Shown here: positions 1-64,000 of the stretch, in pieces
How positions within the stretch are numbered: the first letter of the stretch is position 1
How the letters are laid out: each line of letters opens with the position of its first letter
Source: Myxococcota bacterium
GTDB taxonomy: Bacteria; Myxococcota_A; SURF-8
Reading direction: 5' to 3'
Length of the DNA: 64,000 nucleotides
Assembly: GCA_963674735.2 (NCBI GenBank)
Contig: CAXXQS010000002.1
Coordinates: 1,376,001 to 1,440,000 of the forward strand
Made by a program: the position numbers and the translations under genes
Notes under the pieces: model-generated
Seen by the model: only the letters and a program-made list of their open reading frames with translations
The model's database searches: none
Told to the model about the DNA's origin: nothing

Positions 1-1394
1 GCTTCGGGCCGTTGCGCCAGAACGAAACTCGGCAAGTCTTTTGGATTGTTGCCGATTTTTGTCTGCACGACTACGAGTTGGCCGGGGGAAAAGCGTTTGG
101 CCAAGGCCGTCGGACGCGCGGAAGCGGGTGTGCGGGGCGGCAGCCCCCAGGCAGCGTCGGCGGCGGCGATACGACCGGACCGGTGGCCGGTGGTCAGGTG
201 CAAATCGCCGCTGACGGGGTCCACGGCCTCGATCAAAGCGAAATAGAGCCCTTCGGGCTTGATGCGACGAACCAGGGTGTGCCAGAGAGGCGTTCGGCCG
301 TCTTTGAGTGGATGGGGCGGTGTTTCAGCGCTCATGGCCAAGGCAGGGGCGTCAGTCGCCCCCCTTTTCTTTGCGGTGCTGCTGACAATACCAATCAGCG
401 TCTCGCGCTCCTCCGTGGTGAGGATCGGCAAAGGGCGGTAACCGTGGCGGCGGTCGTAGGCGAGCAGATTCCTCCGTAGCGCTTGGCCCGCAGCGGTCTG
501 CATGGAGGGATCCAGGGTGGTTACGATGTTCAGTCCGCCTTTTGCGAGGATGGCCTCACCGAGCCGCTCTTGAAGAAAACGGCGTACAGTTTCAACTACA
601 TATGGGGCCGGGACGACGTCTTGCGGCGGCGTGTAGACCAGCGGGGCGGCGTCGAAACGGCGATATTCCGCTTCGCTGATGTAATTCAATTCGAATAGGC
701 GTCGTAAAACGTAACGTTGGCGTTCCTTGGCGCGTTCGGGATGGCGGTTGAGGGCCAGACGATTTTGCGCCTGGATCATACCGGCCAGATAGGCAATCTG
801 CCCGACGTTCAGACCCTTCACGTTTGTGCCGAAATAAAAACGCGCCGCCTCGGCCACTCCGAAACAGCGATTGCCGAAGGGGATGGTGTTGACGTAAAGG
901 GCGAGGATTTCACGCTTACTGAGCTGCTGTTCCAATCGATAGGCGAGAATGGCTTCCTTGATCTTGCGGTGAAAGGTTTTCTCGTTGCTCAGAAAGAGAT
1001 TTTTGGCGAGTTGCTGGGTGATGGTGGAACCGCCGCCACGGATGCGCAGAGAAAGAAAATTGCGCAGGACCGCCCGCATGATCCCGATAAAATCAAGCCC
1101 TTCATGTTGGTAGAAGGTGGAATCTTCGGCGGCCACGAAGGCGTTGAGCAACAATTCCGGGATGGATTCGGAGGGTAGTAAGCTGCGGCGTTCCTCGCCG
1201 ATTTCGCCGATGACAGTGCCGTCTTTTGCATAAACCCTTGAAATCTGTTGTGCCTGGTAACTCTCCACGTTACGGATTTCGGGCAAATCCCGGCTGTAGT
1301 AGCTGAAAAGCCCCACCATGCCGAGGCTGGCGGCCAGCCCCCCGGCCAGCACTAAAATCAGAAATCCTCGCAGGATCTTTTCGAAGGTCGCCAA
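1..1394 (-). CDS. mrcA: Class A penicillin-binding protein (PBP1A family), 3'-partial, runs off the left edge
   Basis: Not in the ORF track. Manual translation from TTG at 1394 (GGAGGAG upstream): MATFEKILRGFLILVLAGGLAASLGMVGLFSYYSRDLP, then GT51 motifs AAEDSTFYQHEGLD, GGSTITQQLAKNLFL, RKIKEAILA, EILALYVNTIPFG, and GLNIVTTLDPSMQ. Confidence 0.93.
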   Translation of the reverse strand, partial: MATFEKILRGFLILVLAGGLAASLGMVGLFSYYSRDLPEIRNVESYQAQQISRVYAKDGTVIGEIGEERRSLLPSESIPELLLNAFVAAEDSTFYQHEGLDFIGIMRAVLRNFLSLRIRGGGSTITQQLAKNLFLSNEKTFHRKIKEAILAYRLEQQLSKREILALYVNTIPFGNRCFGVAEAARFYFGTNVKGLNVGQIAYLAGMIQAQNRLALNRHPERAKERQRYVLRRLFELNYISEAEYRRFDAAPLVYTPPQDVVPAPYVVETVRRFLQERLGEAILAKGGLNIVTTLDPSMQTAAGQALRRNLLAYDRRHGYRPLPILTTEERETLIGIVSSTAKKRGATDAPALAMSAETPPHPLKDGRTPLWHTLVRRIKPEGLYFALIEAVDPVSGDLHLTTGHRSGRIAAADAAWGLPPRTPASARPTALAKRFSPGQLVVVQTKIGNNPKDLPSFVLAQRPE

Positions 1395-1487
1395 CGATCT
1401 CCTCCCGACCGAACTCTAACAGAATTTCCAACAGCTTGGCAAGCTCAATGGCAGTCCGAATTGTGTTGATCCCGTGGCGGATTTCTC

Positions 1488-3257
1488 TTGTGGGGCTCTC
1501 GCGGCGGGTGTTACACTCGCGATCATCGAAACAGGAGGTACATAACGGGACGGAAAGCGCGTCAGAAACGGGAACGACGGCAGAACGAACTGGCGGCAAA
1601 ACCGCCGCAGCTAATCGAAAATGCCGAGTTATCCCACTTTGTTACAGGAGAATGGGGCCGTTGGTCGGCGTTGGTTTACCTGCTTCCCGCCGCGCTCTTT
1701 TTGTTGTTCAAGGCCTACAGTGCCGCTCCCGCTTCCGGCGACGAGAATATTTACCTCTATGTCGGGCGTCGAGTCGCCCAGGGGGTTGTTCCGTATCGGG
1801 AAATCCGTCTGGCGCATCCGCCGGGCCATTTATTTGCCGCTTTGTTATGGATGCTGCCGGGGTATTTTTCTCCGGTTTGGGCCAAACTGGCGGCGATCGT
1901 TCCGGCGCTTGTGACTCTGGGATTGTTTCTGGCGTTGTTGCGCCGTGCGGCGATGGCTTGGCCGGTGGCGTTGGTAACCGGCTTGCTGCTTGCGCTGAGT
2001 CAGGATTTTCTCGGTGTTTCCAGCCATTTTACCGGGGCCAACTGGGCCAATCTGTGGTTATTGGCGGCGCTTGTCGCCCTTCAACGCGGTCGAGCGGCCA
2101 GCGCCGGAACTTTTTTGGCTCTGGCGGGTTTGACGGCTTTCCATATCTTGCCCGCTCTCATCGGTGTGGCTGTGGCTGTCCCGCTCTTTCGGCAAAATGT
2201 CCCATGGCGGCATGGCTGGCGGACGGCGGTGGTGTTTGTCGGACTGACGTTGGGGGTTCATCTTGTCTGTTTGATCGCCTTCGGATCGGCTTACTGGGAT
2301 CAGGTGTTCGGATTCCATCTGGCTAAAACACCTATGAGCGCCGGGGGACGCGCCGCGACGCTGCGGTTTTTCTTCAATGAATACGTGTTGGCCGCCCCGG
2401 CTTTGCTGGGTGTGTTGTTCTGGAGCTGGCGACGCTGGCGGAAATCGGCCTGTCTGACCGAAAACCAAGCTGTTTTCGGCGTATTGGGTGTTGCTGCCGT
2501 TTTTCAGTTGCTGGGTGTGCTGGTCGTTCAGCGCGTGTTTACATATTACCTGGCGCCGCTTGTGCCGCTTTTGGCCGGACTGACGGCCTTTGCCCTGGCC
2601 GAAGGACTCGGCTTCGTATGCGCATGGTGGGAGGCGCGTAAAGCGTCTCAGCCGCAGCGTAAGATCCTGATTGTCCTGTTGATTTCACTGACCGTTTTGG
2701 CCGGGTTGATGGTGGGTGGAGAGCAGCTGGAACGAAGCTTGGGTTATTACCAGCGTCAGCTCAACCAAATCAGCACTTACACCTGGAAAGACAGCCCGGT
2801 GCTGCCGAGATCGCTCAATCGGGCGGTCAAGGCTTTGGTGTTCGATGAAAAACGGCGCGTGGGCGATTTTCACGGTGGGTTGAAACGCTATTTGTGGCAT
2901 GAACTGGCGACCGAAAATCCCGCAGGCCTGCTGCCCGAATTCGAGGCGCGCGCCGATACACCCGGCACGCTGTTCGGCGATGCTTCCACAACACCGTTTT
3001 TTGCGTTGATGACCGGCCGGACCATCGCGCTGGAATTGGCCGACACCAACGCCCAGTGGTTCAAGTCGGGAGTTCTCGATGTCGGGCGTGTGCTGGACGA
3101 CTTGAAGCCGGCTCCGCCTGCCTTTTTAATTCTGGATACCCATCGCGGGATCGGGACGCATCCGGCCATGCGCGGCTTTGCACGGGATTATTATCGCCGG
3201 GTCGCCGTGGTCCGCCCATCCAAGAAGGGGCAACTGTTGCTTTACGAGCGGCGCTGA
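1488..3257 (+). CDS. Polytopic membrane glycosyltransferase, GT-C fold (ArnT/PMT-like); true start uncertain, possibly 1545
   Basis: About 10-12 hydrophobic segments. First loop SGDENIYLYVGRRVAQGVVPYREIRLAHPPG matches the GT-C DE...GxxPYR...PP pattern. Soluble C-terminal domain. Confidence 0.7.
   Translation: MWGSRGGCYTRDHRNRRYITGRKARQKRERRQNELAAKPPQLIENAELSHFVTGEWGRWSALVYLLPAALFLLFKAYSAAPASGDENIYLYVGRRVAQGVVPYREIRLAHPPGHLFAALLWMLPGYFSPVWAKLAAIVPALVTLGLFLALLRRAAMAWPVALVTGLLLALSQDFLGVSSHFTGANWANLWLLAALVALQRGRAASAGTFLALAGLTAFHILPALIGVAVAVPLFRQNVPWRHGWRTAVVFVGLTLGVHLVCLIAFGSAYWDQVFGFHLAKTPMSAGGRAATLRFFFNEYVLAAPALLGVLFWSWRRWRKSACLTENQAVFGVLGVAAVFQLLGVLVVQRVFTYYLAPLVPLLAGLTAFALAEGLGFVCAWWEARKASQPQRKILIVLLISLTVLAGLMVGGEQLERSLGYYQRQLNQISTYTWKDSPVLPRSLNRAVKALVFDEKRRVGDFHGGLKRYLWHELATENPAGLLPEFEARADTPGTLFGDASTTPFFALMTGRTIALELADTNAQWFKSGVLDVGRVLDDLKPAPPAFLILDTHRGIGTHPAMRGFARDYYRRVAVVRPSKKGQLLLYERR
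1509..1517 (+). promoter_or_regulatory. Possible sigma70 extended -10 (TG-T-TACACT) for the GT-C gene
   Basis: TGTTACACT lies 16 nt upstream of a perfect AGGAGGT SD at 1533-1539. Confidence 0.35.
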
Positions 3258-3287
3258 CCGTTGAATCGTGCAGGACTTTGTAATTTC

Positions 3288-3316
3288 TTGTAAATTAAGG
3301 GATGATCTGATAAAAT
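3288..3316 (+). promoter_or_regulatory. Putative sigma70 promoter for pilB
   Basis: TTGTAA (3288-3293), 17-bp spacer, TAAAAT (3311-3316) with upstream TG, in an AT-rich intergenic region. Confidence 0.5.
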
Positions 3317-3397
3317 CGTATAATTCAGGTGCGTGGGGAAACTCCACACCTAGCAAGCACATACATCGAATACGATCGAGACAGGTGAGGTGTACAT

Positions 3398-5101
3398 ATG
3401 GGCAACCGGCTTGGACAGTTGCTGGTTCGGGAAAATGTCATTACGCTGGCGCAACTGAAGAAGGCGCAGGATCTGCAGTCGAAAGAAGGTGGCCGTTTAG
3501 GGTATAACCTGACTCGTCTCGGTTACCTGGCCGAGAGTGATCTCACCGATTTCCTCAGTAAGCAGTACGGCGTTCCCTCCATCAATCTGGGTGATTTCGA
3601 TATCGATCCCCAGGTCATCCGCCTCATCCCGCGCGACGTGGCCGAAAAGCACCAGGTCATCGCGGTCAGCCGGGCGGGTTCCTCCCTGATCGTCGCCATG
3701 GCGGATCCGTCCAATATTTTCGCCATCGACGACATCAAGTTTCTTACCGGGTACAACGTCGAAGTGGTGGTGTCGTCCGAGACGGCGATCAAAGAAGCCA
3801 TCGAGATGTATTACACCATGGAGGAGCATGAGGAATACGAAAACCTCATGGACGACTTCGAGGATGACGATATTGAGGTCGGCTTCGATGAAGAGGAAGA
3901 CGCCAACGTTGTTGTTTTGGAAAGCCAGGCCGAAGAAGCGCCGGTTATCAAGCTCGTCAATCTAATGCTCATCGACGCGATCAAAAAGCACGCGTCCGAT
4001 ATCCACGTCGAAATCTACGAAAAGTTTTTCCGCGTGCGCTATCGCATCGATGGTGTCTTGTATGAAGTAATGAAACCGCCCATGAAGCTTAAAAACGCCA
4101 TTGTGTCGCGTTTGAAGATCATGAGCGAACTCGACATTGCCGAGCGCCGTCTGCCGCAGGATGGCCGCATGAAACTCAAGTTGGGCAAGGGCCGCGAGAT
4201 GGACTTCCGCGTGTCGGTTCTGCCGACGCTGTTCGGTGAAAAAGTCGTTCTCCGCCTGCTCGATAAAGACAATCTGCAGCTTGACATGACCAAACTGGGT
4301 TTCGATCCCGAGCCGCTGGCCGACTTCCGCGATTCGATTCACCGACCGTGGGGCATGATTCTGGTTACCGGCCCGACGGGTTCCGGTAAAACCACCACGT
4401 TGTATTCGGCCATGACCGAGCTCAACACTTCCGAGGTGAATATCTGTACCGCCGAGGACCCGGTCGAATTCCAGCTCAAGGGCATCAACCAGGTGCATAT
4501 GCACGAAGATATCGGGCTCAACTTCGCTTCGAGTCTGCGTTCGTTCTTGCGGCAGGATCCCGACATCATCATGGTCGGTGAGATCCGCGACTTCGAAACG
4601 GCGGAAATCGCCATCAAAGCCGCGTTGACCGGCCATGTGGTGCTTTCGACCTTGCATACCAACGACGCGCCGTCCACCATTTCGCGTTTGCTCAACATGG
4701 GTGTCGAGCCCTTCCTGGTGGTCGCGTCCGTTGTTTGCGTTATGGCCCAGCGTCTGTGCCGCAAAGTTTGTCCCGATTGTCGTGAGCCGATCGAGATTTC
4801 ACCCGCGACGCTCATCGATGCCGGGATGGATCCGGAACGCGCCGAAGCCTGCGAACCGGTCAAAGGCCGTGGTTGCAAGACCTGCTCGAACACCGGTTTC
4901 AAGGGTCGTATCGCGGTCTACGAGGTCATGCCCTTCAAGGATGAGTTGAAAGACTTCGTGCTCAACGGCGCTTCCGCCGTCGAACTCAAACGTGAATCGA
5001 TGCGCCTGGGTATGCAAACCCTGCGTCAGTCGGCGTTGTATAAACTCGAGAACCAGGTAACGTCGTTTGAGGAAGTGTTGCGTAATACGTCGCCCGATTA
5101 A
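3398..5101 (+). CDS. pilB: Type IV pilus assembly ATPase PilB with N-terminal MshEN-type domain
   Basis: Tandem RLGxxL motifs at the N-terminus, ASDIHVE, Walker A GPTGSGKT, AEDPVE, LRQDPDIIMVGEIRD, TGHVVLSTLHTND, Zn motifs CPDC and CKTC. Confidence 0.97.
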   Translation: MGNRLGQLLVRENVITLAQLKKAQDLQSKEGGRLGYNLTRLGYLAESDLTDFLSKQYGVPSINLGDFDIDPQVIRLIPRDVAEKHQVIAVSRAGSSLIVAMADPSNIFAIDDIKFLTGYNVEVVVSSETAIKEAIEMYYTMEEHEEYENLMDDFEDDDIEVGFDEEEDANVVVLESQAEEAPVIKLVNLMLIDAIKKHASDIHVEIYEKFFRVRYRIDGVLYEVMKPPMKLKNAIVSRLKIMSELDIAERRLPQDGRMKLKLGKGREMDFRVSVLPTLFGEKVVLRLLDKDNLQLDMTKLGFDPEPLADFRDSIHRPWGMILVTGPTGSGKTTTLYSAMTELNTSEVNICTAEDPVEFQLKGINQVHMHEDIGLNFASSLRSFLRQDPDIIMVGEIRDFETAEIAIKAALTGHVVLSTLHTNDAPSTISRLLNMGVEPFLVVASVVCVMAQRLCRKVCPDCREPIEISPATLIDAGMDPERAEACEPVKGRGCKTCSNTGFKGRIAVYEVMPFKDELKDFVLNGASAVELKRESMRLGMQTLRQSALYKLENQVTSFEEVLRNTSPD

Positions 5102-5151
5102 GATATCGCCGGACGGCTCTTTCGCGCCCTTCCTGAAGCATTGAGGGGAGT

Positions 5152-6240
5152 ATGGTCAGTTTACATCAATTGCTGAAAACCATGATCGAGCGGGGTGCGA
5201 GCGATTTGCACATTACGACCGGCTCGCCTCCTCAACTGCGTATCGATGGCCGATTGGCCCCGGTGAAAACCGCGCCGTTGACGCCTGCGGAAACCAAGCA
5301 GCTTTGCTACTCGATCCTGACCGAGGCGCAGAAGGCCAAGTTCGAAGGAAATAACGAACTGGACCTTTCGTTCGGGGTGAAGGGGCTTTCCCGTTTCCGC
5401 GCAAATGTCTTCATGCAGCGCGGAGCGGTGGCCGGGACGTTCCGTTCGATCCCGTTCAAGATCATGTCGATCCAGGAGTTAGGCTTGCCTCCGGTCGTTG
5501 CCGAACTGGCGCGCAAGAAGCAGGGGCTGGTTTTGGTGACAGGCCCAACCGGCTCGGGTAAGACCACCACCTTGGCGTCTCTCATCGATATGATCAACAC
5601 GGAACGCAACGCGCATATCATCACGGTCGAAGACCCGATCGAATATCTGCACCCGCACAAAAACTGCTTGGTCAACCAGCGGGAAGTGGGCTCGGATACG
5701 ACGAATTTCGCCGATGCGTTGCGTTACATCCTGCGGCAGGATCCCGATGTGGTTCTCATCGGTGAAATTCGCGATCTGGAGACCGTGGAAGCCACCTTGG
5801 GGATCGCCGAAACGGGCCACTTGGTTTTCGCCACCCTGCACACCAATTCGGCCGTGCAAACCATTACCCGTATCGTGGACATGTTTCCCCCGCATCAGCA
5901 GGATCAGGTGCGCGCCCAGCTCAGCTTCGTACTGACGGGTGTGATGACGCAGTCGCTCATTCCACGTTCGTCGGGTGTTGGTCGTGTTTTGGCTCTGGAA
6001 GTGCTGGTGCCCAATCCCGCTATTCGCAGCTTGATCCGTGAGGACAAACTTCATCAGGTATATGGCCAGATGCAGGTGGGACAGGAACGTTTTTCCATGC
6101 AGACTATGAATCAGGCTCTGTATAAACTATACAAGCAAAGGGCGATTACGCTCGACGATGCCATGGCGTATTCGCGGGATGTGGACGAACTGAAAAATCT
6201 GATCGCGGGTAGAGCCGAAGGCATACAGGCGCGGCGCTGA
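5152..6240 (+). CDS. pilT: Type IV pilus retraction ATPase PilT
   Basis: GASDLHI, GPTGSGKTTT, EDPIE, LRQDPDV, AETGHLVFATLHT, AIRSLIRE (AIRNLIRE motif), MQTMNQ. Confidence 0.97.
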   Translation: MVSLHQLLKTMIERGASDLHITTGSPPQLRIDGRLAPVKTAPLTPAETKQLCYSILTEAQKAKFEGNNELDLSFGVKGLSRFRANVFMQRGAVAGTFRSIPFKIMSIQELGLPPVVAELARKKQGLVLVTGPTGSGKTTTLASLIDMINTERNAHIITVEDPIEYLHPHKNCLVNQREVGSDTTNFADALRYILRQDPDVVLIGEIRDLETVEATLGIAETGHLVFATLHTNSAVQTITRIVDMFPPHQQDQVRAQLSFVLTGVMTQSLIPRSSGVGRVLALEVLVPNPAIRSLIREDKLHQVYGQMQVGQERFSMQTMNQALYKLYKQRAITLDDAMAYSRDVDELKNLIAGRAEGIQARR

Positions 6241-6273
6241 CTCTGACCCCGGGCCGCTTAAAAGGAGGACTCG

Positions 6274-7494
6274 ATGCCCTACTTCAAATGGGAAGGCAAA
6301 ACCCGCAACGGCGAGGTTAAAAAAGGGAGCATGCAGGCCGCAGATGAGCAGGCCGTTATTCTGCGCTTGAAACAGCAGCAGATCATCCCTTCGACGGTTA
6401 AGAAGTCCATGGGTAACATCGAAATCCGGATTCCCGGGATGGAGCCCAAGCTACAGCCGAAATCGCTGGTTATCTTCACCCGCCAGTTCGCCACGATGAT
6501 CGATGCCGGTCTTCCGTTGGTGCAGGGGCTCGATATTCTGGCCGCCCAGAACGACGATCCGGTGATGCAGAAAGTTCTCTATCAGGTGAAATCCGATGTC
6601 GAGTCGGGTTCGACCTTCGCTTCCGCTCTGGAAAAGCATAAGAAGATCTTCGACGATCTCTATGTCTCACTGGTGTCTGCCGGTGAGCTGGGTGGTATTC
6701 TCGATACGATTCTCGATCGTCTGGCGGCCTATATCGAGAAATCCAGCGCGTTGAAGAAACGTGTGAAATCCGCTTTGACCTACCCGATCGTCATTCTAGT
6801 CGTCACCTTCATCGTCGTCGGCGTCCTGATGGTCTACGTTATCCCTGCCTTCGCTCAAATGTTCAAGAGTTTAGGCGGTGGCGATTTGCCGGGTCCGACC
6901 CAGTTGGTGATGGCCGCATCCGATTTCGTGGTTGATGGACTCCACTTCATTATTGGCACTATCGTTGGCGTTATCGTTTTGTGGCGCACTTTGATGAAGA
7001 CGAAAAAGACACGCTACGTGCTCGATACGATTTTTCTGAAGATGCCGGTTATCGGCGACCTGATTCGTAAAACGGCCGTGGCGCGTTTCACCCGAACCCT
7101 GAGCACCATGATCTCTTCGGGTATTCCCATTCTACAAGCTCTTGAAGTTGTTGAGAAAACCGCCGGAAACATGGTGATCGAGGCGGCGATCATTCAGACC
7201 AAGGCCAAGATTACCGAAGGTAAATCGATGGCGGAACCACTCATGGCGACCGGTGTGTTTCCTCCCATGGTGGTGCAGATGATCGCGGTTGGTGAATCCA
7301 CCGGTGCTTTGGATGCCATGTTGGGGAAAATCGCTGATTTCTACGAGGAAGAAGTCGATACCGCGGTCGATGGCTTGACGGCGATGATCGAGCCGATCAT
7401 GATGGTTTTTCTGGGTGGTATCATCGGCTTCGTTCTGGTCGCCATGTATCTGCCGATCTTTACGATGGCCGGCGGTCAGGGCGGCGGTCACTAA
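6274..7494 (+). CDS. pilC: Type IV pilus inner-membrane platform protein PilC (GspF family)
   Basis: FTRQFATMIDAGLPL, AGELGGILD, ALTYP, GESTGALDAML, AMYLPIF; AAAGGAGG RBS. Confidence 0.96.
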   Translation: MPYFKWEGKTRNGEVKKGSMQAADEQAVILRLKQQQIIPSTVKKSMGNIEIRIPGMEPKLQPKSLVIFTRQFATMIDAGLPLVQGLDILAAQNDDPVMQKVLYQVKSDVESGSTFASALEKHKKIFDDLYVSLVSAGELGGILDTILDRLAAYIEKSSALKKRVKSALTYPIVILVVTFIVVGVLMVYVIPAFAQMFKSLGGGDLPGPTQLVMAASDFVVDGLHFIIGTIVGVIVLWRTLMKTKKTRYVLDTIFLKMPVIGDLIRKTAVARFTRTLSTMISSGIPILQALEVVEKTAGNMVIEAAIIQTKAKITEGKSMAEPLMATGVFPPMVVQMIAVGESTGALDAMLGKIADFYEEEVDTAVDGLTAMIEPIMMVFLGGIIGFVLVAMYLPIFTMAGGQGGGH

Positions 7495-7515
7495 CGAGAA
7501 GGCCGTCGACGATTT

Positions 7516-7531
7516 TGGCACGGGATACGCA
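7516..7531 (+). promoter_or_regulatory. Putative sigma54 (-24/-12) promoter upstream of the pilin gene
   Basis: TGGCACG-GGAT-ACGCA with GG (7517-18)-N10-GC (7529-30) spacing; imperfect at the TT of the -12 element. Confidence 0.55.
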
Positions 7532-7594
7532 TGATTGAAAGCGGAGAATTGCGAGTAGGCTGCCGTTTGTCGGTGGTGTCGAAGGGAGGAACGC

Positions 7595-8041
7595 ATGTTT
7601 AAGCGCCACAAAGGGTTTACGCTGATCGAGATCATGATCGTGGCGGCGATCGTGGCTATTTTGGCGTCTGTCGCTTATCCCGTCTACACCAATCGCGTAG
7701 CCAAGAGCCGTCAAGTCGTGGCCAAGGCGGCTCTGGAGGCGGCGCGGCTTGCGATGGAGAATTACCGAGCGAAAACGGGATATTACATGCCGATCAACAA
7801 CGAGCTGACTCAGCTTCCCGGATATGACCCGGGGATCTGGAAAACCTCCGATCAGCGTGCCATTTACGAGTTGACCATCACGCAACCCACCACCAATCGC
7901 AACAGCAATTACTTTCTGGTCACGGCTGTTTGCGACCCGGATGGCACCCCGCCGTGCAATATCGACAGCGATCCGGCCGTGGATGAATGGACCATCGATT
8001 CAACGGGAACGATGCGAAATATTCAGAATGATGTCGATTAA
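7595..8041 (+). CDS. pilA: Type IVa pilin (PilA-like; PilE-like not excluded)
   Basis: Class III signal KG|FTLIEIMIV with E5. The C-terminal NIDSDPAVDEWTI...NDV resembles deltaproteobacterial pilins. Follows pilC. Confidence 0.7.
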   Translation: MFKRHKGFTLIEIMIVAAIVAILASVAYPVYTNRVAKSRQVVAKAALEAARLAMENYRAKTGYYMPINNELTQLPGYDPGIWKTSDQRAIYELTITQPTTNRNSNYFLVTAVCDPDGTPPCNIDSDPAVDEWTIDSTGTMRNIQNDVD

Positions 8042-8261
8042 AGCGCGGGTGGCCGGCTCGATTTCATCACCTTTTTGCGGATCCTATGCAATCATTGCGT
8101 AATTCCATTATAATGGGCGTGCATATTCGGCTCTCGGGTGTTTCCGGTCGCTAAACGGCTGGTTGGCTAACACACCTAAGTACCTGCTTTCTATTGGAAT
8201 CTTCCATTCCTCGCATTGTCTTATGAACCCCGAAACATTCCTTCCTTTTTCCCTAAAACGT

Positions 8262-8270
8262 TGGTATAAT
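8262..8270 (+). promoter_or_regulatory. Extended -10 sigma70 promoter for the minor pilin/pilY1 operon
   Basis: TGGTATAAT (TGnTATAAT) in a 280-bp AT-rich intergenic region, about 55 nt before fimU. Confidence 0.55.
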
Positions 8271-8323
8271 ACTTGCTTAGTTAAATCATGGGCGTGTAAT
8301 GTGCGCGCTCCAGAGGAGAAACG

Positions 8324-8851
8324 ATGGCGCACGAAACGAAACAAGCCAGGGGATTTACGTTGCTTGAGGTCATGATTGTCGCGGCGATCGTGGCTGTTAC
8401 GGCCTCGGTCTCGCTGGCATTCTTTGGGTCGCGGCCTGCACGGGTCTACACCGACACGGCCGCCAAGCAGTTTTACACGATGCTCCAAGATGCTCGTGGC
8501 GAAGCCATTCGTAGCTCGCGCAACGTGATCGTTCAGGCCAACGGTCTTCGCTACATTTCCGTTTGGCGGGATGAGAGCGGAGACGGGACGGTCAACGAGT
8601 CTCGGGAGTTCATGCGCGGCGAACTCAAGTTGACCGGCGAAGTGCTGATGTCGGAAGAGTTCACGTCGGTTTTCTACAATCATCGTGGTTATCTGACCGA
8701 GTTGAACGGGAGTCCGGCCAACCGCACCGTGATCTTCTGTGTGGCCGATCCCAACGACGGCAACAGGTGCTTGGCTGAGGGACGGACGGCAACCATCGAA
8801 ATCAGTGCATTGGGCTTGCCCAGTTTGCAATATGGCGTGTTTTCGGAGTGA
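8324..8851 (+). CDS. fimU: Minor pilin FimU/FimT (GspH-like)
   Basis: RG|FTLLEVMIV, LQDARGEAIRSSRNV, VFYNHRG, IEISALGLP; first gene of the minor pilin cluster. Confidence 0.85.
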   Translation: MAHETKQARGFTLLEVMIVAAIVAVTASVSLAFFGSRPARVYTDTAAKQFYTMLQDARGEAIRSSRNVIVQANGLRYISVWRDESGDGTVNESREFMRGELKLTGEVLMSEEFTSVFYNHRGYLTELNGSPANRTVIFCVADPNDGNRCLAEGRTATIEISALGLPSLQYGVFSE

Positions 8852-8859
8852 GGCGCTTA

Positions 8860-9387
8860 ATGAAAAGACTGACAGCCAATAGTTCCGAGGGAGGCTTCAC
8901 CATATTCGAGGTTTTGGTGAGTGTCGTTTTGCTGGGTATCGGCGTTGTGGCGTTGGCTTCCCTGCAGATCATCGGCATGCGCGGCAATGTCGCCGCTGAA
9001 GACCGCACCAAGGCGATGTCGGTGGCGACGGCCAAGCTGAGTGAAATCTCGAGTTATACGTTTTTTCAAAATATGAACACCGGCGAAGTAGTTGCCGATG
9101 CGCGGCTGACGGCTGCGGGGCGCATTTGCCAGGAAGTCAATCAGAGTTGCCTGACGCGCGAGGAAATCCGAACCCGTGCCGGCCTGGCTGAAGGTGCGGC
9201 GTTGGATGACGAGCAGTTTCGCTACACGCTCTGCTGGACCATCACCGACCAAGGTGATCTTACCCAGCCGGGATCGTTTAAGCAGATTACCATCGATGTT
9301 TCCTGGTCAGACCGGGCGTCGAAGGGCGGTGATGATGTCGTGTCGATCAGTTTGACCGGCTTGCCGTTAACCGCGAAATACATGTAG
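8860..9387 (+). CDS. pilV: Minor pilin PilV
   Basis: GG|FTIFEVLVSVVLLGIGVVALASLQ and KQITIDVSW. ATG 8860 has a GAGG RBS; GTG 8848 is an alternative start. Confidence 0.88.
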   Translation: MKRLTANSSEGGFTIFEVLVSVVLLGIGVVALASLQIIGMRGNVAAEDRTKAMSVATAKLSEISSYTFFQNMNTGEVVADARLTAAGRICQEVNQSCLTREEIRTRAGLAEGAALDDEQFRYTLCWTITDQGDLTQPGSFKQITIDVSWSDRASKGGDDVVSISLTGLPLTAKYM

Positions 9388-9395
9388 GGGGATGC

Positions 9396-10481
9396 ATGCG
9401 TAAACGGCTGACACAATCGAATCAAGGTTTTACACTGGTCGAGTTGATGATCGCGATGATGCTATCCAGTGTCGTGATCGGGGCGGGCTTCGCTTTGTTT
9501 ATCAACTCCAACCGTATCCACCATTCCTCCACCCAGACCAGCATGGTCCAGCAGGTCGCACGGGCGGCCTTGGAGATGATGTCCAACGAGTTGCTGATGG
9601 CGGGCTTTGGAACGGTGGATCCGTTTATCGTGCGGTACGATTACGCCGGGAACGCCAGCCAGGAAGACGAAATGGCATTTCCGTCCGGAACCGTCAACAG
9701 TACGACCGGTCCGGATCGGATGCAGTTTCAGGTGTCCTTGGGCGGCATGTCCATCATGGCGGAAAACCTCAGCAAAGATCAACTCAACGATGTGGCGGTC
9801 AAACTGCTGGATAGCCAGGGAGTCGATCTGCTGAAAGTCGGTGATCCGGTGGTGTTTTTCAACCTCGACCGTTTGCGGATGGGCAGCGGCACCTTGGGTG
9901 ATCTGGATGCCGAGGACAAGACCTTCAAGCTCAGCGGTGAAGTGCAGATGGGCACGAATGATGCCGAGGTTACCAGTTTCGAGCCGGGAACGTTGATTGT
10001 GCGTCGCCCGGTGTTTGTGACCTATGCGCTCGACGGAACCAACCTGCTGCGCTGTGTCCGTAACGAGCGCGAATCGGGGACACCCTGCGATATGGCCAAT
10101 CTTTCCGAGGATGTGGACCCCGATACCCAGGAAACCACGTTCGTATTGGCGCGTGGTCTGAAAGATCTCCAGCTCAGCTATCTGCTTGAGGATGCCATTA
10201 CGTCCGCTTCTCCGCAGGGTGGCGATTTCGTGCCGATCCGCGGTGGCGAGGCGTTGCCGGACGGTTGGCGACATCGTATTCGGGCAGTCAAGATCGAGCT
10301 GTTGGTACAGAGCAAAGAGCCGGATCCCATGGTCACCAACTGCGCCATGGCCAAACGGAAATACTACATCGGCGATCGGATCGTGAATGTGGAAGAAAGC
10401 GGTGAGTGTGAACTCAGCCACGTACACATTTCCACGGTCGTGCATTTGCCGAATATGTTTACTTATTTCTCGGGTGTTTGA
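9396..10481 (+). CDS. pilW: Minor pilin PilW
   Basis: QG|FTLVELMIAM, ARAALEMMSNELLMAGF, VLARGLKDLQLSY, IRAVKIELLVQS, STVVHLPN. Confidence 0.9.
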   Translation: MRKRLTQSNQGFTLVELMIAMMLSSVVIGAGFALFINSNRIHHSSTQTSMVQQVARAALEMMSNELLMAGFGTVDPFIVRYDYAGNASQEDEMAFPSGTVNSTTGPDRMQFQVSLGGMSIMAENLSKDQLNDVAVKLLDSQGVDLLKVGDPVVFFNLDRLRMGSGTLGDLDAEDKTFKLSGEVQMGTNDAEVTSFEPGTLIVRRPVFVTYALDGTNLLRCVRNERESGTPCDMANLSEDVDPDTQETTFVLARGLKDLQLSYLLEDAITSASPQGGDFVPIRGGEALPDGWRHRIRAVKIELLVQSKEPDPMVTNCAMAKRKYYIGDRIVNVEESGECELSHVHISTVVHLPNMFTYFSGV

Positions 10482-10496
10482 CGGGAGGATGGACGT

Positions 10497-11021
10497 ATGA
10501 CGACTCAAATGAAAATCCAGTCTCCGGCCCGCTTGATTGAAAACACCCGAGGCTTGACCTTGCTGGTGTCTTTGATTCTTTTGGTTGTGATGTCGCTGGT
10601 GGGTGTGGTGGCCGTCAACATGGCGGTGCAGGAGGGCAAGATCGCCGTAAACTTTCAGGATTCTATGCGGGATCTGACGTTTGCGGAAGGGGGCATCGAG
10701 CGGGCTCGCCAAGTGATTATGGCGTCGCCCAACCCGGAACTGCCGGGCTACGATTGCACCTCGGACGACAATACGCACTACTTCCCCGATGGCGCTCAGG
10801 CGACTGAAACACGCGCGCGGTTTTGTATCGAGCTGATAACGGTCGACATCAAGGGTTTGAGTGAAGGCCGTGGTTCCGGGCAAGATCAAGGGGTGAAGAC
10901 CATCACCTACACGTATAAGGTCGATTCTGCCGTGGTGCGCGAAAATGAGGTGGATAGCACTCAGGAAATTGTGTTGCGGCAGATTCAGACTCTCGAACAA
11001 CAGACCCGTTTCTCCATTTAG
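10497..11021 (+). CDS. pilX: Minor pilin PilX
   Basis: RG|LTLLVSLILLVVMSLVG lacks E5, as expected for PilX; FAEGGIERA; located between pilW and pilY1. Confidence 0.88.
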   Translation: MTTQMKIQSPARLIENTRGLTLLVSLILLVVMSLVGVVAVNMAVQEGKIAVNFQDSMRDLTFAEGGIERARQVIMASPNPELPGYDCTSDDNTHYFPDGAQATETRARFCIELITVDIKGLSEGRGSGQDQGVKTITYTYKVDSAVVRENEVDSTQEIVLRQIQTLEQQTRFSI

Positions 11022-11031
11022 GGAGATTACG

Positions 11032-14000
11032 ATGAGAAAACGTTTCGTTATTTTAGTCACTCTCGCTTTTGCCTTTTGGGCCATGGCTTCCGTCGCTTCC
11101 GCGCAGGTGGAGCGTAGCGATGTCTCTCTGGACGGCAGCGAGTATTATTTCACCCTTGATGGATTGGACGGCGGTGTCGCCGACCGGTGTGGCGGGGAAT
11201 ATTCCGGGACGGCTTCCGCCGGCGAGGTGGGGGTCAGCCTTTATCTCAATCCGGATAAAAAACTCAACATGCACGGTTCCATCCAGCCGAACTACGACGA
11301 TGGCCGTCCCGATCTGGATGTGACGTCGGCTCGGCGCGGGTCACCGATTTGCGTGCGCGGGGAACAGGTTTACACGGTCGTGAGCCGCTCCTCCGGCAGT
11401 TCGGGCCTCACGATTCCCGGCATGACGAACATGATGATCGGGATGCGTTTTGATGAGCTGTGCAATCAGGGAGACGATGCCTTGTGTCAGTGGAGTTCGG
11501 CTTTTGCGGAAGGCCGTCTCGACACCATCAGCTTCGATAGTATCGCCGATCTGCGCGGTCTCAGCCAAACCGAGAAAGATGCCGTGGGAACGCGGTTCCC
11601 CGGCGATATCGGGCGGCGGATGAAATACCTGGTGCTGTCGCCTTTGTTTTCAAATCCCAGTATGGGACGTTACGACGATCTTATCCAGTCGCGTCATCAG
11701 ATCTGGACCGACACGGGTAATCCGAGCACGGAAGACATTATTACGATCACCCAATATGTTTATTCCCCAAACAATAAGCCTTATTTCGATGTTACCTGGG
11801 AAATCCAGCCGCTGAATCTCGATTTCGAGGATGTCACGTTTTGGGTAGCGGCAGATACGTTTACCGCCGGAAACGACTTCGGGTACGGTTATCTGTGCAA
11901 CCTGCAATACGACAACGAAACCGATGGGACGACGGATGACGATTGGAACAGCGCCACCATTTCCGGTGGTACGGGCGGTTCGTCGTTTTTCCAGGGTATG
12001 ATCGGTCTGCATCCGTCGGCGAAGCAGTTCGAAGGCTGGTGGGCCGCCGTATTCGAGTTGATCCGCAAGAACGCTTTTCCCACCTTCGACGCGTCCAATC
12101 CCCTCAAACCCGTGTTGATGGATAGTGACAGCAATTCGGTATTCGAGCTGGAGCCGTCGGTTGCGTTGACGACGCTTGACGACAACGGGATTGCGCACGA
12201 ATGGAACGAATTGACGCTGTCTGCCGACAAGCCGACATTCATCTCGATGCGGTGGACCTTCGACGATCCGATTCAGCGTTCCAGTTATGGAACGACGCGG
12301 TCGTTGTTTGTCGTATCCAGTGATGATAAGTCCGTCGCCAACCTGGCGGATTCGAATCTGACCGACCGCATCGAACCGATGGTTTTCGATATCAATTTCG
12401 ATCCCAACCACTGGCGTGGCAATGTCAATGGTTTCCACATGCCGAAGCCCTGCAACAGCAACGAAGAGTGCAAGTTGGGTGATTTGGCTCTGTCTTGCCT
12501 GGATTCGCCGGAGTGCGAGGATCAGGCCGGATGTCCCAAGTATTGCGCAATGGGGTATTGCGATGCGAACGGCGATTGCTCCGATGCCAACAACAACTGT
12601 GTTTTCAACTTCTGCACTCCCGGAACCAAGTGGTATGCGGATGGCCGTGGTGAAGACTGGCAAACCGAAAAGATGACGTCCGATCAATGGCAGGATCGCG
12701 TGTTGTTCACTTACGATACGGATGGCACTTTTTATCGGATCAATAGCAGCTTCAAATCCCACTTTGCCCGCGCCTTGCACGATGCGGGCGTTGCCGGTTT
12801 CGAGGGGGACGTAAGCAATGTCAGCGATCCCCTGTACGATTCGATGCTCGAGCGAGCGGAGGACGTTCTGGATTGGACGCTGGGAAGCCTGAACTACGCG
12901 ACGGAAGAGGGCAAGCAAGCTGATACGCGCAAAGTTGTGCACTCCAATGAATCGCACGATTTCGATCTTCACAATCCGTTGAATTTGGATGCGCTTCAAA
13001 ACGATCCCCGATCGTTTATCGTCATGTTGCGTGAACGTTACGACAACGACGATCTAAGCAACCGTTGGCTTCTCGGTGACATCGCGCACGCCGATCCCGT
13101 TTACCTGGGTGCGACTCCGGTGAACAGTTGGGCCGATGTGGGACCGTCCCCGACTTACAGCGAATGGGTGTCGGACAAGGACAGTGGCTACATGGATCGT
13201 GCGCCGGTTTTGCTGGTGGCGGCCAACGATGGCATCCTCCATTGCTTCGATGCGATGACCGGCCAAGAGGTCTGGGGCTTCGTTCCGTGGGATGGCCTCC
13301 CCAATTTAATGGAACTTTCCAAGCCGTTTTATGAGCAGGTGCGTTCTCCCACGATGGACCTCAAGCCGGTCGTGCACGATGCCTACGATTCGGTGGGTGG
13401 CAAGGGTTGGCGCAGCGTTCTCATGGTCGGCAGCCGTGGGGGCGGTACGCATTACTGGGCGATGGATATTACGCCGAAAAACGGTCACTTGGCTCCCTCC
13501 AATCCGGATGAAGCCGCCAGCTGGGTGGGTCATCTCGATTTCATGTGGTACTTCACCGATGACGATTTGGGTTTGACCTATTCCGTGCCGACTTCAGGGC
13601 GCTTCCGTTATTGCTCCGGTTGCAGCTTCAACGACGATGTCGATTCGCGTTGGTTGACTTTTATCGGGTCGGGCTATGCGGAGAATTCCGCCGAACAGAT
13701 GAACAAGCAGGGATATTTTTACGCCCTCGACATGTTCGATGTCGAACCTTCCGGGGTGCGAAAAAATCAGCCGAAGATGGTGTCGAAAGTTCGCATTTCC
13801 AGTCAGGAAAACAATCTGCTTGGCTTGGATGCTTCCAACGGGGAAGAATTCCTTTTGGGTAATGTGATGACCTCGGCCACCGTGGCGGATGCCTGGGGTT
13901 GGGGTGAGGACGCTTCGACCAATTTCCCGGTTCAGGCGGGGGAATCTGTCGAACAGGATGGGTATGAGGATACCATCTACATTGGTGACTTGGTCGGCAA

Positions 14001-15171
14001 CCTGATTCGATTCCGAGTCAAACCGGCTATTTATGGCGCCGACCCGGAAGAAAACACCAACATCGTGGGTCAGGTTATCTTCAAGACCTGGCAATCTCCG
14101 AAAAGCAGTTCTGAAAGCTACACACTGTCTGAATATAAACAGACGGTCCTCAATCCGCGTCTGATCGCCGCCAGTGCGGCCAGTGGGTCGGACTTGGATG
14201 ATCAGACTTATGATTTCTACAAATATCCGCGGCCGATTACCGCCCGCCCGGTTGTCTGGCGAACCGAGAAGACCGGGGCCAATCGAACGGACTTCATGGG
14301 AAATACGGATAACCTGGGCCAAATCATGGTGATGTTCGGTTCGGGCAAGTACGATGCTTTCTACGACAGTTTCGATGCTTTTTTACATAACCCGAACGAC
14401 CCGAACTGTGCGACCGTCGAGCAGAATATCGGCTATTCAAGCGCGTGTGTGCGTGATTATCAGCAGATGTTTGCCGTGGTGGACCATCAGGAAGAGTCCG
14501 GAGCTGGATCGGTGGTGCCATGGTCGGACCTCATCGAAAACCAAGTGACCGATGAGCAACTGAGTGCAGGCGATGTCGATTCGGAGACGGCCGGAAGTGG
14601 TGCCGAGATCTGGGTGCGCTCGGTTACACCGGTGGTCGACCCCGAAACCCGCTCCGACAGGCGAGGTTGGTACATTACGTTCAATTCGCGAAATGCAGAT
14701 GGCAGCGAAATTACTCAAAACCGCGGCGAGAAGGTTATTACCGAGCCGGCGGTTGTGGAGCAGGAAAACTTGTTCCGTTCGACCTCGGAAACGGCCCAGC
14801 GTGAATGGGTGGCGTTTTTCACCACCTTTACTCCGAATATGCAGGGTACGTGCGATATCCGTGCGGTGGACGACCCGAATGCCGGTGGTGGTTTCTTGAT
14901 GACGGTTTCGGCGGAATGGGGTGGCAATCCCAGTTTTGCCGTACAGGATGTCACCGGCAATCAGCGTCTGACTTCCAAAGATACTACGTCGGGGCAAGGG
15001 TATGCCGGACGTAAGTACAGCGGGTCGATTTTGTCGAAGGTGATGGTCGATCCTTACAGCAAGGCTGTCTACGTCAAAACCGGTCCCGAAGACGCCGTGA
15101 TGCGTATCCAAACGGCGGGGCTGCCGTATCTGCATGAAGCGAAAACCATGTTCTATCGCGTGGTGCGATAG
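11032..15171 (+). CDS. pilY1: Pilus tip adhesin PilY1 (~1,379 aa)
   Basis: Start moved to ATG 11032 (GGGAG RBS; signal peptide MRKRFVILVTLAFAFWAMASVASA). PilY1 beta-propeller motifs LGDIAHADP, ANDGILHCFDAMTGQEVWGFVP, LGLTYSVP, DGYEDTIYIGDLVGNL, VMFGSG, GWYITF, GEKVITEP, FFTTFTP. Confidence 0.92.
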   Translation: MRKRFVILVTLAFAFWAMASVASAQVERSDVSLDGSEYYFTLDGLDGGVADRCGGEYSGTASAGEVGVSLYLNPDKKLNMHGSIQPNYDDGRPDLDVTSARRGSPICVRGEQVYTVVSRSSGSSGLTIPGMTNMMIGMRFDELCNQGDDALCQWSSAFAEGRLDTISFDSIADLRGLSQTEKDAVGTRFPGDIGRRMKYLVLSPLFSNPSMGRYDDLIQSRHQIWTDTGNPSTEDIITITQYVYSPNNKPYFDVTWEIQPLNLDFEDVTFWVAADTFTAGNDFGYGYLCNLQYDNETDGTTDDDWNSATISGGTGGSSFFQGMIGLHPSAKQFEGWWAAVFELIRKNAFPTFDASNPLKPVLMDSDSNSVFELEPSVALTTLDDNGIAHEWNELTLSADKPTFISMRWTFDDPIQRSSYGTTRSLFVVSSDDKSVANLADSNLTDRIEPMVFDINFDPNHWRGNVNGFHMPKPCNSNEECKLGDLALSCLDSPECEDQAGCPKYCAMGYCDANGDCSDANNNCVFNFCTPGTKWYADGRGEDWQTEKMTSDQWQDRVLFTYDTDGTFYRINSSFKSHFARALHDAGVAGFEGDVSNVSDPLYDSMLERAEDVLDWTLGSLNYATEEGKQADTRKVVHSNESHDFDLHNPLNLDALQNDPRSFIVMLRERYDNDDLSNRWLLGDIAHADPVYLGATPVNSWADVGPSPTYSEWVSDKDSGYMDRAPVLLVAANDGILHCFDAMTGQEVWGFVPWDGLPNLMELSKPFYEQVRSPTMDLKPVVHDAYDSVGGKGWRSVLMVGSRGGGTHYWAMDITPKNGHLAPSNPDEAASWVGHLDFMWYFTDDDLGLTYSVPTSGRFRYCSGCSFNDDVDSRWLTFIGSGYAENSAEQMNKQGYFYALDMFDVEPSGVRKNQPKMVSKVRISSQENNLLGLDASNGEEFLLGNVMTSATVADAWGWGEDASTNFPVQAGESVEQDGYEDTIYIGDLVGNLIRFRVKPAIYGADPEENTNIVGQVIFKTWQSPKSSSESYTLSEYKQTVLNPRLIAASAASGSDLDDQTYDFYKYPRPITARPVVWRTEKTGANRTDFMGNTDNLGQIMVMFGSGKYDAFYDSFDAFLHNPNDPNCATVEQNIGYSSACVRDYQQMFAVVDHQEESGAGSVVPWSDLIENQVTDEQLSAGDVDSETAGSGAEIWVRSVTPVVDPETRSDRRGWYITFNSRNADGSEITQNRGEKVITEPAVVEQENLFRSTSETAQREWVAFFTTFTPNMQGTCDIRAVDDPNAGGGFLMTVSAEWGGNPSFAVQDVTGNQRLTSKDTTSGQGYAGRKYSGSILSKVMVDPYSKAVYVKTGPEDAVMRIQTAGLPYLHEAKTMFYRVVR

Positions 15172-15186
15172 GAACGGAGCGTTAAA

Positions 15187-15705
15187 ATGAGCAAACAGCC
15201 GAATCCATTGAAAATTGCGGCCCGCCCGATCCGTTTCGGGTTGGTTTTGGCGATGGTTCTCCTGGTAGCCATGCCGTTGTTGGCCCAAGAATCGACTCGC
15301 GCGCCGTTGTACAAGGTCGGGAATCCGGCGTCGGTGGCTGCAACAGCCGACGCGAGTTCGACCGACTCCAAAGTAACGGGCGAGGTGGAATCGCTGAAGT
15401 CGTATGAAGGTGATGTGGTTTTTGCTCTGGTGGGATGGCCGGTGGTGATTCGCATTACCGATGATACCGTTTTTGTTTCCGAATCTCTGGCCGTTTCCAA
15501 GCTTTCGGCGGCCGATGTCTTGAAAAACCGCGCCGTAACGGTCGTGCTGCGCATGGACCCGGAGCGTGGTTACCTGGCCGACAGCATTACCATTCATGAT
15601 TATGCCAAGCTGCAGCAGGTGCGCCGCGAACGCGAAGATGATGATATTCGTTACATTTTGCGGCACAAAGACTTGGGTGGATTGGAAGTCGAGAAACGGA
15701 ACTGA
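15187..15705 (+). CDS. Small secreted beta-rich protein (OB-fold/DUF5666-like; occupies the PilY2 position)
   Basis: GGAG RBS, signal peptide ending LLA|Q, pattern VTGEVES...IRITDDTVF...VTV...ADSITI; 15 bp after pilY1. Confidence 0.6.
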   Translation: MSKQPNPLKIAARPIRFGLVLAMVLLVAMPLLAQESTRAPLYKVGNPASVAATADASSTDSKVTGEVESLKSYEGDVVFALVGWPVVIRITDDTVFVSESLAVSKLSAADVLKNRAVTVVLRMDPERGYLADSITIHDYAKLQQVRREREDDDIRYILRHKDLGGLEVEKRN

Positions 15706-15832
15706 AAAGGTGGGAATTATGCGGATAGCCCGCACCATTAATAGTGACTGTCGTTATGCAGTAAGACGAACACCGTGCAGTGCGAAGAATGAAGCCGAGG
15801 GCCGCATGGCTGCAAGGCAGGGAGAAGGACCC

Positions 15833-18800
15833 ATGGTACGTTGGGCCGGAAATAACGGAATAATGGTCGGAATGACCTTGTTGCTCGTCGCCTTCTTGGT
15901 GATCGCCTGCGGAGGTGGATCGGAAAGCCAGCCGGGCGATGACAGCTGTGGACCTCACGGCGAGCGCGTGGGTGGTGTTTGCGTGTGCGACGACGGCTAT
16001 ATTGCCAGCGGTGACACCTGCATCCCTTTGCCCGACCAGGATATCGATATCGACCGGGAGCCGGATGATCCCACCGACGGCGATGTCCCGGGCGATGAAG
16101 ACAAGCCGGTGGATGCCGATGTCGATGGGGACGATCCCGACGGCGATGTCGATGGGGACGATCCCGACGGCGACCAGGATACCGTGCCGTGTAACTGCCC
16201 GGTAATCAACGGAACTTTCTGTGTGGATCCGCTGATCGTCAACCCGGCCGATTATCGCCAGGTGGAAATCAGCTCTGCCCAGCAACCCGGCTGCAAGCTG
16301 CATGTGAACGTGCGCACGTCGCGGCAGGTGGTGTTCGATGGTGAAATATCTTGTGATGCAAACGGCCACTCGCTTTTGGCGGCTTTGGGCTGTGATTTCA
16401 GTTATGATGGGGTGGCGGGGGCTATTTACGTATTCTGCGATCCCTATACCTACAGTTTTAAAAGTGAATTCTGTGCAACGGGCGATGCCGATCTCGATCC
16501 GGAAGCGGATACCGACGGCGACCTCGATCCCGATCTCGAACCGGATCTCGATCCCGATCTCGAACCGGAACCGGACAGCGACGGTGATACGGACGGTGAT
16601 ACGGACGGCGATACGGATGGGGACACGGATGGCGATACGGATGGGGATACGGACGGCGATCTCGAATTAGGGTGTGAATTCGGTGCGTTGGCTTGCCAGG
16701 GCAACATGGTTTATAGCTGCAATATGGACGGCCAGTGGGAGTTCAGCCTGGATTGTGCGCTTTCCAGCTTGATTTGCATGGACGGCTATTGCGTTCCGGA
16801 AATCGTGGACGGTGACGATACCGATAGCGATCAAGTCGATGGAGATGTGGAATCCGGTAAATGCTTGAACGATGCGGATTGTGCGGACTATCAGATCTGC
16901 CACCAGCAATCGGGCGAGTGTATTGATGGATGTCATCCCCAGGAACGTCCTTGTCCGAACGGTCAAACCTGTGAAACCACTGGCTTCTGCAGTGGCGACC
17001 CCACTTCCTGCACCACCGAAAATGAGGATGAGGTTTGCGGTTGGGGGCACTACTGCAGTGCGGATAGCAACACCTGCGTGCGCGAATGCTGGGCCTTGCA
17101 GCCTTGCTGGTCGCCCACGGTTTGTATTCTCGATAAAGGACGCTGCGGTCAGGCTTGTAGCAATCATGGCGACTGCCCCGAGTGCAACTACTGTCGAAAT
17201 GAGCAGGGCTGCTACATCGGCGAATGCTGCTTCGATTCCCAGTGCGAAAACGGGAGTTGCATCGACGCGTTCTGCGTCCCCGATTCGATCGACGGCGATG
17301 AGGATATCGAACCGGATGCCGAGATCGAAATCGAAGAAGAGCCGCTTCCTTGTAGTGTCGATAATCCTTGTGATTACGGGTACTATTGCTCGGGTGGCGA
17401 GTGTCGCCAAGACTGCGCGAGTGCTGAGGAATGCGAATTGGCCAACGGCGGCGGCAATTGGAACTGCAACGAGTTCGGCCAATGCGAATCCCTGCCTTGC
17501 ACGACGAATGACCATTGCCAGGATCACTATTTCTGTTTCGAAGGCAACTGCGTGCAGCAATGCCTCTATGATAATCAGTGTGCGCACTACGAGTTCTGCA
17601 CCGAGTTCGGCCAGTGCGTCACCAAGCCCGATTATGAAGAAGAGGTGGTGCCCGACTGCACCGAGGATGCCCACTGCGATGAATATCATTACTGCGGTCC
17701 GGAAAACACCTGCATTCAAGATTGCGCCACCGACCCCGAGTGTCAAACGCAGTATGGCGAGTTCTGGATCTGCGGTCCGCACGGCCATTGCATGGATAAC
17801 GCCAGCGATTACGCCGAGGATGAGTGCACCGAGGATGCGCATTGCGCGCCGGGTTATTACTGCCAGGATTACGAATGCAGGCAGGATTGCACCCCGCCGC
17901 GTTACGGCTGCGGTTACGACCAGATCTGCGACGAGTTCGGACGTTGCGTGGCTTGCGGCGGCGATACCGACTACGAGTGTTTCATGGGCAATCTGGAGTA
18001 TGATTACGACGAATTCGCCGGATCCTGCAACACCATTTACGATTGTCCCGAATGGTATTTCTGCAACAATAGCGGTATCTGCGAAACCGAATGTCTGCCC
18101 AACTGTCCGGAGGGCAGCACATGCAGCTTGGCTACACGCCGATGCGAGACCTATGAAATCATCGTGCCGGACTGCGACTATGACAGCGATTGCCCGGCCA
18201 CTGAAATCTGCAATGCCGATTTCAAATGCGTCGCGGGTGATTGTCAGACGGACAACGACTGTGGCGCGGGTGCCGTTTGTGTGGATCAGCGTCGTTGCCA
18301 AATCGTTGAAACCGAGTGCACCAGTGATTTCAACTGTCCTCTGGGCCTGTTCTGTGATGAAGCGGATCACGTTTGCCGGATTATGTGCAACAGCTACGTT
18401 CCGTGTGTCTCTGATATCTGCAGCGATCATGGAATGTGCGTGCCTGAAGGAACGACGCAGGTCGGGACGAGTTATTCCTGTTCGGGCGACACCCAATGTC
18501 CCAGCTATTCCCATTGCGAAGGTGGCTTCTGCATGACCGAATGCCGACCGCCCAATGTTCTGTGTCCCAACAATAACATCTGCACGACGCGCGGAGTCTG
18601 TGAGTTATTGACTACCGACGGTGATGTGGATCTCGATCCCGAACTCGAGCCGGAAATCGAAGAAGAGGCCGAGCCCGACTTCTTCATCATCCCCTGCGAA
18701 TCGGACAACGATTGTCCCTTCCATCTGTACTGCGACACCCAGGCTGCACCGAAGCGTTGTTGGGCGGAATGCCTGGGGAACCAGCATTGCCAGTCGGGTC

Positions 18801-19018
18801 AGGTGTGCAGCAATCGCGGGGCTTGCGTATCGGCGGATACCGAGCAGGATGAGAATCAAACCTATCCGACCTGTACCTACGATCAGGACTGCCCACAAGG
18901 GAGTTACTGTTGGTTGAATATCTGTCGCGCGGACTGCGCCGACGTCGAAAATCCCCCGATTTCGCTGCCTTGCGAACCGGGTCAAACCTGTTATGCGGAG
19001 CGTGGAAAATGCCTGTAA
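15833..19018 (+). CDS. Large Cys-rich, Asp-rich lipoprotein (~1,061 aa)
   Basis: Start moved to ATG 15833 (GGAGAAGGA RBS). Lipobox LVIA|C, EGF-like CGPHG...CVCDDGY...C, many CxxDxxC...YC...C...C modules separated by DGDxD/ExE linkers. Confidence 0.85.
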   Translation: MVRWAGNNGIMVGMTLLLVAFLVIACGGGSESQPGDDSCGPHGERVGGVCVCDDGYIASGDTCIPLPDQDIDIDREPDDPTDGDVPGDEDKPVDADVDGDDPDGDVDGDDPDGDQDTVPCNCPVINGTFCVDPLIVNPADYRQVEISSAQQPGCKLHVNVRTSRQVVFDGEISCDANGHSLLAALGCDFSYDGVAGAIYVFCDPYTYSFKSEFCATGDADLDPEADTDGDLDPDLEPDLDPDLEPEPDSDGDTDGDTDGDTDGDTDGDTDGDTDGDLELGCEFGALACQGNMVYSCNMDGQWEFSLDCALSSLICMDGYCVPEIVDGDDTDSDQVDGDVESGKCLNDADCADYQICHQQSGECIDGCHPQERPCPNGQTCETTGFCSGDPTSCTTENEDEVCGWGHYCSADSNTCVRECWALQPCWSPTVCILDKGRCGQACSNHGDCPECNYCRNEQGCYIGECCFDSQCENGSCIDAFCVPDSIDGDEDIEPDAEIEIEEEPLPCSVDNPCDYGYYCSGGECRQDCASAEECELANGGGNWNCNEFGQCESLPCTTNDHCQDHYFCFEGNCVQQCLYDNQCAHYEFCTEFGQCVTKPDYEEEVVPDCTEDAHCDEYHYCGPENTCIQDCATDPECQTQYGEFWICGPHGHCMDNASDYAEDECTEDAHCAPGYYCQDYECRQDCTPPRYGCGYDQICDEFGRCVACGGDTDYECFMGNLEYDYDEFAGSCNTIYDCPEWYFCNNSGICETECLPNCPEGSTCSLATRRCETYEIIVPDCDYDSDCPATEICNADFKCVAGDCQTDNDCGAGAVCVDQRRCQIVETECTSDFNCPLGLFCDEADHVCRIMCNSYVPCVSDICSDHGMCVPEGTTQVGTSYSCSGDTQCPSYSHCEGGFCMTECRPPNVLCPNNNICTTRGVCELLTTDGDVDLDPELEPEIEEEAEPDFFIIPCESDNDCPFHLYCDTQAAPKRCWAECLGNQHCQSGQVCSNRGACVSADTEQDENQTYPTCTYDQDCPQGSYCWLNICRADCADVENPPISLPCEPGQTCYAERGKCL
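16118..16171 (+). repeat. Perfect 27-bp tandem duplication encoding (DVDGDDPDG)x2
   Basis: GATGTCGATGGGGACGATCCCGACGGC x2. Confidence 0.9.
16523..16570 (+). repeat. 24-bp tandem duplication encoding LDPDLEP(D/E)
   Basis: CTCGATCCCGATCTCGAACCGGA(T/A) x2. Confidence 0.85.
16580..16660 (+). repeat. 12-bp coding tandem repeat (DGDT)x6 plus DGD
   Basis: GAYGGNGAYACG units with synonymous variation. Confidence 0.9.
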
Positions 19019-19122
19019 AGACAAGGCTGAACGAAACACCAAGCCGGGTTCTCTGCGACCCGGTGGGATACGATCGACAGACCCCGCGTCAAACCCGTTG
19101 TGCGGAACGGCTGGAGGCCACC

Positions 19123-22100
19123 ATGAAAGCCCCCGAGAGAGCACTTACCAGGAAGTCCCTCCTCTACGCCTTGGCGTTGATCGTCGGGTTCATGTTGCTG
19201 GCACCACAGCCGGAGGCGCAGGCTTATACGCTCTACAGTGCAAACAACTATTGGATCAGTGCCGCTCCAACCTTGGATTACAATAATAGTAATTCGACCT
19301 ACCTAGACTATTACGACCGAAACTACAACGCCTATGCCGGCGCTCGCATTGTCGCGCACACCTGCCACCAAAATGCAAAGGGGCGTGGTTTTCTTCGCTA
19401 TTATCGCCGTTATGGAAACAATACGGGGAGTTGGCAGTATAGCGATTCTTATGCCTGCCCTTCCAATGGTTCTTCGCCGCCAGGAACGACAGCCTCAAAC
19501 GGTGGGTATATTTATGAATTTTCCGATTACAACAACCTCGGCTTTGGCTCCTCGGCCACCAGCACGCAATATGCCGTTAAAATGCGGATTTACGCACGGA
19601 ATCCCAATACGGGCGGATATTATGATGGACCCCAAACTTACTACATTCGCCATCGCATCGATAACGGCTGGCCGGGTACGTCGAACCAGATCAACACTTT
19701 CTACTCCAAATGCACTGGTGCAGCCGCCAGCACAACGAATGTCGATTGTTCGCCCAATACTTGCGCGGGCAAAAACAGTTGGTTTGTCTGCAATAGTACG
19801 TGGAACTATTACGCGAGGGATTACGGTGACTATGCTTTCACATCGAGCACGGATTTCTCGCGCGGGCATCGGGTTACCAGCCTCAAAACCGGGCATGACA
19901 GCAGTTCTTATGCCAACTCCAACCCGACCACCGGTTGGCTGGCCGGTCTGGATATCACTAACCAAAATCTGGCTACCGGCCTTCGAACCATTTACATGCA
20001 TGGCTGGGGCTGGGATTCGTTTACGGCCGGCGGCGATGCGGATAAGCAGCGCCGCTTGGGTCGCCACCGCTATTACTACCGTTACGATAACAACATGCCG
20101 ACTCTGGCCCAGAAAACGGCAGGCGGTGGCCCGACGGCCGGGCGTTGGTATAACACCGGCGGGTGGGATATCAAGTGGGAGCTGGCGGATACGATTTCCA
20201 AGCCGCGCTGGGGGTTTGTAGACGGACCCACCGGGGATCTGACCTGCACGTCCTCCACGAGCTCCGGTTGTGGCGGCAATTCCGGTGCGTTCGAAATGGG
20301 GCGCACGCTCAATGAGGTTCGAAACGGCGCCTACGGCGGCATCACGCTCTATTATTCCGGCTGCGATTATTCCGGGCGGGGTTTTGGCACCCATTCAACC
20401 TATTGTCTGACCGATGGCACCTACAACGATCCCCGCAAATCGGCCACGTATTACTACGACCGAAATAACCCTTATGTCTCGGTTACCTGCAGCACGGGCA
20501 CCTGTCCGGCCAATGGCTGGGTCAATTCGGATTTCTCTGTATATTTCGATGGTAAGGATAATAGTTCGAGTACCAACGCCGGGCCGTGGAAGCTCTATTA
20601 CAGAACGCTGAGCGGCGAATATTCGAGCTTTACGGTAGACACCAGCCACTGTACCAGCACCCCTGTAACGGATTCGACCCCCTCCTATAATGAAACGGTT
20701 CGCTATACCTGGTCGGTTGGTTCAAGCTTCGGCGCGACGGGTAAAACCACCTGTGCCAGGATTTACGATGGCTCTTATGATGATTCAAATCATCAGGGCG
20801 CCCGCAGTGCCGCGAGCACCTGCAAGTTCTACAAGTATGATGGCCACAATCCCACGATCACGATGTCGAATTCCGGATCCTGCTGCGTGCCCAGCACAAG
20901 TAATTGTTACCTGGGCGATGACGGCGATAACATCACGCTGACCTTGCATGACGACGAAGAGCTCAAGCGGGTCGATTGCAACTGGACGACTTCCAGTTCA
21001 TCCTCCTATCCCAGCCAGGGCGGAGGCACGCGGGGTGCCAACTTGACGGGCCAGAATGCCACGTTCAACACCCAGTACGACGACGCCACCAGCACCGGCG
21101 AAGGCACGCGCTACTTGTGGTGCAAGGTTTGGGACACCACCGGTCGGTCCGCTACAGTCAGTGGCTACTTCAAGCTCGACCGCAATCCGCCGACGACCTC
21201 GGTGACCTCGAATTACCCTTATTACACGAATGCGAGCCAGAGTAACATCTCGTGGAAAAACGGCACTACGCCGACCTTCTACGGCAATGCCAGCAAGGGA
21301 ACCAACGATAGCGCTATTCAGAAATATCAGTGGGAACTCAATGAGACGACAAGCTCTGAACTAAGTTACACCGGCAGTTCGCCGATGGCCAGTTGGGCTA
21401 TTAGCCCCAGCCCGGGCAATCTGGATCGCCAGGGCCGCAACGATTTCAAATTCAAAACGCGCAATTCGGTGTGCACCGCGCACGAAAGCCATGCCTGGAG
21501 CGGCTGGTCCACCATCTATATCTGGCGCGATACGCTGGGTCCCGATAGACCGGGTCGACCCACAACTCCCGGCGGTCGCTACACCTCGGACAACACCCCC
21601 ACCTTTACCTTTACGCCGACTCAGGGTGATTGTGTGCCGAGTTCGGCCACCTCAACCAGTTGCGGCAGCTACACGCGAAACGCCAGCACCTACAGCTCGT
21701 TGTATTCGGGAATCAAAGATTCGAATATGTACCGCTATTATTTGAGGGAAACTACGGGCGGTTCAAACCTTTCCAACAACTATTTCACTTGCACGTCCAC
21801 CTCGTCCTGTTCGTTTACTCCCAGTTATACCCTGCAAACCGAACGAGACTATGTGTTGTTGCTGCGTGTGTATGACAAAGCCGGGAAATACGGGAACGCC
21901 GACAACACGACAGACGCCGTTACGGGTAGCAGCTCGACCTGGGTTTACTTTACCTACGATCACTCGGCTCCGAACACGCTTTCGGCCGTGCCAAGCGCCG
22001 TCGCGGATGCCAATGTGAGCACCAATCGCACCTATTATTCAAGTGGTACTTCGGTTAACGTGACCACCAAGGCGCGGGATGCCCTGGGTTGGGCACCGCT

Positions 22101-25100
22101 TTACGTGGCCATCTCGACCACTAAATATGGTACGACTGATTGCAATAATGCCGGTTTGGCCGGTGCCTGGCGGAGTATGGGCGGCAGCCTTAAAACGACC
22201 AGCGAGTTGACCTACACCTATTCCGTGAGCGATTTCAGCAGCTCGGGCACGAATTATTACGTCTATTTCAAAGACTCCGGCAACAACTGCGTGGCCTACA
22301 ACACCACCAGCGGGCCGGGCTACACCTTCAAAATCATCAAAGATACCGCGCCGCCCGCCAACCCGCAGCTACGCGTTTACTCCTCTACCAGCAGCAACAA
22401 CTGCAGCAATATCGGCTCCGGCACCGCCCGCACAACCTCGCGTGACGTGAAGCTCGTGGCCTGTGTCACCAATGCGTCCAGCGAGCCGAATCTGAAGGTC
22501 TTCGCCGAGGATAACTGGATCCGCAATTCCGGTTTCGACACCTCGCGGCCGAGCGATTACAACGACAACCACGGCACGACCACCGAGTCGGACCATTGGT
22601 ACAATCCTGGTAATCGTGGCCTTCGCAAGCAAACCAGCGTGTGGGGCACCAGCACCTGGGCCAATGAATACACGGCCAGCAGCACCGCTGCATATGAAAT
22701 TGGAATTTCTCAGTGCTTGTTTGGTTGTGGTGGAGCTGGCACCTATTGCCCGTCCGGCGACAACCTCAGTTGTCCGGTGAGCGGAACGCCGGGTAGCAAC
22801 CAGTTCCAGGACAAATGGACCCAAGCTCCCTCGGGTTGGTCTTGGCATACCAATTACCGCTACTATTGCAACGCTGTTGGAACAAGTGGCAACGACTATT
22901 ACACAAAGGTTTACGGGGCATCAGGACAAGGAACGGCCTTTTTCTTTGATTGTCCGTCTATTGGTTCAACCGGTTATCGGTCAAACAATGAGACCTTGAC
23001 CAACATAGGGAGCTATTTGGCATTCGCCTTCAAGGAAGATCAGGATCTTTCATCCGGCAAAGTAACGGTGGATAATTTCGAATTCTACCGCTACCCGACC
23101 TCCTCCACCCCCAACGACAGCAACACATCACTCAACGATCTGAACGAGTGGATGGGTTGGAAGAGTTGGTCGGGTACCTCGAGCGGCTCGTTCAACTGGA
23201 AGCTGCCCGAAGGCGATGGCCCGCACAAGGTCTACGCTTGGTTCAAGGATCAAACCGGCAACATCACCACCTCGGCCGCCACCGCCACGATCATTCTCGA
23301 TCGCCGCGCGCCCTGGGGCGGCCTGGTGGTCGCCGCGCCGACCTCCACCGAAACGATCGATGGGCGGCGCTATACTTCGGCACCCCGGCCGCAGCTGCGC
23401 TTGCGCGCCTACGACGACTGGACCACCGGATCCGGCATGCGGGCCGCGCTGTCGCTCAACAACTCGACTTACGGAAGCTATTTTGGCATCTCCCACGGCG
23501 ATCAGACCCTCGATGTATCGAGCACGTATTGGCCGGGGCTTAGCGGCGCGGTCAACGCCACCACCGGCAACACAGTTTACGCTCGCTTCAAGGACGGCGG
23601 CGACAACACCACGTCACACACGATTGCCTCGGCGATCTATCTGGATCGTAAAAAGCCGGAACTGGCGGCTTCCCTGGCAACCGCCAATCAGGGTTACACC
23701 AACGAAAACGTGACGGTACGGATCACCACCCTGAAGGACAACTGGCCCTACATGGATGGTAGCAACAAAAAGCTGCGCGTCTGCATCAAGCACAAAAACA
23801 GCACGGGCGATACGGCCACTCCGACCTACGACGATCCCAGCGCCACCGGAAACTGCTGGCAGAACATCAGCGTCAGCGGCACCAGCTATTATTCCGGTAC
23901 CGCCGATCTGGCCTACACGCTTACCGGCAACAAGAACGAAAACAAAACGGTCTACGTCTGGGCCGTCGACGGTAGCGCGAAACGCTACGGCATCGATCCG
24001 TTGAACATCGCCGGACCGGTGACGATGACCACCTTCCTGGACGGCACGCCGCCGACTTGTGCGAGTATCGTCGCCTACGGCAAAGATCGCAACAACGCCG
24101 ATGATTCCAGGTTCTTCAATGACGGCACCGTCAAGGTCGTGGTGAAGGCCACCGATGTGGCGGGCGTCTCGGGTGTGCGTCTCTCCAATTCGACGAGCTT
24201 CTCGGGCGGTTGGACTTCCATGGCGTCCTGTACAGGTGGCTATTGCGCCACCGTGGCCACTTTCGACATCAACGAAGCCGCCACTACTCCCAAGGTTTAC
24301 GCTCAGTTCCAGGATACCCTCGGCAACTATACCACCAGCGGTTTCTGCAGCGATACGATTACCTACGACATCACCGGCCCGCAGAAGGCCGCCGTGCAGA
24401 TCGTGGGTAACGTGCCCGGCGACATCAACAAGACCAACACGCCGAACGTCAAGCTGAAAGTCGGCGCGTATGTCGGCACGGCTACGCCGGGCGCCGTCTC
24501 GGGTATTACGGAAGGCTGGACCAACACCACAGCCAATCCCCTGTATTATCGGGTGTGTCGCAATCTAACCGGTAACACCAACTCCGACTGCTGGCCGAAC
24601 GCCTCGGGTTGGCTGGCCTTGCCGTCCAGCGGCGATGTGCCGACCGGGACGACCACATTCAACCTCGGCGAATGTAGTGTAGGTCTGGCAAGTTGCACCA
24701 AATCGGTCTACCTGTGGCTGTCCGATCAGGGCGGCAACGATTCGGCCCCCAATCAGAACGGCGCCTATCCGGTCCGTACGGATACGGTCACGCTCGATAG
24801 CAATAAGCCGGTCTGCACGGCGTCGGTGACCTCGGCCGACTTCAGTTACACCAGCGACCACTTCACCGACGACCCGATCTTGAACGTCAGCATCGATCGG
24901 GAAGGTAATACCGATATCAGTCATTACTGCCTGTGTACGGGCGACACCAACGCCTTGCCGTCGTCGGCCGGTAGTACAAGCGATTATTGCGCGGACAATA
25001 CCAGCAATGGGCGTTGCACCGGTTGGACCTCGATTCCGGTCAGCAACACGACCCAATGGACGCTTTACAGTGGTGCCGCCGCATCAGCGCCCCAGGGCGA

Positions 25101-28100
25101 CAAGCACATGTGGATTTTCTGTCGCGACAGTTCCTACAACATCAGTTGCGATCCGAAAACCGAAACCTGTGCGGCGCAAGACTACGCCAAGATCGATACC
25201 AAGGCTCCGGCGATTCCGGCGCAGAACATTCATGTGAAAGACAGCTCGCACCCGCTGCAGACGAACCAGAAGAACGCGAAGATCACTTGGGGTAGCTCCT
25301 ACGATACCTACGGTGAATGTAGCGGTAGCGGCACCTGTGGCGGTGGCACCTGCATCAGCCAATTCTGTTCACCGGCGGTCGCCAGTGGATTGGTGGGCTA
25401 TCAGGCTCGTTACAAGCTCGATACGGCTTCAACCTGGAAACCGACTGAAAACGTTTTCAATCTGACCGCCTACCCTTATCCGCAGGATATGATTTGGGAT
25501 CCGGTTTATAACTTCGAGCCGGACGGCCACTGGCAGATCCAGGTCAAAGCGGTCGACAAGCTGTATCAATCTTCCGAAGTGGACCACGCCAATCCGGCCG
25601 GTTCTACCTGGCAGCAGGTTTCCGTCCTGGTCGACACGACGGGTCCGCAACCTTACAACCCCGTGGATGGCGCGGCGATCACGCTTTACGAACCGAACTC
25701 AAGCTGTGGGACGAGTTTCTACACGCACGCGAGCAAAAAAGTCACGGCTTCCAATGCGATCGATATCGCCATTAACGCCAAAGACGCCTTGGATCCGGAT
25801 GGCCAGGGAACGAATTGGCGGGAGGCGACCGCCACCGTTATGGGATTCTCCGTGGTCGCGGCCACGGCGGATTGCCCGCAAAACACGGCGGTTGATTATC
25901 GTTACATCTTCGAAGCGGATGAATGCTTCCAGGGCGTGGATGGGGGTGGCCAGCAGTGGAGCAATGGCTTCCCGATCGTAAGTGGCACCCCGGCAACCAC
26001 GGTCGAAAAGAAGATCTGCGGGCATTTCCGCGATTGGATCAACAACTACTCGCCGGCGGTTCGCAATGATGCGGATTTCGTGGCTCTCGTAACTTACGAC
26101 CGCGAAGGTCCCTATGCCTCCGGTCTGCCCAGCACCGACGAGGATGTGCACAATACGCCCAAGCCCAACTGGACTTGGACGGCCTCGACCGGTGACAAGG
26201 CGCGTGCTCTGGCGAGCACGGGCGACAGCTGTCCGGGCGCTCCGTATCGTCTGCGTTACTGGATGGGACCGGTGGGCGGCGAAACGGCCGGACCGTATTA
26301 TTCCAAATCCTTGACCACCAACCAGATGACGAGCATCGATTATAACACGGGTCAGGAACTGATCCCCGGTGTGTGGAACGCCGTCGTGGAAGTATACGAT
26401 GCGAAATGCTACAAGACCGACTCGACTGCGGGCGAAACCGAGTACGATACTTCTGTGTCTTCGGATAACAAGGTTTCAATCTTAAGCCCGGCCGATAACA
26501 GCAACAAGTTTACCAACAAAGCGGCGGTGGATCTGTCGATTTCGACGGTCGATACCGATATCGAGAAATACGTCACCTGGAACTGCAACAACGGGGAGTC
26601 GACCCCGCTTCTGGGCACTTGGACCCCCTACAGCAGCGATGGTTCCATCGGTGGCTGGACACTCGATGTCAGCGGCATCTCCACGCCGAAGGGAACCGTC
26701 AAGGTTTGTTATCGCTTCCTCGATGCGGCGGGCAACATCACCTGCGATCCCGTTGCCAGTCCTTCTTGCGATCCGTCTCACGGCCTCGATTTCGCGCCGC
26801 AGATGGATACGATCATTTACGACAAGTGGGCCCCGACCAACGACGGCGATGCTATCGCCGTGGCGTCTTTAAGTGACGGACCCGACCCCTTCTACACGAA
26901 TCAGTCTTCGGTTGCGGTAACGCTCTCCGCCAAGGACGGCAATTCGGATGAGTGGACGTCCCTGCGCTATGCGATCGCCAATGCCGCCGACGGCAGCAGC
27001 CCGGCGAATCCCGCTTCCAGTGTTGGTAGTTGGCAGGCCTTTACGTCGCCGCTGGATATCGCCAGTCATTCGCTGGGTGTTTCCGGCGACGCTTGCGATG
27101 CCAACGGGCAGCGCGATGTCTATGTTTGGTTTGCCGATCAGGGTGCCTTGATTCCGGGCGACGGACCGACCGAATACAACCGGACACCAAACGGCTCGCC
27201 TTACAAAGACTCCATTTTCTTCGATAACTGCATGCCGCAGCCGGTGGATACCTCGGTGCCGCACATCGTCAAAGTCGGCGGGATCGACCCGAACGCCACC
27301 GATGATGCGACGCCCGAATGGACCTGGCCGGCTTTCGCCGATCCGGGTTCGGCGAGTTCTACCGGCGCGGGCTTGTGCACCGCTGCGCTGTGCAATACGG
27401 CCAGCATCAAGGGTACCTACCAGATCTGCTGGAGCAATTACGAAAGCAGTTGCGCATGGTCGACGGATGCACCGTATTTCCGCGATACCAACAGCTACAC
27501 CCACACGAGCGCCCTGAATCCGGGCGTGTGGTATTTCCATGTTCGCGCCTATGACCGCGCCGGGAATGTGTCCGACACCTTGGTCGGTTCCGCCACGGTC
27601 GTGGATGTGCAAAAACCGAGCAAGCCAATCGTTTCCGCGTTTGACGACGATCCGCTTAACCAGCATCTTGCCTCGGCGCGTCTCGTGATCGATGCCGCAG
27701 ATGGCAACGACGGCAGTGCGGTGGATTACGCCATCAAGGTGGCCAATGTTTCCAATGGCGCTGGTGGAACGATGTGGGTCGGTGACAGCGGTGTTTTGGA
27801 AACCGATCCCGTCTGGCAGAGCCGTAACACCTGGAACGGCGATGGCAGCGGTGTGATCATCAAGGAACTGGAAGACAGCAAGCTCTACATCTTCACCTTG
27901 ATTGCGAGCTTCGATCAGGGCGGCGAGTATCCGTCCGATGACTTCGCCTCCGTGCGGGTGAACGACCGTACGCCGATTCTTCCCCCGACGCCCACGGCTT
28001 CGGCGGATGTCGGAAACAATCAGGTTGATCTCTCCGTCAGCTACAAAGATCCTACCAGTACGCGCTTCCCGGCGGCTGTTTGGGATGCGAATGCGGAACG

Positions 28101-31100
28101 CTATAACGCGCTGCGTCAAGAGATGCTTACCACTAGTGGCGATTTCGGTGCCGGTGACGACACCTTCCCGCTACGCAATGGTATTGCTTACATTCCGCAC
28201 AGCGTTTCCGGTTGGGGTGAAGATACCTTCCTGTCGATTGAGCCATACAAGATGGCCTACTTCACACCGAACTGGGAGCATCGTGACGGTGACGGCTACA
28301 ATACGGCGGGTCATCCGTCCGTGTTGCCGGGTATCGGTTACGGCATCGAGTTCGATCCCGTCCGCAACCTGATTTACTCGGTTTCCTCGTCCAGTCCGCA
28401 GTTGTATGCTTACACGTATAATTCGTTGACGAGCAGCTGGAGTGGCACCACGATTACCGGTTCTATTCCAACTTGTATCGATCTGGCCTACGACGGGAAC
28501 TTCCTCTATTGTATGGGGAACCACAACGGCACCATTTCACGCTTCAAGCTTTCCGGTGCCGCCGGATCGCAAACGATGGCGGCTCAGGGGACATTCAGTC
28601 CCGGCACCGCTCTGGCCTACGACGGTTTGGCTGTTGCCAACGGCTTGCTCTATGTCGGTGGAAGAGGCGACACGGATCGCACGGTCACGGTGTATCGTAC
28701 CGGCGACTGGTCGGATGATTCGACCGATCTGCCGACAAGCGCTGCCAGCTTCTCCGTGTCATCCGATGCCAATGCCAATATCGGCACCTTGTTGAGTGAT
28801 GGCCGCTTCCTTTACACGCACGCCGTCGAACTCAGCGGTGGGGTGCCGACGGATTCTCACAATCGGGTATACGGGCACGCGCTGCTCAACCAGATGGCCT
28901 TTTTCCAGGCTAATCCGAATGAGGACTCGCTCGACGCCGCGCGGGCGGAATACGCTCCCTTGGGTGGTGTAATCGATCGCTTCGATGACAGCGATTTCAC
29001 CGATCTCTGGAATTTGTCGAGTGGTAACTTCAGCCAGGGCTCCGGGTTTGTGGCCGCAACAGGTACGACCAACATGTTGCTTGCCAAAACCACGCCTCCA
29101 ACGCGTTACTTTGCCATTGAAGCCGATGTAATGGATACCGCTTCCATCGCCGATGGCGAGGTGGGTCTGGTTTACTCGGCCGCCAATACGAACAATCGTT
29201 TCCAGTGCGGCTTCAACGTCAATCAAGACGTCAGCCCGATCACGTATAGTGCACGTATTTACCGACGCAGTACGGCCAACGGAACGGTCGAGGTCGGCAG
29301 TCGTGACGACCTGACATTCGCCAAGGGTGCCTGGTATCATCTCAAAGTGGTGGTAACAGACCGTGATCATACTTGTTATATCAATGGCGTGAAGGTTGCG
29401 TCTCTCCAGGGTGATTCAACCTTGCCCGGCGGCGCGCCGCTTTCAGTCGGTGTCTTCGCCGATCAAGACGGGGCGCGTTTCAACAACTTCCGTCTGACCC
29501 CGCTACAGGGTGATGTGTCCGGTTCCAACTGGACGTATGCTTCGACGGATGCCCAGGATATTACGCCGCCTACCGATATCACCAGTGCCACCTCCACCCA
29601 TTCTCCGGCGATCAACGTTTGGAGTAACGTGGATGAGATTTCGGTGAACTGGGATGAGCCCGATTCACAGGGAACGGCTTACAGCTTTACGTCGTCCGCT
29701 CTGGATGGTGCTCATAACTTCTCGAATGGTTTCGCCAACGGCACCTTCGATGGTGGCGATGGCGCAAAGGCCTATAGCTGGTATCGCAACACCGCTTTGA
29801 CTTCGACGCACGACACAAGCTGCACCAATGCCGGTTGTTCGCGGCGCGTGGTGGGCACTGAAACTTTCAGCGGTATTTCGATGGCGGGTAAAACCATCTC
29901 CGGCTATGGGCGGTATATCCGCTCCCGTGCCGATGGAACCGCATATATCGGTTTAATCCAGCGTGTGCCGGTGATGACCAAAGACAGCAGCGATTTCGCT
30001 TTCGAGTTTGATTATTACTGCGAGTCGGGCACGATCAATCTGCAGAGTGGCAAAAATGGATGGCGAATGCGCTTTATCCGGGAAGATGGCAATGCCACCC
30101 CATACGATTCTACAGCTGTTGCCTATCTGTCGAATGGAACGACAGCGATCAAGGATCTGAACCAGTTTGAATGTGTGGCCAACGAAACCGGCCATGTGGT
30201 TGCCAAGGTTTCAACTCCCAGTAGCATGGCGAATCATTACTATCGTCTACAAGTTTATGACTGGGCTTTGACTTCCGGCAATTACCCCACCGATCCCTAC
30301 GTTTTCCAGGGGATCGTTCTCGACAACTTCACACTGCGTGAGGTGGATTCTGCGACCATCGAAACGCTGATGGCCGAGTACCTCGTGACGGCCACCTGGA
30401 GCGATGGCGGCAGCAGCCAAGTTTACCAATACACCCGGCCAAACAACACGGCCGGTCGCGATTTGGTGATTCCGCCCAACGGCGATCAGATCGCCAGTGG
30501 CGAGTGGGTGGTAACGGTTGCGGGTAAAGATGCAGCCGGAAACTGGAATGAAAACGACTACGAACTGAATAAATTCCTGGTCGATAACACCAAACCGGCC
30601 ACTCCGGAGATCAGTTGTAATGTCGATAAGGCGGACTGGTCGAATGCGACGTCCGCGACTTGTAGCTGGGATAAGACCACTGGGCCGAGTCCGGGAACTT
30701 ACTACACCTGTTACAGCAACTCTTCCAATCCGGCGGATTGCAATACCTGGTCCTCGCAGTCGGATACCAGTGCCAGTGTTGCCGTTGCGTTGACTGAAGG
30801 TATCGAGGGTAAATCTTATCTGCATGTCTATGCCATGGATACCGGTTCTCCGGATCCCGGCGTCGATCCGCCGGGCATCGATACCTACGAGTTCTGGATC
30901 GATCAGACTAAACCCACCGCTCCGACGGTGTCGTGTTCGTGTCCCGACTCGGTATCGATCGGTGACGGCGCGGACCCGGACGCTGTCGACGAGTGGTATT
31001 GCATGAACGATGACAAGAACATCAGTTGTGCTTGGAATGATCTTCCGCAGCCGCCAACCTCGCCGCGCAAATTCGGATCGTGTCTGTATCAGGTGCGCAC

Positions 31101-34100
31101 GGAGGACTTGGGTGCCGGTCAGGAAATGGAAGATTTCGATTGTAACGCGGCGGTGAAGTGTACACTCAATTACGTTCTCTCCACCCCGGCGAAAGCGTTG
31201 GGAGATACGCTTGTCAATGGTTCCGGTACCTGGTGTTTCTATGCGGGCAATTCCGATACCGGTGGTTTCTCAGACGTGTCTTCCTATAAGTTCCATATCG
31301 ATATTACTCCGCCCGAGCGGCCGAGTAACGAATGGGCTCCGTGGGTCATCAACGGCGAAGGCGCCAAGGTCGATTACACGGCCGAAGAGAGACCGACCTG
31401 GGTATGGCAGCCTGCAATCGATCAGCATTCCGGTCTTGCCGGTGGTACGGGTCGTTACGACATCATGTGGTCGCTTGATGGCTGCGGGAACTACTCGGCC
31501 CAGAATTCCGCTGACGCGGCTACCGAAACCTACACACATACCAGTGACTTGACCGTCAATGTGAAGTATTGGGGTTGGGTGCGGGCGTTTGATTTGGTTG
31601 ACAACTATGCCGATTCGGAATGTGGCGAAATCTTCGTGGTTGGTATGGAAGATCCCGCACCTCCGGCCGTTTCGGCGCTGATTGATCCGGTTCTGCAATC
31701 CGAAGCTGGTAAGATCAAGCTGGTTATCGATAACACGGGTAATGTCCAACCCAACATCATGTTTGCGGTGATCGAAAACAAGGCGACCGGTGGAACTTAT
31801 CTCCGTGGGGATGGGACGCTCGGTGCGGCCTATGTCGATCCGAAAACCGGCGATCCGGCGCTTATCAACGAGATCTGGCGCACTTACGACGCGAGTGGTT
31901 CGGCGGTGCATTGGAACGGTACGAATGGTCTCATCATAGACGGAATCGATTTCGGTAGCGGAGAAGTGCCGCTTTACGATGGGACGGAATTCGAGTTCCA
32001 GGTGACCAGTTATTACCCGGATACGATGCATGGTCCCGGAACGGCTTCCCAGGTTGTCACTTTCGATCGTACGCAACCCAAGCCGGTTGTCGCCACTATT
32101 GGTGTACGGCCCGATACGGATCCGGATAGTGGTCAGACCCTCAACCGCATGGTCGTGGGCTATGAACACGGTGGCGTGTTTATCGAAGCGGAAGATGCCT
32201 TCAATGTGGCTACTTCAACAGCCACTTTGGGGACCAGCTCGGTTGACAACGGAGATGACTACACGGCTTCCGGTGGTTCGTTCATGGAGTTGTCAGCGGC
32301 CGGTTCGGCGCTTGAGTTCAAGTTCTACGCTGAAAAAACCGCCCGCTACTATCTGCATACGCTTGGTTATGCCATTGGTGGCGGCGACGACGAATTTTAC
32401 GTGCATTTGGATGGCAGCGGTTCGGCCTTGGGTGATAGTGCGATCGATCCGCCCGACGGCAAGCCGGGTTACGGTTGGTCAAGCGGATACTCGCTGGGCA
32501 CCCAGAACCTGGAACAGGGCTGGCATACGGTTACGTTGAAGAAGAAGCATCCGGCGAAAATCGATGCCGTGTGGATTTCTCAAACACGTCTGACCGATCC
32601 TGCCGACCGGCGTCTGCTGTCCTTCAACCATGGAGAATTCCAGAAGGTTACACGTAGTTCCACTCTCGCCAGTGGGTACGTGCCTATCGAAGGTGTCGAG
32701 GATGGCTTTGGTCGTACCGACCTGGGTGTCGGGTCCGATTATGTTTCCTTCATCGGCAGCGGCGAAACCTGGGGTATCACCAATGGTGAAGCCCACGACG
32801 ACAAAAATCAGAATCTGGCTACGGCTATCTTAACCAGCGACAGTTACGACCATTTCACGGCTGAAGTCGACACTCGGATCTTGTCTACCAGCAATGGTGG
32901 AGCGGGGTTGGTCGTACGCCAGGCCGGTGGAAGTTACTACATTTTCCAAATTCTCTTCCAATCGGGCGGCAAGGTCATCTTGAACCGCGACAATCAGTAT
33001 CCGGCTGCACCGTTCAAAGAGAAGACGGTCGCGCTTTCTGCGGGTGATTGGTATCGCCTGAAGGTCGTAGCGCGCGGCGCCGAGTTGAAGTTCTATGTCA
33101 ACGACGCGATGCAGTTTAATGTTTTCGACGACACGGTTAGCAGTGTTGCGGACTTCAGCGGGCGAGTCGGGTTGTATTCCCATCCGCGTACCGGTACGGG
33201 AAACCATTACGCCTACTTCGACAATTTCCGCGTGTTGCCGTTCTCCACTCCGGGTGGAGTGGTGGATAACGATGCCGTCGATCTCGGGGCTCCGACAACG
33301 CCGACAGCGCTTGCGGGCAATCCGACGACGCCGCCTGTCGGGGCGACGAACGAAACGGAATTGACGGTTCGTTGGAACGCCGCCAATGACACGACGAATA
33401 CCGACACGTATTACTACGTGACGGAAATGGTCGATCTGGAGGGCAACGAAGAAAATCTGCTCGGTAATGGCGGTTTCGAGCTGGGAGATGCAGGGTGGAC
33501 CAATAGTTCTCCCGCTCAGAACCCGATTCTGGAATCGGGCTGGGCGAGCGGTGAAACCTACGAGGGCGACTGGGCGGCCAGCTTCGCGGCGTCCGGTACG
33601 ATAAGCTATGTGGTCAGCAGTGTTTCGATCCCGAATGGCGGCCAACAGTTTTTCGCCAGCGGTATGTTGTCGGCGATTTCGTCCGGGCTTGAAGTGCAGG
33701 TTTGGGCGCGCACGACCGGAACCACTGGTTGGAATGAAGCTCAGCATAAGATTTTCGGTGAAGGTCTCACCGACTTTACGGGCAAATGGACCGAGGTGGG
33801 TCGTGGATTCCGCATCGCCAACACTTCCGGCAGTGCGCGCAATTACGATCTGATGTTCCGCCTCAGTAACTCGGGTAGTGTGGGGCTGGCGGATGACCTC
33901 AAGATTGTCAAAGGCCAGCAGGGCACCATCTACACCGGTGTGGGCGGCTACGACGTTTGGTGGTTGCCGGAGGGATTGACTGAAGTGGTGGGCGGCAAGC
34001 GCCAGCCTGTCAGTGGTGTTACCGCAGAGGAGATCGGTGTAACCGCTCTAGCCAGCACCTATACGATTCCGCAGAATGCCCAAAACGAATATCAGGACGG

Positions 34101-37100
34101 AAACTGGTATGCGTTTACTCAAACCTTCGATCGCGCCGGTGCGACTCCGAACCGCAGCGCCGAGTGGCTGGCCTTCGGTCCTTTCGAAGTGGATACGCGC
34201 GATCCGGTAGTGACACTCGGCGACCCGCGCATTATGGTCGATAACGGAAGTGGGACGTTGGTCGATAGCGACTTTACGCATACTCCCAATGTTTTCCTGC
34301 ATTTCCGTGTTGAAGACCTGAGTGCTTACATGGTCAAGGACGACAGCCAGATTACGGAAGGCGAGGCCGATCCTGCCTCGACTCAGTGGATTGTGCCGTC
34401 GCTGGCCGATTGCACCAAGCAAACCAGCGGAACGACGGATATCTGGACCTGCGATATTCCGCATACGTTGTCGGGGACCGACCAGGACGATTATACTGTC
34501 TATATGCGGTTCATGGATGACGTGGGCAATGTTACCGACAACTACAGCGATACGATCACGCACGATAGCGAAGGCCCGGATCCGGTTTCGTTGACGATCG
34601 GTGAGGATGTTGACGGAACCTTCTCCGAACTCGAATTCACCAACCGCCTCGAAAACATCGGCGGTGTCTGGAAGGCTTTGGCCGACCTCGATCTGCAGGC
34701 GACGGATAACTGGCCGCCGATCACGATGGATCTCAGCAACACCAATGGCAGCTGGCCCAATAGCTGGCAGTCGCTGAGTTCACCGTACCTCGAGTGGGAG
34801 CTGGATGTGAGCAGCACCACCACGCCGGTTGAAGAGACCGTGTCGGTATATGCCCGTTTCCGCGATGGTAGCGGAATCGAGCAAAACCAGAGTAGTGCCT
34901 CTGATTCCATCAAGTTCGATACCCGCGGTCCGCAGGTGTGTAACCTGGAGTTCATGAGCGGGACGAACGATAACGGCACTTTGCGTTCCAATACCAAGTC
35001 CGTGGCGGTTCGACTGGTTGTTGAAGACTGGTGGAGCCCGTGGAAATATGCATTGTCTCGCACGACCAGTACGGGGACGATTACCGAAATCTTCACCTCT
35101 CCCCTCGATACCTCCTGGGATCTGGTCCCCTCTACCGACAACACGCTTTACGATGAGCAGAAGTCGGTTTATCTGAAGTGCTGGGATGGTGGCGACAACC
35201 ACGATGCGACCAACTCCGTCGATCAGAAGAGCATCGTCTACGATAACCGCCCGCCCAAGGCGCGCTATGTTCAGGCTTGGCCGCAGGTCGAGTACCCGAC
35301 CGGGAACTTGTATACCGCCTCGCGCGATATCGATATCCGCCTGGTGGTTGAAGACAGCAACATCACCGGCAATGCCTGGCTGGAACATTGGTTCCCGGTT
35401 CAGGTGCGGTTGTCCAACGACGGTGTTTTCGATGGTCAGGATGATCTTGGCGGGACATTTGTTGAACATGCCGAGGAACTGACCTGGTATAGCTTGGGCA
35501 ATCCCTATAGCTATGATGGCAGCAGCCAGTTGATTCCGCTTACCGTTCCGACTACTTGGCGTCTAACCAACGGTGACGACACCAAGACGGTTTACATGAA
35601 CTTGAAGGATGGCGGTGGCAATGAATGGAGTGTGGTTGGAACTCTGCCGACCGACACCATCAAGCTCGATACCGCCGGTCCGACCGGTGAGATGGATGTG
35701 GAAGACCTGGATGGGTATATCAATACCGAAAACGGTCAGGTTCGTATCATCCTTTCGAATGTGGTGGAACAGTGGCATCAGGTACAGATGCAGGTGCGCC
35801 ACGAACATCGGACAAGCGGTGGAGCTATCGATTATTCAGGCGATTGGACCTGGGAGAAGGTCTGCTCCTCTGCCCAGAAGACCAGCGACGGCTGGTGCCC
35901 GGTTAATTACGATTTCAATACCTGGCAGCTCGGGAAAGATGTTGATGGAACTTGGACCGTTCTGCAGGGTGACTGGACCGTCTATGTCCGTCTGCGTGAC
36001 GGCGGCAAGAACATCAATGTCATCGGCTCCGAAACCGTCTACCATTCCACCGAAGCGCCCGAGTGCAGCCTCGTGATCAATGGTGGGGCGGAATGGACCA
36101 ACGACCCGAACGTGGATCTGCTGGTCACGAATGTTTGTGATTCCGGAACCGACGACTGCGAGTCGGTCGGTAAAACGCCGGTTTCCTATACGGCTAAAAA
36201 CGTGCCGGGCGATTACTCGGGTCCGTACTGGGACTTCACCAACCCCTCCACCACGAAAGTCGATTGGCCGATCCTGACGGATCGACCCGACCAGACCGAT
36301 GGTGAGAAGATCGTTTACGCCTACTGCAAAAATGCGGCGAACAACATTTCGTCGGCGGCGTTGAGTTCGATCAAGCTGGACACCTATGCCCCGGTACCGC
36401 CGACAACGAGCGGCACGCCTCAATCGCCGACACCGGATCGGGCGTATTGCAACAACGATCCGGCTCCAACCTGGACCTGGAATGCGTGGTCCGATAACAG
36501 TGGCTCGACGATCGGTTCCTCGGGTATCGACTACTATGTGGTTTATTGGGGAACAACGGCCTTCAGTTCCTGTGCGGGCTGTAGCGACACGGTGGATGCC
36601 GACACGCGGGCTAGTTCATACCAATACACCAATGCGGTCGACGACATGACGGATACCGTCGGTGGCACCACTTGGTATTTCTGGGTGAAGGCGTTCGATA
36701 AAGCCGGAAATGAATCGGAAGTGACCTCCGGTTCCGGTTCGATCGTCATCGATACCATCCCGCCGAGCTTGGCCAGCGCCTGGATGACTATTTTCGATGA
36801 TAACCGTGCTTGGTATAACAAGTACTACCCGCTTACTGTCCGATTGGATGGCGTGGTTGGTGCGTATCAGATGCTGGTGGATAGCGAGCATGATCCCACT
36901 CAGCCGCTCAACCTCTACCCCGATGATGTCAGTGGCTCGGCTCCTTGGGTCGGTTACAATCAGATTATCAGCTTCATCAGGATCGAACCGGACGGTGAAG
37001 ACGAGCATCGTTGGATTTCCATGGTGTTCCGTGATCGTGCAGGCAACGTAACCAACACCTACATTGCCGATGATATCGGTATCGATGTGTCCAAACCTGT

Positions 37101-40100
37101 GTGGTCGGGTGCACCTACCTGCGGCACGTCGCCGACCAACGATAACACCCCGACCTGTGACTGGACCGGTTTGGTTGAGGATACCGTGTCGGGCTTCCAC
37201 GATTCGGCGCCGTTTGTGTTGCGCTGGGAGAAGGGCTCGAAGAGCATTACGGTCACCACCACCGACTTCACTTACTCGCTGAGCGACATCCCGGCTGGTA
37301 CGGGGTTGGGCGATGGTGAGTGGACCATGTGGGTGACGGCTTACGATAAGGCCAACAACAACGAAGCGTCGAGTCAGGTCACTTTTACCGTCGATACGGA
37401 ACCGCCTGCGGGTGAATTGACCATTACCGATGCGGTGAGCTACGACGGTCATGAGACGATCTACACGCGCTTTGCCGATGTGGATCTGTCGATCCCGTTG
37501 ACCAGTGAAGGCAGCGGCTTCGATCCGGCCGATTACCAGATGAAGTTGTGGAACGCAGGCGAGAGTGCTCCCGCCTATGCGGCCTACGAAGATACCAAGA
37601 GCGACTGGCCGCTGTTCGATTCGGCGACGGCCGGTGAGAAGACCATTCAGGTCTGTTTCAGTGATTTGGCGAATAACGAGAGCGAATGTCCGCCGGTTTT
37701 GGCGAATACGCCCGATCACATTGCGACGATTTACTACGATCCCACTCCGCCGCCGGCCGTGACGGCTCTGGCTGCGGATGATACCTTCGCTTCTCCGGAC
37801 GGGCCGAGTACGGCCGATCGTACGCCGTCCTGGTCCTGGTCGTGGTCCAATGACGATGCCACCGGTGCCTCCGGCGGACGTGTTATCAACCGCTATCGCC
37901 TGGAATGGAAGAAAGTCGATCGTAACGACGATAACGTGATTCTTGAAGGCCCGTTCCCGACGGCCTCCGAAGATCCGATGTTTACCGACGGCACCAGCTT
38001 CCAGCATGTGGATGAGCTGTCGAAGGGTAAATGGATCATGACGGCCTGGGTGTACGACAACGCAGGCAACGAGTCGGCGGCGGAGACGGCCACCGTGTTT
38101 ATCGAGGCCATTTCGATCCCGGCTCGCCCGATCGTTACACGCGGTGCGTTGTATCCGCTGAACAGCGGGATGGCGGCTGCGTACTTGACTCTGGATGTGG
38201 ATAGCGAAAATCCGATCAATACGCTTTACAGTGTGTACGAAGAAACGACCGGCAAATATCTCAAGGCCGACGGAACCTTGAGTGGCGATGAAGTCGGTCC
38301 TGAATCGGGCGACCCCAGCGTGCCCAGTATTTGGCGTACCATCAACGAATGGAATCCGGCCGGTCAGCCGCCCTTCATCATTCGCGGTCTGGAAAACGGC
38401 AAGGTTTACCGGTTCAAGGCCAAAGCCTTCTACACCGGTTTGAACAGCTCCGATTTCGGAGAGGCCATGCCGTTTGTGCCGGGCGATCATATCGCCACGA
38501 AGGCTGCGAACTTGGCGGCGACGACGGTCAACCATGCAAACGGGTACCCCGACCACGTGGAACTGTCTTGGAACTTCGATTGGAATGCCTTCAGTCAGGC
38601 TGCAACTGTTTACGATGCACCGCTTGACGCCGGCTATGAACAGTTTGTTGTCAACCAGGATCTGGCTACGGGTGGTGTAACGGTTGTTTCTTATGCGGAT
38701 AACAACCAGGTTACGGATGGTGTCACGTCGGTGATTCTCAACCGCGGTGATTCCATTGTTCTTCCCGATGCGAGTGTGACTCCGGCCTATACCTTGGAAC
38801 CGAAAACGAAGATCGTCGGTTCCGGTCCCTTCACGGCGAAGGGCAATGGTCCGGATGTCGGCGGCATGCTGGTTCCGGGGGCGTATGCCGATACGGCCTT
38901 CGCTTCGATCGCGGCGCGCAATAGTGATGTCGTCATTACGGTGTTGGCCTTGGAAGAAGGTACTGATATCGGGGTCTATGAGAACAACGGTGTGTTGAAG
39001 GATTCCGCCAATTTGGGACGCGATGACTTCTATCGCTTCGACAACCTTGGATTGGGTAAAGACTCGACGGTCAGCGTTTTGGGTAACAAGCCTTTCCTGG
39101 CTTACTACACGGCCACCGGGTCGGCGGCGGATGATTTCTATCCCATGCCGCCGTTGGCCACGGAACTTTACGGCGTTCCCAGTTCCAGCTTCCGTCTGGC
39201 TTGCCCGACCGCCGGGACAACCGGAACGATTTACAAATCCGATGGCAGTTCGACCCCGTTCAGCTGCGGTCCTACCAGTTCCGTCAGCGATACGGGAGCT
39301 TCTTTGGGTGCCGGTCCGGCTTATCGGGTTGTCTCGGACAACTATCCGATCGCGGGTCTTGGCTATGCGGACAGTTCCGGTGGTGAAGGTGAATCGCTCA
39401 TTCCCAAACGCTTCATGGGTAATGCGTTTACGGTTGCCGAAGGGACGATATATGTTGCCTTGGCGCTACAGGAACAAGGGGCTACCGTCACGGTTTACGA
39501 TCAAGATGGAAATGATCGTGGCTTGACGCCGACCGCAACGGAGTCGAGTTGCAGCGGTTGTCCGGGCTATGCGCTTCTGGGTGCCGTGAATGCGGGTGAC
39601 CTGATCGTTACGTCATCGGCTGCCATGGCCTACTACGACAGTGCATCCGGTGGTTATGAAACCGGTATTGCCGCGTGGCCGATGTGGACCAATACCATCC
39701 AGCGGGCCGATGGCTCGGGTGATGGGATGCTGACCTCGATGGGAGGTTGGTTCGACGACTTCAGCACGGCTTCCATGTCCAACTACAGCTCTGCTTTCAG
39801 CAGCGGTTTCGCGATCGGCGGCGGGCAGTTGGTGGACAACATTTCCGGTAATAAGCTTGGTTTGGTGTACGACGCCAACAGCGGTTCCGACTATATCGTC
39901 GAAGCGGATGTCTTCAATGGCGACGGACCGGATTCCGGTCTGGTTGGACTGCTGTTCCGCTACGCAAGTGCAAGCGATTACTATCTCTTCGGAATCAGTT
40001 CGGAGTCCGGTGTGCAAGGTGCGCGCCTGCTTCTGCGTCAAAATGGTGTGGCGAGCTCGGCTGAAGCTTCGCTCGTCGACCTGCCCCTGCAACTGGAGTC

Positions 40101-43100
40101 GAACCGCTGGTACCATCTGAAGGTGGTGGCCAAAGGTAAACGATTCCGTTGTTATGTGGGTGATTACCTGGTTATCGATCACTTCGATAAGAACGCTCTG
40201 GCAAGTGGAAAAACCGGTGTGTTCTCGGGTGAAAACTCGGCACAGGTTGTTTTCGATAACTTCAGTGTGGCTCCGATTTCCGATGCCGCGGCTTATGCCG
40301 CCGATGATGCCCACGACGTGATGCCGCCGAACGCGGTGGACGAGGGCAACCTTGGCATCACCTCGGGACAGACCCAGAGCGATCCGCCCACCACCATTTC
40401 TTGGTACAACGATCCGGTGGTCGGTTTGTCGTGGAATACGCCTTCCGACGTTGCGACGGATTACACCTTCGTGCAGGATGTGGCGGATCCGGACGGCAAC
40501 TTCAACAACGGTTTCGAGAACGGTGGCTTTGAGCTGGCAATTTCGGCTGATAACTGGGGTAATGAAGATAGCGATTGCTCCGATGGCAAGTGTCATCTGC
40601 GGACCCTCGATCTCGATGGAAATCCCGCCAGCTTCGCGGGCTCGTCGAATTATGCCTGGCGCGTGAAGACCGATGGCAATGTGCCGATCCCGGTCATGGT
40701 GCAACAGGCACCCGATCTGTCAGCGACGAATACGAGCTTCCTCTTCGAGTTTGCGTACCGTTGTGTTGAAGCGACCGGCTCGAACGGTTGGCAGTTCTAT
40801 TTCGCCAATAATGCTCAGTCCGTATTCCTGCGTCCCAGTGGAACGGCGGTTCTGGCCAGTGGTGAACGACTGGCCAAGGATATGTCCAACTTCACCTGCG
40901 ATGCGGATGAAGAGGGCGTGTTCCGTGCCGTTTTGTCTCGCAATGCGTCGGTTGACGATTTCCAGTTCTTCCTGGTCGAGCATCCGGCAGCGGGTGCTCA
41001 AGAAATTCTGCTTGATAACCTGCGGTTACGCAAAGTCGAGCAGACGTCGGTTGTTTCGGGCCTGGACGGATACGCGTTTGTGTGCGGGACGGATACCGTT
41101 AACAATTGGACCAAGAACAAGGAAGAAACGGTTACGTCGGCGAATTGCGATTTCTCGGCCAGCCAGGGCGGCAACAACTTCATTCACCTGCGTACGGTTG
41201 ATAACCGTGGCAACTGGGATGAAGAAGAAGATGTCGTGACTTTGGGACCGTTCTACATCGATATCGAAGCGCCTGATGCTCCGGGTGAGCCGGACACCGA
41301 GCGCGACCCGATGAACGAGCCGCGACCGACTTGGTCTTGGACGCGACCCGCCGATAATCCGGCGCTTGATGCTTCGGGCTTGGATGCGGCGCATACTTAC
41401 ACGGTTTACTGGTCGTTGGACCCGAACGCCGACGAAGCGACGCTACGTTCGGCCGATCAGTATGACGAAATCACCGATATGCCGGATACGCGACCCGGTT
41501 ACGCGGATCACTCGATTTACACGATTCCGGAAACCAAACCGGGGCTTACCCATACGTCGGGTGAGAGTGCGACGTGGCATTTCTGGGTTTACGCCATCGA
41601 TAAAGCGGGCAATGTTTCCGATCGTTCCGTCGGGTCGGTTGAAATCGATTTGATGGGTTGCGAGATGCCCGACACCGATGCCGTGGTGTTGGAAGATGGG
41701 GCCGAATATACCCCGAACCAGGCGGCCAAGGTTGTCGTCGCATCGAGCGGGACGTCCTGTTACTGGATCGGTCTCAGCAATACGCCGGTTATGCCGGATT
41801 ACGAAGATTTCAGTGCTTCCGACGGCAGTGGCCGCTGGTTCGACTTGCGAACCTTGACGCCTGCCGATACCGTGTTGAATTGGGATCTGGATACGGGCTT
41901 GACCAATACGGATGACGGCATGCGTACCGTGTATGTGTGGGTCCGTGACACGGCTTACAATGTCGAGGGTCCGAAATCGGATTCGACTTACCTCGACCGG
42001 ATCAAGCCGAGTACGCCGGGTAAACCGATTGCGACGAGCGAACCGGTGAATCCGAGCGATCCGTGGCCTGAGATCAACCCGAACTCGGATACGACCCCGT
42101 TGTGGCGTTGGGTGGCATCGACGGATAACCTTTCCGGTATTCGCGATGTGAACGGATACGAGTTGCAGTGGGATACGGATGTCAACTTCAGTAGTCCCGT
42201 GTCGCAGCTTTTGGATCCGGAAGAACTGCGCGACATCCAGGGTGTCTCGAACAGCATCTACAACCATCCGAGTGAGGAAGCGAAACAGCTTTCCTACGAT
42301 CCGTACAGCCTCGTCAACAAGACTTGGTACATGCGTGTACGGTCTTTCGATAATGTAGATCATGCGAGTGACTGGTCGGAACCGATCGGTAGTATCACGG
42401 CTCAGGTCACGATCGATATCACGTGGCCGGAGGCGGCTTTCACGATCGACGATGGGGCGGAAATTACCTCGAACCGGCGCGTTACGTTGGATGTAACGAA
42501 CGCGACGGATCTGTGGCAACCCATCACGTTTGCAGTGGCCAACACCGACAATCCGTTGAGCTTCGATTACACGTATCCCGCTAATGCGGAGATTACCAAC
42601 TGGGATCTGACGTCGAGCTTGCCGGATTACGGAACTCCGGGATTCGATCCGCCGGACGGCGAATATGAAGTCTACATGCGATTCCGCGATGGTGGCTTGA
42701 CTCCGACGCCGCAGGATGTGTTGGAAAGCACCAAGCAGGTTATCATTCTCGATACCCACGGTCCCGACTGTAACGGTGACGACGATAGTGGCCTGATTGC
42801 GGCGCGTTATCATGAGTCCGGTTATGGTTTGGAGATGTTCTGGGACGAGCCGAGTGATCCTTATTCGGCGGTCGATCATGTCTACCTGGAAGTCAGTGTA
42901 AACGGTGGAACCTACACAACGCCATCTACCGTTCCTAGCGGTAACCTGGCTGCGGACAGCACCGGTTACTATGACTATGGCTTGGCTCAGGGTTCCAGCT
43001 ACCAGTATCGTTACAAGTGCTACGACGATCTGGGTAACTCGTCCGACTTTGTTTATAGCGAAGTCCTGGTACCCTCCGATACGACGGCTCCCGCGACGCC

Positions 43101-46100
43101 GGTCAACTTCACATGGCGAAGCGAGATTGATACTCCGTCGAGCAACCCCGATGTTCAGGGTTCCGTGAAGTTGAGCCTGATTTGGGAGAATGTGACGGAT
43201 GTGGATCTGTCTCACTACAATGTTTACGGCTCCATGGTTCCCACGGACCTGACCAACCGTCTGGTGGCGGCCGGTTGCGGTCTCTCGATGGGGTCGGGTG
43301 CTGTCACCTCGCCATGCAGTTTGGCCGTGGATGGCAACGGCACCACTTACTTCGAGTTGGATCAGCCCGGTTACGATATGGCCGAATGGCTGCTCGACTC
43401 GTCCGAGCATCTGGGTAAAGTGCGGGTGCGCTTCTACGACGACGACAACCGTATCTTCAAGCGCGAACAGATTCGTATGTACACCGGCGTGAGCGACTTC
43501 ATTCGCCTGTCGCCTGACGGCTTGCTCGAGGATATCGTCGATGGATTCGCGTGGCGGGCCGACCGCAGCCAGATGAGCTTCCCGGTACCTTACGATGCCG
43601 GTTCGGCATTGCGAGTGGCCGCGCTGTTCGACGGTATTACCGAGGCGCAGATCAGCTCGACCGACGACAAGGTTCGGATCGTGGAAATCGAGGCCTTCGG
43701 TTCGCGTCTCAATATTTCCGATATCCAGCCCGCTTCCGATGGCGGAGACCCGGATTACCCGGACACCAAGTTCGAGTGGACCGTGACCGGCATGGAAGAG
43801 TGGCATTTCGCCGTCGATTCGGTGGATACCGCGAACAACGCTTCGGAGCATTCGAACCCGATCGTCAGTATTCAGGCGATCGATTCCTCGCCTCCGTACG
43901 CTCCGGTCATTTCGGCCGCCAAATTCGGCGAGCCGTCCGAAACGGTGGCTGAAGGAACTTGGTACGGTTTCGATGATGTGACCTTCGGCTGGACCTCCAG
44001 CGACAAAGAAGGTACGCCGATCGTCAACTACCGTTGGTATTTCGATGCTCCGGGTGCCGAGTGCACATCGGGCAACTACGACACCAACGGGAATTGCCAT
44101 GGTTTGACCATCTCTTACGATCAGATGGACATCCCCGATTGCGTCAGTTCGGTTCAGCCTTGGCGTTTCTACGTGCAGGCGCAAAACGATGTCGGTTTGT
44201 GGTCCGCTTGGAGTTACTTCGAGATCAGCATCGAAACGCGCGAACCGCTGGTCTTGAATCTGACGGCCCCCGACTTCGACGATTTGCCTGTCGTGACGCC
44301 TCCGTATTCCAACGATACGTGGGAAAACAACGACGCTCCGTTCTTTGTTTGGGCCACGGATCCGGATACGGTATCGGGTATTCAAGGTTATGTCTGGGAA
44401 TTCATTCCCGAACCGAGTGTCGGTTACGACCCGACAACCTGGACGCCTGCGGATCCGAACAACATCGAATCCTATAGTGCCAATCCGCTTCGTGAAGACT
44501 TCACGGCGGTTGCCGACGGGCGTCACTGGTTCCACATTCAAGCGGTTTCGATTGCGGGTGTTGTAGGCCCGGCCAGTCATTACCTGGTGAAGATCGATAC
44601 GGCGCCGAAATACCTCGACATCTTGCTGGTGGATCAGCAAACGACGGAAAGTGTCTGGTATTCCTACGACAGTGTGGATGAGATCAGATGGCACTCGCAG
44701 GCGCTCTCCGGTATTCACAGCTTCACCTGGCAGTTCGACCAAACTCCGGGTAGTGCCTTCTCCAGTTTCGGAGCCGAAGCGGAAAGCGTTTCCGTCCTTG
44801 GATCTGAGGATGTTGAAGAAGTGGAAAGCGCCTACGATCTGCCGTGGGATGTGAGCGACAATCCCAGCACGTTCCCCGATAGCGGTGTGTGGACCTTCCA
44901 CTTGCAGGCCACGGCCAATTCGGGAGCGACCAGCAACGTTCTGCACCGCGACATACAGGTGGATCTCGGACCGACAACGCCGGTCTTCAACGGGACACTC
45001 TCCAGCGAGAGCCCGGATGACACGGCGGATCCGAGTGACGAGTTGTGGATCAACGAGTCGCAGCCTGTTACGGTTTGGAACGTCAGTTCCTTGTCCGGTA
45101 TCGAAAAAGTTCTCGTTCTGGTTACCCAGGATGCGGGCGAAGTGCCGACCGAATCGACACCGGGTGTTGTGGTGATCAACGATGCCGATGATGGCGTGGC
45201 TGACGGTATCGTGGCCAATACCTACCAGACTCCGGTGATACCCAGCGGTATCTGGTATGTGATCGTGCGCGCCCAGAACCGGGCCGTACCGGCCGTGTGG
45301 AGCCAGGCGGCAGCCCGCGAGTATAACGTCGATACCGGCCCGACGCTGCCGGAAGTGACGGCGGATCCGCATGCGGATGAATCCGTCTGGTATGCGGAAG
45401 CTCTCGATGAGACGACGCTCAGTTTCTGGGCGGCGGCCTTCTCCGGCGTTTCGAAATTCCAGTACACCTGGGGTCGCGATGAAACGTTGCCGACCACGCC
45501 GACTTGGACGGACATTGCGGTTGATGGCGGCGACATCGATGCGACCTGGACGGCGGGTCCGGATTCCCCGGAACCGCTCGACTTGCCGCGTTACAAGCAG
45601 ACCTTGGATCGCTCGGATCTTACTCCGGGAATCTGGTATCTGCATGTCCGTGCCGTCAACGGCATCAGCGTGCCGGGACAGGTGAAACGATTCAGCATCC
45701 ACATGAATGAGGAAGCGCGGATCGAAGATGTGTCGGTTGGTCTGGATCCCGTCAAGACGGATGCCAGTGAAACTCAGGTGACGACGGTTGAAATCTACGA
45801 TTACAACACGGCGGCCAACATCAAGAAGGTGCATCTGGCGATTGACGCGTTGAATTACGATTCCAATCCGACCGGTGACGCGGTCAAGCGCGGATACTTC
45901 ACGTGGTCGCCGACTGAAGGCTTTACGAAGCTGGCCGGAAACGGCGGCGATCATGTGTTGCTGAGCGGATCGGTGGTTGATCCCAAGCCCACCGATGCCG
46001 ACTACAATACGGCCACGACTCTGGTCGTGCAATTCAAGTGGCTGCTACTCTCCACCTATGGAGATACGCAGGCGAATCAGGTGAAGGTGATCGTGGAGGA

Positions 46101-49100
46101 CTACACCGAACCGCCGACCCCGGCGAGCGGGTGGAACACCAGCGCTCCGACCTTCGATTCCAACAAGCAGGTTCCGGAAACCGACCATGTATCGCCTTTG
46201 AGCGGTGTGTGGTGGCAGCCGGAAAATTACACATACAATGACAGCGATGACGACTGGGGCCGTCCGAATCTCAAGGTTGAAGAAGTTGACGATCCGAACA
46301 TGCACGATGTCGTATCGTACCTGTTCTCGATCTCAACCCAGCCGGACGGCGTTTCAGGCACGCTTGGTGAGCAGTTGTTCGAGTCGGGTTGGTTTATCCC
46401 CGAAACCGGCGACTATGATCTGAGTGGCAATATCCAGTGGCAGGTGGAAGGCCCGGCGGAAAATTACCTGCGCCTCAGCACGGCTTACTACTATTGGATC
46501 AGCCGCACGCGTGACAACCATGGCTGGGAAAACGATTGCAACGATCCGTTCAATCCGGCCAATGGTTGCGAGCCGTGGCTTTTGAAGGTGGATGCGACCA
46601 AGCCTGTGATTACCAGTTTGACGGCATCGCCGCAAAACGATCCGGAGCAGTGGAGCAACGACGATACGCCGCGTCTGACGTGGAGTGCGGCGACGGTTTC
46701 ACCGGCCCAGATCGACGGTTTCTCATGGAGTGTGCCGTTCTCCAATACGTCTTACACCGATCATGCGGCGCAGACACCGGACGTCGACCGATTGAAGGAC
46801 GAGGGTTCTGCAACAACGGCGATTACGCTCAACCCGTTGAGCGACGGTATCTCCGTTTTCCACATTCGGACCGTAAGCTTGGCCGGTCGCTGGGGTGACG
46901 ACGAAACGAAAGTTTTACGTATCGATACGTCGCCACCGATCAAGCCGACCACTTATTCGAGTACCCACCCGAACGGGCATGCGGAAGATCCGGAAACCTG
47001 GTACACCTCCTATGATGTCCAGTTGGGTTGGAGCGGCTATGATGAGACGGTGCAGCTTTGGGATGGTCGCCCCGGTATTACGCACTACAGCTACCTCCTG
47101 AGCACCAACGACAGCGCCGATGCCGGACAGGTTACGACCAATACGCCGCCTGCGCCGACGAGTAAGTCCTACACCTTGCCGAATGATGGTGTGTATTACT
47201 TCTACGTTCGTGGGCGTAATGAAGCGACGATCTGGGGTCCGCAGGACATCTTCACGATCCGTGTTGATAAATCGGCCCCGCTCAAACCTGAGATCACCAA
47301 TGCTTCGCACGACGAAGACAAGTGGTACTCGTCGCGTCATCCGAGCTTTGGGTGGATTGCGTATGATTACGATCCGGACGATCCGAGCGTCGATCCCGAC
47401 AACCATCCGCCGATCAGCAATTATTGCTACATGATCGACGACCGGCTGCCGTCGGATACCGTATGGAATAACGAAACGTACTGCACCAACAACGGAACGG
47501 TTGCCAACGTAACGGTTCATACGGTGACAGGCGATGGCTTGGGTGACGGTACGTGGTACTTCCATGTCGTGGCCCAGAATGCGGCGGGTCTGTGGGGACC
47601 CTTCGAGCATCACAAGATTCAGATCGATGGGACCGTTCCTTCGCCTGCCGATGCCGGGTTTAGTTCTCCGACTCATCCGGATAGCGATAACGCAACCGAC
47701 CCGGCCCCCGATTTCTGGTACAACGAGACCGGCTTCGGGATTTACTGGGCGACCAAAGACACCGCCCCGATCGTTGAATACTCGGTCGGTGTTTCCAATA
47801 ACCCGAGCTATTCCCCTTCGACGACATCCGCTCAGGTTTACAACCCTGTCGCTCGTGCGGAATGTCCGGATTATAACGGACCGGACGGGACACCGGATGG
47901 CGTGGTCGACAGCTATGACGCCTGCATGATGTTCCCGAAGAATTCCGCCGACTGGCCCTACGATATCACGCAGGGTGGGGCGACGGCGGCCGAAGGGAAC
48001 TGGTATTTCCGCGTGAAAGTACGTAACGCTTCCATTGGTGGACAGCCGATGTGGAACACCGATCCTATCGGATTCGATTTCAAAGTCGATACAACTGCTC
48101 CGCCTTTGGAAAACGTTGTCATCGATTCCACTTCACATGTCAGTGGGCAGCCGAACGGTTCGACCAATGCCCAGTTCTCGTGGACGGCGACGGAAGAAAG
48201 CGGCCAGTCCGACATCCGGGATTACTGCATCAAGTTGCATAAAGCCGCGGATGTGGGGAACTACAACGACTGTGACTGCACTGGTCAAGAAACGAACGGA
48301 ACCCTGGCCAACGGCAGCATCGTAACCACGGACGTCAGTAAGGTATACAATCTGGAAGTGCTTTACCCGGCTGATCCCGATGGTCATTATTACTTCACGG
48401 TGCGGGCTCGTAATACGTCGCAGACGACTGAGGGGTCGCATACTCTGTGGAGTGAAGCCCAGCGCTTCCATCTGTGGGTCTTCTCGGCCGGTGCGTCGAC
48501 CCCGGTTATTTACGCCGAGAATCATTCTCCCTCGACTACGTGGTTCTGGGACGAGGATAACAATAAGAACCAGCTGCGCTTCGAGATCGAATCGACGGCA
48601 CCTGCGGGCATTGGTATTCGTGCCTATCGTTACCTGGTCGCTCTCGATAAGAACTTCGAAGATGGGGATGAAGGCGGCTTCAATCCCAACAACTACAGCT
48701 GGATCGAATGGCCGGCCACTCAAGCCGAGCAAGATGCGGCCTGTGACGCCGGTGGTCTGACGGGACATCCTGAGTTCGCCGAAGTATCCTACGGCGTCAA
48801 ACAGGAAGGTGAGTACTGGCTGCACGCCGCTGCCAAGGCTTGTGGTGATGCTCAGGATTGGAACTACAATCACCGTAAAGCCCGTGTGGATAGTTCGGCT
48901 CCTGAGGTTCAGACGCTTTCGTTGAGTGACGACTTTACCGCCGTTGTCGGGGGTAATGGTTGGTGTCAACGCGCTGATGTCGAAGGCGAGACGAACCCCT
49001 GCCGTAATCCGAAATTCGTCTTCCGTTCCAAGGATACCGGAACGGTTTGGAACGGTAGTGCATGGGAGCTTATCGAAGCGGGTCGTATTCTCGGATACAG

Positions 49101-50625
49101 CTACAAGTTCAACAGCGTTGCTCCACCGGCCGATATCGATTGCGATGATTGTGCCGGCACATCGGATCCGACCGCTTGTGAAGCGGCGTGTCCGGATACG
49201 ACCATCCAATCGGTTTCCGGAACCGGTGCCTGTCCGACCGGAACGGATGGGACTTGCAAGTACGTACAGTATCAGGGTATCTCGAACGGTATCTACTGGT
49301 TCCATGTGCGTGCGCGTAGTAACACCAAGGATATTTCGGGTGTCCCGAATCGCGATTGGGGTGACACGGAACACATCCAGATCAAAGTGGATATTCCGCC
49401 GCCGGGCTCCATGCGAATTGATGGTGGGTTTGGTGTCGGGGGTATGGATCCGACTTCCGGAGGTTACTTCGGAGATGAGGTCTTCCACTACGTGCAAATC
49501 AGTCCTTACTATATCATGCAGCACGAAGTTACGGTTGCTCAGTACAAGGACTGTCTCGAAAACTTCTCAGAGGTTCGCGACACTCTGAATAATACGATCA
49601 GTTGTTTGCCGGGTGAAGATACCGAGCAGTGTGCGTCGGATTACACGGGCTACGTCTACTCGTGGGAAACGCTTGAATGTTACGTGCACGACAGCGGTGA
49701 TCCCAACCTGGGTCGGGCTTGTCCGGGCGGCAGCTATTGTTCGCCGACAACCAGCACATGTGTGACCGGTTGCGATCCGTATTCCGACTCCGGATTCAGC
49801 AACCCGCAAAGCACGAGTTCGTCGACCGGGCGTAATTATTTCGACAGCCGGTCGGGTGCTTACGACGACTATCCGGTTATCTACGTGTCCTGGTACCAGG
49901 CGCAACAGTACTGTATTTCACAGGAAATGCGCCTGCCCACGGAACATGAGTGGGATCTTGCGGCGCGTGGTGACTTGAACCTGACCGCCGACGACTACAA
50001 CCGTTGGCCGTGGCGCCACTACTGCATCCTGGATCAGTACGATAACTGTATTGGTGATGTGGAGCCCGACAATGATACGTTCTGGTTCCCGAGCTCGTCG
50101 TGGCCGGATTGGCCGGAAGTAGATGGCAAGCCGTTGAACTATGCCGGACTGGGCTTGGGTGATACCACTCCATCCAACATCGGGAATGCCGATCCGGTTC
50201 TGTGCTTCTTCTCGGGTGATAATCATACCGCCTCGGAATTCCCGGAAATCGGTGTGAATATCACTACTTCCAACGGTGCGCAGCTGGCCTGGAGTGGCGG
50301 TGAGATTTGCGATATGGCCGGTAATGTGTCTGAGTGGGTGGTGGATTGGTACAGCCCCTACTTGGTGCAGAACAGTCCGATCGGCCGCACGCCTGACAAT
50401 CCGTGGGTTGATCCGGTGGTCGGTGATGTGACGGAATGTAAACTGCGTTGCACTGGTGACGGCAACTGCATCACGGCTTGTTCGGACAAGGTTGCTCGAG
50501 GTGGTAGCTTCGCTTCTTCCTGGCGTTACACGCGTGTCGGGTACCGTGACACTGCCGACCCGATGATCGGTCAAAGCCATATCGGTTTCCGTTGTGCGGC
50601 GCCGTCGGCGATGACAGCCGAATAA
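19123..50625 (+). CDS. Giant (~10,500 aa) secreted multidomain adhesin-like protein: Ig/FN3-like repeats, ConA-like and CBM-like domains, C-terminal FGE-sulfatase (CLec-fold) domain
   Basis: Uninterrupted 31.5-kb ORF. ATG 19123 with GGAGG RBS and signal peptide MKAPERALTRKSLLYALALIVGFMLLAPQPEAQA. Dozens of repeats ending VYxxFxDxxGN...DxxxP or WYFHVRAxD/NxAG. C-terminal HEVTVAQY, PVIYVSWYQAQQYC, RLPTEHEW, DMAGNVSEWV, RGGSF, IGFRC. Confidence 0.92.
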   Translation: MKAPERALTRKSLLYALALIVGFMLLAPQPEAQAYTLYSANNYWISAAPTLDYNNSNSTYLDYYDRNYNAYAGARIVAHTCHQNAKGRGFLRYYRRYGNNTGSWQYSDSYACPSNGSSPPGTTASNGGYIYEFSDYNNLGFGSSATSTQYAVKMRIYARNPNTGGYYDGPQTYYIRHRIDNGWPGTSNQINTFYSKCTGAAASTTNVDCSPNTCAGKNSWFVCNSTWNYYARDYGDYAFTSSTDFSRGHRVTSLKTGHDSSSYANSNPTTGWLAGLDITNQNLATGLRTIYMHGWGWDSFTAGGDADKQRRLGRHRYYYRYDNNMPTLAQKTAGGGPTAGRWYNTGGWDIKWELADTISKPRWGFVDGPTGDLTCTSSTSSGCGGNSGAFEMGRTLNEVRNGAYGGITLYYSGCDYSGRGFGTHSTYCLTDGTYNDPRKSATYYYDRNNPYVSVTCSTGTCPANGWVNSDFSVYFDGKDNSSSTNAGPWKLYYRTLSGEYSSFTVDTSHCTSTPVTDSTPSYNETVRYTWSVGSSFGATGKTTCARIYDGSYDDSNHQGARSAASTCKFYKYDGHNPTITMSNSGSCCVPSTSNCYLGDDGDNITLTLHDDEELKRVDCNWTTSSSSSYPSQGGGTRGANLTGQNATFNTQYDDATSTGEGTRYLWCKVWDTTGRSATVSGYFKLDRNPPTTSVTSNYPYYTNASQSNISWKNGTTPTFYGNASKGTNDSAIQKYQWELNETTSSELSYTGSSPMASWAISPSPGNLDRQGRNDFKFKTRNSVCTAHESHAWSGWSTIYIWRDTLGPDRPGRPTTPGGRYTSDNTPTFTFTPTQGDCVPSSATSTSCGSYTRNASTYSSLYSGIKDSNMYRYYLRETTGGSNLSNNYFTCTSTSSCSFTPSYTLQTERDYVLLLRVYDKAGKYGNADNTTDAVTGSSSTWVYFTYDHSAPNTLSAVPSAVADANVSTNRTYYSSGTSVNVTTKARDALGWAPLYVAISTTKYGTTDCNNAGLAGAWRSMGGSLKTTSELTYTYSVSDFSSSGTNYYVYFKDSGNNCVAYNTTSGPGYTFKIIKDTAPPANPQLRVYSSTSSNNCSNIGSGTARTTSRDVKLVACVTNASSEPNLKVFAEDNWIRNSGFDTSRPSDYNDNHGTTTESDHWYNPGNRGLRKQTSVWGTSTWANEYTASSTAAYEIGISQCLFGCGGAGTYCPSGDNLSCPVSGTPGSNQFQDKWTQAPSGWSWHTNYRYYCNAVGTSGNDYYTKVYGASGQGTAFFFDCPSIGSTGYRSNNETLTNIGSYLAFAFKEDQDLSSGKVTVDNFEFYRYPTSSTPNDSNTSLNDLNEWMGWKSWSGTSSGSFNWKLPEGDGPHKVYAWFKDQTGNITTSAATATIILDRRAPWGGLVVAAPTSTETIDGRRYTSAPRPQLRLRAYDDWTTGSGMRAALSLNNSTYGSYFGISHGDQTLDVSSTYWPGLSGAVNATTGNTVYARFKDGGDNTTSHTIASAIYLDRKKPELAASLATANQGYTNENVTVRITTLKDNWPYMDGSNKKLRVCIKHKNSTGDTATPTYDDPSATGNCWQNISVSGTSYYSGTADLAYTLTGNKNENKTVYVWAVDGSAKRYGIDPLNIAGPVTMTTFLDGTPPTCASIVAYGKDRNNADDSRFFNDGTVKVVVKATDVAGVSGVRLSNSTSFSGGWTSMASCTGGYCATVATFDINEAATTPKVYAQFQDTLGNYTTSGFCSDTITYDITGPQKAAVQIVGNVPGDINKTNTPNVKLKVGAYVGTATPGAVSGITEGWTNTTANPLYYRVCRNLTGNTNSDCWPNASGWLALPSSGDVPTGTTTFNLGECSVGLASCTKSVYLWLSDQGGNDSAPNQNGAYPVRTDTVTLDSNKPVCTASVTSADFSYTSDHFTDDPILNVSIDREGNTDISHYCLCTGDTNALPSSAGSTSDYCADNTSNGRCTGWTSIPVSNTTQWTLYSGAAASAPQGDKHMWIFCRDSSYNISCDPKTETCAAQDYAKIDTKAPAIPAQNIHVKDSSHPLQTNQKNAKITWGSSYDTYGECSGSGTCGGGTCISQFCSPAVASGLVGYQARYKLDTASTWKPTENVFNLTAYPYPQDMIWDPVYNFEPDGHWQIQVKAVDKLYQSSEVDHANPAGSTWQQVSVLVDTTGPQPYNPVDGAAITLYEPNSSCGTSFYTHASKKVTASNAIDIAINAKDALDPDGQGTNWREATATVMGFSVVAATADCPQNTAVDYRYIFEADECFQGVDGGGQQWSNGFPIVSGTPATTVEKKICGHFRDWINNYSPAVRNDADFVALVTYDREGPYASGLPSTDEDVHNTPKPNWTWTASTGDKARALASTGDSCPGAPYRLRYWMGPVGGETAGPYYSKSLTTNQMTSIDYNTGQELIPGVWNAVVEVYDAKCYKTDSTAGETEYDTSVSSDNKVSILSPADNSNKFTNKAAVDLSISTVDTDIEKYVTWNCNNGESTPLLGTWTPYSSDGSIGGWTLDVSGISTPKGTVKVCYRFLDAAGNITCDPVASPSCDPSHGLDFAPQMDTIIYDKWAPTNDGDAIAVASLSDGPDPFYTNQSSVAVTLSAKDGNSDEWTSLRYAIANAADGSSPANPASSVGSWQAFTSPLDIASHSLGVSGDACDANGQRDVYVWFADQGALIPGDGPTEYNRTPNGSPYKDSIFFDNCMPQPVDTSVPHIVKVGGIDPNATDDATPEWTWPAFADPGSASSTGAGLCTAALCNTASIKGTYQICWSNYESSCAWSTDAPYFRDTNSYTHTSALNPGVWYFHVRAYDRAGNVSDTLVGSATVVDVQKPSKPIVSAFDDDPLNQHLASARLVIDAADGNDGSAVDYAIKVANVSNGAGGTMWVGDSGVLETDPVWQSRNTWNGDGSGVIIKELEDSKLYIFTLIASFDQGGEYPSDDFASVRVNDRTPILPPTPTASADVGNNQVDLSVSYKDPTSTRFPAAVWDANAERYNALRQEMLTTSGDFGAGDDTFPLRNGIAYIPHSVSGWGEDTFLSIEPYKMAYFTPNWEHRDGDGYNTAGHPSVLPGIGYGIEFDPVRNLIYSVSSSSPQLYAYTYNSLTSSWSGTTITGSIPTCIDLAYDGNFLYCMGNHNGTISRFKLSGAAGSQTMAAQGTFSPGTALAYDGLAVANGLLYVGGRGDTDRTVTVYRTGDWSDDSTDLPTSAASFSVSSDANANIGTLLSDGRFLYTHAVELSGGVPTDSHNRVYGHALLNQMAFFQANPNEDSLDAARAEYAPLGGVIDRFDDSDFTDLWNLSSGNFSQGSGFVAATGTTNMLLAKTTPPTRYFAIEADVMDTASIADGEVGLVYSAANTNNRFQCGFNVNQDVSPITYSARIYRRSTANGTVEVGSRDDLTFAKGAWYHLKVVVTDRDHTCYINGVKVASLQGDSTLPGGAPLSVGVFADQDGARFNNFRLTPLQGDVSGSNWTYASTDAQDITPPTDITSATSTHSPAINVWSNVDEISVNWDEPDSQGTAYSFTSSALDGAHNFSNGFANGTFDGGDGAKAYSWYRNTALTSTHDTSCTNAGCSRRVVGTETFSGISMAGKTISGYGRYIRSRADGTAYIGLIQRVPVMTKDSSDFAFEFDYYCESGTINLQSGKNGWRMRFIREDGNATPYDSTAVAYLSNGTTAIKDLNQFECVANETGHVVAKVSTPSSMANHYYRLQVYDWALTSGNYPTDPYVFQGIVLDNFTLREVDSATIETLMAEYLVTATWSDGGSSQVYQYTRPNNTAGRDLVIPPNGDQIASGEWVVTVAGKDAAGNWNENDYELNKFLVDNTKPATPEISCNVDKADWSNATSATCSWDKTTGPSPGTYYTCYSNSSNPADCNTWSSQSDTSASVAVALTEGIEGKSYLHVYAMDTGSPDPGVDPPGIDTYEFWIDQTKPTAPTVSCSCPDSVSIGDGADPDAVDEWYCMNDDKNISCAWNDLPQPPTSPRKFGSCLYQVRTEDLGAGQEMEDFDCNAAVKCTLNYVLSTPAKALGDTLVNGSGTWCFYAGNSDTGGFSDVSSYKFHIDITPPERPSNEWAPWVINGEGAKVDYTAEERPTWVWQPAIDQHSGLAGGTGRYDIMWSLDGCGNYSAQNSADAATETYTHTSDLTVNVKYWGWVRAFDLVDNYADSECGEIFVVGMEDPAPPAVSALIDPVLQSEAGKIKLVIDNTGNVQPNIMFAVIENKATGGTYLRGDGTLGAAYVDPKTGDPALINEIWRTYDASGSAVHWNGTNGLIIDGIDFGSGEVPLYDGTEFEFQVTSYYPDTMHGPGTASQVVTFDRTQPKPVVATIGVRPDTDPDSGQTLNRMVVGYEHGGVFIEAEDAFNVATSTATLGTSSVDNGDDYTASGGSFMELSAAGSALEFKFYAEKTARYYLHTLGYAIGGGDDEFYVHLDGSGSALGDSAIDPPDGKPGYGWSSGYSLGTQNLEQGWHTVTLKKKHPAKIDAVWISQTRLTDPADRRLLSFNHGEFQKVTRSSTLASGYVPIEGVEDGFGRTDLGVGSDYVSFIGSGETWGITNGEAHDDKNQNLATAILTSDSYDHFTAEVDTRILSTSNGGAGLVVRQAGGSYYIFQILFQSGGKVILNRDNQYPAAPFKEKTVALSAGDWYRLKVVARGAELKFYVNDAMQFNVFDDTVSSVADFSGRVGLYSHPRTGTGNHYAYFDNFRVLPFSTPGGVVDNDAVDLGAPTTPTALAGNPTTPPVGATNETELTVRWNAANDTTNTDTYYYVTEMVDLEGNEENLLGNGGFELGDAGWTNSSPAQNPILESGWASGETYEGDWAASFAASGTISYVVSSVSIPNGGQQFFASGMLSAISSGLEVQVWARTTGTTGWNEAQHKIFGEGLTDFTGKWTEVGRGFRIANTSGSARNYDLMFRLSNSGSVGLADDLKIVKGQQGTIYTGVGGYDVWWLPEGLTEVVGGKRQPVSGVTAEEIGVTALASTYTIPQNAQNEYQDGNWYAFTQTFDRAGATPNRSAEWLAFGPFEVDTRDPVVTLGDPRIMVDNGSGTLVDSDFTHTPNVFLHFRVEDLSAYMVKDDSQITEGEADPASTQWIVPSLADCTKQTSGTTDIWTCDIPHTLSGTDQDDYTVYMRFMDDVGNVTDNYSDTITHDSEGPDPVSLTIGEDVDGTFSELEFTNRLENIGGVWKALADLDLQATDNWPPITMDLSNTNGSWPNSWQSLSSPYLEWELDVSSTTTPVEETVSVYARFRDGSGIEQNQSSASDSIKFDTRGPQVCNLEFMSGTNDNGTLRSNTKSVAVRLVVEDWWSPWKYALSRTTSTGTITEIFTSPLDTSWDLVPSTDNTLYDEQKSVYLKCWDGGDNHDATNSVDQKSIVYDNRPPKARYVQAWPQVEYPTGNLYTASRDIDIRLVVEDSNITGNAWLEHWFPVQVRLSNDGVFDGQDDLGGTFVEHAEELTWYSLGNPYSYDGSSQLIPLTVPTTWRLTNGDDTKTVYMNLKDGGGNEWSVVGTLPTDTIKLDTAGPTGEMDVEDLDGYINTENGQVRIILSNVVEQWHQVQMQVRHEHRTSGGAIDYSGDWTWEKVCSSAQKTSDGWCPVNYDFNTWQLGKDVDGTWTVLQGDWTVYVRLRDGGKNINVIGSETVYHSTEAPECSLVINGGAEWTNDPNVDLLVTNVCDSGTDDCESVGKTPVSYTAKNVPGDYSGPYWDFTNPSTTKVDWPILTDRPDQTDGEKIVYAYCKNAANNISSAALSSIKLDTYAPVPPTTSGTPQSPTPDRAYCNNDPAPTWTWNAWSDNSGSTIGSSGIDYYVVYWGTTAFSSCAGCSDTVDADTRASSYQYTNAVDDMTDTVGGTTWYFWVKAFDKAGNESEVTSGSGSIVIDTIPPSLASAWMTIFDDNRAWYNKYYPLTVRLDGVVGAYQMLVDSEHDPTQPLNLYPDDVSGSAPWVGYNQIISFIRIEPDGEDEHRWISMVFRDRAGNVTNTYIADDIGIDVSKPVWSGAPTCGTSPTNDNTPTCDWTGLVEDTVSGFHDSAPFVLRWEKGSKSITVTTTDFTYSLSDIPAGTGLGDGEWTMWVTAYDKANNNEASSQVTFTVDTEPPAGELTITDAVSYDGHETIYTRFADVDLSIPLTSEGSGFDPADYQMKLWNAGESAPAYAAYEDTKSDWPLFDSATAGEKTIQVCFSDLANNESECPPVLANTPDHIATIYYDPTPPPAVTALAADDTFASPDGPSTADRTPSWSWSWSNDDATGASGGRVINRYRLEWKKVDRNDDNVILEGPFPTASEDPMFTDGTSFQHVDELSKGKWIMTAWVYDNAGNESAAETATVFIEAISIPARPIVTRGALYPLNSGMAAAYLTLDVDSENPINTLYSVYEETTGKYLKADGTLSGDEVGPESGDPSVPSIWRTINEWNPAGQPPFIIRGLENGKVYRFKAKAFYTGLNSSDFGEAMPFVPGDHIATKAANLAATTVNHANGYPDHVELSWNFDWNAFSQAATVYDAPLDAGYEQFVVNQDLATGGVTVVSYADNNQVTDGVTSVILNRGDSIVLPDASVTPAYTLEPKTKIVGSGPFTAKGNGPDVGGMLVPGAYADTAFASIAARNSDVVITVLALEEGTDIGVYENNGVLKDSANLGRDDFYRFDNLGLGKDSTVSVLGNKPFLAYYTATGSAADDFYPMPPLATELYGVPSSSFRLACPTAGTTGTIYKSDGSSTPFSCGPTSSVSDTGASLGAGPAYRVVSDNYPIAGLGYADSSGGEGESLIPKRFMGNAFTVAEGTIYVALALQEQGATVTVYDQDGNDRGLTPTATESSCSGCPGYALLGAVNAGDLIVTSSAAMAYYDSASGGYETGIAAWPMWTNTIQRADGSGDGMLTSMGGWFDDFSTASMSNYSSAFSSGFAIGGGQLVDNISGNKLGLVYDANSGSDYIVEADVFNGDGPDSGLVGLLFRYASASDYYLFGISSESGVQGARLLLRQNGVASSAEASLVDLPLQLESNRWYHLKVVAKGKRFRCYVGDYLVIDHFDKNALASGKTGVFSGENSAQVVFDNFSVAPISDAAAYAADDAHDVMPPNAVDEGNLGITSGQTQSDPPTTISWYNDPVVGLSWNTPSDVATDYTFVQDVADPDGNFNNGFENGGFELAISADNWGNEDSDCSDGKCHLRTLDLDGNPASFAGSSNYAWRVKTDGNVPIPVMVQQAPDLSATNTSFLFEFAYRCVEATGSNGWQFYFANNAQSVFLRPSGTAVLASGERLAKDMSNFTCDADEEGVFRAVLSRNASVDDFQFFLVEHPAAGAQEILLDNLRLRKVEQTSVVSGLDGYAFVCGTDTVNNWTKNKEETVTSANCDFSASQGGNNFIHLRTVDNRGNWDEEEDVVTLGPFYIDIEAPDAPGEPDTERDPMNEPRPTWSWTRPADNPALDASGLDAAHTYTVYWSLDPNADEATLRSADQYDEITDMPDTRPGYADHSIYTIPETKPGLTHTSGESATWHFWVYAIDKAGNVSDRSVGSVEIDLMGCEMPDTDAVVLEDGAEYTPNQAAKVVVASSGTSCYWIGLSNTPVMPDYEDFSASDGSGRWFDLRTLTPADTVLNWDLDTGLTNTDDGMRTVYVWVRDTAYNVEGPKSDSTYLDRIKPSTPGKPIATSEPVNPSDPWPEINPNSDTTPLWRWVASTDNLSGIRDVNGYELQWDTDVNFSSPVSQLLDPEELRDIQGVSNSIYNHPSEEAKQLSYDPYSLVNKTWYMRVRSFDNVDHASDWSEPIGSITAQVTIDITWPEAAFTIDDGAEITSNRRVTLDVTNATDLWQPITFAVANTDNPLSFDYTYPANAEITNWDLTSSLPDYGTPGFDPPDGEYEVYMRFRDGGLTPTPQDVLESTKQVIILDTHGPDCNGDDDSGLIAARYHESGYGLEMFWDEPSDPYSAVDHVYLEVSVNGGTYTTPSTVPSGNLAADSTGYYDYGLAQGSSYQYRYKCYDDLGNSSDFVYSEVLVPSDTTAPATPVNFTWRSEIDTPSSNPDVQGSVKLSLIWENVTDVDLSHYNVYGSMVPTDLTNRLVAAGCGLSMGSGAVTSPCSLAVDGNGTTYFELDQPGYDMAEWLLDSSEHLGKVRVRFYDDDNRIFKREQIRMYTGVSDFIRLSPDGLLEDIVDGFAWRADRSQMSFPVPYDAGSALRVAALFDGITEAQISSTDDKVRIVEIEAFGSRLNISDIQPASDGGDPDYPDTKFEWTVTGMEEWHFAVDSVDTANNASEHSNPIVSIQAIDSSPPYAPVISAAKFGEPSETVAEGTWYGFDDVTFGWTSSDKEGTPIVNYRWYFDAPGAECTSGNYDTNGNCHGLTISYDQMDIPDCVSSVQPWRFYVQAQNDVGLWSAWSYFEISIETREPLVLNLTAPDFDDLPVVTPPYSNDTWENNDAPFFVWATDPDTVSGIQGYVWEFIPEPSVGYDPTTWTPADPNNIESYSANPLREDFTAVADGRHWFHIQAVSIAGVVGPASHYLVKIDTAPKYLDILLVDQQTTESVWYSYDSVDEIRWHSQALSGIHSFTWQFDQTPGSAFSSFGAEAESVSVLGSEDVEEVESAYDLPWDVSDNPSTFPDSGVWTFHLQATANSGATSNVLHRDIQVDLGPTTPVFNGTLSSESPDDTADPSDELWINESQPVTVWNVSSLSGIEKVLVLVTQDAGEVPTESTPGVVVINDADDGVADGIVANTYQTPVIPSGIWYVIVRAQNRAVPAVWSQAAAREYNVDTGPTLPEVTADPHADESVWYAEALDETTLSFWAAAFSGVSKFQYTWGRDETLPTTPTWTDIAVDGGDIDATWTAGPDSPEPLDLPRYKQTLDRSDLTPGIWYLHVRAVNGISVPGQVKRFSIHMNEEARIEDVSVGLDPVKTDASETQVTTVEIYDYNTAANIKKVHLAIDALNYDSNPTGDAVKRGYFTWSPTEGFTKLAGNGGDHVLLSGSVVDPKPTDADYNTATTLVVQFKWLLLSTYGDTQANQVKVIVEDYTEPPTPASGWNTSAPTFDSNKQVPETDHVSPLSGVWWQPENYTYNDSDDDWGRPNLKVEEVDDPNMHDVVSYLFSISTQPDGVSGTLGEQLFESGWFIPETGDYDLSGNIQWQVEGPAENYLRLSTAYYYWISRTRDNHGWENDCNDPFNPANGCEPWLLKVDATKPVITSLTASPQNDPEQWSNDDTPRLTWSAATVSPAQIDGFSWSVPFSNTSYTDHAAQTPDVDRLKDEGSATTAITLNPLSDGISVFHIRTVSLAGRWGDDETKVLRIDTSPPIKPTTYSSTHPNGHAEDPETWYTSYDVQLGWSGYDETVQLWDGRPGITHYSYLLSTNDSADAGQVTTNTPPAPTSKSYTLPNDGVYYFYVRGRNEATIWGPQDIFTIRVDKSAPLKPEITNASHDEDKWYSSRHPSFGWIAYDYDPDDPSVDPDNHPPISNYCYMIDDRLPSDTVWNNETYCTNNGTVANVTVHTVTGDGLGDGTWYFHVVAQNAAGLWGPFEHHKIQIDGTVPSPADAGFSSPTHPDSDNATDPAPDFWYNETGFGIYWATKDTAPIVEYSVGVSNNPSYSPSTTSAQVYNPVARAECPDYNGPDGTPDGVVDSYDACMMFPKNSADWPYDITQGGATAAEGNWYFRVKVRNASIGGQPMWNTDPIGFDFKVDTTAPPLENVVIDSTSHVSGQPNGSTNAQFSWTATEESGQSDIRDYCIKLHKAADVGNYNDCDCTGQETNGTLANGSIVTTDVSKVYNLEVLYPADPDGHYYFTVRARNTSQTTEGSHTLWSEAQRFHLWVFSAGASTPVIYAENHSPSTTWFWDEDNNKNQLRFEIESTAPAGIGIRAYRYLVALDKNFEDGDEGGFNPNNYSWIEWPATQAEQDAACDAGGLTGHPEFAEVSYGVKQEGEYWLHAAAKACGDAQDWNYNHRKARVDSSAPEVQTLSLSDDFTAVVGGNGWCQRADVEGETNPCRNPKFVFRSKDTGTVWNGSAWELIEAGRILGYSYKFNSVAPPADIDCDDCAGTSDPTACEAACPDTTIQSVSGTGACPTGTDGTCKYVQYQGISNGIYWFHVRARSNTKDISGVPNRDWGDTEHIQIKVDIPPPGSMRIDGGFGVGGMDPTSGGYFGDEVFHYVQISPYYIMQHEVTVAQYKDCLENFSEVRDTLNNTISCLPGEDTEQCASDYTGYVYSWETLECYVHDSGDPNLGRACPGGSYCSPTTSTCVTGCDPYSDSGFSNPQSTSSSTGRNYFDSRSGAYDDYPVIYVSWYQAQQYCISQEMRLPTEHEWDLAARGDLNLTADDYNRWPWRHYCILDQYDNCIGDVEPDNDTFWFPSSSWPDWPEVDGKPLNYAGLGLGDTTPSNIGNADPVLCFFSGDNHTASEFPEIGVNITTSNGAQLAWSGGEICDMAGNVSEWVVDWYSPYLVQNSPIGRTPDNPWVDPVVGDVTECKLRCTGDGNCITACSDKVARGGSFASSWRYTRVGYRDTADPMIGQSHIGFRCAAPSAMTAE

Positions 50626-50651
50626 TTCGGGTTGCTTATCCGTGTTCATCT

Positions 50652-50683
50652 AGAGGGTGCCTTTCGGGGCACCCTCTTTTTTT
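50652..50683 (+). terminator. Rho-independent terminator closing the pilus/giant-protein unit
   Basis: AGAGGGTGCC-T-TTCG-G-GGCACCCTCT stem with a UUCG loop, followed by a T run, 26 nt after the stop codon. Confidence 0.9.
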
Positions 50684-50764
50684 AAACCGGATACAGTCGG
50701 ACATGGCCTGGAAGCGCGGTTTCTGCTAAGCTGGTTTCAGGGAAATGATCAAATGGAGTCGAAC

Positions 50765-52054
50765 ATGAAAGTGCGACGCGGATTGGTTTGGATGCCGGTG
50801 TTGTTTCTCACCTTCTTCCTCGGCTGTATTGTCGGGTCCGGTCAATGGATGAGCGCGTGGGCCGCCGGTGACGTTTATGGGAAGCTCGACATCTTTGCCA
50901 AAGTTCTTCACTACGTTGAGACGAACTATGTCGATGACGTCAACCCCGACGATCTGATTTACGGTGCAATCAAGGGAATGCTCGATGAATTGGATCCTCA
51001 CACCATGTTTATGCCGCCGGATGTCTATCGGGAGATGAAAATCGACACCACTGGAGAATTTCAAGGCATCGGTTTGGTGGCTGAGCAACGTGATACTCGG
51101 CTGGTTGTGGTCAAACCGATCGAAGGATCTCCGGCTTTTGATGCGGGGATTATGGCGGACGATATCATCATTGAAATCAATGGGGTGACGACTGAGGGCT
51201 TATCGCTCAAAGAGGCGGTAGCTTTGATGCGCGGACCGGAAGGCACAACCATCCGATTGATTCTCGAACGGCCATCGGATTCACAGAGGCGGAACGTCAC
51301 GTTAATTCGCGGTCGCATTCGTGTAAGTAATGTGAAGTACGAGTTGATGCAAGATGGAATCGGCTACATGAAGGTCGCCTCGTTTCAGAGCCGCACAGCG
51401 GCCCAGATGGTGGCCGCCATGAAAAAATTGGTTGTCGCCTCCAGGGGTAAATTGCGAGGGTTGATTTTGGATCTGCGGGATAATCCGGGTGGGTTGATGA
51501 GTGAGGCGATTCGGGTTGTGGATGAATTCATCGGCAGTGGGCCGATTGTTTCCACCGAAGGTCGCAACGGCAACCATGTCGAGACGGAAATCGCACATCC
51601 AAACGGTGCCTACCTGACAGGACGGCTGGCGGTTCTGATCAATGCCGGATCGGCTTCAGCTGCGGAAATCGTGGCTGGCGCGTTGCAAGATACGAATCGG
51701 GCTTTGGTTATCGGAGAAAGAAGCTTTGGTAAGGGTTCCGTACAGAACATTATCGAATTGGAAGATGGCAGCGGATTGAAGATCACCGTTGCACGGTATT
51801 TTACCCCCAAACGGCGTTCCATCGACGGTATTGGCGTGAAACCGGATGTGCAGGTGATTCAGCCTGAAAAGATTGCCCGACGCGCGGAGCTTGTGGCCAA
51901 CTCCGACGACCAATTGTCCCTGCCGATCCCCGAATTTTCGGATGATAATGGGATGAACTTGGTCCAGGCACTGGATACTCCATCGGGTATCAAGGAAGAC
52001 GATCACCAGATGCGGGCGGCCTATGCCTTCCTGAAACTTGGGAAACTACCTTGA
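50765..52054 (+). CDS. ctpA: Carboxyl-terminal processing protease, S41A family, with PDZ domain
   Basis: Start moved to ATG 50765 (GGAG RBS). LDPHT, GEFQGIGL (PDZ), LDLRDNPGG, SASAAEIVAGALQD, SFGKGSVQ. Confidence 0.93.
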   Translation: MKVRRGLVWMPVLFLTFFLGCIVGSGQWMSAWAAGDVYGKLDIFAKVLHYVETNYVDDVNPDDLIYGAIKGMLDELDPHTMFMPPDVYREMKIDTTGEFQGIGLVAEQRDTRLVVVKPIEGSPAFDAGIMADDIIIEINGVTTEGLSLKEAVALMRGPEGTTIRLILERPSDSQRRNVTLIRGRIRVSNVKYELMQDGIGYMKVASFQSRTAAQMVAAMKKLVVASRGKLRGLILDLRDNPGGLMSEAIRVVDEFIGSGPIVSTEGRNGNHVETEIAHPNGAYLTGRLAVLINAGSASAAEIVAGALQDTNRALVIGERSFGKGSVQNIIELEDGSGLKITVARYFTPKRRSIDGIGVKPDVQVIQPEKIARRAELVANSDDQLSLPIPEFSDDNGMNLVQALDTPSGIKEDDHQMRAAYAFLKLGKLP

Positions 52055-52425
52055 TCGAAAGGGGATGGGGTTGGGATACCCCTTGAAAGACGCAAATGCT
52101 TCAACCCGCTTGCAATCGAGCGGAGCAGTTCTTCGGTATCGATTTGATCCTTATCTTCCACCCATCCAAGACGTTGCCAGCGAGTGATAAGCTGTTGGAC
52201 TCGTTCGAGGTATTGATCGGCGTGTTCATAAAAAACGGCCTGATTCCAGTTTTCGCGTATCGTCAATTCATGGAAAAAGGAATAGGCATCAAGGGAGAGG
52301 TCATCCAACGAACAATCGCGTTTCCGGTTTGCTTTGTGGCTGATCAAATACGCCAGATTGACCCAACGCAGGGCGAGTCGAATGGTTTGCTCATTGTGGA
52401 AAAAGTGAAGATCGTTGTCCAACAT
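52021..52425 (-). CDS. Hypothetical helical protein (134 aa)
   Basis: Strong AAAGGAGG RBS before the ATG; fills the ctpA-tauE gap; overlaps the ctpA 3' end by 34 bp; no family recognised. Confidence 0.6.
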   Translation of the reverse strand: MLDNDLHFFHNEQTIRLALRWVNLAYLISHKANRKRDCSLDDLSLDAYSFFHELTIRENWNQAVFYEHADQYLERVQQLITRWQRLGWVEDKDQIDTEELLRSIASGLKHLRLSRGIPTPSPFDQGSFPSFRKA

Positions 52426-52522
52426 ACCGGCCTCCTTTCATTTTATAAGTGACTCCGGGGGCGGGAAATCGATTAGAAAAATTACATTTATGTAGAAAAT
52501 CGATTGAAACGAGGGGAATGGC

Positions 52523-53437
52523 ATGCTGTTTGAGGTCTCAGGAGTCGAAGTTGCCTGGTGGATACCCCCTTTGGTGTCATTTGCAATTGCCTTGATTGTA
52601 TCGACGGGCGGATTGTCCGGTGCTTTCGCTTTGTTACCCTATCAGGTCAGTGTGTTGGGTTTCACAACTCCCGCCGTTACACCCACCAACCATCTTTACA
52701 ACGTTGTGGCGATTCCGGGCGGCGTTTATCGGTATTTTAAAGAAGGGCGGATGTTGTGGCCCTTGACGCTGGTGATTGTGGCTGGGACGCTACCGGGAGT
52801 GGCTGTCGGTTCCTGGGTGCGTATCCAATACATCGCCGATCCACGAGCATTCAAGCTCTTCATGGGAGTCGTGTTGCTGATGATCGGTGGCCGGATGCTG
52901 GTTGAAAACGTTCTGCTTCCATTGCTGCAAACGATGGGTTTTTTCAAGGTGGAAAAGAAAGAGGTGGAACCCGTTGAAATCACGTCGGTTGTCGTGGAAA
53001 TCTTCACCCTGAAACGGTTACAATATCGATTCGGTGGACGTTCCTATCATATCTCCGTTCCTTGGTTGTTCGGCTTGACAAGCTTTGTGGGCATACTTGG
53101 GGGGGCTTATGGTGTGGGAGGTGGCGCTTTGATTGCCCCCGTTTTGGTGGGCGTTTGGCGCTTACCGGTGTTTACGATTGCTGGAGCCACGCTCTTCGGT
53201 ACCTTGGTTACGTCCGTGTTTGCCGTCCTCTTTTTCACCCTGCTTGCGCCGCTCTATGGCAGCTTGCCGGTGTCGCCGGACTGGACATTGGGAATTCTGT
53301 TCGGATTGGGTGGATTATGCGGAACATACCTGGGGGCGCGGCTGCAGCGCTACCTTCCGCAGTCCGTCATCAAAAGCATCCTCGGTTTGGGACTGGGCGT
53401 GTTGTCTGCCCGTTATATTATCGGGTATTTCTTTTAG
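52523..53437 (+). CDS. Sulfite exporter TauE/SafE family membrane protein
   Basis: About 8 TM segments; STGGLSGAFALLPYQVSVLGFTTPAVTPTN, GAYGVGGGALIAP, GTYLGARLQRYLP. Confidence 0.85.
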   Translation: MLFEVSGVEVAWWIPPLVSFAIALIVSTGGLSGAFALLPYQVSVLGFTTPAVTPTNHLYNVVAIPGGVYRYFKEGRMLWPLTLVIVAGTLPGVAVGSWVRIQYIADPRAFKLFMGVVLLMIGGRMLVENVLLPLLQTMGFFKVEKKEVEPVEITSVVVEIFTLKRLQYRFGGRSYHISVPWLFGLTSFVGILGGAYGVGGGALIAPVLVGVWRLPVFTIAGATLFGTLVTSVFAVLFFTLLAPLYGSLPVSPDWTLGILFGLGGLCGTYLGARLQRYLPQSVIKSILGLGLGVLSARYIIGYFF

Positions 53438-54840
53438 AGCGAGCGCAGCCGAAAAGCAAAGAAACCGTCGAGTGGCGCGTGCCCCTGCGTGTCGAACCAG
53501 CGAAGAGTGCCATTTTCTTTGTATAGAGCTTGCGGAATTGTGGGCACAAGCTCGCAGGTCCAAGCGGTTTTATCGATTACATGCCTCAATTGTTCGATAC
53601 CTTCTTCGCTTGTCGTTGTGCAAACCGAAAACACCAAGACTCCATTTGGTTTGACGTATTGCAACGCGTTTTCCACAATTGTACGGGCCTGCTTGGCAAG
53701 ATCGGGTATTTCTTCCGGTTTCCGCCGCCAACGCATTTCCGGATGCCGCCGGATGGTGCCGAGGGCCGAGCAGGGTGCGTCGACCAGAACGCGATCGAAG
53801 CTGTTGGGTGCAAGCCCCTTGAGCGGCCGACCCGCATCGCCATTCAACGTGTCAACCCATTCGAATCCGTGGCGTTTGGCTTGTTGCTCCAGCAACCCGA
53901 GTCGTTTAGGGGCAACATCCACAGCCAGAACCTGTCCGGTCGGTCCGACTCGGCTGGCGATATCCAGTGTTTTTCCGCCTGGAGCGGCACAACAATCGAG
54001 GATGCGCTCGCCCGGCTGTGGATCGAGCAGGGCTGTGACAAGCTGTGCGGCTTCGTCCATCACATGACACAGACCTTCTTCCAGAAGCGGTTCGATGGCA
54101 TGGAATCCGCCTCGCTCCACCACAACGGCATCCGGGATCCATTTTCCGATCGAAGCTTCCATTCCACTGTTTTTCAGGCGCTCGATCAACGCCTGTGCCG
54201 TAACTCGTTGCCGATTCGGGCACAAAACGAGCGGCGCGGATTGATTGGTCTGTTCCGCAAGTTCTGTAAGCTTTTCCAATTGTCGCCCGGGGTCGGCCGT
54301 TTCTTTTTTTATCGTGTCGTACCAACGTGCCATGAGCCAGTCGGGGATGGAATAGCGCAAGGCCAGACGATCGACGGGATCGGTCGGCTCGGGTGGTTGG
54401 TGGTTGGCTTGACGTTCGCGTAAAACCCGGTGCAGGACGGCATTGACAAATCCAACCGCGTGTTTGCGTCCGACTTGTCCGGTTAGCTTCCCGGCTTCCG
54501 CCAGAACGGCATGGGCGGGAATACGGTCGAGGTGGAGGAGTTGATAGAGGGCAAGCTGCAGCACACGCTTGACGGCTGGATCGATTTTGGCGATCGGCCG
54601 TCCCGAGGCGTAGGCGAGCCAGGCGTCGAGGTATCGATAGTTGCGCAACACGCCGTAAACCAACTCGGTGGTCAAGCGCCGGTCGGCTTCGAATGTGGGA
54701 GTGCTGTTGGCCGATTTCTCGGTTTTACGGGGTTGCTGAGTGCGCGCCTTTGCAAGCTCGGCCATCAAGGCCAAGTTGGAGTAAGCTCCTTCACGTTCGA
54801 CGCGGGACAACACGCGGTATGCGGAATGACGTGCGTTCAT
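53434..54840 (-). CDS. rsmB: 16S rRNA m5C967 methyltransferase RsmB (Sun)
   Basis: Start moved to ATG 54840 (MNARHSA). NusB-like domain DRRLTTELVYGVLR; DCCAAPGGKT, DAPCSALG, VFSVCT; downstream of fmt. Confidence 0.95.
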   Translation of the reverse strand: MNARHSAYRVLSRVEREGAYSNLALMAELAKARTQQPRKTEKSANSTPTFEADRRLTTELVYGVLRNYRYLDAWLAYASGRPIAKIDPAVKRVLQLALYQLLHLDRIPAHAVLAEAGKLTGQVGRKHAVGFVNAVLHRVLRERQANHQPPEPTDPVDRLALRYSIPDWLMARWYDTIKKETADPGRQLEKLTELAEQTNQSAPLVLCPNRQRVTAQALIERLKNSGMEASIGKWIPDAVVVERGGFHAIEPLLEEGLCHVMDEAAQLVTALLDPQPGERILDCCAAPGGKTLDIASRVGPTGQVLAVDVAPKRLGLLEQQAKRHGFEWVDTLNGDAGRPLKGLAPNSFDRVLVDAPCSALGTIRRHPEMRWRRKPEEIPDLAKQARTIVENALQYVKPNGVLVFSVCTTTSEEGIEQLRHVIDKTAWTCELVPTIPQALYKENGTLRWFDTQGHAPLDGFFAFRLRSL

Positions 54841-55792
54841 GAGACGAGATCGAATCGATCGCCGGGTTTCAGGTGGCACCCGCAACAAAAGGCATACGCG
54901 CACATGCGCTTTTTGCCCTGGCGTTGATGTCGCGAAGCAGCAACACGCCGGAGCCGCAAGCGACGACGATTCCGTCTCGTCGGATCTGAATGATTTCACC
55001 GGGATCGGCTGGAGTTTCCTGCTCGGTGTTGCAAGGCTCGGCGTCGAAAAGACGAACGGGTTCAGCGGCGAAGCGGGCATAGGCGGTGGGCCAGGGAAAG
55101 AGTCCGCGAATTTGACGGTCCAGTTCGACCGCCGATCGCTTCCAGTCGAGTTCGCCATCCGATTTCTTCAAAATCGGGGCAAGGGTGGCTTCGCTTTCAA
55201 CCTGCGGAACTTCGGAAAGATTTCCGGATTGTGCGGCCTGTAAAACGGCATGAAAGCCCTGACCCGCCAGCGGAGCAAGCTTCTCGCTCAAACTCAGCGC
55301 CGTATCACGATCGGCAAGGGGAATTTCCTTGAGCCAGCAGACGGGTCCGGCATCGAGTTTGGCGACCATGCGCTGAATGCACATGCCGGTTGTGGGGTCG
55401 CCATTCATGATTGCCCAATTGATTGGCGCGGCGCCTCTCCATTTTGGAAGAAGGGAAGCGTGGGCATTGAAACAGCCCAGTTCCGGAATGTCGAGCAGGG
55501 CTTGTGGCAGGATCTGGCCGAACGCGAACACGGCGAAGGCGTGGGCTTCCAGCTTTCGGACTTCTTCAATGAAGTCAGGGTCTTTGGCTGACTTCGGCTG
55601 CAAAACGGGAAGACCGGCTTCAAGGGCGGCTTCCTTGACGGGGGAAGGAAATGTTTGTCTACGATTGCGACCCTTGGTGCGATCCGGCTGAGTGACGACG
55701 GCTGCGATTTCGTAACCATCGGCGATCAGCTGCTGTAACCCGGCGACCGATATCTCGGGTGTACCGAAGTAGACAATCCGTAATTTAGCCAT
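54837..55792 (-). CDS. fmt: Methionyl-tRNA formyltransferase with an apparent 1-bp frameshift near 54926 (as written the ORF stops at 54869)
   Basis: YFGTPE, VVTQPD, AFGQIL, NAHASLLPKWRGAAPI, LDAGP. The canonical C-terminus QRQGKKRM..AF..G lies in the adjacent frame. Confidence 0.93.
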
Positions 55793-56327
55793 GATTGGCG
55801 GCCGTTTGCGCTTGTTCGTCGCGTTCTTTTTTGAATCTTTCCATGCGGCGCAAGGCCAGCTTTCGTTTCAACGGTGATAGATGATCAACGAATAAGACTC
55901 CGTTCAAATGGTCGGTTTCGTGCTGGATACAAACGGCCAGGATGCCTTCCGCTTCGAGATGGATTTTTTCCCCTTCCAAGTTGGTATAGGTTGCCTCGAT
56001 TCGGCTGGGTCTTTTAACCTCTTCGAACACCCCGGGGATGGAGAGGCAGCCTTCTTCCATAACTAACCGTTCGTCGCCGATGGGGGTGATCTCCGGATTG
56101 ATCATGGTGATCAAATTCGGAGGCTGGTCTTTCTCGGCCACATCCATCACGACGATTTGTTCCGTACGTCCCACCTGGTTGGCCGCCAAACCGATGCCGG
56201 GCGCATCATACATGGTCTCAGCCATATCTTTGGCGAGGTTGCGAATTTCGTCGGTGATTTCTTGAATGGGTTCCGCCTTTTGACGGAGGATTTTATTCGG
56301 GAGTTCCACAATATCGATGATAGCCAT
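55785..56327 (-). CDS. def: Peptide deformylase
   Basis: GIGLAANQVG, EGCLS, QHETDHLNG. Confidence 0.97.
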   Translation of the reverse strand: MAIIDIVELPNKILRQKAEPIQEITDEIRNLAKDMAETMYDAPGIGLAANQVGRTEQIVVMDVAEKDQPPNLITMINPEITPIGDERLVMEEGCLSIPGVFEEVKRPSRIEATYTNLEGEKIHLEAEGILAVCIQHETDHLNGVLFVDHLSPLKRKLALRRMERFKKERDEQAQTAANHG

Positions 56328-56354
56328 TGTCAGTCCTTCTTGTCACGTATCGGC

Positions 56355-57029
56355 TTAATGGGTGAAGCCGTTTTCTCCACCGCTGGTTCCTTCGCCCAGC
56401 GTTGCCTGGTATAACAGATCATGTTGGAAAACATCAATAAGAAGTCGCAAACGATTGATCGGTCCATCGCATTCCAGCATGTTTTGTTGCGATTCGCCCG
56501 CAATACTTAAAAGCCGGACGGCCAGAGAAATGAAGTTGGGCGTCGTTGTATGCGGAAGGCGATCCAAGGTGCCGACGGGGAAGGGACCGATCACGCCTTG
56601 TAGGTGGGCCTGATGCATCATGTTCATCAGACCGTTGCGTAAGTCGCGTATTTCGCTGTTTTGCTCGTCTACCTCGATATCGTTGGGTGCCGGTGTTACC
56701 TCCACAATACGATACGGGTTGAATTTCACATCCGCTCCGAGAAAGATTTTCGATACCCCTTTCAAGAACAGATGGATAGTCTTGTTGTTATCGTGATGAA
56801 AACTGGTGACGGCCGCAGCCGTACCCACGGAGTAAAGTGAAGGTGCCGCGGTGTGGCCATCCTGCCAGTTATCCCGAATCATGGCGATCCCCAGGATCTT
56901 GTCTTGTTTCAAAACGTCCGTGATCATGAGTCGATGGCGTGGCTCGTTGATTTTCAGCGGTAAATCCGATCCCGGAAACATCACGAAATTGGGCATGGTG
57001 AGGATCGCTAGTTTCTCTGGGATTTTCAT
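56355..57029 (-). CDS. Stand-alone LON peptidase substrate-binding (N-terminal) domain protein
   Basis: VMFPGSDLPLKINEPRHRLMI, VGT, QQNMLE...RL; no AAA+ or protease domain. Confidence 0.8.
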   Translation of the reverse strand: MKIPEKLAILTMPNFVMFPGSDLPLKINEPRHRLMITDVLKQDKILGIAMIRDNWQDGHTAAPSLYSVGTAAAVTSFHHDNNKTIHLFLKGVSKIFLGADVKFNPYRIVEVTPAPNDIEVDEQNSEIRDLRNGLMNMMHQAHLQGVIGPFPVGTLDRLPHTTTPNFISLAVRLLSIAGESQQNMLECDGPINRLRLLIDVFQHDLLYQATLGEGTSGGENGFTH

Positions 57030-57038
57030 TGGCTTACC

Positions 57039-57659
57039 TCATGCGAGGAAGGGATTTGTACGGCGTTCGTGCCCAATCGTGGTCGATGGCCCATGGCCGG
57101 GGTGCACGGCAACCGAATCGTCGAGTGTCAACAGCTTTTTTCGAATAGAATCAATCAGTTGCGGATACGAACCACCCGGAAGATCGGTGCGACCGATGGA
57201 CATGGCGAACAGTGTATCACCTACGATGACATCTTCACCGGCCAAGAAGCAGACGCCGCCGGGTGAATGGCCGGGAGTATTCAAAATGGTTATCGTGGTT
57301 TCGCCCAGTTGGATCGGTGTGTCTTCCGATAAGACACCATCGATGACCGGGACGCCGACGGCGGACAGCCCGAAATATCTGGCCGCTTCATCGGCTTGTT
57401 CGACCAGCGGAACATCGGCAGGATGGAGCTTGAAGGGGATTTTCAGATTTTCCTGAAGCTCCTTGACGCCGGCAATGTGGTCGATATGGCCATGCGTATT
57501 GACGATCGCCTCAACTTGAAGAGCCTTTTTCTCAATGAAATCAAGGATTCTCCGGTTTTCGCCACCGGGGTCTATAATCAGTGCTTTCTGGGTGCCCTCA
57601 TCCCAAACAATGTAGGTATTTTCTTGAAAAGCACCGACGACAAACGCTTCAATCTGCAT
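57039..57659 (-). CDS. MBL-fold metallo-hydrolase (glyoxalase II-like, YcbL/GloC type)
   Basis: IIDPG, THGHIDH, TPGHSPGG, GDTLF, GRTDLPGG, PGHGPSTT. Start 57659 is favoured by a GGAG RBS; 57686 is an alternative. Confidence 0.9.
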   Translation of the reverse strand: MQIEAFVVGAFQENTYIVWDEGTQKALIIDPGGENRRILDFIEKKALQVEAIVNTHGHIDHIAGVKELQENLKIPFKLHPADVPLVEQADEAARYFGLSAVGVPVIDGVLSEDTPIQLGETTITILNTPGHSPGGVCFLAGEDVIVGDTLFAMSIGRTDLPGGSYPQLIDSIRKKLLTLDDSVAVHPGHGPSTTIGHERRTNPFLA

Positions 57660-57773
57660 AAAGTAGCTCTCCATGGGAAGGATCATTCACGAAACAACGT
57701 ATTATACGCACCCGGGCTTTGGTTTGTCTAACAAATTCCCGAACTTATTACTTCTGGAAATAGATTAAAATAA

Positions 57774-57802
57774 TTGACATTTCATTCCGATATCATTACA
57801 CT
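57774..57802 (+). promoter_or_regulatory. sigma70 promoter for panD
   Basis: TTGACA (57774-79), 17-bp spacer, TACACT (57797-802), with AT-rich upstream sequence. Confidence 0.8.
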
Positions 57803-57809
57803 TCGCCCT

Positions 57810-57896
57810 GTCGCCGGGATCCGATAGGACCTGGACGCGTGTGATTCACGATGCTTATCCTTCCGCTGGTTGGATGGCAATCCCGATTGGGATGCT
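57810..57896 (+). ncRNA. Structured 5' leader of panD, candidate pan RNA motif
   Basis: Two hairpins, each with a 5'-side bulged A: CCGGG-A-TCC[GATA]GGA-CCTGG (57810-57836) and GCA-A-TCCC[GATT]GGGA-TGC (57876-57896), upstream of a pantothenate-pathway gene. Confidence 0.5.
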
Positions 57897-58001
57897 AATC
57901 CCCGAGTCCGTGAACCTGCCGTCTTGTCCCAATCCGATTCCGCCGGAAATCTTCTTTGACTCGATTTTAGCCATGACACTGGGCTACGTGAGGAGAATCC
58001 G

Positions 58002-58409
58002 ATGGAACGCACGATGTTGAAATCGAAGATACACCGCGCAACTGTGACACACGCCGATCTTGAATACGAAGGTAGCGTGACCATCGACCAGAATCTTTTA
58101 GAGGCCGCCGATATCTGGGAGAACGAGCTTGTACACATCTGGAATGTGACAAACGGCGCTCGCTTCGAAACCTATGCTCTTCGGGGCGAACGGGGATCCG
58201 GCCTGATTTGCATCAACGGTGCGGCTGCACATCATGCAAATCCCGGTGATCTGGTCATTATCGCCAGTTGGTTGAAGATGACGGATGAGGAAGCGCGCGA
58301 CTGGCAGCCGAAGCTGGTATTCGTCGATGACCGCAATTGCGCCAAAGAATTGAATCGCCCCGAAATTCCAGGGCCGAACAAGCCGTTGCCGATGGCCTCG
58401 GCCAACTAA
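58002..58409 (+). CDS. panD: Aspartate 1-decarboxylase (pyruvoyl-dependent)
   Basis: [15 protein letters not shown]|SVTID autocleavage site, [14 protein letters not shown]; GAGGAG RBS. Confidence 0.97.
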
Positions 58410-58427
58410 GCTCGCCGGATTGATCAT

Positions 58428-59555
58428 TTGACTTTACACCGGTCATTCGATGTCGCCGAACGTGTTCGGCGGTTGCAGGAAATGTTGGGTGCTACGCCCC
58501 GGCAGTGGTCCGACTGGCGTTGGCAGCTGCGTTCCCGCATCACATCGCCCGACGAACTCAGCCGCTATCTTTTCCTCTCATCGCGAGCGCGCCGAGGCAT
58601 GGAACGGGCGGTCCGGCTGTTTCCCATGGCGGTCACACCCTATGCCCTGGCTTTGATCGATCCGGAGAATGCGCGTTGTCCGTTGCGGCGTCAGATGATT
58701 CCCTCCGAACGCGAGTTGAAAGACCGTTTGGGGATGATGGATCCGCTCGACGAAACCCTCCATTCTCCGGTTCCCGATTGTATTCATCTCTATCCCGATC
58801 GCGTGGCGTTGTGTGTTTCCCGCAATTGTGCGATGTACTGCCGTTTCTGTTTCCGCAAACGCCGCACTCACGAGAATGTTCCCGCCGATGCTTTCGAGCA
58901 AGCGCTCGCTTATATCGAAAAAACACCCCGAATTCGGGATGTTCTGGTAACGGGCGGAGATCCTTTGATGTTGCCGGATCGGGTTCTACTCGACCGTCTG
59001 GCCCGTTTGCATCGCATTCCACATGTTCAGATCCTGCGAGTGGGGACCCGAACGCCTGCGATGCTGCCGATGCGCATTACCCCGGCTTTGGTGCGGGGGT
59101 TGAAGCGTCTTCAGCCGATTTACGTCAATGTTCAGTTCAACCATCCCCGAGAATTGACAGCCGAATCGAAAAAAGCGCTGGCGATGCTGGCCGATGCCGG
59201 AATTCCTCTGGGGAATCAATCGGTTCTGTTGAAGGGGGTCAATGACACACTGGCAGTGATGCGTCGTTTGGTGCATGAGCTGCTCGAAAACCGGGTCCGG
59301 CCCTATTACCTTTTTCATCCGCATTTGGTGGAGGGAACCGAGCACTTTCGTCCGCCCATCGAGGTGGGACTCAAAATTATGGAAGGTTTGGAGGGCTATA
59401 CTTCCGGTTTGGCCTCCCCCCAATACGCCATCGATACGCCCCATGGAAAAGTGCCCTTGACGCGCCAGCGGATTATTCGGCGGACGGACTCCGAAGTGGT
59501 TGTCCGAACGTACGACGGTCACGTGTGGCACGAAGCCAATCCGCGTAAAACGTAA
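58428..59555 (+). CDS. KamA-family radical SAM/PLP aminomutase, substrate uncertain
   Basis: WSDWRWQL, HLYPDR, CAMYCRFCFR, VTGGDP, GTRTP, FNHPRE, NQSVLLKGVND, RPYYLF, GKVP. TTG start; ATG 58482 is an alternative. Confidence 0.9.
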   Translation: MTLHRSFDVAERVRRLQEMLGATPRQWSDWRWQLRSRITSPDELSRYLFLSSRARRGMERAVRLFPMAVTPYALALIDPENARCPLRRQMIPSERELKDRLGMMDPLDETLHSPVPDCIHLYPDRVALCVSRNCAMYCRFCFRKRRTHENVPADAFEQALAYIEKTPRIRDVLVTGGDPLMLPDRVLLDRLARLHRIPHVQILRVGTRTPAMLPMRITPALVRGLKRLQPIYVNVQFNHPRELTAESKKALAMLADAGIPLGNQSVLLKGVNDTLAVMRRLVHELLENRVRPYYLFHPHLVEGTEHFRPPIEVGLKIMEGLEGYTSGLASPQYAIDTPHGKVPLTRQRIIRRTDSEVVVRTYDGHVWHEANPRKT

Positions 59556-59658
59556 AAAAGCACGCTCAAGATGGTCCGATATGAAGCTGCCGGGTAAAAG
59601 TCTTGCGCCGCCGCCGCGACCTAAGGTAATCTGAGTAACATCCGTTCAGGAGGTGACC

Positions 59659-61731
59659 ATGCGGAAGACATGTCCGATCAGTTTATGCCTGCTGGTACTC
59701 ATTCTGGCGATGTCCGGGTGCTTGGAAGCGCGGACGAAACCGGCCGACCATGCCTTGGTTAGCGATGCTCGTTTCGAGGCGGGAATGGAAGCCTTCCGTC
59801 GCTCGGATCTGGACTTGGCCGGTAAAAAGCTTGAAGCCTACGTAAAAAGCGATCCTTCAGCGGCCAACGTCGCCGAGGCGGTTTTGACTCTGGGTAAGAT
59901 CGCGCTATATGAACGCCGTTACGATGACGCCATTGCGTCTTTCGGACGCGTGACCGAAGGTTTTCCAAGCTCGCCGTATTCGCCGGAGGCACGCCATCTA
60001 TCGACCGTTGCGTCTGCGGAAAAGCGGCGCATGATGCAGCAAGCGAGCGCCGCATCGTCCGGATCTTCTCCGGTGGGTGACACGCCGACCGAGTCCCCCG
60101 CGCTTTCGAACTTGGCGGTCGGACCGCAGGGAGAGGCTTTTCTTACCTTGGTAGCCGCTTGGCGCGAAGCCGATGACGCGGGTCGGATTGCCCTTTCCGA
60201 CGACTTGAAAGAACAAGTCGACCGCATGGGCGAAGTCGAGTTGTTGCAGGTGCTGCACGAAACCGCCGGAGCTGATGAGCCGTTCGGAGTGATCCTTTAT
60301 CGATTGGGTGCTTTAAATCGGCACCAGGGCGAAATCGATCGGGCTGTGCGTCATTTCGACCGTCTTCGCAAAGAGTTTCCCGAGCATTCTCTCGCAAAAC
60401 GCGCCGCATCGGCCCTTGCGCAAATCGAGAGCTGCCGGAAGGTCGACGCCAAGAAAATCGGTGTTATGTTGCCCCTTTCCGGGCGCTTTAAAGTGTTGGG
60501 AGAGCGGCTACAGCAAGCTGTCGAGTTGGCGGGGACCGAGATGAAGGCCCGGCTTGGCGGTAACGTAGAATTGATTGTGCGTGATACCCAAGGGGATCCC
60601 AAAACGGCCGTAGCCGTCTTCGATCGTCTGGTTCTCGAAGAAAACGTGATCGCCGTGATTGGCCCGGTGTTGGGCGATACGGCTCAGACCGTCGCATATC
60701 GGGCGCAACACTACGGTGTTCCACTCGTGACCCTTTCGCCGCGCAAAGGGTTGCCCGAAATCGGGGATCAAGTTTTTCGTGTGGCCATGACGGCCGAGAT
60801 GCAGGCTCAGACGATTGTGTCTTATGCGTGGGATACGCTGGAGTTGCGGCGCTTCGCGATTTTGTATCCTCGGCATAACTACGGCGAAGATTTGGCCCAT
60901 GCTTTCTGGGACGAAGTCAAAAAACGAAACGGGATCATCGCCGGGGTGGAAAATTATGTTTACGATGCCACCACGTTCAAGCGTCCGGTGCGCAGTATGG
61001 TGGGACGATACAATCTGGTGTATGCAAATCCCGATGGGGGTGTGTGCCGCGACACAAGCGGTGCTCGTTGCGGTTTGGTGCGCAGCAAATATGATGACGA
61101 GGCCTGGCCGATTGTCGATTTCGAAGCCCTGTTTATTCCCGACTATGCTCGGCAAGCCGGTATGATCGCACCCTCCCTTCCTTTTGAGGAAGTGGAAATC
61201 GATACCAAGCGAACCTATGACTATCGCCGGGTGACGCGCAAACGGCGTCGAACCGGAAAAGATGTCCCGATGGTGCAGCTATTGGGAGGTAACGGCTGGA
61301 ATAATCCCCGCCTCAAGGAGTTTGGCGGAAAATGGGTTGAGGGTTCGATCTTTTGCGATGGCTTCTTTGCGGGAGATGTCGACAATCCTCGGGTGTATAC
61401 CTTTGTCGACGCCTTCAAGAAGGCCTATAAGCGCCAGCCCGGATCGATCGATGCCTATGCCTATGATGCGGTCGGGTTCGTTGAACAGGCGCTCGCGAGT
61501 CGCAAACCGACTGAGCGTCGAGGTTTTCGTGATGCTCTTATCGCCATTCAGGATTTCAAAGGTGTGACGGGCGCTCAGAGCTTCGCCTCCGATGGCGAGT
61601 TGCTTGGCCGCTTGATTCTGCTGACGTTGCACGAAGAAGAAATTGTTCCGGCGGTTGTATATGAAACAAACGCCGCCGAAACCTTGGATAATGCGGCCCC
61701 CCAATCCCAAAAACTGCCGAGCGAGGGATAA
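59659..61731 (+). CDS. TPR-containing lipoprotein with a type 1 periplasmic-binding-protein domain (LpoA/LppC-like PBP activator)
   Basis: Lipobox AMSG|C, TPR/CpoB-like helices (FPSSPYSPEA), KIGVMLPLSG, VIGP, DFEALFIPD, QLLGGNGWN, FKGVTG. Confidence 0.78.
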   Translation: MRKTCPISLCLLVLILAMSGCLEARTKPADHALVSDARFEAGMEAFRRSDLDLAGKKLEAYVKSDPSAANVAEAVLTLGKIALYERRYDDAIASFGRVTEGFPSSPYSPEARHLSTVASAEKRRMMQQASAASSGSSPVGDTPTESPALSNLAVGPQGEAFLTLVAAWREADDAGRIALSDDLKEQVDRMGEVELLQVLHETAGADEPFGVILYRLGALNRHQGEIDRAVRHFDRLRKEFPEHSLAKRAASALAQIESCRKVDAKKIGVMLPLSGRFKVLGERLQQAVELAGTEMKARLGGNVELIVRDTQGDPKTAVAVFDRLVLEENVIAVIGPVLGDTAQTVAYRAQHYGVPLVTLSPRKGLPEIGDQVFRVAMTAEMQAQTIVSYAWDTLELRRFAILYPRHNYGEDLAHAFWDEVKKRNGIIAGVENYVYDATTFKRPVRSMVGRYNLVYANPDGGVCRDTSGARCGLVRSKYDDEAWPIVDFEALFIPDYARQAGMIAPSLPFEEVEIDTKRTYDYRRVTRKRRRTGKDVPMVQLLGGNGWNNPRLKEFGGKWVEGSIFCDGFFAGDVDNPRVYTFVDAFKKAYKRQPGSIDAYAYDAVGFVEQALASRKPTERRGFRDALIAIQDFKGVTGAQSFASDGELLGRLILLTLHEEEIVPAVVYETNAAETLDNAAPQSQKLPSEG

Positions 61732-61741
61732 GCGAAACACG

Positions 61742-62509
61742 ATGAAACCCAAGAGCCCACACTCACTTTCCATTGACGGGAAGAAACCGAAAGCCGAGGT
61801 GGATCTCCCACTGTCGAGCGATTGGACTCCGGGCCGGACTCACCGTAGAGAAACGGATCCCATTGAATTGGTTCCCGAGAAAGACGCAACTGAAGGCAAC
61901 GCAAGTTTGCAAAAGCGCTCAGACTATTCGGCTCTGAAGGTGACGGCGATCGATGTTGACGACGAAAGGCCTGCGGTTGAGGCGAAAGCCGCAGCATCGG
62001 TAAAAACGGCGGAAAAATCGGCGGACACGCCACCGACAAAGGAGTGTCCCAAGTGCGGCTATCCGAGCCGACACCGTCATGCCTGCGATCGTTGCGGGCT
62101 GATATTCGCAAAATGGCGGCCGGAGATGGCGGTTCAGGAATACCGCCATGTACCCGCCGGTGTCCGGCAGCGCGCCGAGCAACTTTGGGACGAAGTTGCA
62201 GATTCCGAAAACCGCGAACAGGCTTTGGCGGCTTTTCATGATTACTGCATGACCTGCGGTGCTCGTGATTTTGCCGCTGTTCGTTATCGGACTCATCTGG
62301 TAACGCATCCCGATGACAGTCTGGTGATCGGATACCGGGATAAACTACTGAAACAGGCCGCCTTGTTGATTCCCGCGCCCGGAAGATCGTCCAAAAACGG
62401 AGATACCTCCCTGTCACGGCGCGGTGTGATGTTGGCGTTGGGTGCGGCCGTTCTGCTGAGCGTTCTGGTTGCTTGGGCCATGCTTCGTTTTCTTGAGGCC
62501 TATTCATGA
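61742..62509 (+). CDS. Zinc-ribbon protein with a C-terminal transmembrane anchor
   Basis: CPKCG...CDRCG and a hydrophobic C-terminal helix; ATG 11 bp after the upstream stop; ATGA overlap with the helicase gene. Confidence 0.7.
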   Translation: MKPKSPHSLSIDGKKPKAEVDLPLSSDWTPGRTHRRETDPIELVPEKDATEGNASLQKRSDYSALKVTAIDVDDERPAVEAKAAASVKTAEKSADTPPTKECPKCGYPSRHRHACDRCGLIFAKWRPEMAVQEYRHVPAGVRQRAEQLWDEVADSENREQALAAFHDYCMTCGARDFAAVRYRTHLVTHPDDSLVIGYRDKLLKQAALLIPAPGRSSKNGDTSLSRRGVMLALGAAVLLSVLVAWAMLRFLEAYS

Positions 62510-64000
62510 GTCTGGATCGTGAACGCCTCTTGGCGGATATCGAAGGTATTTTAGGTCCGGACGGCGTGCTTGAACAGCGTCTGGACGGCTTTGCCTTCCG
62601 CGAAGGCCAACTTGGTATGGCCCGCTTCCTCGCGAATACCTTATGTGATGGGCTTCCGGCGATGGTGGAGGGTGGCACGGGTATCGGTAAAACCCTCGCC
62701 TACCTGATTCCGACCCTTCTTTCGGGTCACAAGACCGTTGTTTCGACGGGAACCAAGACGCTCCAGGAACAGATATTCTTTAAAGATGTCCCGATGTTGC
62801 TTGATGCGGTGGACCTTCCGGTGAAGGTGACCTACATGAAGGGCCGCAGCAACTACCTGTGCAAACTGCGTTTCGGACAATTTGCCGCTCAGCGCATGTT
62901 CCGTTTTGCCTCGGATGGGAATTATTTCGATGCCATCGAGCAATGGGCGGCGGTGACCGAAACCGGCGACCGTGCCGAGTTAAGCGACATGCCGGATGAT
63001 TACAGTGCCTGGCAGGACTTGACCTCGACCTCCGACAACTGTCTGGGCAGTCGTTGCCGTCATTTCGATAGCTGTTACATCACGCGCATGCGCCGTCGAG
63101 CCCAGGAAGCGGATCTCATTATCGTTAACCATTACCTGTATTTTGCCGATCTGGCCGTGCGCGAAAATGAGTTCGGCGAGGTGATTCCGGATCACGATAT
63201 CGTGGTGATGGACGAAGCGCATCTGATGGAGTCGGTGGCGACTCAATATTTCGGACTGCGTGTTTCCAACCGTCTTTTTTTCTCGCTGGTGGACGATATC
63301 GGTCGTTGGAAGGCGAGCACAAAACTTATTGATGGGACGTTGGATGCCTTTATCGAAGAATTACGCATGGATGTGGCGCGTTTTTTCGAGCCGTTGGCGC
63401 AATTCGGTACACGCTACCGTTTCGATTCCGAAATGATCGACCCGGCGCTCGAAGATGCCTATGCCGATCTCGATAACCGGCTGGATATCATGGCTCGCCA
63501 TTTGGACGGTCTACCTGAAAAAGAAGAAGACGCCAAAGGCTTTGCCCATCGTTTGCGCAATCTCGCCAACAATACCGCCGCCGTTTTCGGCGAGCGCAGT
63601 CCCGAGTGGGTGTATTGGGGGGAAACGAACGGGCGCACGATTGCCTTGAATGCTTCGCCGCTGGATGTTGCGCCCTTGATGGAAAAACGCTTTTTTTCGC
63701 GTAATGTTCTGCCTCTGTTCGCCTCGGCGACTCTGGCGACCGGGGATTCGTTTTCCTATTTTCGCGAACGGGTCGGGTTGCCGCCGGAAAGTGTGGAAGG
63801 GGTTTTCCCCTCCCCGTTCGATTATCGTCACCAGACCCTGTTGTATGTCCCGCGCAGACTGCCGGAGCCCATGAGTGCCAATTTTCGCGTCAAAGCGGCG
63901 GCCGAGATCGAACGGCTGATCACCCTCAGCCGGGGAGCCGCGTTGGTGTTGTTTACCAGCTATGCCAATATGAACGACATTCATGCCCGCTTGGCCGGTC
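62506..64000 (+). CDS. ATP-dependent DNA helicase, DinG/YoaA (XPD) family, 3'-partial
   Basis: Not in the ORF track. Manual translation from ATG 62506: FREGQ (Q motif), EGGTGIGKT, STGTKTLQEQ, KGRSNYLC, CLGSRC..DSC (Fe-S ligands), VNH, DEAH, SPFDY, LFTSY. Confidence 0.93.
   Translation, partial: MSLDRERLLADIEGILGPDGVLEQRLDGFAFREGQLGMARFLANTLCDGLPAMVEGGTGIGKTLAYLIPTLLSGHKTVVSTGTKTLQEQIFFKDVPMLLDAVDLPVKVTYMKGRSNYLCKLRFGQFAAQRMFRFASDGNYFDAIEQWAAVTETGDRAELSDMPDDYSAWQDLTSTSDNCLGSRCRHFDSCYITRMRRRAQEADLIIVNHYLYFADLAVRENEFGEVIPDHDIVVMDEAHLMESVATQYFGLRVSNRLFFSLVDDIGRWKASTKLIDGTLDAFIEELRMDVARFFEPLAQFGTRYRFDSEMIDPALEDAYADLDNRLDIMARHLDGLPEKEEDAKGFAHRLRNLANNTAAVFGERSPEWVYWGETNGRTIALNASPLDVAPLMEKRFFSRNVLPLFASATLATGDSFSYFRERVGLPPESVEGVFPSPFDYRHQTLLYVPRRLPEPMSANFRVKAAAEIERLITLSRGAALVLFTSYANMNDIHARLAG

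Follow-up and report, generated by a model that had tools for sequence, protein, structure and literature searches.

How does a 1.1-MDa protein without any recognized signal for export across the outer membrane get out of a diderm cell, and could a pilus/secretin machine be its exporter or carrier? Both questions are raised by a locus within a 64,000-nucleotide stretch of Myxococcota DNA (the window), where a type IVa pilus (T4aP) gene cluster runs on into a gene encoding a secreted protein of 10,500 aa. PilY1 is generally regarded as the large tip protein of T4aP, whose tip operons, where known, end at pilY1/Y2/E. Here, an entire order of bacteria keeps a megadalton Sec-exported protein in that operon. 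Functional coupling of this giant protein to the pilus tip module is, on balance, the best overall explanation, and one we hold with modest confidence; the interpretation given in an earlier note on this DNA is, as a whole, partly supported.

The identities of the pil genes were assigned by a Pfam scan of the locus. All genes lie on the plus strand, in the order pilB-pilT-pilC-pilin-fimU-pilV-pilW-pilX-pilY1, followed by three more genes, whose products are a secreted protein of 172 aa, a Cys-rich lipoprotein of 1,061 aa and the giant. The extension ATPase PilB (3398..5101; T2SSE, E 2.3e-141, plus MshEN), with an identity of 76-88% in five related loci, is followed by the retraction ATPase PilT (5152..6240; 362 aa; T2SSE, E 1.9e-51), the platform protein PilC (6274..7494; T2SSF, E 1e-69, in two stretches) and a type IV pilin that is likely the major one (7595..8041; N_methyl motif and ComP_DUS-like domain). 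The minor pilin genes are fimU (8324..8851; GspH-like, matching GspH and N_methyl), pilV (8848..9387; assigned from its N_methyl motif, operon position and orthologs in six related loci), pilW (9396..10481; N_methyl and PilW) and pilX (10497..11021; PilX_N, E 9e-8). A class III (N-methylation) signal is thus present in all four, as N_methyl in the first three and as PilX_N in the last.

The pilY1 gene (10945..15171) matches PF05567 with 32.7 bits (cut-off 28.1) over profile positions 1-155 of 411 and is the sole PilY1 match in the genome; orthologs in six related loci are 29-46% identical. Its start had been placed at the first ATG, 10945, but the sequence makes the ATG at 11029, directly before a signal peptide (MRKRFVILV...), more likely.

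Genes, gene order, N-methylation motifs and PilY1 propeller are shared with the fimU-pilVWXY1Y2E operon of P. aeruginosa and the minor-pilin/pilY1 clusters of M. xanthus, and a small PilY2-like protein with a probable OB fold likewise stands right behind pilY1. Myxobacterial clusters of this kind are described in PMC6060248. What sets the present locus apart from known T4aP tip operons is two added genes, encoding the lipoprotein and the giant; no published description of a giant-extended pilus-tip operon was found.

The 172-aa protein (15187..15705), of which the earlier note had said only that it is small and secreted, is indeed both, and its position and probable OB fold refine the description to PilY2-like. 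Its profile matches in all ten genomes of the order, each time directly after pilY1, and in one of 391 other genomes of the phylum (E 1.9e-4). In scans of the Pfam/NCBIfam type it has no sequence-family match. The core of its AF2 model has a pLDDT of about 85-90, and among 48,161 PDB chains it comes closest to P. aeruginosa PilY2 (3tdq_B; Z 8.0, rmsd 3.0, 76/77 aa), a match tied within 1 Z with other, unrelated OB folds. Judged by this model, the protein looks like PilY2.

The lipoprotein gene (15833..19018) encodes an acidic protein with a lipobox and a signal peptide ending ...LVIAC, followed by an EGF-like motif, a conserved Cys domain of about 110 aa, Asp-rich linkers and Cys-rich repeats. 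No curated family fits; only the Asp repeats match anything, namely MSCRAMM models with scores well short of the cut-offs. A scan of the 705-aa repeat region yields no NCBIfam family at E <= 5, the Myxococcus Cys-rich repeat model TIGR04201 included, in a search whose HMMER filters may drop weak repeat matches. In nine of the ten genomes the lipoprotein gene follows that of the small protein; it is missing from the locus in genome G007.

The spacers between pilY1, the small protein gene, the lipoprotein gene and the giant gene measure 15, 127 and 104 nt, respectively, in agreement with the co-oriented run with gaps of about 130 bp or less that had been noted before. Across the related loci, the same spacers measure 9-43, 74-162 and 67-285 nt, and no hairpin with a stem of at least 7 bp and a T-run was found in them. 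Between positions 7400 and 20000, terminator-like sites are weak only and in no excess over chance (18, versus 13.1 +/- 4.5 in shuffled sequences). The first strong intrinsic terminator lies where the earlier note had put it, past the giant gene at 50652..50684 (plus strand; placed at 50652-50677 by the terminator search; 11-bp stem with 7 GC pairs, then T7), and six of six complete loci have a GC-rich hairpin of 9-11 bp and a T-run 3' of the giant's stop codon. Short gaps, the lack of a strong terminator before the giant and the presence of one after it therefore support an operon-like organization, and fimU to giant probably form one transcript ending at the terminator past the giant gene.

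The giant gene (19123..50625) encodes a protein of 10,500 aa, 1.139 MDa and pI 4.35. Although the frame is open from 18910 on, translation plausibly starts at the ATG at 19123, with GGAGG upstream and a Sec-type signal peptide of 34 aa downstream (19123..19224; MKAPERALTRKSLLYALALIVGFMLLAPQPEAQA, cleavage before YT). A mass of roughly 1.1 MDa and a Sec-type signal had both been read from the sequence earlier, and both stand. A chance ORF or misassembly is ruled out by the 31.5-kb frame, which is collinear end to end with five orthologs. A Logan contig of run X1, which may derive from the same source sample, spans window positions 10001-30000 with 0 differences.

In the giant from the genome of the window (G000) and in three of the five other complete orthologs, no hydrophobic segment occurs besides the signal peptide, while those of G001 and G008 have one further marginal hydrophobic window each. 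Pfam and NCBIfam searches (E <= 0.01-0.5) returned no RTX, autotransporter, TPS, T9SS-CTD, PEP-CTERM or MYXO-CTERM match, bearing out, together with the hydrophobicity, the earlier statement that the protein has no transmembrane anchor, autotransporter barrel, RTX repeats or PEP-CTERM/MYXO-CTERM tail. Likewise, no enzyme family and no DEAD or SecA domain was matched in Pfam and NCBIfam.

The N-terminal part of about 2,500 aa (19225..26600), made of Ig-like arrays, is hypervariable: in the ortholog alignment its mean identity to five orthologs is 0.15-0.24, with 15-33% gaps, as against an identity of 0.37 over the last 250 aa. Over the whole giant, Ig-boundary motifs of the form hDxxxPxx number 23, versus 2.6 +/- 1.5 in shuffles. 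The nearest Atlas clusters of the N-terminal region, Big_3_2 and Big_13 (score 0.87-0.90), are a lead only. Three ConA-type lectin modules follow. Modules 1 (residues 3286-3458; 28978..29496) and 2 (residues 4548-4704; 32764..33234) are ConA/LamG-like, matching Pfam 3keto-disac_hyd with E 1e-5 and 9e-10, respectively, the former also Laminin_G_3 with E 3e-5. Module 3 (residues 6898-7048; 39814..40266), detected by Pfam, phmmer and Foldseek, is CBM66/LamG-like, its matches including the levanase CBM66 (4azz, E 4e-9, phmmer against the PDB) and 4b1m (Foldseek, TM 0.63).

Profile matches and AF2 place an IgGFc-binding-like beta domain at residues ~6515-6850 (38665..39672), all beta in the model with a pLDDT of 60-86; over a stretch of 1,001 aa of the giant, AF2 modelled poorly (mean pLDDT 53.8). 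A diverged copy of this domain lies in the N-terminal third, with self-BLAST pairing residues 2801-2930 with 6302-6437 and ortholog HSPs aligning residues 6165-6852 with ortholog residues ~2548-3248. Positions 1-350 of profile A1, which cover the IgGFc-binding-like region, match hundreds of proteins, among them one with PF17517 (E 3.7e-12) and two secreted sulfatases. Given the lectin-type modules, the proposal that the giant is a glycan-binding fibre appears reasonable from its sequence.

The best-conserved part is the C-terminal fold of the formylglycine-generating enzyme (FGE) type at residues 10097-10500 (49411..50622; FGE-sulfatase, E 2e-31). The giant had been called FGE-terminated, which is right as to the fold and not as to catalysis. 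The catalytic Cys pair of human FGE comes after the RGGS motif, whereas no Cys is found between RGG(S) and GFRC in seven of seven giant orthologs, and PorK aligns likewise. An enzyme at this end was rejected on that ground, the fold notwithstanding. Moreover, the profile of the fold ranks PorK/GldK-type lipoproteins (E 2e-29) ahead of true FGEs (3e-22) in the PDB. Both groups share the fold with the C-terminal 400 aa over its full length; unlike in PorK/GldK, lipoproteins of ~490 aa, it is here the end domain of a 10,500-aa protein. The genome has 33 matches to the fold, several of them ending unlinked proteins of 1,541-3,757 aa, which argues against a pilus-specific docking module.

The giant was compared with several known classes of exported protein. 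Adhesins of the T1SS/RTX type have no Sec signal, near-identical tandem repeats, a C-terminal T1SS signal and adjacent ABC/MFP/OMP genes. The giant was rejected as a member, having a Sec signal, no RTX model, only 12 weak self-similarities (23-39% identity, self-BLAST) and no T1SS genes beside it, where pil genes and a gene for an S41 protease lie instead. A tandem-repeat adhesin was also rejected, as the orthologs are collinear at 26-41% identity and self-similarity is weak only. Nor is it a T5SS autotransporter or two-partner cargo (no barrel or TPS model; the C-terminus is an FGE fold) or a T9SS cargo (no CTD model; the last 400 aa are the same fold). It does share with SiiE (595 kDa; PMC6272769), LapA and MpIBP the megadalton scale, acidity and Ig-like bead strings with ligand-binding modules.

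Linkage was assessed in ten genomes of the order (G000-G009), all MAGs of uncultured organisms, with 391 other genomes of the phylum for comparison. All ten belong to one order and are not independent, and the kept gene order could partly reflect inheritance. Each has a single pilY1, always the one at this locus. The order pilY1-small protein-(lipoprotein)-giant is found in seven of seven assessable genomes from four families, so that homologs unlinked to pil genes, named in the earlier note as speaking against its reading, did not turn up: every assessable ortholog lies directly downstream of minor-pilin/pilY1. Six genomes (G000, G001, G003, G004, G006 and G008) have the complete run on one contig. 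In G007, pilY1-small protein-giant reaches the contig end after 5,641 aa of the giant, the C-terminal 2,587 aa standing at the end of another contig. The fragmented G002, G005 and G009 show pilY1-small protein-lipoprotein as far as the contig end, consistent with the shared order.

A profile of giant segments gives strong collinear matches in nine of the ten genomes and a single weak one in G005 (79% complete). The full giant occurs in none of the 391 others, 35 of which have single-domain matches in frames of at most 2,645 aa. In a protein library, its domains match 4,496 proteins at E <= 0.001, only three of them collinear. Identity of the giant to that of G000 is 0.35 (G004), 0.34 (G003), 0.33 (G001), 0.29 (G008) and 0.26 (G006), and that of PilY1 is 46% (G003), 45% (G004), 43% (G001), 37% (G008) and 32% (G006). 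Because only the near-tied G003 and G004 are swapped in these rankings, the two proteins appear to have been inherited vertically together.

Pilus-dependent secretion of operon-encoded proteins has precedents. In V. cholerae, the pilus operon includes the gene for TcpF, whose N-terminus docks on TcpB, the minor pilin at the tip, and which is secreted by pilus extension (PMC9565799); further type IVb pilus-dependent secreted proteins include ETEC CofJ (PMC6048534 and PMC10120004). Like the giant, TcpF and CofJ combine a gene in a pilus operon with a Sec signal; unlike it, they are small soluble proteins of T4bP without PilY1, whereas the giant sits in a T4aP operon. It is also about 30 times larger, and we know of no pilus cargo near 1.1 MDa. 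Omnitrophota are reported to have giant genes just behind a conserved T2SS/T4P-like locus, a member of the type IV filament superfamily, with inferred adhesion/carbohydrate-binding domains; those proteins reach 85,804 aa and have many transmembrane regions and SecA-DEAD domains (bioRxiv 10.1101/2023.11.21.568195). In contrast, the present giant has only a signal peptide, no SecA-DEAD, and a place directly behind the pilY1 of a canonical T4aP; an Omnitrophota-type protein was rejected for want of a strong second hydrophobic segment and of any DEAD/SecA match.

The linkage to the tip operon suggests, short of proof, that the giant is exported or carried by the pilus machine. The locus is probably a lineage-specific extension of the T4aP priming/tip operon. 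Its giant would be a fibre without enzyme activity, in which Ig-like, IgGFc-binding-like and ConA/CBM66-type lectin modules are strung like beads, with the conserved, catalytically dead FGE end as a putative anchor proximal to cell or machine and the hypervariable N-terminal quarter as the distal, target-contacting part. Exported by Sec, it would most likely work with the minor-pilin/PilY1 complex, which would take it as cargo through the PilQ secretin, much as for TcpF and CofJ, the operon-encoded type IVb proteins; a long adhesin with many glycan-binding sites would then be retained on the cell surface or pilus. The lipoprotein would be of the outer-membrane type. Were the coupling true, type IV filament machines would handle cargo more than ten times beyond the range known for them, and a tie would emerge to the unexplained giant genes beside T2SS-like loci in other uncultured phyla.

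A bolder form of this proposal, which we put forward tentatively as rather unlikely, has the T4aP machine of this lineage doubling as an export and display device: the minor-pilin/PilY1 priming complex would load the Sec-exported giant in the periplasm and pass it through PilQ one domain after another, the pilus would bear or deploy a lectin-studded line several hundred nm in length, with targets bound at the variable far end, and PilT would reel it in. The giant would then be by far the largest type IV filament cargo and define a new class of pilus-tethered mega-adhesin. Retraction and prey capture are inferred roles, and no evidence of a predatory lifestyle of these uncultured MAG organisms was found.

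The strongest competitor, doubtful in our view but a serious one, holds that the giant is merely co-expressed: a mechanically independent surface or matrix adhesin, perhaps held by the Cys-rich lipoprotein, with another exit such as a T2SS via another secretin, its operon place serving joint production, e.g. for surface motility or aggregation. Several observations count for it and against coupling. The genome encodes three secretins, the pilM-linked one away from the locus, which makes another exit possible; the spacer before the giant, at up to 285 nt, is roomy enough for a promoter of its own; and the giant's size is far above that of any known pilus cargo. The lipoprotein gene just upstream of the giant in nine of ten genomes also favors this rival. 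Set against this, the window contains no T2SS genes, and the G007 locus cuts both ways: its lack of the lipoprotein counts against coupling, yet also shows the proposed tether to be dispensable there. In that same genome unrelated genes lie upstream of fimU, without pilB, pilT or pilC, and the giant has stayed with the fimU-pilY1 module, not with pilBTC or T2SS genes.

It is improbable that descent alone accounts for the arrangement, lipoprotein and giant having been inserted once past pilY1 in the order's ancestor and never separated, with no function in the pilus. Such a history would fit the origin of every case from one order and ten genomes, and the giant's domains are common parts of large surface proteins elsewhere (only three of the 4,496 matches being collinear). 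However, flanks are reshuffled in five of five compared genomes while the block is intact at a giant identity of 26-41%: of the 2 upstream and 11 downstream neighbors in G000, none lies beside the block in G004, G001, G006 or G008, and only two do in G003. The block also outlasted the loss of pilBTC linkage in G007, and its gaps are tight, with the strong terminator past the giant in 6/6 loci. Finally, the giant could be a structural component of the envelope or pilus machine, in the periplasm or close to the outer membrane, with its PorK/GldK-like end serving as a ring-like scaffold, and no exported adhesin. Such a role would agree with the closeness of that end to the T9SS ring lipoproteins (E 2e-29) and with the absence of a recognized outer-membrane export signal, but is very improbable for a 1.1-MDa acidic lectin/Ig-like protein whose hypervariable quarter fits an exposed target binder and whose terminal fold is common in this genome.

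Two minor observations touch on the favored coupling of giant and tip module. Between the two halves of PilY1, conservation is modestly lower in the N-terminal one, which tells little either way. An N/D-rich...W motif, defined post hoc, stands at the mature N-terminus of the giant in five of seven orthologs.

Pfam matches place a co-oriented run of type IV pilus genes on the + strand of the window, from pilB (3398-5101) through pilT, pilC, pilin, fimU, pilV, pilW and pilX to pilY1 (10945-15171), for which a start at 11029 is more likely than one at 10945. Directly after pilY1, on the same strand, come a small secreted protein of 172 aa (15187-15705), a lipoprotein of 1,061 aa whose signal peptide ends in LVIAC (15833-19018), and a giant protein of 10,500 aa, running from ATG 19123, with GGAGG 5' of the start and a Sec signal peptide after it, to 50625. 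Computed from this plausible start, the giant has a mass of 1.139 MDa and a pI of 4.35. The four genes are separated by 15, 127 and 104 nt. A strong intrinsic terminator (11-bp stem followed by T7) lies at 50652-50677 on the + strand, and terminator-like sites 5' of it are weak and not more frequent than in shuffled sequence. The earlier note had described a type IV pilus locus extended by the lipoprotein and the giant, and the Pfam, gap and terminator checks agree with its genes, gaps and terminator in every checkable detail. The pilY1 of this locus is the sole PilY1 match in the 5.26-Mb genome (G000), and pilM adjoins one of three secretin genes elsewhere in that genome.

The locus was compared among ten species-level genomes including G000, which represent one order and four families; these are kin, so the counts given here are not independent trials. 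Five relatives (G001, G003, G004, G006 and G008) carry the same run on one contig, with giants of 10,448, 10,055, 9,626, 11,161 and 8,853 aa, respectively. G007 has the giant frame directly after pilY1 and the small gene, running off the contig end after 5,641 aa, and a 2,587-aa C-terminal giant piece ends a second contig. In the fragmented genomes G002, G005 and G009, the contig breaks off within the lipoprotein gene, after pilY1 and the small gene. Recurrence in relatives, which the earlier note had put forward as a check, was thus found for the pilY1-giant linkage in 7/7 assessable genomes, with nothing contrary in the other three.

AF2 modelled the 172-aa protein with an OB-like core at high confidence (pLDDT ~85-90). 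A structural search of 48,161 PDB representatives returned P. aeruginosa PilY2 (PA4555, 3tdq_B) as the top match, with Z 8.0 and rmsd 3.0 Å over 76/77 residues, within one Z unit of other OB folds. PilY2 is encoded right after pilY1, the same position as the small gene, and for both reasons we read this gene as PilY2-like. It would then be part of the canonical operon, the true extension consisting of the lipoprotein and the giant. A profile of the small protein matched 10/10 genomes of the order, in every case directly behind pilY1, and 1/391 other genomes of the phylum (E 1.9e-4).

The lipoprotein combines an EGF-like motif, Asp-rich linkers and many Cys-rich repeats; its N-terminal part is conserved (24-45% identity in alignment A5) and none of the curated families fits it. 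Nine of the 10 genomes have it and the G007 locus lacks it, so the giant can probably do without it. Prediction of a complex of its N-domain with the small protein and the C-terminal 461 aa of the giant gave a score of 0.00 ('no answer'), which is evidence neither way.

Over their whole length, the six complete giants can be aligned with 26-41% identity. Classical giant adhesins combine T1SS export with tandem repeats; self-comparison of the giant gave 12 weak internal similarities only, at 23-39% identity, which rules out a tandem-repeat adhesin. The signal peptide is its only strongly hydrophobic segment, two orthologs each having one marginal extra window. More than 90% of its length is without a Pfam match, and no enzyme family in Pfam or NCBIfam was matched. 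Three ConA/LamG-type lectin domains were assigned by Pfam (residues 3286-3458, 4548-4704 and 6898-7048), the third resembling the fructan-binding CBM66 of B. subtilis levanase both in sequence (E 4e-9) and in its AF2 model (TM 0.63). The model of residues 6500-7500 has a mean pLDDT of 53.8, and its Foldseek comparison with the PDB gave a clean match for the CBM66 module only, the other rows (rmsd >15 Å) being noise. The protein also contains Big_13-type Ig domains, with 23 Ig-boundary motifs vs 2.6 +/- 1.5 in shuffles, and an IgGFc-binding-like beta domain (positions 1-350 of A1, the profile of residues 6500-7500). The latter is a widespread, uncharacterised accessory module, and is found as well at the N-terminus of ~1,200-aa secreted sulfatases (library proteins P0037 and P0091).

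Identity to the orthologs rises along the giant, from 0.15-0.24 with many gaps in the first 2,500 aa to ~0.3 mid-protein and 0.37 in the last 250 aa; the N-terminal alignment (A2) is highly divergent, at 17-27%. Such a gradient would be expected if a conserved end served as anchor and a variable, exposed end lay far from it. We infer that the giant is a surface-exposed adhesive protein, its variable N-terminal quarter distal and its conserved C-terminus proximal. The first ~15 residues of the mature N-terminus (19225-19290) carry an N/D-rich motif ending in Trp in 5/7 orthologs (NNYW, NDNW, NDGW, NDGYW, NGW), set in a very poorly conserved region. Such motifs occur in 1.4-4% of other 20-aa windows, a contrast that is overstated, as the motif was picked post hoc; it may serve as a signal for docking or secretion.

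Profile comparison of the C-terminal domain with PDB sequences gave the T9SS ring lipoproteins PorK/GldK as best matches (E 2e-29), followed by true formylglycine-generating enzymes (FGE; E 3e-22). The Cys pair after RGGS of FGE is catalytic. No Cys was found between RGGS and GFRC in 7/7 orthologs, as in PorK, which rules out an active FGE enzyme and leaves a structural or binding fold. The genome of the window contains 33 FGE-fold matches (examples are C2:1230231, C2:396643, C2:176342 and C1:661088), several of which end pil-unlinked frames of 1,541-3,757 aa; the relatives, too, have proteins of this type with an FGE end, 1,900-3,200 aa long. The domain is therefore a house module, not pilus-specific, and seems to be this lineage's standard end-module of big exported proteins.

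Full-length collinear matches to the A1 profile were found in 9/10 genomes of the order, G005 (79% complete) giving a weak match only. Among 391 other genomes of the phylum, 35 had single-domain matches only, in frames of at most 2,645 aa. Searched against 1.84 billion representative proteins, A1 gave 4,496 matches at E <= 0.001, three of them collinear over the whole profile: a 7,853-aa fragment (<=40% identity to any of the giants compared), a 3,707-aa fragment (<=35%) and a piece 84% identical to the G006 giant. Genome contigs searched with A1 yielded known relatives only, plus two weak single-domain matches. Additionally, a word-based search of a 5.8-billion-cluster library with giant residues 5000-9999 (class 5,499-17,499 aa) left 0/1,328 candidates at E <= 1e-10. 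Together, these searches indicate that the whole giant is confined to the lineage, its domains being common building blocks.

Up to the PilY2-like gene the operon is textbook. Beyond it, throughout this lineage, a T4aP tip module is fused in operon-like fashion with a Sec-exported protein of megadalton size that is rich in lectin and Ig domains. The linkage of pilY1 with the giant is a well-supported and surprising association. A search of the published literature found no description of a giant gene within a T4aP pilY1 operon. The myxobacterial pilus clusters presented in one survey have the order fimU-pilWVY1X, without such genes among those described there (PMC6060248). Giant genes beside T2SS/T4P-like loci have been described in Omnitrophota; unlike the giant studied here, the proteins portrayed in that account contain numerous transmembrane regions along with SecA-DEAD domains (bioRxiv 10.1101/2023.11.21.568195).

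On balance, we lean towards a functional coupling of some kind between the giant and the pilus. The minor-pilin/PilY1 complex would carry the giant over the outer membrane through PilQ, or hold it there. The closest precedent comes from type IVb pili: TcpF, the product of a gene in the pilus operon, attaches through its N-terminus to the minor pilin at the tip, and pilus dynamics bring about its secretion (PMC9565799). A pilus-tethered line reeled in by PilT is doubtful as a more specific form of this mechanism, which is drawn from one uncultured order, and prey capture by these MAGs, as raised in the earlier note, is speculation. Possible, at a tentative level, is also that the giant is a co-expressed adhesin exported independently of the pilus.

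A mere inherited neighbourhood would suit the kinship of the ten genomes and is nevertheless improbable. None of the two upstream and 11 downstream neighbours of G000 was found in the compared flanks of G004, G001, G006 and G008, and only two of these 13 in those of G003. The genes 5' of fimU in G007 are unrelated, without pilB, pilT and pilC; where the cluster has been split, it is the minor-pilin/pilY1 module that keeps the giant. Moreover, 6/6 complete loci have a GC-rich hairpin of 9-11 bp and a T-run after the stop codon of the giant, and the pilY1-to-giant spacers of these six contain no hairpin with a stem of at least 7 bp and a T-run. The differing flanks, the G007 split and the terminator pattern argue for more than inherited neighbourhood, and the pilY1 unit and the giant are probably co-transcribed. 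Very improbable, finally, is a periplasmic scaffold.

The 104-nt spacer between lipoprotein and giant contains a 6-bp palindromic GC-rich hairpin (CCGGGT...ACCCGG, 19044-19063), without a T-run on the + strand, which may serve in RNA processing or regulation. Over 18001-30000, in the variable N-terminal third of the giant gene, GC skew takes negative values (-0.009 to -0.086) and AT skew is positive for the most part; the other + strand genes have positive GC skew. Downstream, the listed GTG start of an S41 (Ctp-type, PDZ) protease ORF (50657-52054) falls within the terminator hairpin, and translation must therefore begin at a later codon; Pfam matches set in from residue 76, and the gene is not conserved beside the giant in relatives. 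At G009:C45:2878-7305, a single TAG lies in frame within pilY1 and two frames share the PilY2-like gene; the module could be decaying in this genome, or the sequence could be in error. Among public sequencing runs compared with positions 10001-30000, X1 covers them with one 68.8-kb contig at 0 differences, possibly from the source sample, and X3 provides short identical pieces; the comparison offers no strain variation to draw on. Contigs of other organisms and apparent variants pile up on the Asp-rich (DGDT)n linker of the lipoprotein (16574-16666), a low-complexity artefact.

Follow-up and report, generated by a model that had tools for sequence, protein, structure and literature searches.

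The window analysed here, a stretch of 64,000 nucleotides from an uncultured Myxococcota bacterium of the SURF-8 lineage, contains a giant gene that is a single open frame of 10,571 aa on the forward strand (18910-50625), with the likely true start at the ATG at 19123 (aa 72). Upstream of the giant gene lie pilB, pilT, pilC, minor pilins, and PilY1. The PilY1-like gene (10945..15171, forward strand; Pfam T4P_PilY1) is the sole PilY1 match of the genome and, together with an ORF of 1,150 aa (15566-19018), stands directly upstream of the giant gene. The same neighbourhood recurs in relatives, where PilY1 adjoins the giant gene wherever the orthologous locus is contiguous (G003, G004, G001, G008, G006, and G007), and the orthologous genes are also open-framed, at 8,938-11,166 aa.

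By reading the translation by eye, a Sec-type signal peptide candidate was recognized at aa 72-105 (19123..19224, forward strand), marked by a basic n-region, a hydrophobic core, and an AxA-like end (...PEAQA before YT). The C-terminus carries an FGE-sulfatase-like domain (49411..50622, forward strand; Pfam PF03781, E 1e-29), which is retained in orthologues from G004, G003, G001, and G006. The signal-peptide-like N-terminal segment is one hint of an extracytoplasmic location; a second is provided by nearly invariant Cys pairs in a recurring block B (C91, C96, C153, and C198) and in the third cargo domain, K3 (C252 and C273), both described below. The product, rich in Ig/FN3 domains and about 10,500 residues long, would thus be secreted or exported.

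The first-pass annotation had proposed that this protein contains three copies of one super-module, each with a different cargo, and the self-comparison agrees with it on both counts. Using BLASTP among 300-aa pieces of the giant protein, significant internal similarity was found between aa 3468-3750 and aa 7060-7325 (E 4e-22), aa 4707-4941 and aa 7060-7294 (E 8e-15), aa 2797-2995 and aa 6301-6502 (E 1e-14), aa 4157-4349 and aa 6301-6497 (E 3e-13), aa 2777-2967 and aa 4137-4311 (E 4e-12), and aa 3468-3617 and aa 4707-4860 (E 9e-6). This observation was further strengthened by Smith-Waterman comparisons, expressed as z against 100 shuffles per block pair, in which the best shuffle was exceeded in 9/9 shared-block comparisons (headers, z 7.1-19.0; ConA domains, z 5.3-19.5; FN3 plus beta-sandwich block, z 4.9-38.7), and by invariant columns in the three-way module alignment (P..P.V, W..W, II, WY.LKVV, F.NF, and NG.F). 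The three cargo pairs, scored against the same number of shuffles, gave z 0.6-1.6 and thus no similarity, and the folds assigned to them differ as well (propeller, CBM6-like, and IgGFc_binding-like). A composite module has therefore been copied twice, giving three colinear copies in the order Ig, FN3 header, variable insert, ConA-like PF06439, FN3/Ig linker, Cys-containing beta-sandwich, and Ig, which occupy the middle 27-70% of the chain. As the inserted domain differs from copy to copy, every module brings together two or three lectin-type folds. The cargo coordinates first given agree within about 10 aa with the HMM-mapped ones (K1b, aa 3142-3331; K2, aa 4380-4595; K3, aa 6573-6932). The duplicated unit begins about 120 aa before the boundary originally drawn, and the preceding Ig-like domain (27238..27597, forward strand; internal BLASTP, weak Big_13 match) belongs to it.

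The shared blocks, all on the forward strand, open with a header placed by the HMM map at aa 2897-3007 in module 1 (27598..27930) and, by the HMM map together with a header profile, at aa 4243-4375 in module 2 (31636..32034) and aa 6398-6513 in module 3 (38101..38448). A profile of 19 headers matched titin FN3 (E 1.5e-8 and 1.3e-5) and Ihog FN3 (E 3e-4) in the PDB, with FN3 proteins making up most of the 20 matches listed, and this likeness to solved domains identifies the header as an FN3 domain. The "FN3 start" annotated between the header and the cargo is predicted as two strands plus a helix at low confidence (pLDDT < 50). Block B comprises an FN3/Ig-like linker followed by a putative Cys-containing beta-sandwich (NGTFD ... 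LDNF in module 1, aa 3547-3812, 29548..30345); it is shorter and more divergent in module 2 (aa 4788-5001, 33271..33912; z 4.9 and 11.2) and was located by the HMM map in module 3 (aa 7133-7376, 40306..41037). Trailing Ig-like domains with I-type HMM matches follow in module 1 (aa 3831-3896, 30400..30597) and module 3 (aa 7388-7455, 41071..41274). The earlier "CBM4/9-like" label for block B found no sequence support: Pfam gave no CBM_4_9 match in 14/14 members at E <= 0.1, the block B profile retrieved no CBM from the PDB, and hhalign against the CBM6-like cargo returned nothing. A language-model Atlas feature search with copy 3 lists CBM_4_9 clusters at 0.89-0.90, which makes CBM4/9 only a lead.

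The ConA-like domains belong to a far more widespread family, PF06439 (3keto-disac_hyd, formerly DUF1080), for which the gathering cut-off is 26.8 bits. Copy 1 (aa 3352-3533, 28963..29508; 27.5 bits, with Laminin_G_3 at 26.8 bits) and copy 2 (aa 4594-4779, 32689..33246; 41.1-42.2 bits) pass it, while copy 3 (aa 6945-7124, 39742..40281) falls below at 18.3 bits and is assigned through its homology to copies 1 and 2 (z 17.5 and 19.5). Among protein representatives, 3,370 matched this part of the module at E <= 1e-3, mostly over the ConA part alone. Because the family has a characterised hydrolase, BT2157, which is described as cleaving 3-keto-trehalose (PMC8121099), the ConA domains could be enzymes instead of lectins. 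As that source portrays it, BT2157 is a small periplasmic hydrolase of a sugar catabolic operon; in the present case, a giant Ig-rich protein contains three such domains, with other lectin-like folds flanking them.

The cargo of module 1 (aa 3032-3331, 28003..28902, forward strand) consists of a short low-confidence linker and a domain predicted to be a five-bladed-type beta-propeller. Its modelled structure superposes on solved propellers across most of the domain, with glutaminyl cyclases, a group of enzymes, as the closest structural matches at an identity of only 11-12%; Pfam adds a weak Lactonase match (E 0.068). Taken together with PF06439, a family said to resemble endo-1,3-1,4-beta-glucanases (PMC8121099), the cyclase- or lactonase-like propeller invites a reading in which the ConA domains are glycoside or 3-keto-glycoside hydrolases and the protein is a multi-enzyme surface array degrading polysaccharide or prey wall. 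Giant proteins of Omnitrophota, encoded near T2SS/T4P-like loci, have been proposed to serve prey adhesion together with wall digestion (10.1101/2023.11.21.568195), and would offer a parallel. However, across all tiles of the giant protein, Pfam recognized no family of glycoside hydrolases, lyases, or peptidases, PF06439 is common in multidomain surface proteins, and 128 of the 150 best representatives match the ConA part only; we consider an enzyme scaffold rather unlikely.

The cargo of module 2 (aa 4380-4595, 32047..32694, forward strand) is a predicted beta-sandwich (FIEAEDAF ... DAVWI) whose match to Pfam CBM_6, at 17.6 bits (E 0.005-0.02), lies below the 28.9-bit cut-off and recurs at E <= 0.1 in just one of the seven orthologous cargos. 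A profile built from the orthologues matched CBM6-type structures in the PDB (CBM6E 8j3x/8j3y, E 1.2e-3; MiXBM 7ehg, E 4.4e-3; CBM6 1uxz, E 0.019), these matches spanning profile positions 45-155 and standing beneath spurious designer-repeat matches in the top rows. The evidence is weak but consistent, and CBM6-like appears to be the appropriate description.

The cargo of module 3 (aa 6573-6932, 38626..39705, forward strand) was modelled by AF2 with pLDDT 72.8 and pTM 0.74 as about four beta-sandwich repeats of about 90 aa, with an internal repeat also found by hhalign (E 4.5e-6). The copy in the window (G000) has no Pfam match at E <= 1, and the relation to IgGFc_binding is transitive, since it runs through a copy in module 1 of orthologue G003 that is 41% identical to the window's cargo (E 2e-58) and, as the sole one of 10 family members to match, scores 33.6 bits (E 3.2e-8) against PF17517, for which the cut-off is 25.6 bits. 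A language-model Atlas lead points the same way (IgGFc_binding in 23/30 matches), and the domain has a structural match in BFVD (TMq 0.65, E 1e-16); in the PDB there was no good match, and no solved structure matched the whole domain. Through this transitive link, the third cargo may be viewed as a four-repeat beta-sandwich array related to IgGFc_binding.

Comparison across one 10-genome order provides the age of this arrangement. Orthologues could be followed through all three modules in G004, G001, G003, P0001, G008, and G006, and through the first two in G007. The block order H-K1-C-B / H-K2-C-B / H-K3-C-B is common to 6/6 full orthologues, and the propeller stands at position 1, the CBM6-like domain at position 2, and the IgGFc_binding-like domain at position 3 in all six, as it does for modules 1 and 2 in G007. 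In a tree of the ConA domains, the copies group by position and not by genome, with module 1 from seven genomes forming a single clade (95/93, 100% of bootstrap trees) and modules 2 and 3 likewise grouping by position within the family. From the position-fixed cargos and this grouping, it follows that the triplication is old and that the cargos were fixed before the order diverged.

These results bear on the earlier suggestion of a display cassette with an exchangeable specificity slot. The modules are duplicated and spaced at roughly conserved intervals in an Ig/FN3-rich protein (headers 1 and 2 are 1,171-1,658 aa apart among orthologues, headers 2 and 3 1,831-2,168 aa), and this part of the suggestion stands; exchangeability as worded is not supported, as position dictates the cargo type in every orthologue read. 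The slot has accepted a further domain at least once, since in G001, G003, and P0001, an extra IgGFc_binding-type (PF17517) domain is nested in a loop between blades 1 and 2 of the module-1 propeller, at 41-43% identity to the module-3 domain. This insertion, as well as two headers (the fourth one of G007 and one in a paralogue of 3,757 aa) that lead into other content without these cargos, is what one would expect if the interval between header and ConA were a hotspot swapping specificity domains within or between genes over short evolutionary time. The nested copies, however, form one group (70/89, 62% of bootstrap trees, in a tree otherwise unresolved) and are not each paired with the module-3 copy from their own genome, pointing to one old insertion event. 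Moreover, among 1.84 billion representatives, the full module was found only within the giant protein's own family (P0001, P0004, P0006, P0033, and P0050), with no full module carrying a new cargo in other proteins, and of two metagenome scans, the first yielded no relatives and the second five loci with lone ConA domains. With the ConA tree also sorting by position, active exchange of cargos is in our view improbable. Less probable still is a purely architectural role, in which the modules would act as stiff joints or as spacers within a fibre resembling a surface layer and have no ligand of their own; the roughly conserved header spacing is in keeping with it, but position-specific upkeep of three different lectin-type or interaction folds across an order is hard to explain by spacing alone.

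The explanation that we favour, and regard with reasonable though limited confidence, is a long fibre, shaped by an ancient module triplication, that bears three non-equivalent heads, probably binding glycans or surfaces, ends in an FGE-like domain, and is made with pilus tip genes. An ancestral composite module was copied twice within the giant gene long before the present species diverged, with each copy keeping its own insert (propeller, CBM6-like sandwich, or IgGFc_binding-like array) at the same place. The heads would then bind glycans or surfaces at fixed distances along an extracellular fibre, which would terminate in the FGE-sulfatase-like (C-type-lectin-fold) domain and be produced alongside the type IV pilus tip genes. 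Because most of the protein is Pfam-dark in searches of its pieces, the term fibre rests on weak Ig/FN3 matches and internal repeats. A further step, doubtful in our estimation, would assign the giant protein of this uncultured Myxococcota order to the type IV pilus tip machinery as its dedicated partner, either through export or display aided by the pilus system whose genes lie directly upstream or as a matrix or prey-surface fibre gripped by a PilY1-tipped pilus. Were this so, three fixed, non-equivalent heads would read three different surface glycans at set distances, and the nested propeller/IgGFc_binding head of some species would represent natural domain-in-domain retargeting.

Most giant bacterial surface proteins lack annotation, and the present gene offers a clean, datable case of their growth, in which two further copies were made of a composite module of about 1,000 aa, each of the three kept a different insert through the history of the order, and one domain-in-domain event came later. 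The analysis also defines a lineage-restricted family, with a signal peptide candidate, three heads, an FGE-like C-terminus, and a place always beside PilY1, a pattern that, for myxobacteria-like bacteria, points to an as yet unstudied connection of type IV pili with a giant adhesin-like fibre. For binding assays, the three cargo domains can serve directly as constructs.

Among known systems, RTX adhesins are comparable in being very long Ig-like repeat proteins of Gram-negative-type cells with several different putative ligand-binding domains. Accounts of these adhesins describe a 1.5-MDa protein in Marinomonas primoryensis (PMC5550230) and, in Aeromonas hydrophila, one of 5,047 residues with three ligand-binding domains, several different domains of this kind emerging from the repeat fibre (PMC12077191); judging from these accounts, what matters functionally in both cases would be that the heads are three in number and diverse. 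The two differ in construction. RTX adhesins have a C-terminal T1SS signal and RTX nonapeptide repeats and lack a Sec signal, whereas the giant protein has a Sec-type N-terminal signal candidate and an FGE-sulfatase-like end, with no HemolysinCabind or other RTX family detected in aa 6901-10571 (E <= 0.1) or in 400-aa tiles (E <= 0.01); it does not fit the T1SS RTX adhesin type. The heads of RTX adhesins are clustered at the distal tip, whereas those described here are spread over the middle of the chain, each formed by one copy of the composite module with its ConA-like domain, in a gene that accompanies a PilY1/type IV pilus locus. The Omnitrophota giants, as characterized in 10.1101/2023.11.21.568195, differ in phylum, in their many transmembrane regions and SecA-like domains, and in length (30,000-85,000 aa); no sequence relation to them was found, and among the representatives searched, the full module occurred solely in the lineage of the giant gene. 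According to the same source, they nevertheless resemble the present system in that a conserved T2SS/T4P-type gene set directly precedes the giant gene, in beta-sandwich repeats, putatively CBM-like in the present protein, that are seen only by structure prediction, and in a proposed role in adhesion.

The giant open reading frame at 18910-50625 (+), stop-free over 10,571 codons, carries three colinear copies of one module frame, at about 27600-30600, 31630-34200 and 38095-41280. An undivided self-BLAST of the protein showed the diagonal alone; BLASTP among overlapping 300-aa pieces gave 43 off-diagonal matches, 6 of these colinear between the three module stretches (aa 3468-3750 with 7060-7325, E 4e-22; 4707-4941 with 7060-7294, E 8e-15; 2797-2995 with 6301-6502, E 1e-14; 4157-4349 with 6301-6497, E 3e-13; 2777-2967 with 4137-4311, E 4e-12; and 3468-3617 with 4707-4860, E 9e-6). 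Each block was then compared like with like between copies against 100 shuffles. Every pair of headers (H, z 7.1-19.0), ConA-like domains (C, z 5.3-19.5) and blocks B (z 4.9-38.7) scored above the best of the 100 shuffles, while the inserted cargos (K) reached only z 0.6-1.6 and the trailing Ig domains (I), at z 0.3-3.3, were not significant alone; repetition thus extends to the frame but leaves out the cargo. The motifs listed in the first-pass annotation correspond to invariant columns of the three-way alignment (P..P.V, L...L.ID, W.....WN..G....II, WY.LKVV, F.NF and NG.F). Its three stretches are the ones that match, but the modules start ~120 aa earlier than given there, since the Ig domain that precedes the header belongs to the duplicated unit. 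An assembly artefact or a low-complexity repeat as the source of the copies is excluded: identity between copies is as low as 27-31%, and orthologues likewise have an open frame.

The shared blocks were examined for fold identity. A header profile (19 sequences, seven genomes) matches solved FN3 domains (titin, E 1.5e-8; Ihog, E 3e-4), with FN3 proteins making up most of the 20 rows. Against PF06439 (cut-off 26.8 bits), the ConA blocks of copies 1, 2 and 3 score 27.5, 41-42 and 18.3 bits, respectively. Block B opens with an FN3/Ig-like piece, followed by a beta-sandwich with four nearly invariant cysteines. The CBM4/9-like label originally given to this sandwich is kept as a lead only, since its one line of support is a language-model search that returned CBM_4_9 clusters at 0.89-0.90, but none of the 14 members matches CBM4/9 in Pfam, neither the profile search nor the single-sequence search of the PDB found a CBM, and hhalign detected no relation between block B and the CBM6-like cargo.

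In contrast to the frame, the three cargos have three different folds, and the possibility that they share a single one is therefore set aside. For cargo 1 (aa 3032-3331), a model was built from nine aligned orthologous pieces (pLDDT 65.6, pTM 0.73), and the best 50 of at least 500 Foldseek matches to the PDB at E <= 0.001 are all beta-propellers, so that the blades noticed by eye are borne out at the level of a predicted model; a single-sequence PDB search gave an unusable Kelch match (E 0.11). The propeller model lies closest to glutaminyl cyclases, and PF06439 includes a proven hydrolase member, described in PMC8121099. Both points favor the main rival explanation, in which the ConA domains and the propeller would be enzymes, a reading we judge unlikely relative to that of binding domains, which is followed here. 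Cargo 2 (aa 4380-4595) is probably CBM6-like by sequence profile: a profile of seven orthologues aligns the same 110 positions with three solved CBM6-type modules (8j3x/8j3y, E 1.2e-3; 7ehg, E 4.4e-3; 1uxz, E 0.019), which rank below spurious designer-repeat rows, but Pfam CBM_6 matches stay below the cut-off (E 0.005-0.02, in one of seven orthologues) and a single-sequence PDB search gave no match. The proposed CBM6/35-like assignment is accordingly retained in its weaker form.

Cargo 3 (aa 6573-6932) was folded with ten sequences (pLDDT 72.8, pTM 0.74), and residues 63-410 of the model are all-beta. Alignment of its halves by hhalign uncovered an internal repeat (E 4.5e-6), and the domain therefore comprises some four ~90-aa sandwiches in a row. 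Foldseek against the PDB returned no convincing match (TM <= 0.19), the single-sequence PDB search gave noise and the profile search chance-level rows, and a word-index homologue search in the "near" length class found nothing. The IgGFc-binding-like character suggested for this region is upheld indirectly: a homologous domain in G003, another genome of the same order, is 41% identical to cargo 3 and scores 33.6 bits (E 3.2e-8) against PF17517 IgGFc_binding (cut-off 25.6 bits), as the one of ten family members to do so, and an Atlas feature search, taken as a lead, carried IgGFc_binding in 23 of 30 matches, but the window's own copy has no Pfam match. Among predicted viral structures, the cargo 3 model (window 38626-39705) has one strong match over its whole length, FirrV-1-C4 of Feldmannia irregularis virus a (TMq 0.65, E 1e-16); no further row exceeds TM 0.2.

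To follow the cargo slot across the order, block HMMs were built and mapped onto the giant orthologues. The order H-K1-C-B, H-K2-C-B, H-K3-C-B recurs in every readable orthologue (genomes G004, G001, G003, G008 and G006, and the representative protein P0001), with header-to-header distances of 1,171-1,658 aa and then 1,831-2,168 aa, and in G007 the first two modules are present before the contig ends. In a tree of 19 ConA domains, all seven module-1 domains fall into a single clade (95/93, 100% of bootstrap trees); those of modules 2 and 3 group by position within the family. Fixed cargo order and grouping by position together indicate, at the level of sequence, that the triplication and the assignment of cargos are older than the divergence of the order. 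No sign of ongoing cargo swapping or concerted evolution was seen in the block maps or the 19-domain ConA tree.

One exception was found. Module 1 of G001 (locus L014), G003 (L015) and P0001 carries an extra IgGFc_binding-type domain of ~350 aa between the cargo pieces K1a and K1b. It shares 41-43% identity with cargo 3 of the window (E 1e-59 to 1e-74) and is absent from module 1 of the window's genome, G004, G008, G006 and G007. In the cargo 1 model, the insertion point falls in the loop between propeller blades 1 and 2, which makes this a domain within a domain. In the domain tree the three nested copies group together (70/89, 62% of bootstrap trees), but nine of the ten inner branches are open, so the tree fits either one gain of the domain or its early presence followed by losses. 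The first-pass annotation was thus right about a triplicated frame with different cargos, and its idea of an exchangeable slot finds partial support in this one added domain but is countered by cargos fixed by position in the readable orthologues. Separately, a fourth header precedes the usual first module in G007 (L018, G007:C28; minus-strand frame residues 787-1452). This header runs directly into a stretch that is ConA-like (PF22237, E 0.001) and then a sandwich ending IDDF.V; none of the three cargos was found in this region, which may represent an "empty" form of the module.

The distribution of the composite module is narrow. When 1.84 billion representative proteins were searched with a profile built from the three copies, 3,370 matched at E <= 1e-3; of the best 150 of these, 128 match in the ConA part alone. 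The wider module was seen only in P0001, P0004, P0006, P0033 and P0050. In a set of 41 genomes around the window's own, matches occur in all nine from the same family or order, and the 31 same-phylum genomes divide into 9 with matches in the ConA range only and 22 with none. The order comprises only 10 genomes in the collection, with orthologous open frames of 9,713 (G004), 10,504 (G001), 10,110 (G003), 11,166 (G006) and 8,938 aa (G008); the orthologue is cut by a contig end in G007 and fragmented in G002, G005 and G009. Neither a scan of genome contigs with the cargo-3 protein nor one of metagenome contigs with the ConA+B alignment found relatives, and scanning metagenome contigs with the three-copy alignment gave 5 loci with lone ConA domains only. 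A literature search on the giant-protein family, made without the lineage name, found nothing. In the six-frame translation of the own genome, blocks H, K, C and B occur in the giant gene only. A second ORF outside the window (L029, G000:C1:650774-662044; 3,757 aa) combines a divergent FN3 header, a weak match in the ConA range and, as in the giant protein, an FGE-sulfatase domain at its C-terminus (E 2.7e-25). ORFs of this kind, ~2,700-3,200 aa long, match in G001-G005 and G008, and together these are possibly a smaller paralogous family.

Pfam recognizes very little of the giant protein: a C-terminal FGE-sulfatase domain (E 1e-29), retained in the orthologues of G004, G003, G001 and G006, and, besides the ConA-like PF06439, scattered weak Ig/FN3 matches (Big_13, fn3, Big_3_2, Y_Y_Y). 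At window 43200-43700 (aa ~8100-8270), a stretch ending ...VRIVEIEAFG resembles by eye a discoidin/galactose-binding-type domain; Pfam at E <= 0.01 gave no match over it. The TTG listed as start codon is unlikely to be the true one. On inspection of the translation by eye, codon 72 (nt 19123) is an ATG opening the segment MKAPERALTRKSLLYALALIVGFMLLAPQPEAQA, then YT, which reads like a candidate Sec signal peptide. Directly upstream (window 3398-19018) lie a type IV pilus gene set, namely pilB, pilT, pilC, two N-methyl prepilin genes and a 1,408-aa PilY1-like gene (10945-15171), and a 1,150-aa ORF without clear family. PilB is 66-71% identical to PilB of MAGs labelled Myxococcota or Deltaproteobacteria. 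In G003, G004, G001, G008, G006 and G007, too, the PilY1-like gene precedes the giant orthologue by the distance expected; in the own genome, PilY1 has one match only and T2SSE-type ATPase genes number nine. Downstream, an S41 (CtpA-like) peptidase gene (50657-52054) starts 32 nt past the giant-gene stop. The peptidase gene is not syntenic with the giant gene in other genomes, where its orthologues are located elsewhere, so the adjacency is specific to the own genome and a dedicated role of the peptidase in processing was no longer considered.

Overall, the giant protein is a modular giant adhesin-like protein. The old triplicated composite module, the three position-fixed cargo folds and the lectin-type folds in each module, along with conserved cysteine pairs, the signal-peptide-like start and the conserved PilY1 neighborhood, form the basis of a model in which the protein would be exported and form a long Ig/FN3 fiber bearing three heads that differ from one another, with two or three putative folds for binding carbohydrates or surfaces in every head. 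Features that merit follow-up are the domain nested in another, the strict conservation by position and the link to the pilus. Among known systems, the giant genes of Omnitrophota are alike in being preceded by T2SS/pilus-like loci (10.1101/2023.11.21.568195) but are unrelated in sequence and architecture. The defining features of RTX adhesins are absent here, as the giant protein has no RTX repeats and instead combines a Sec-like start with an FGE-like end, but it is to these adhesins, which are reported to carry several different ligand-binding domains (PMC12077191, PMC5550230), that it comes closest in working principle.
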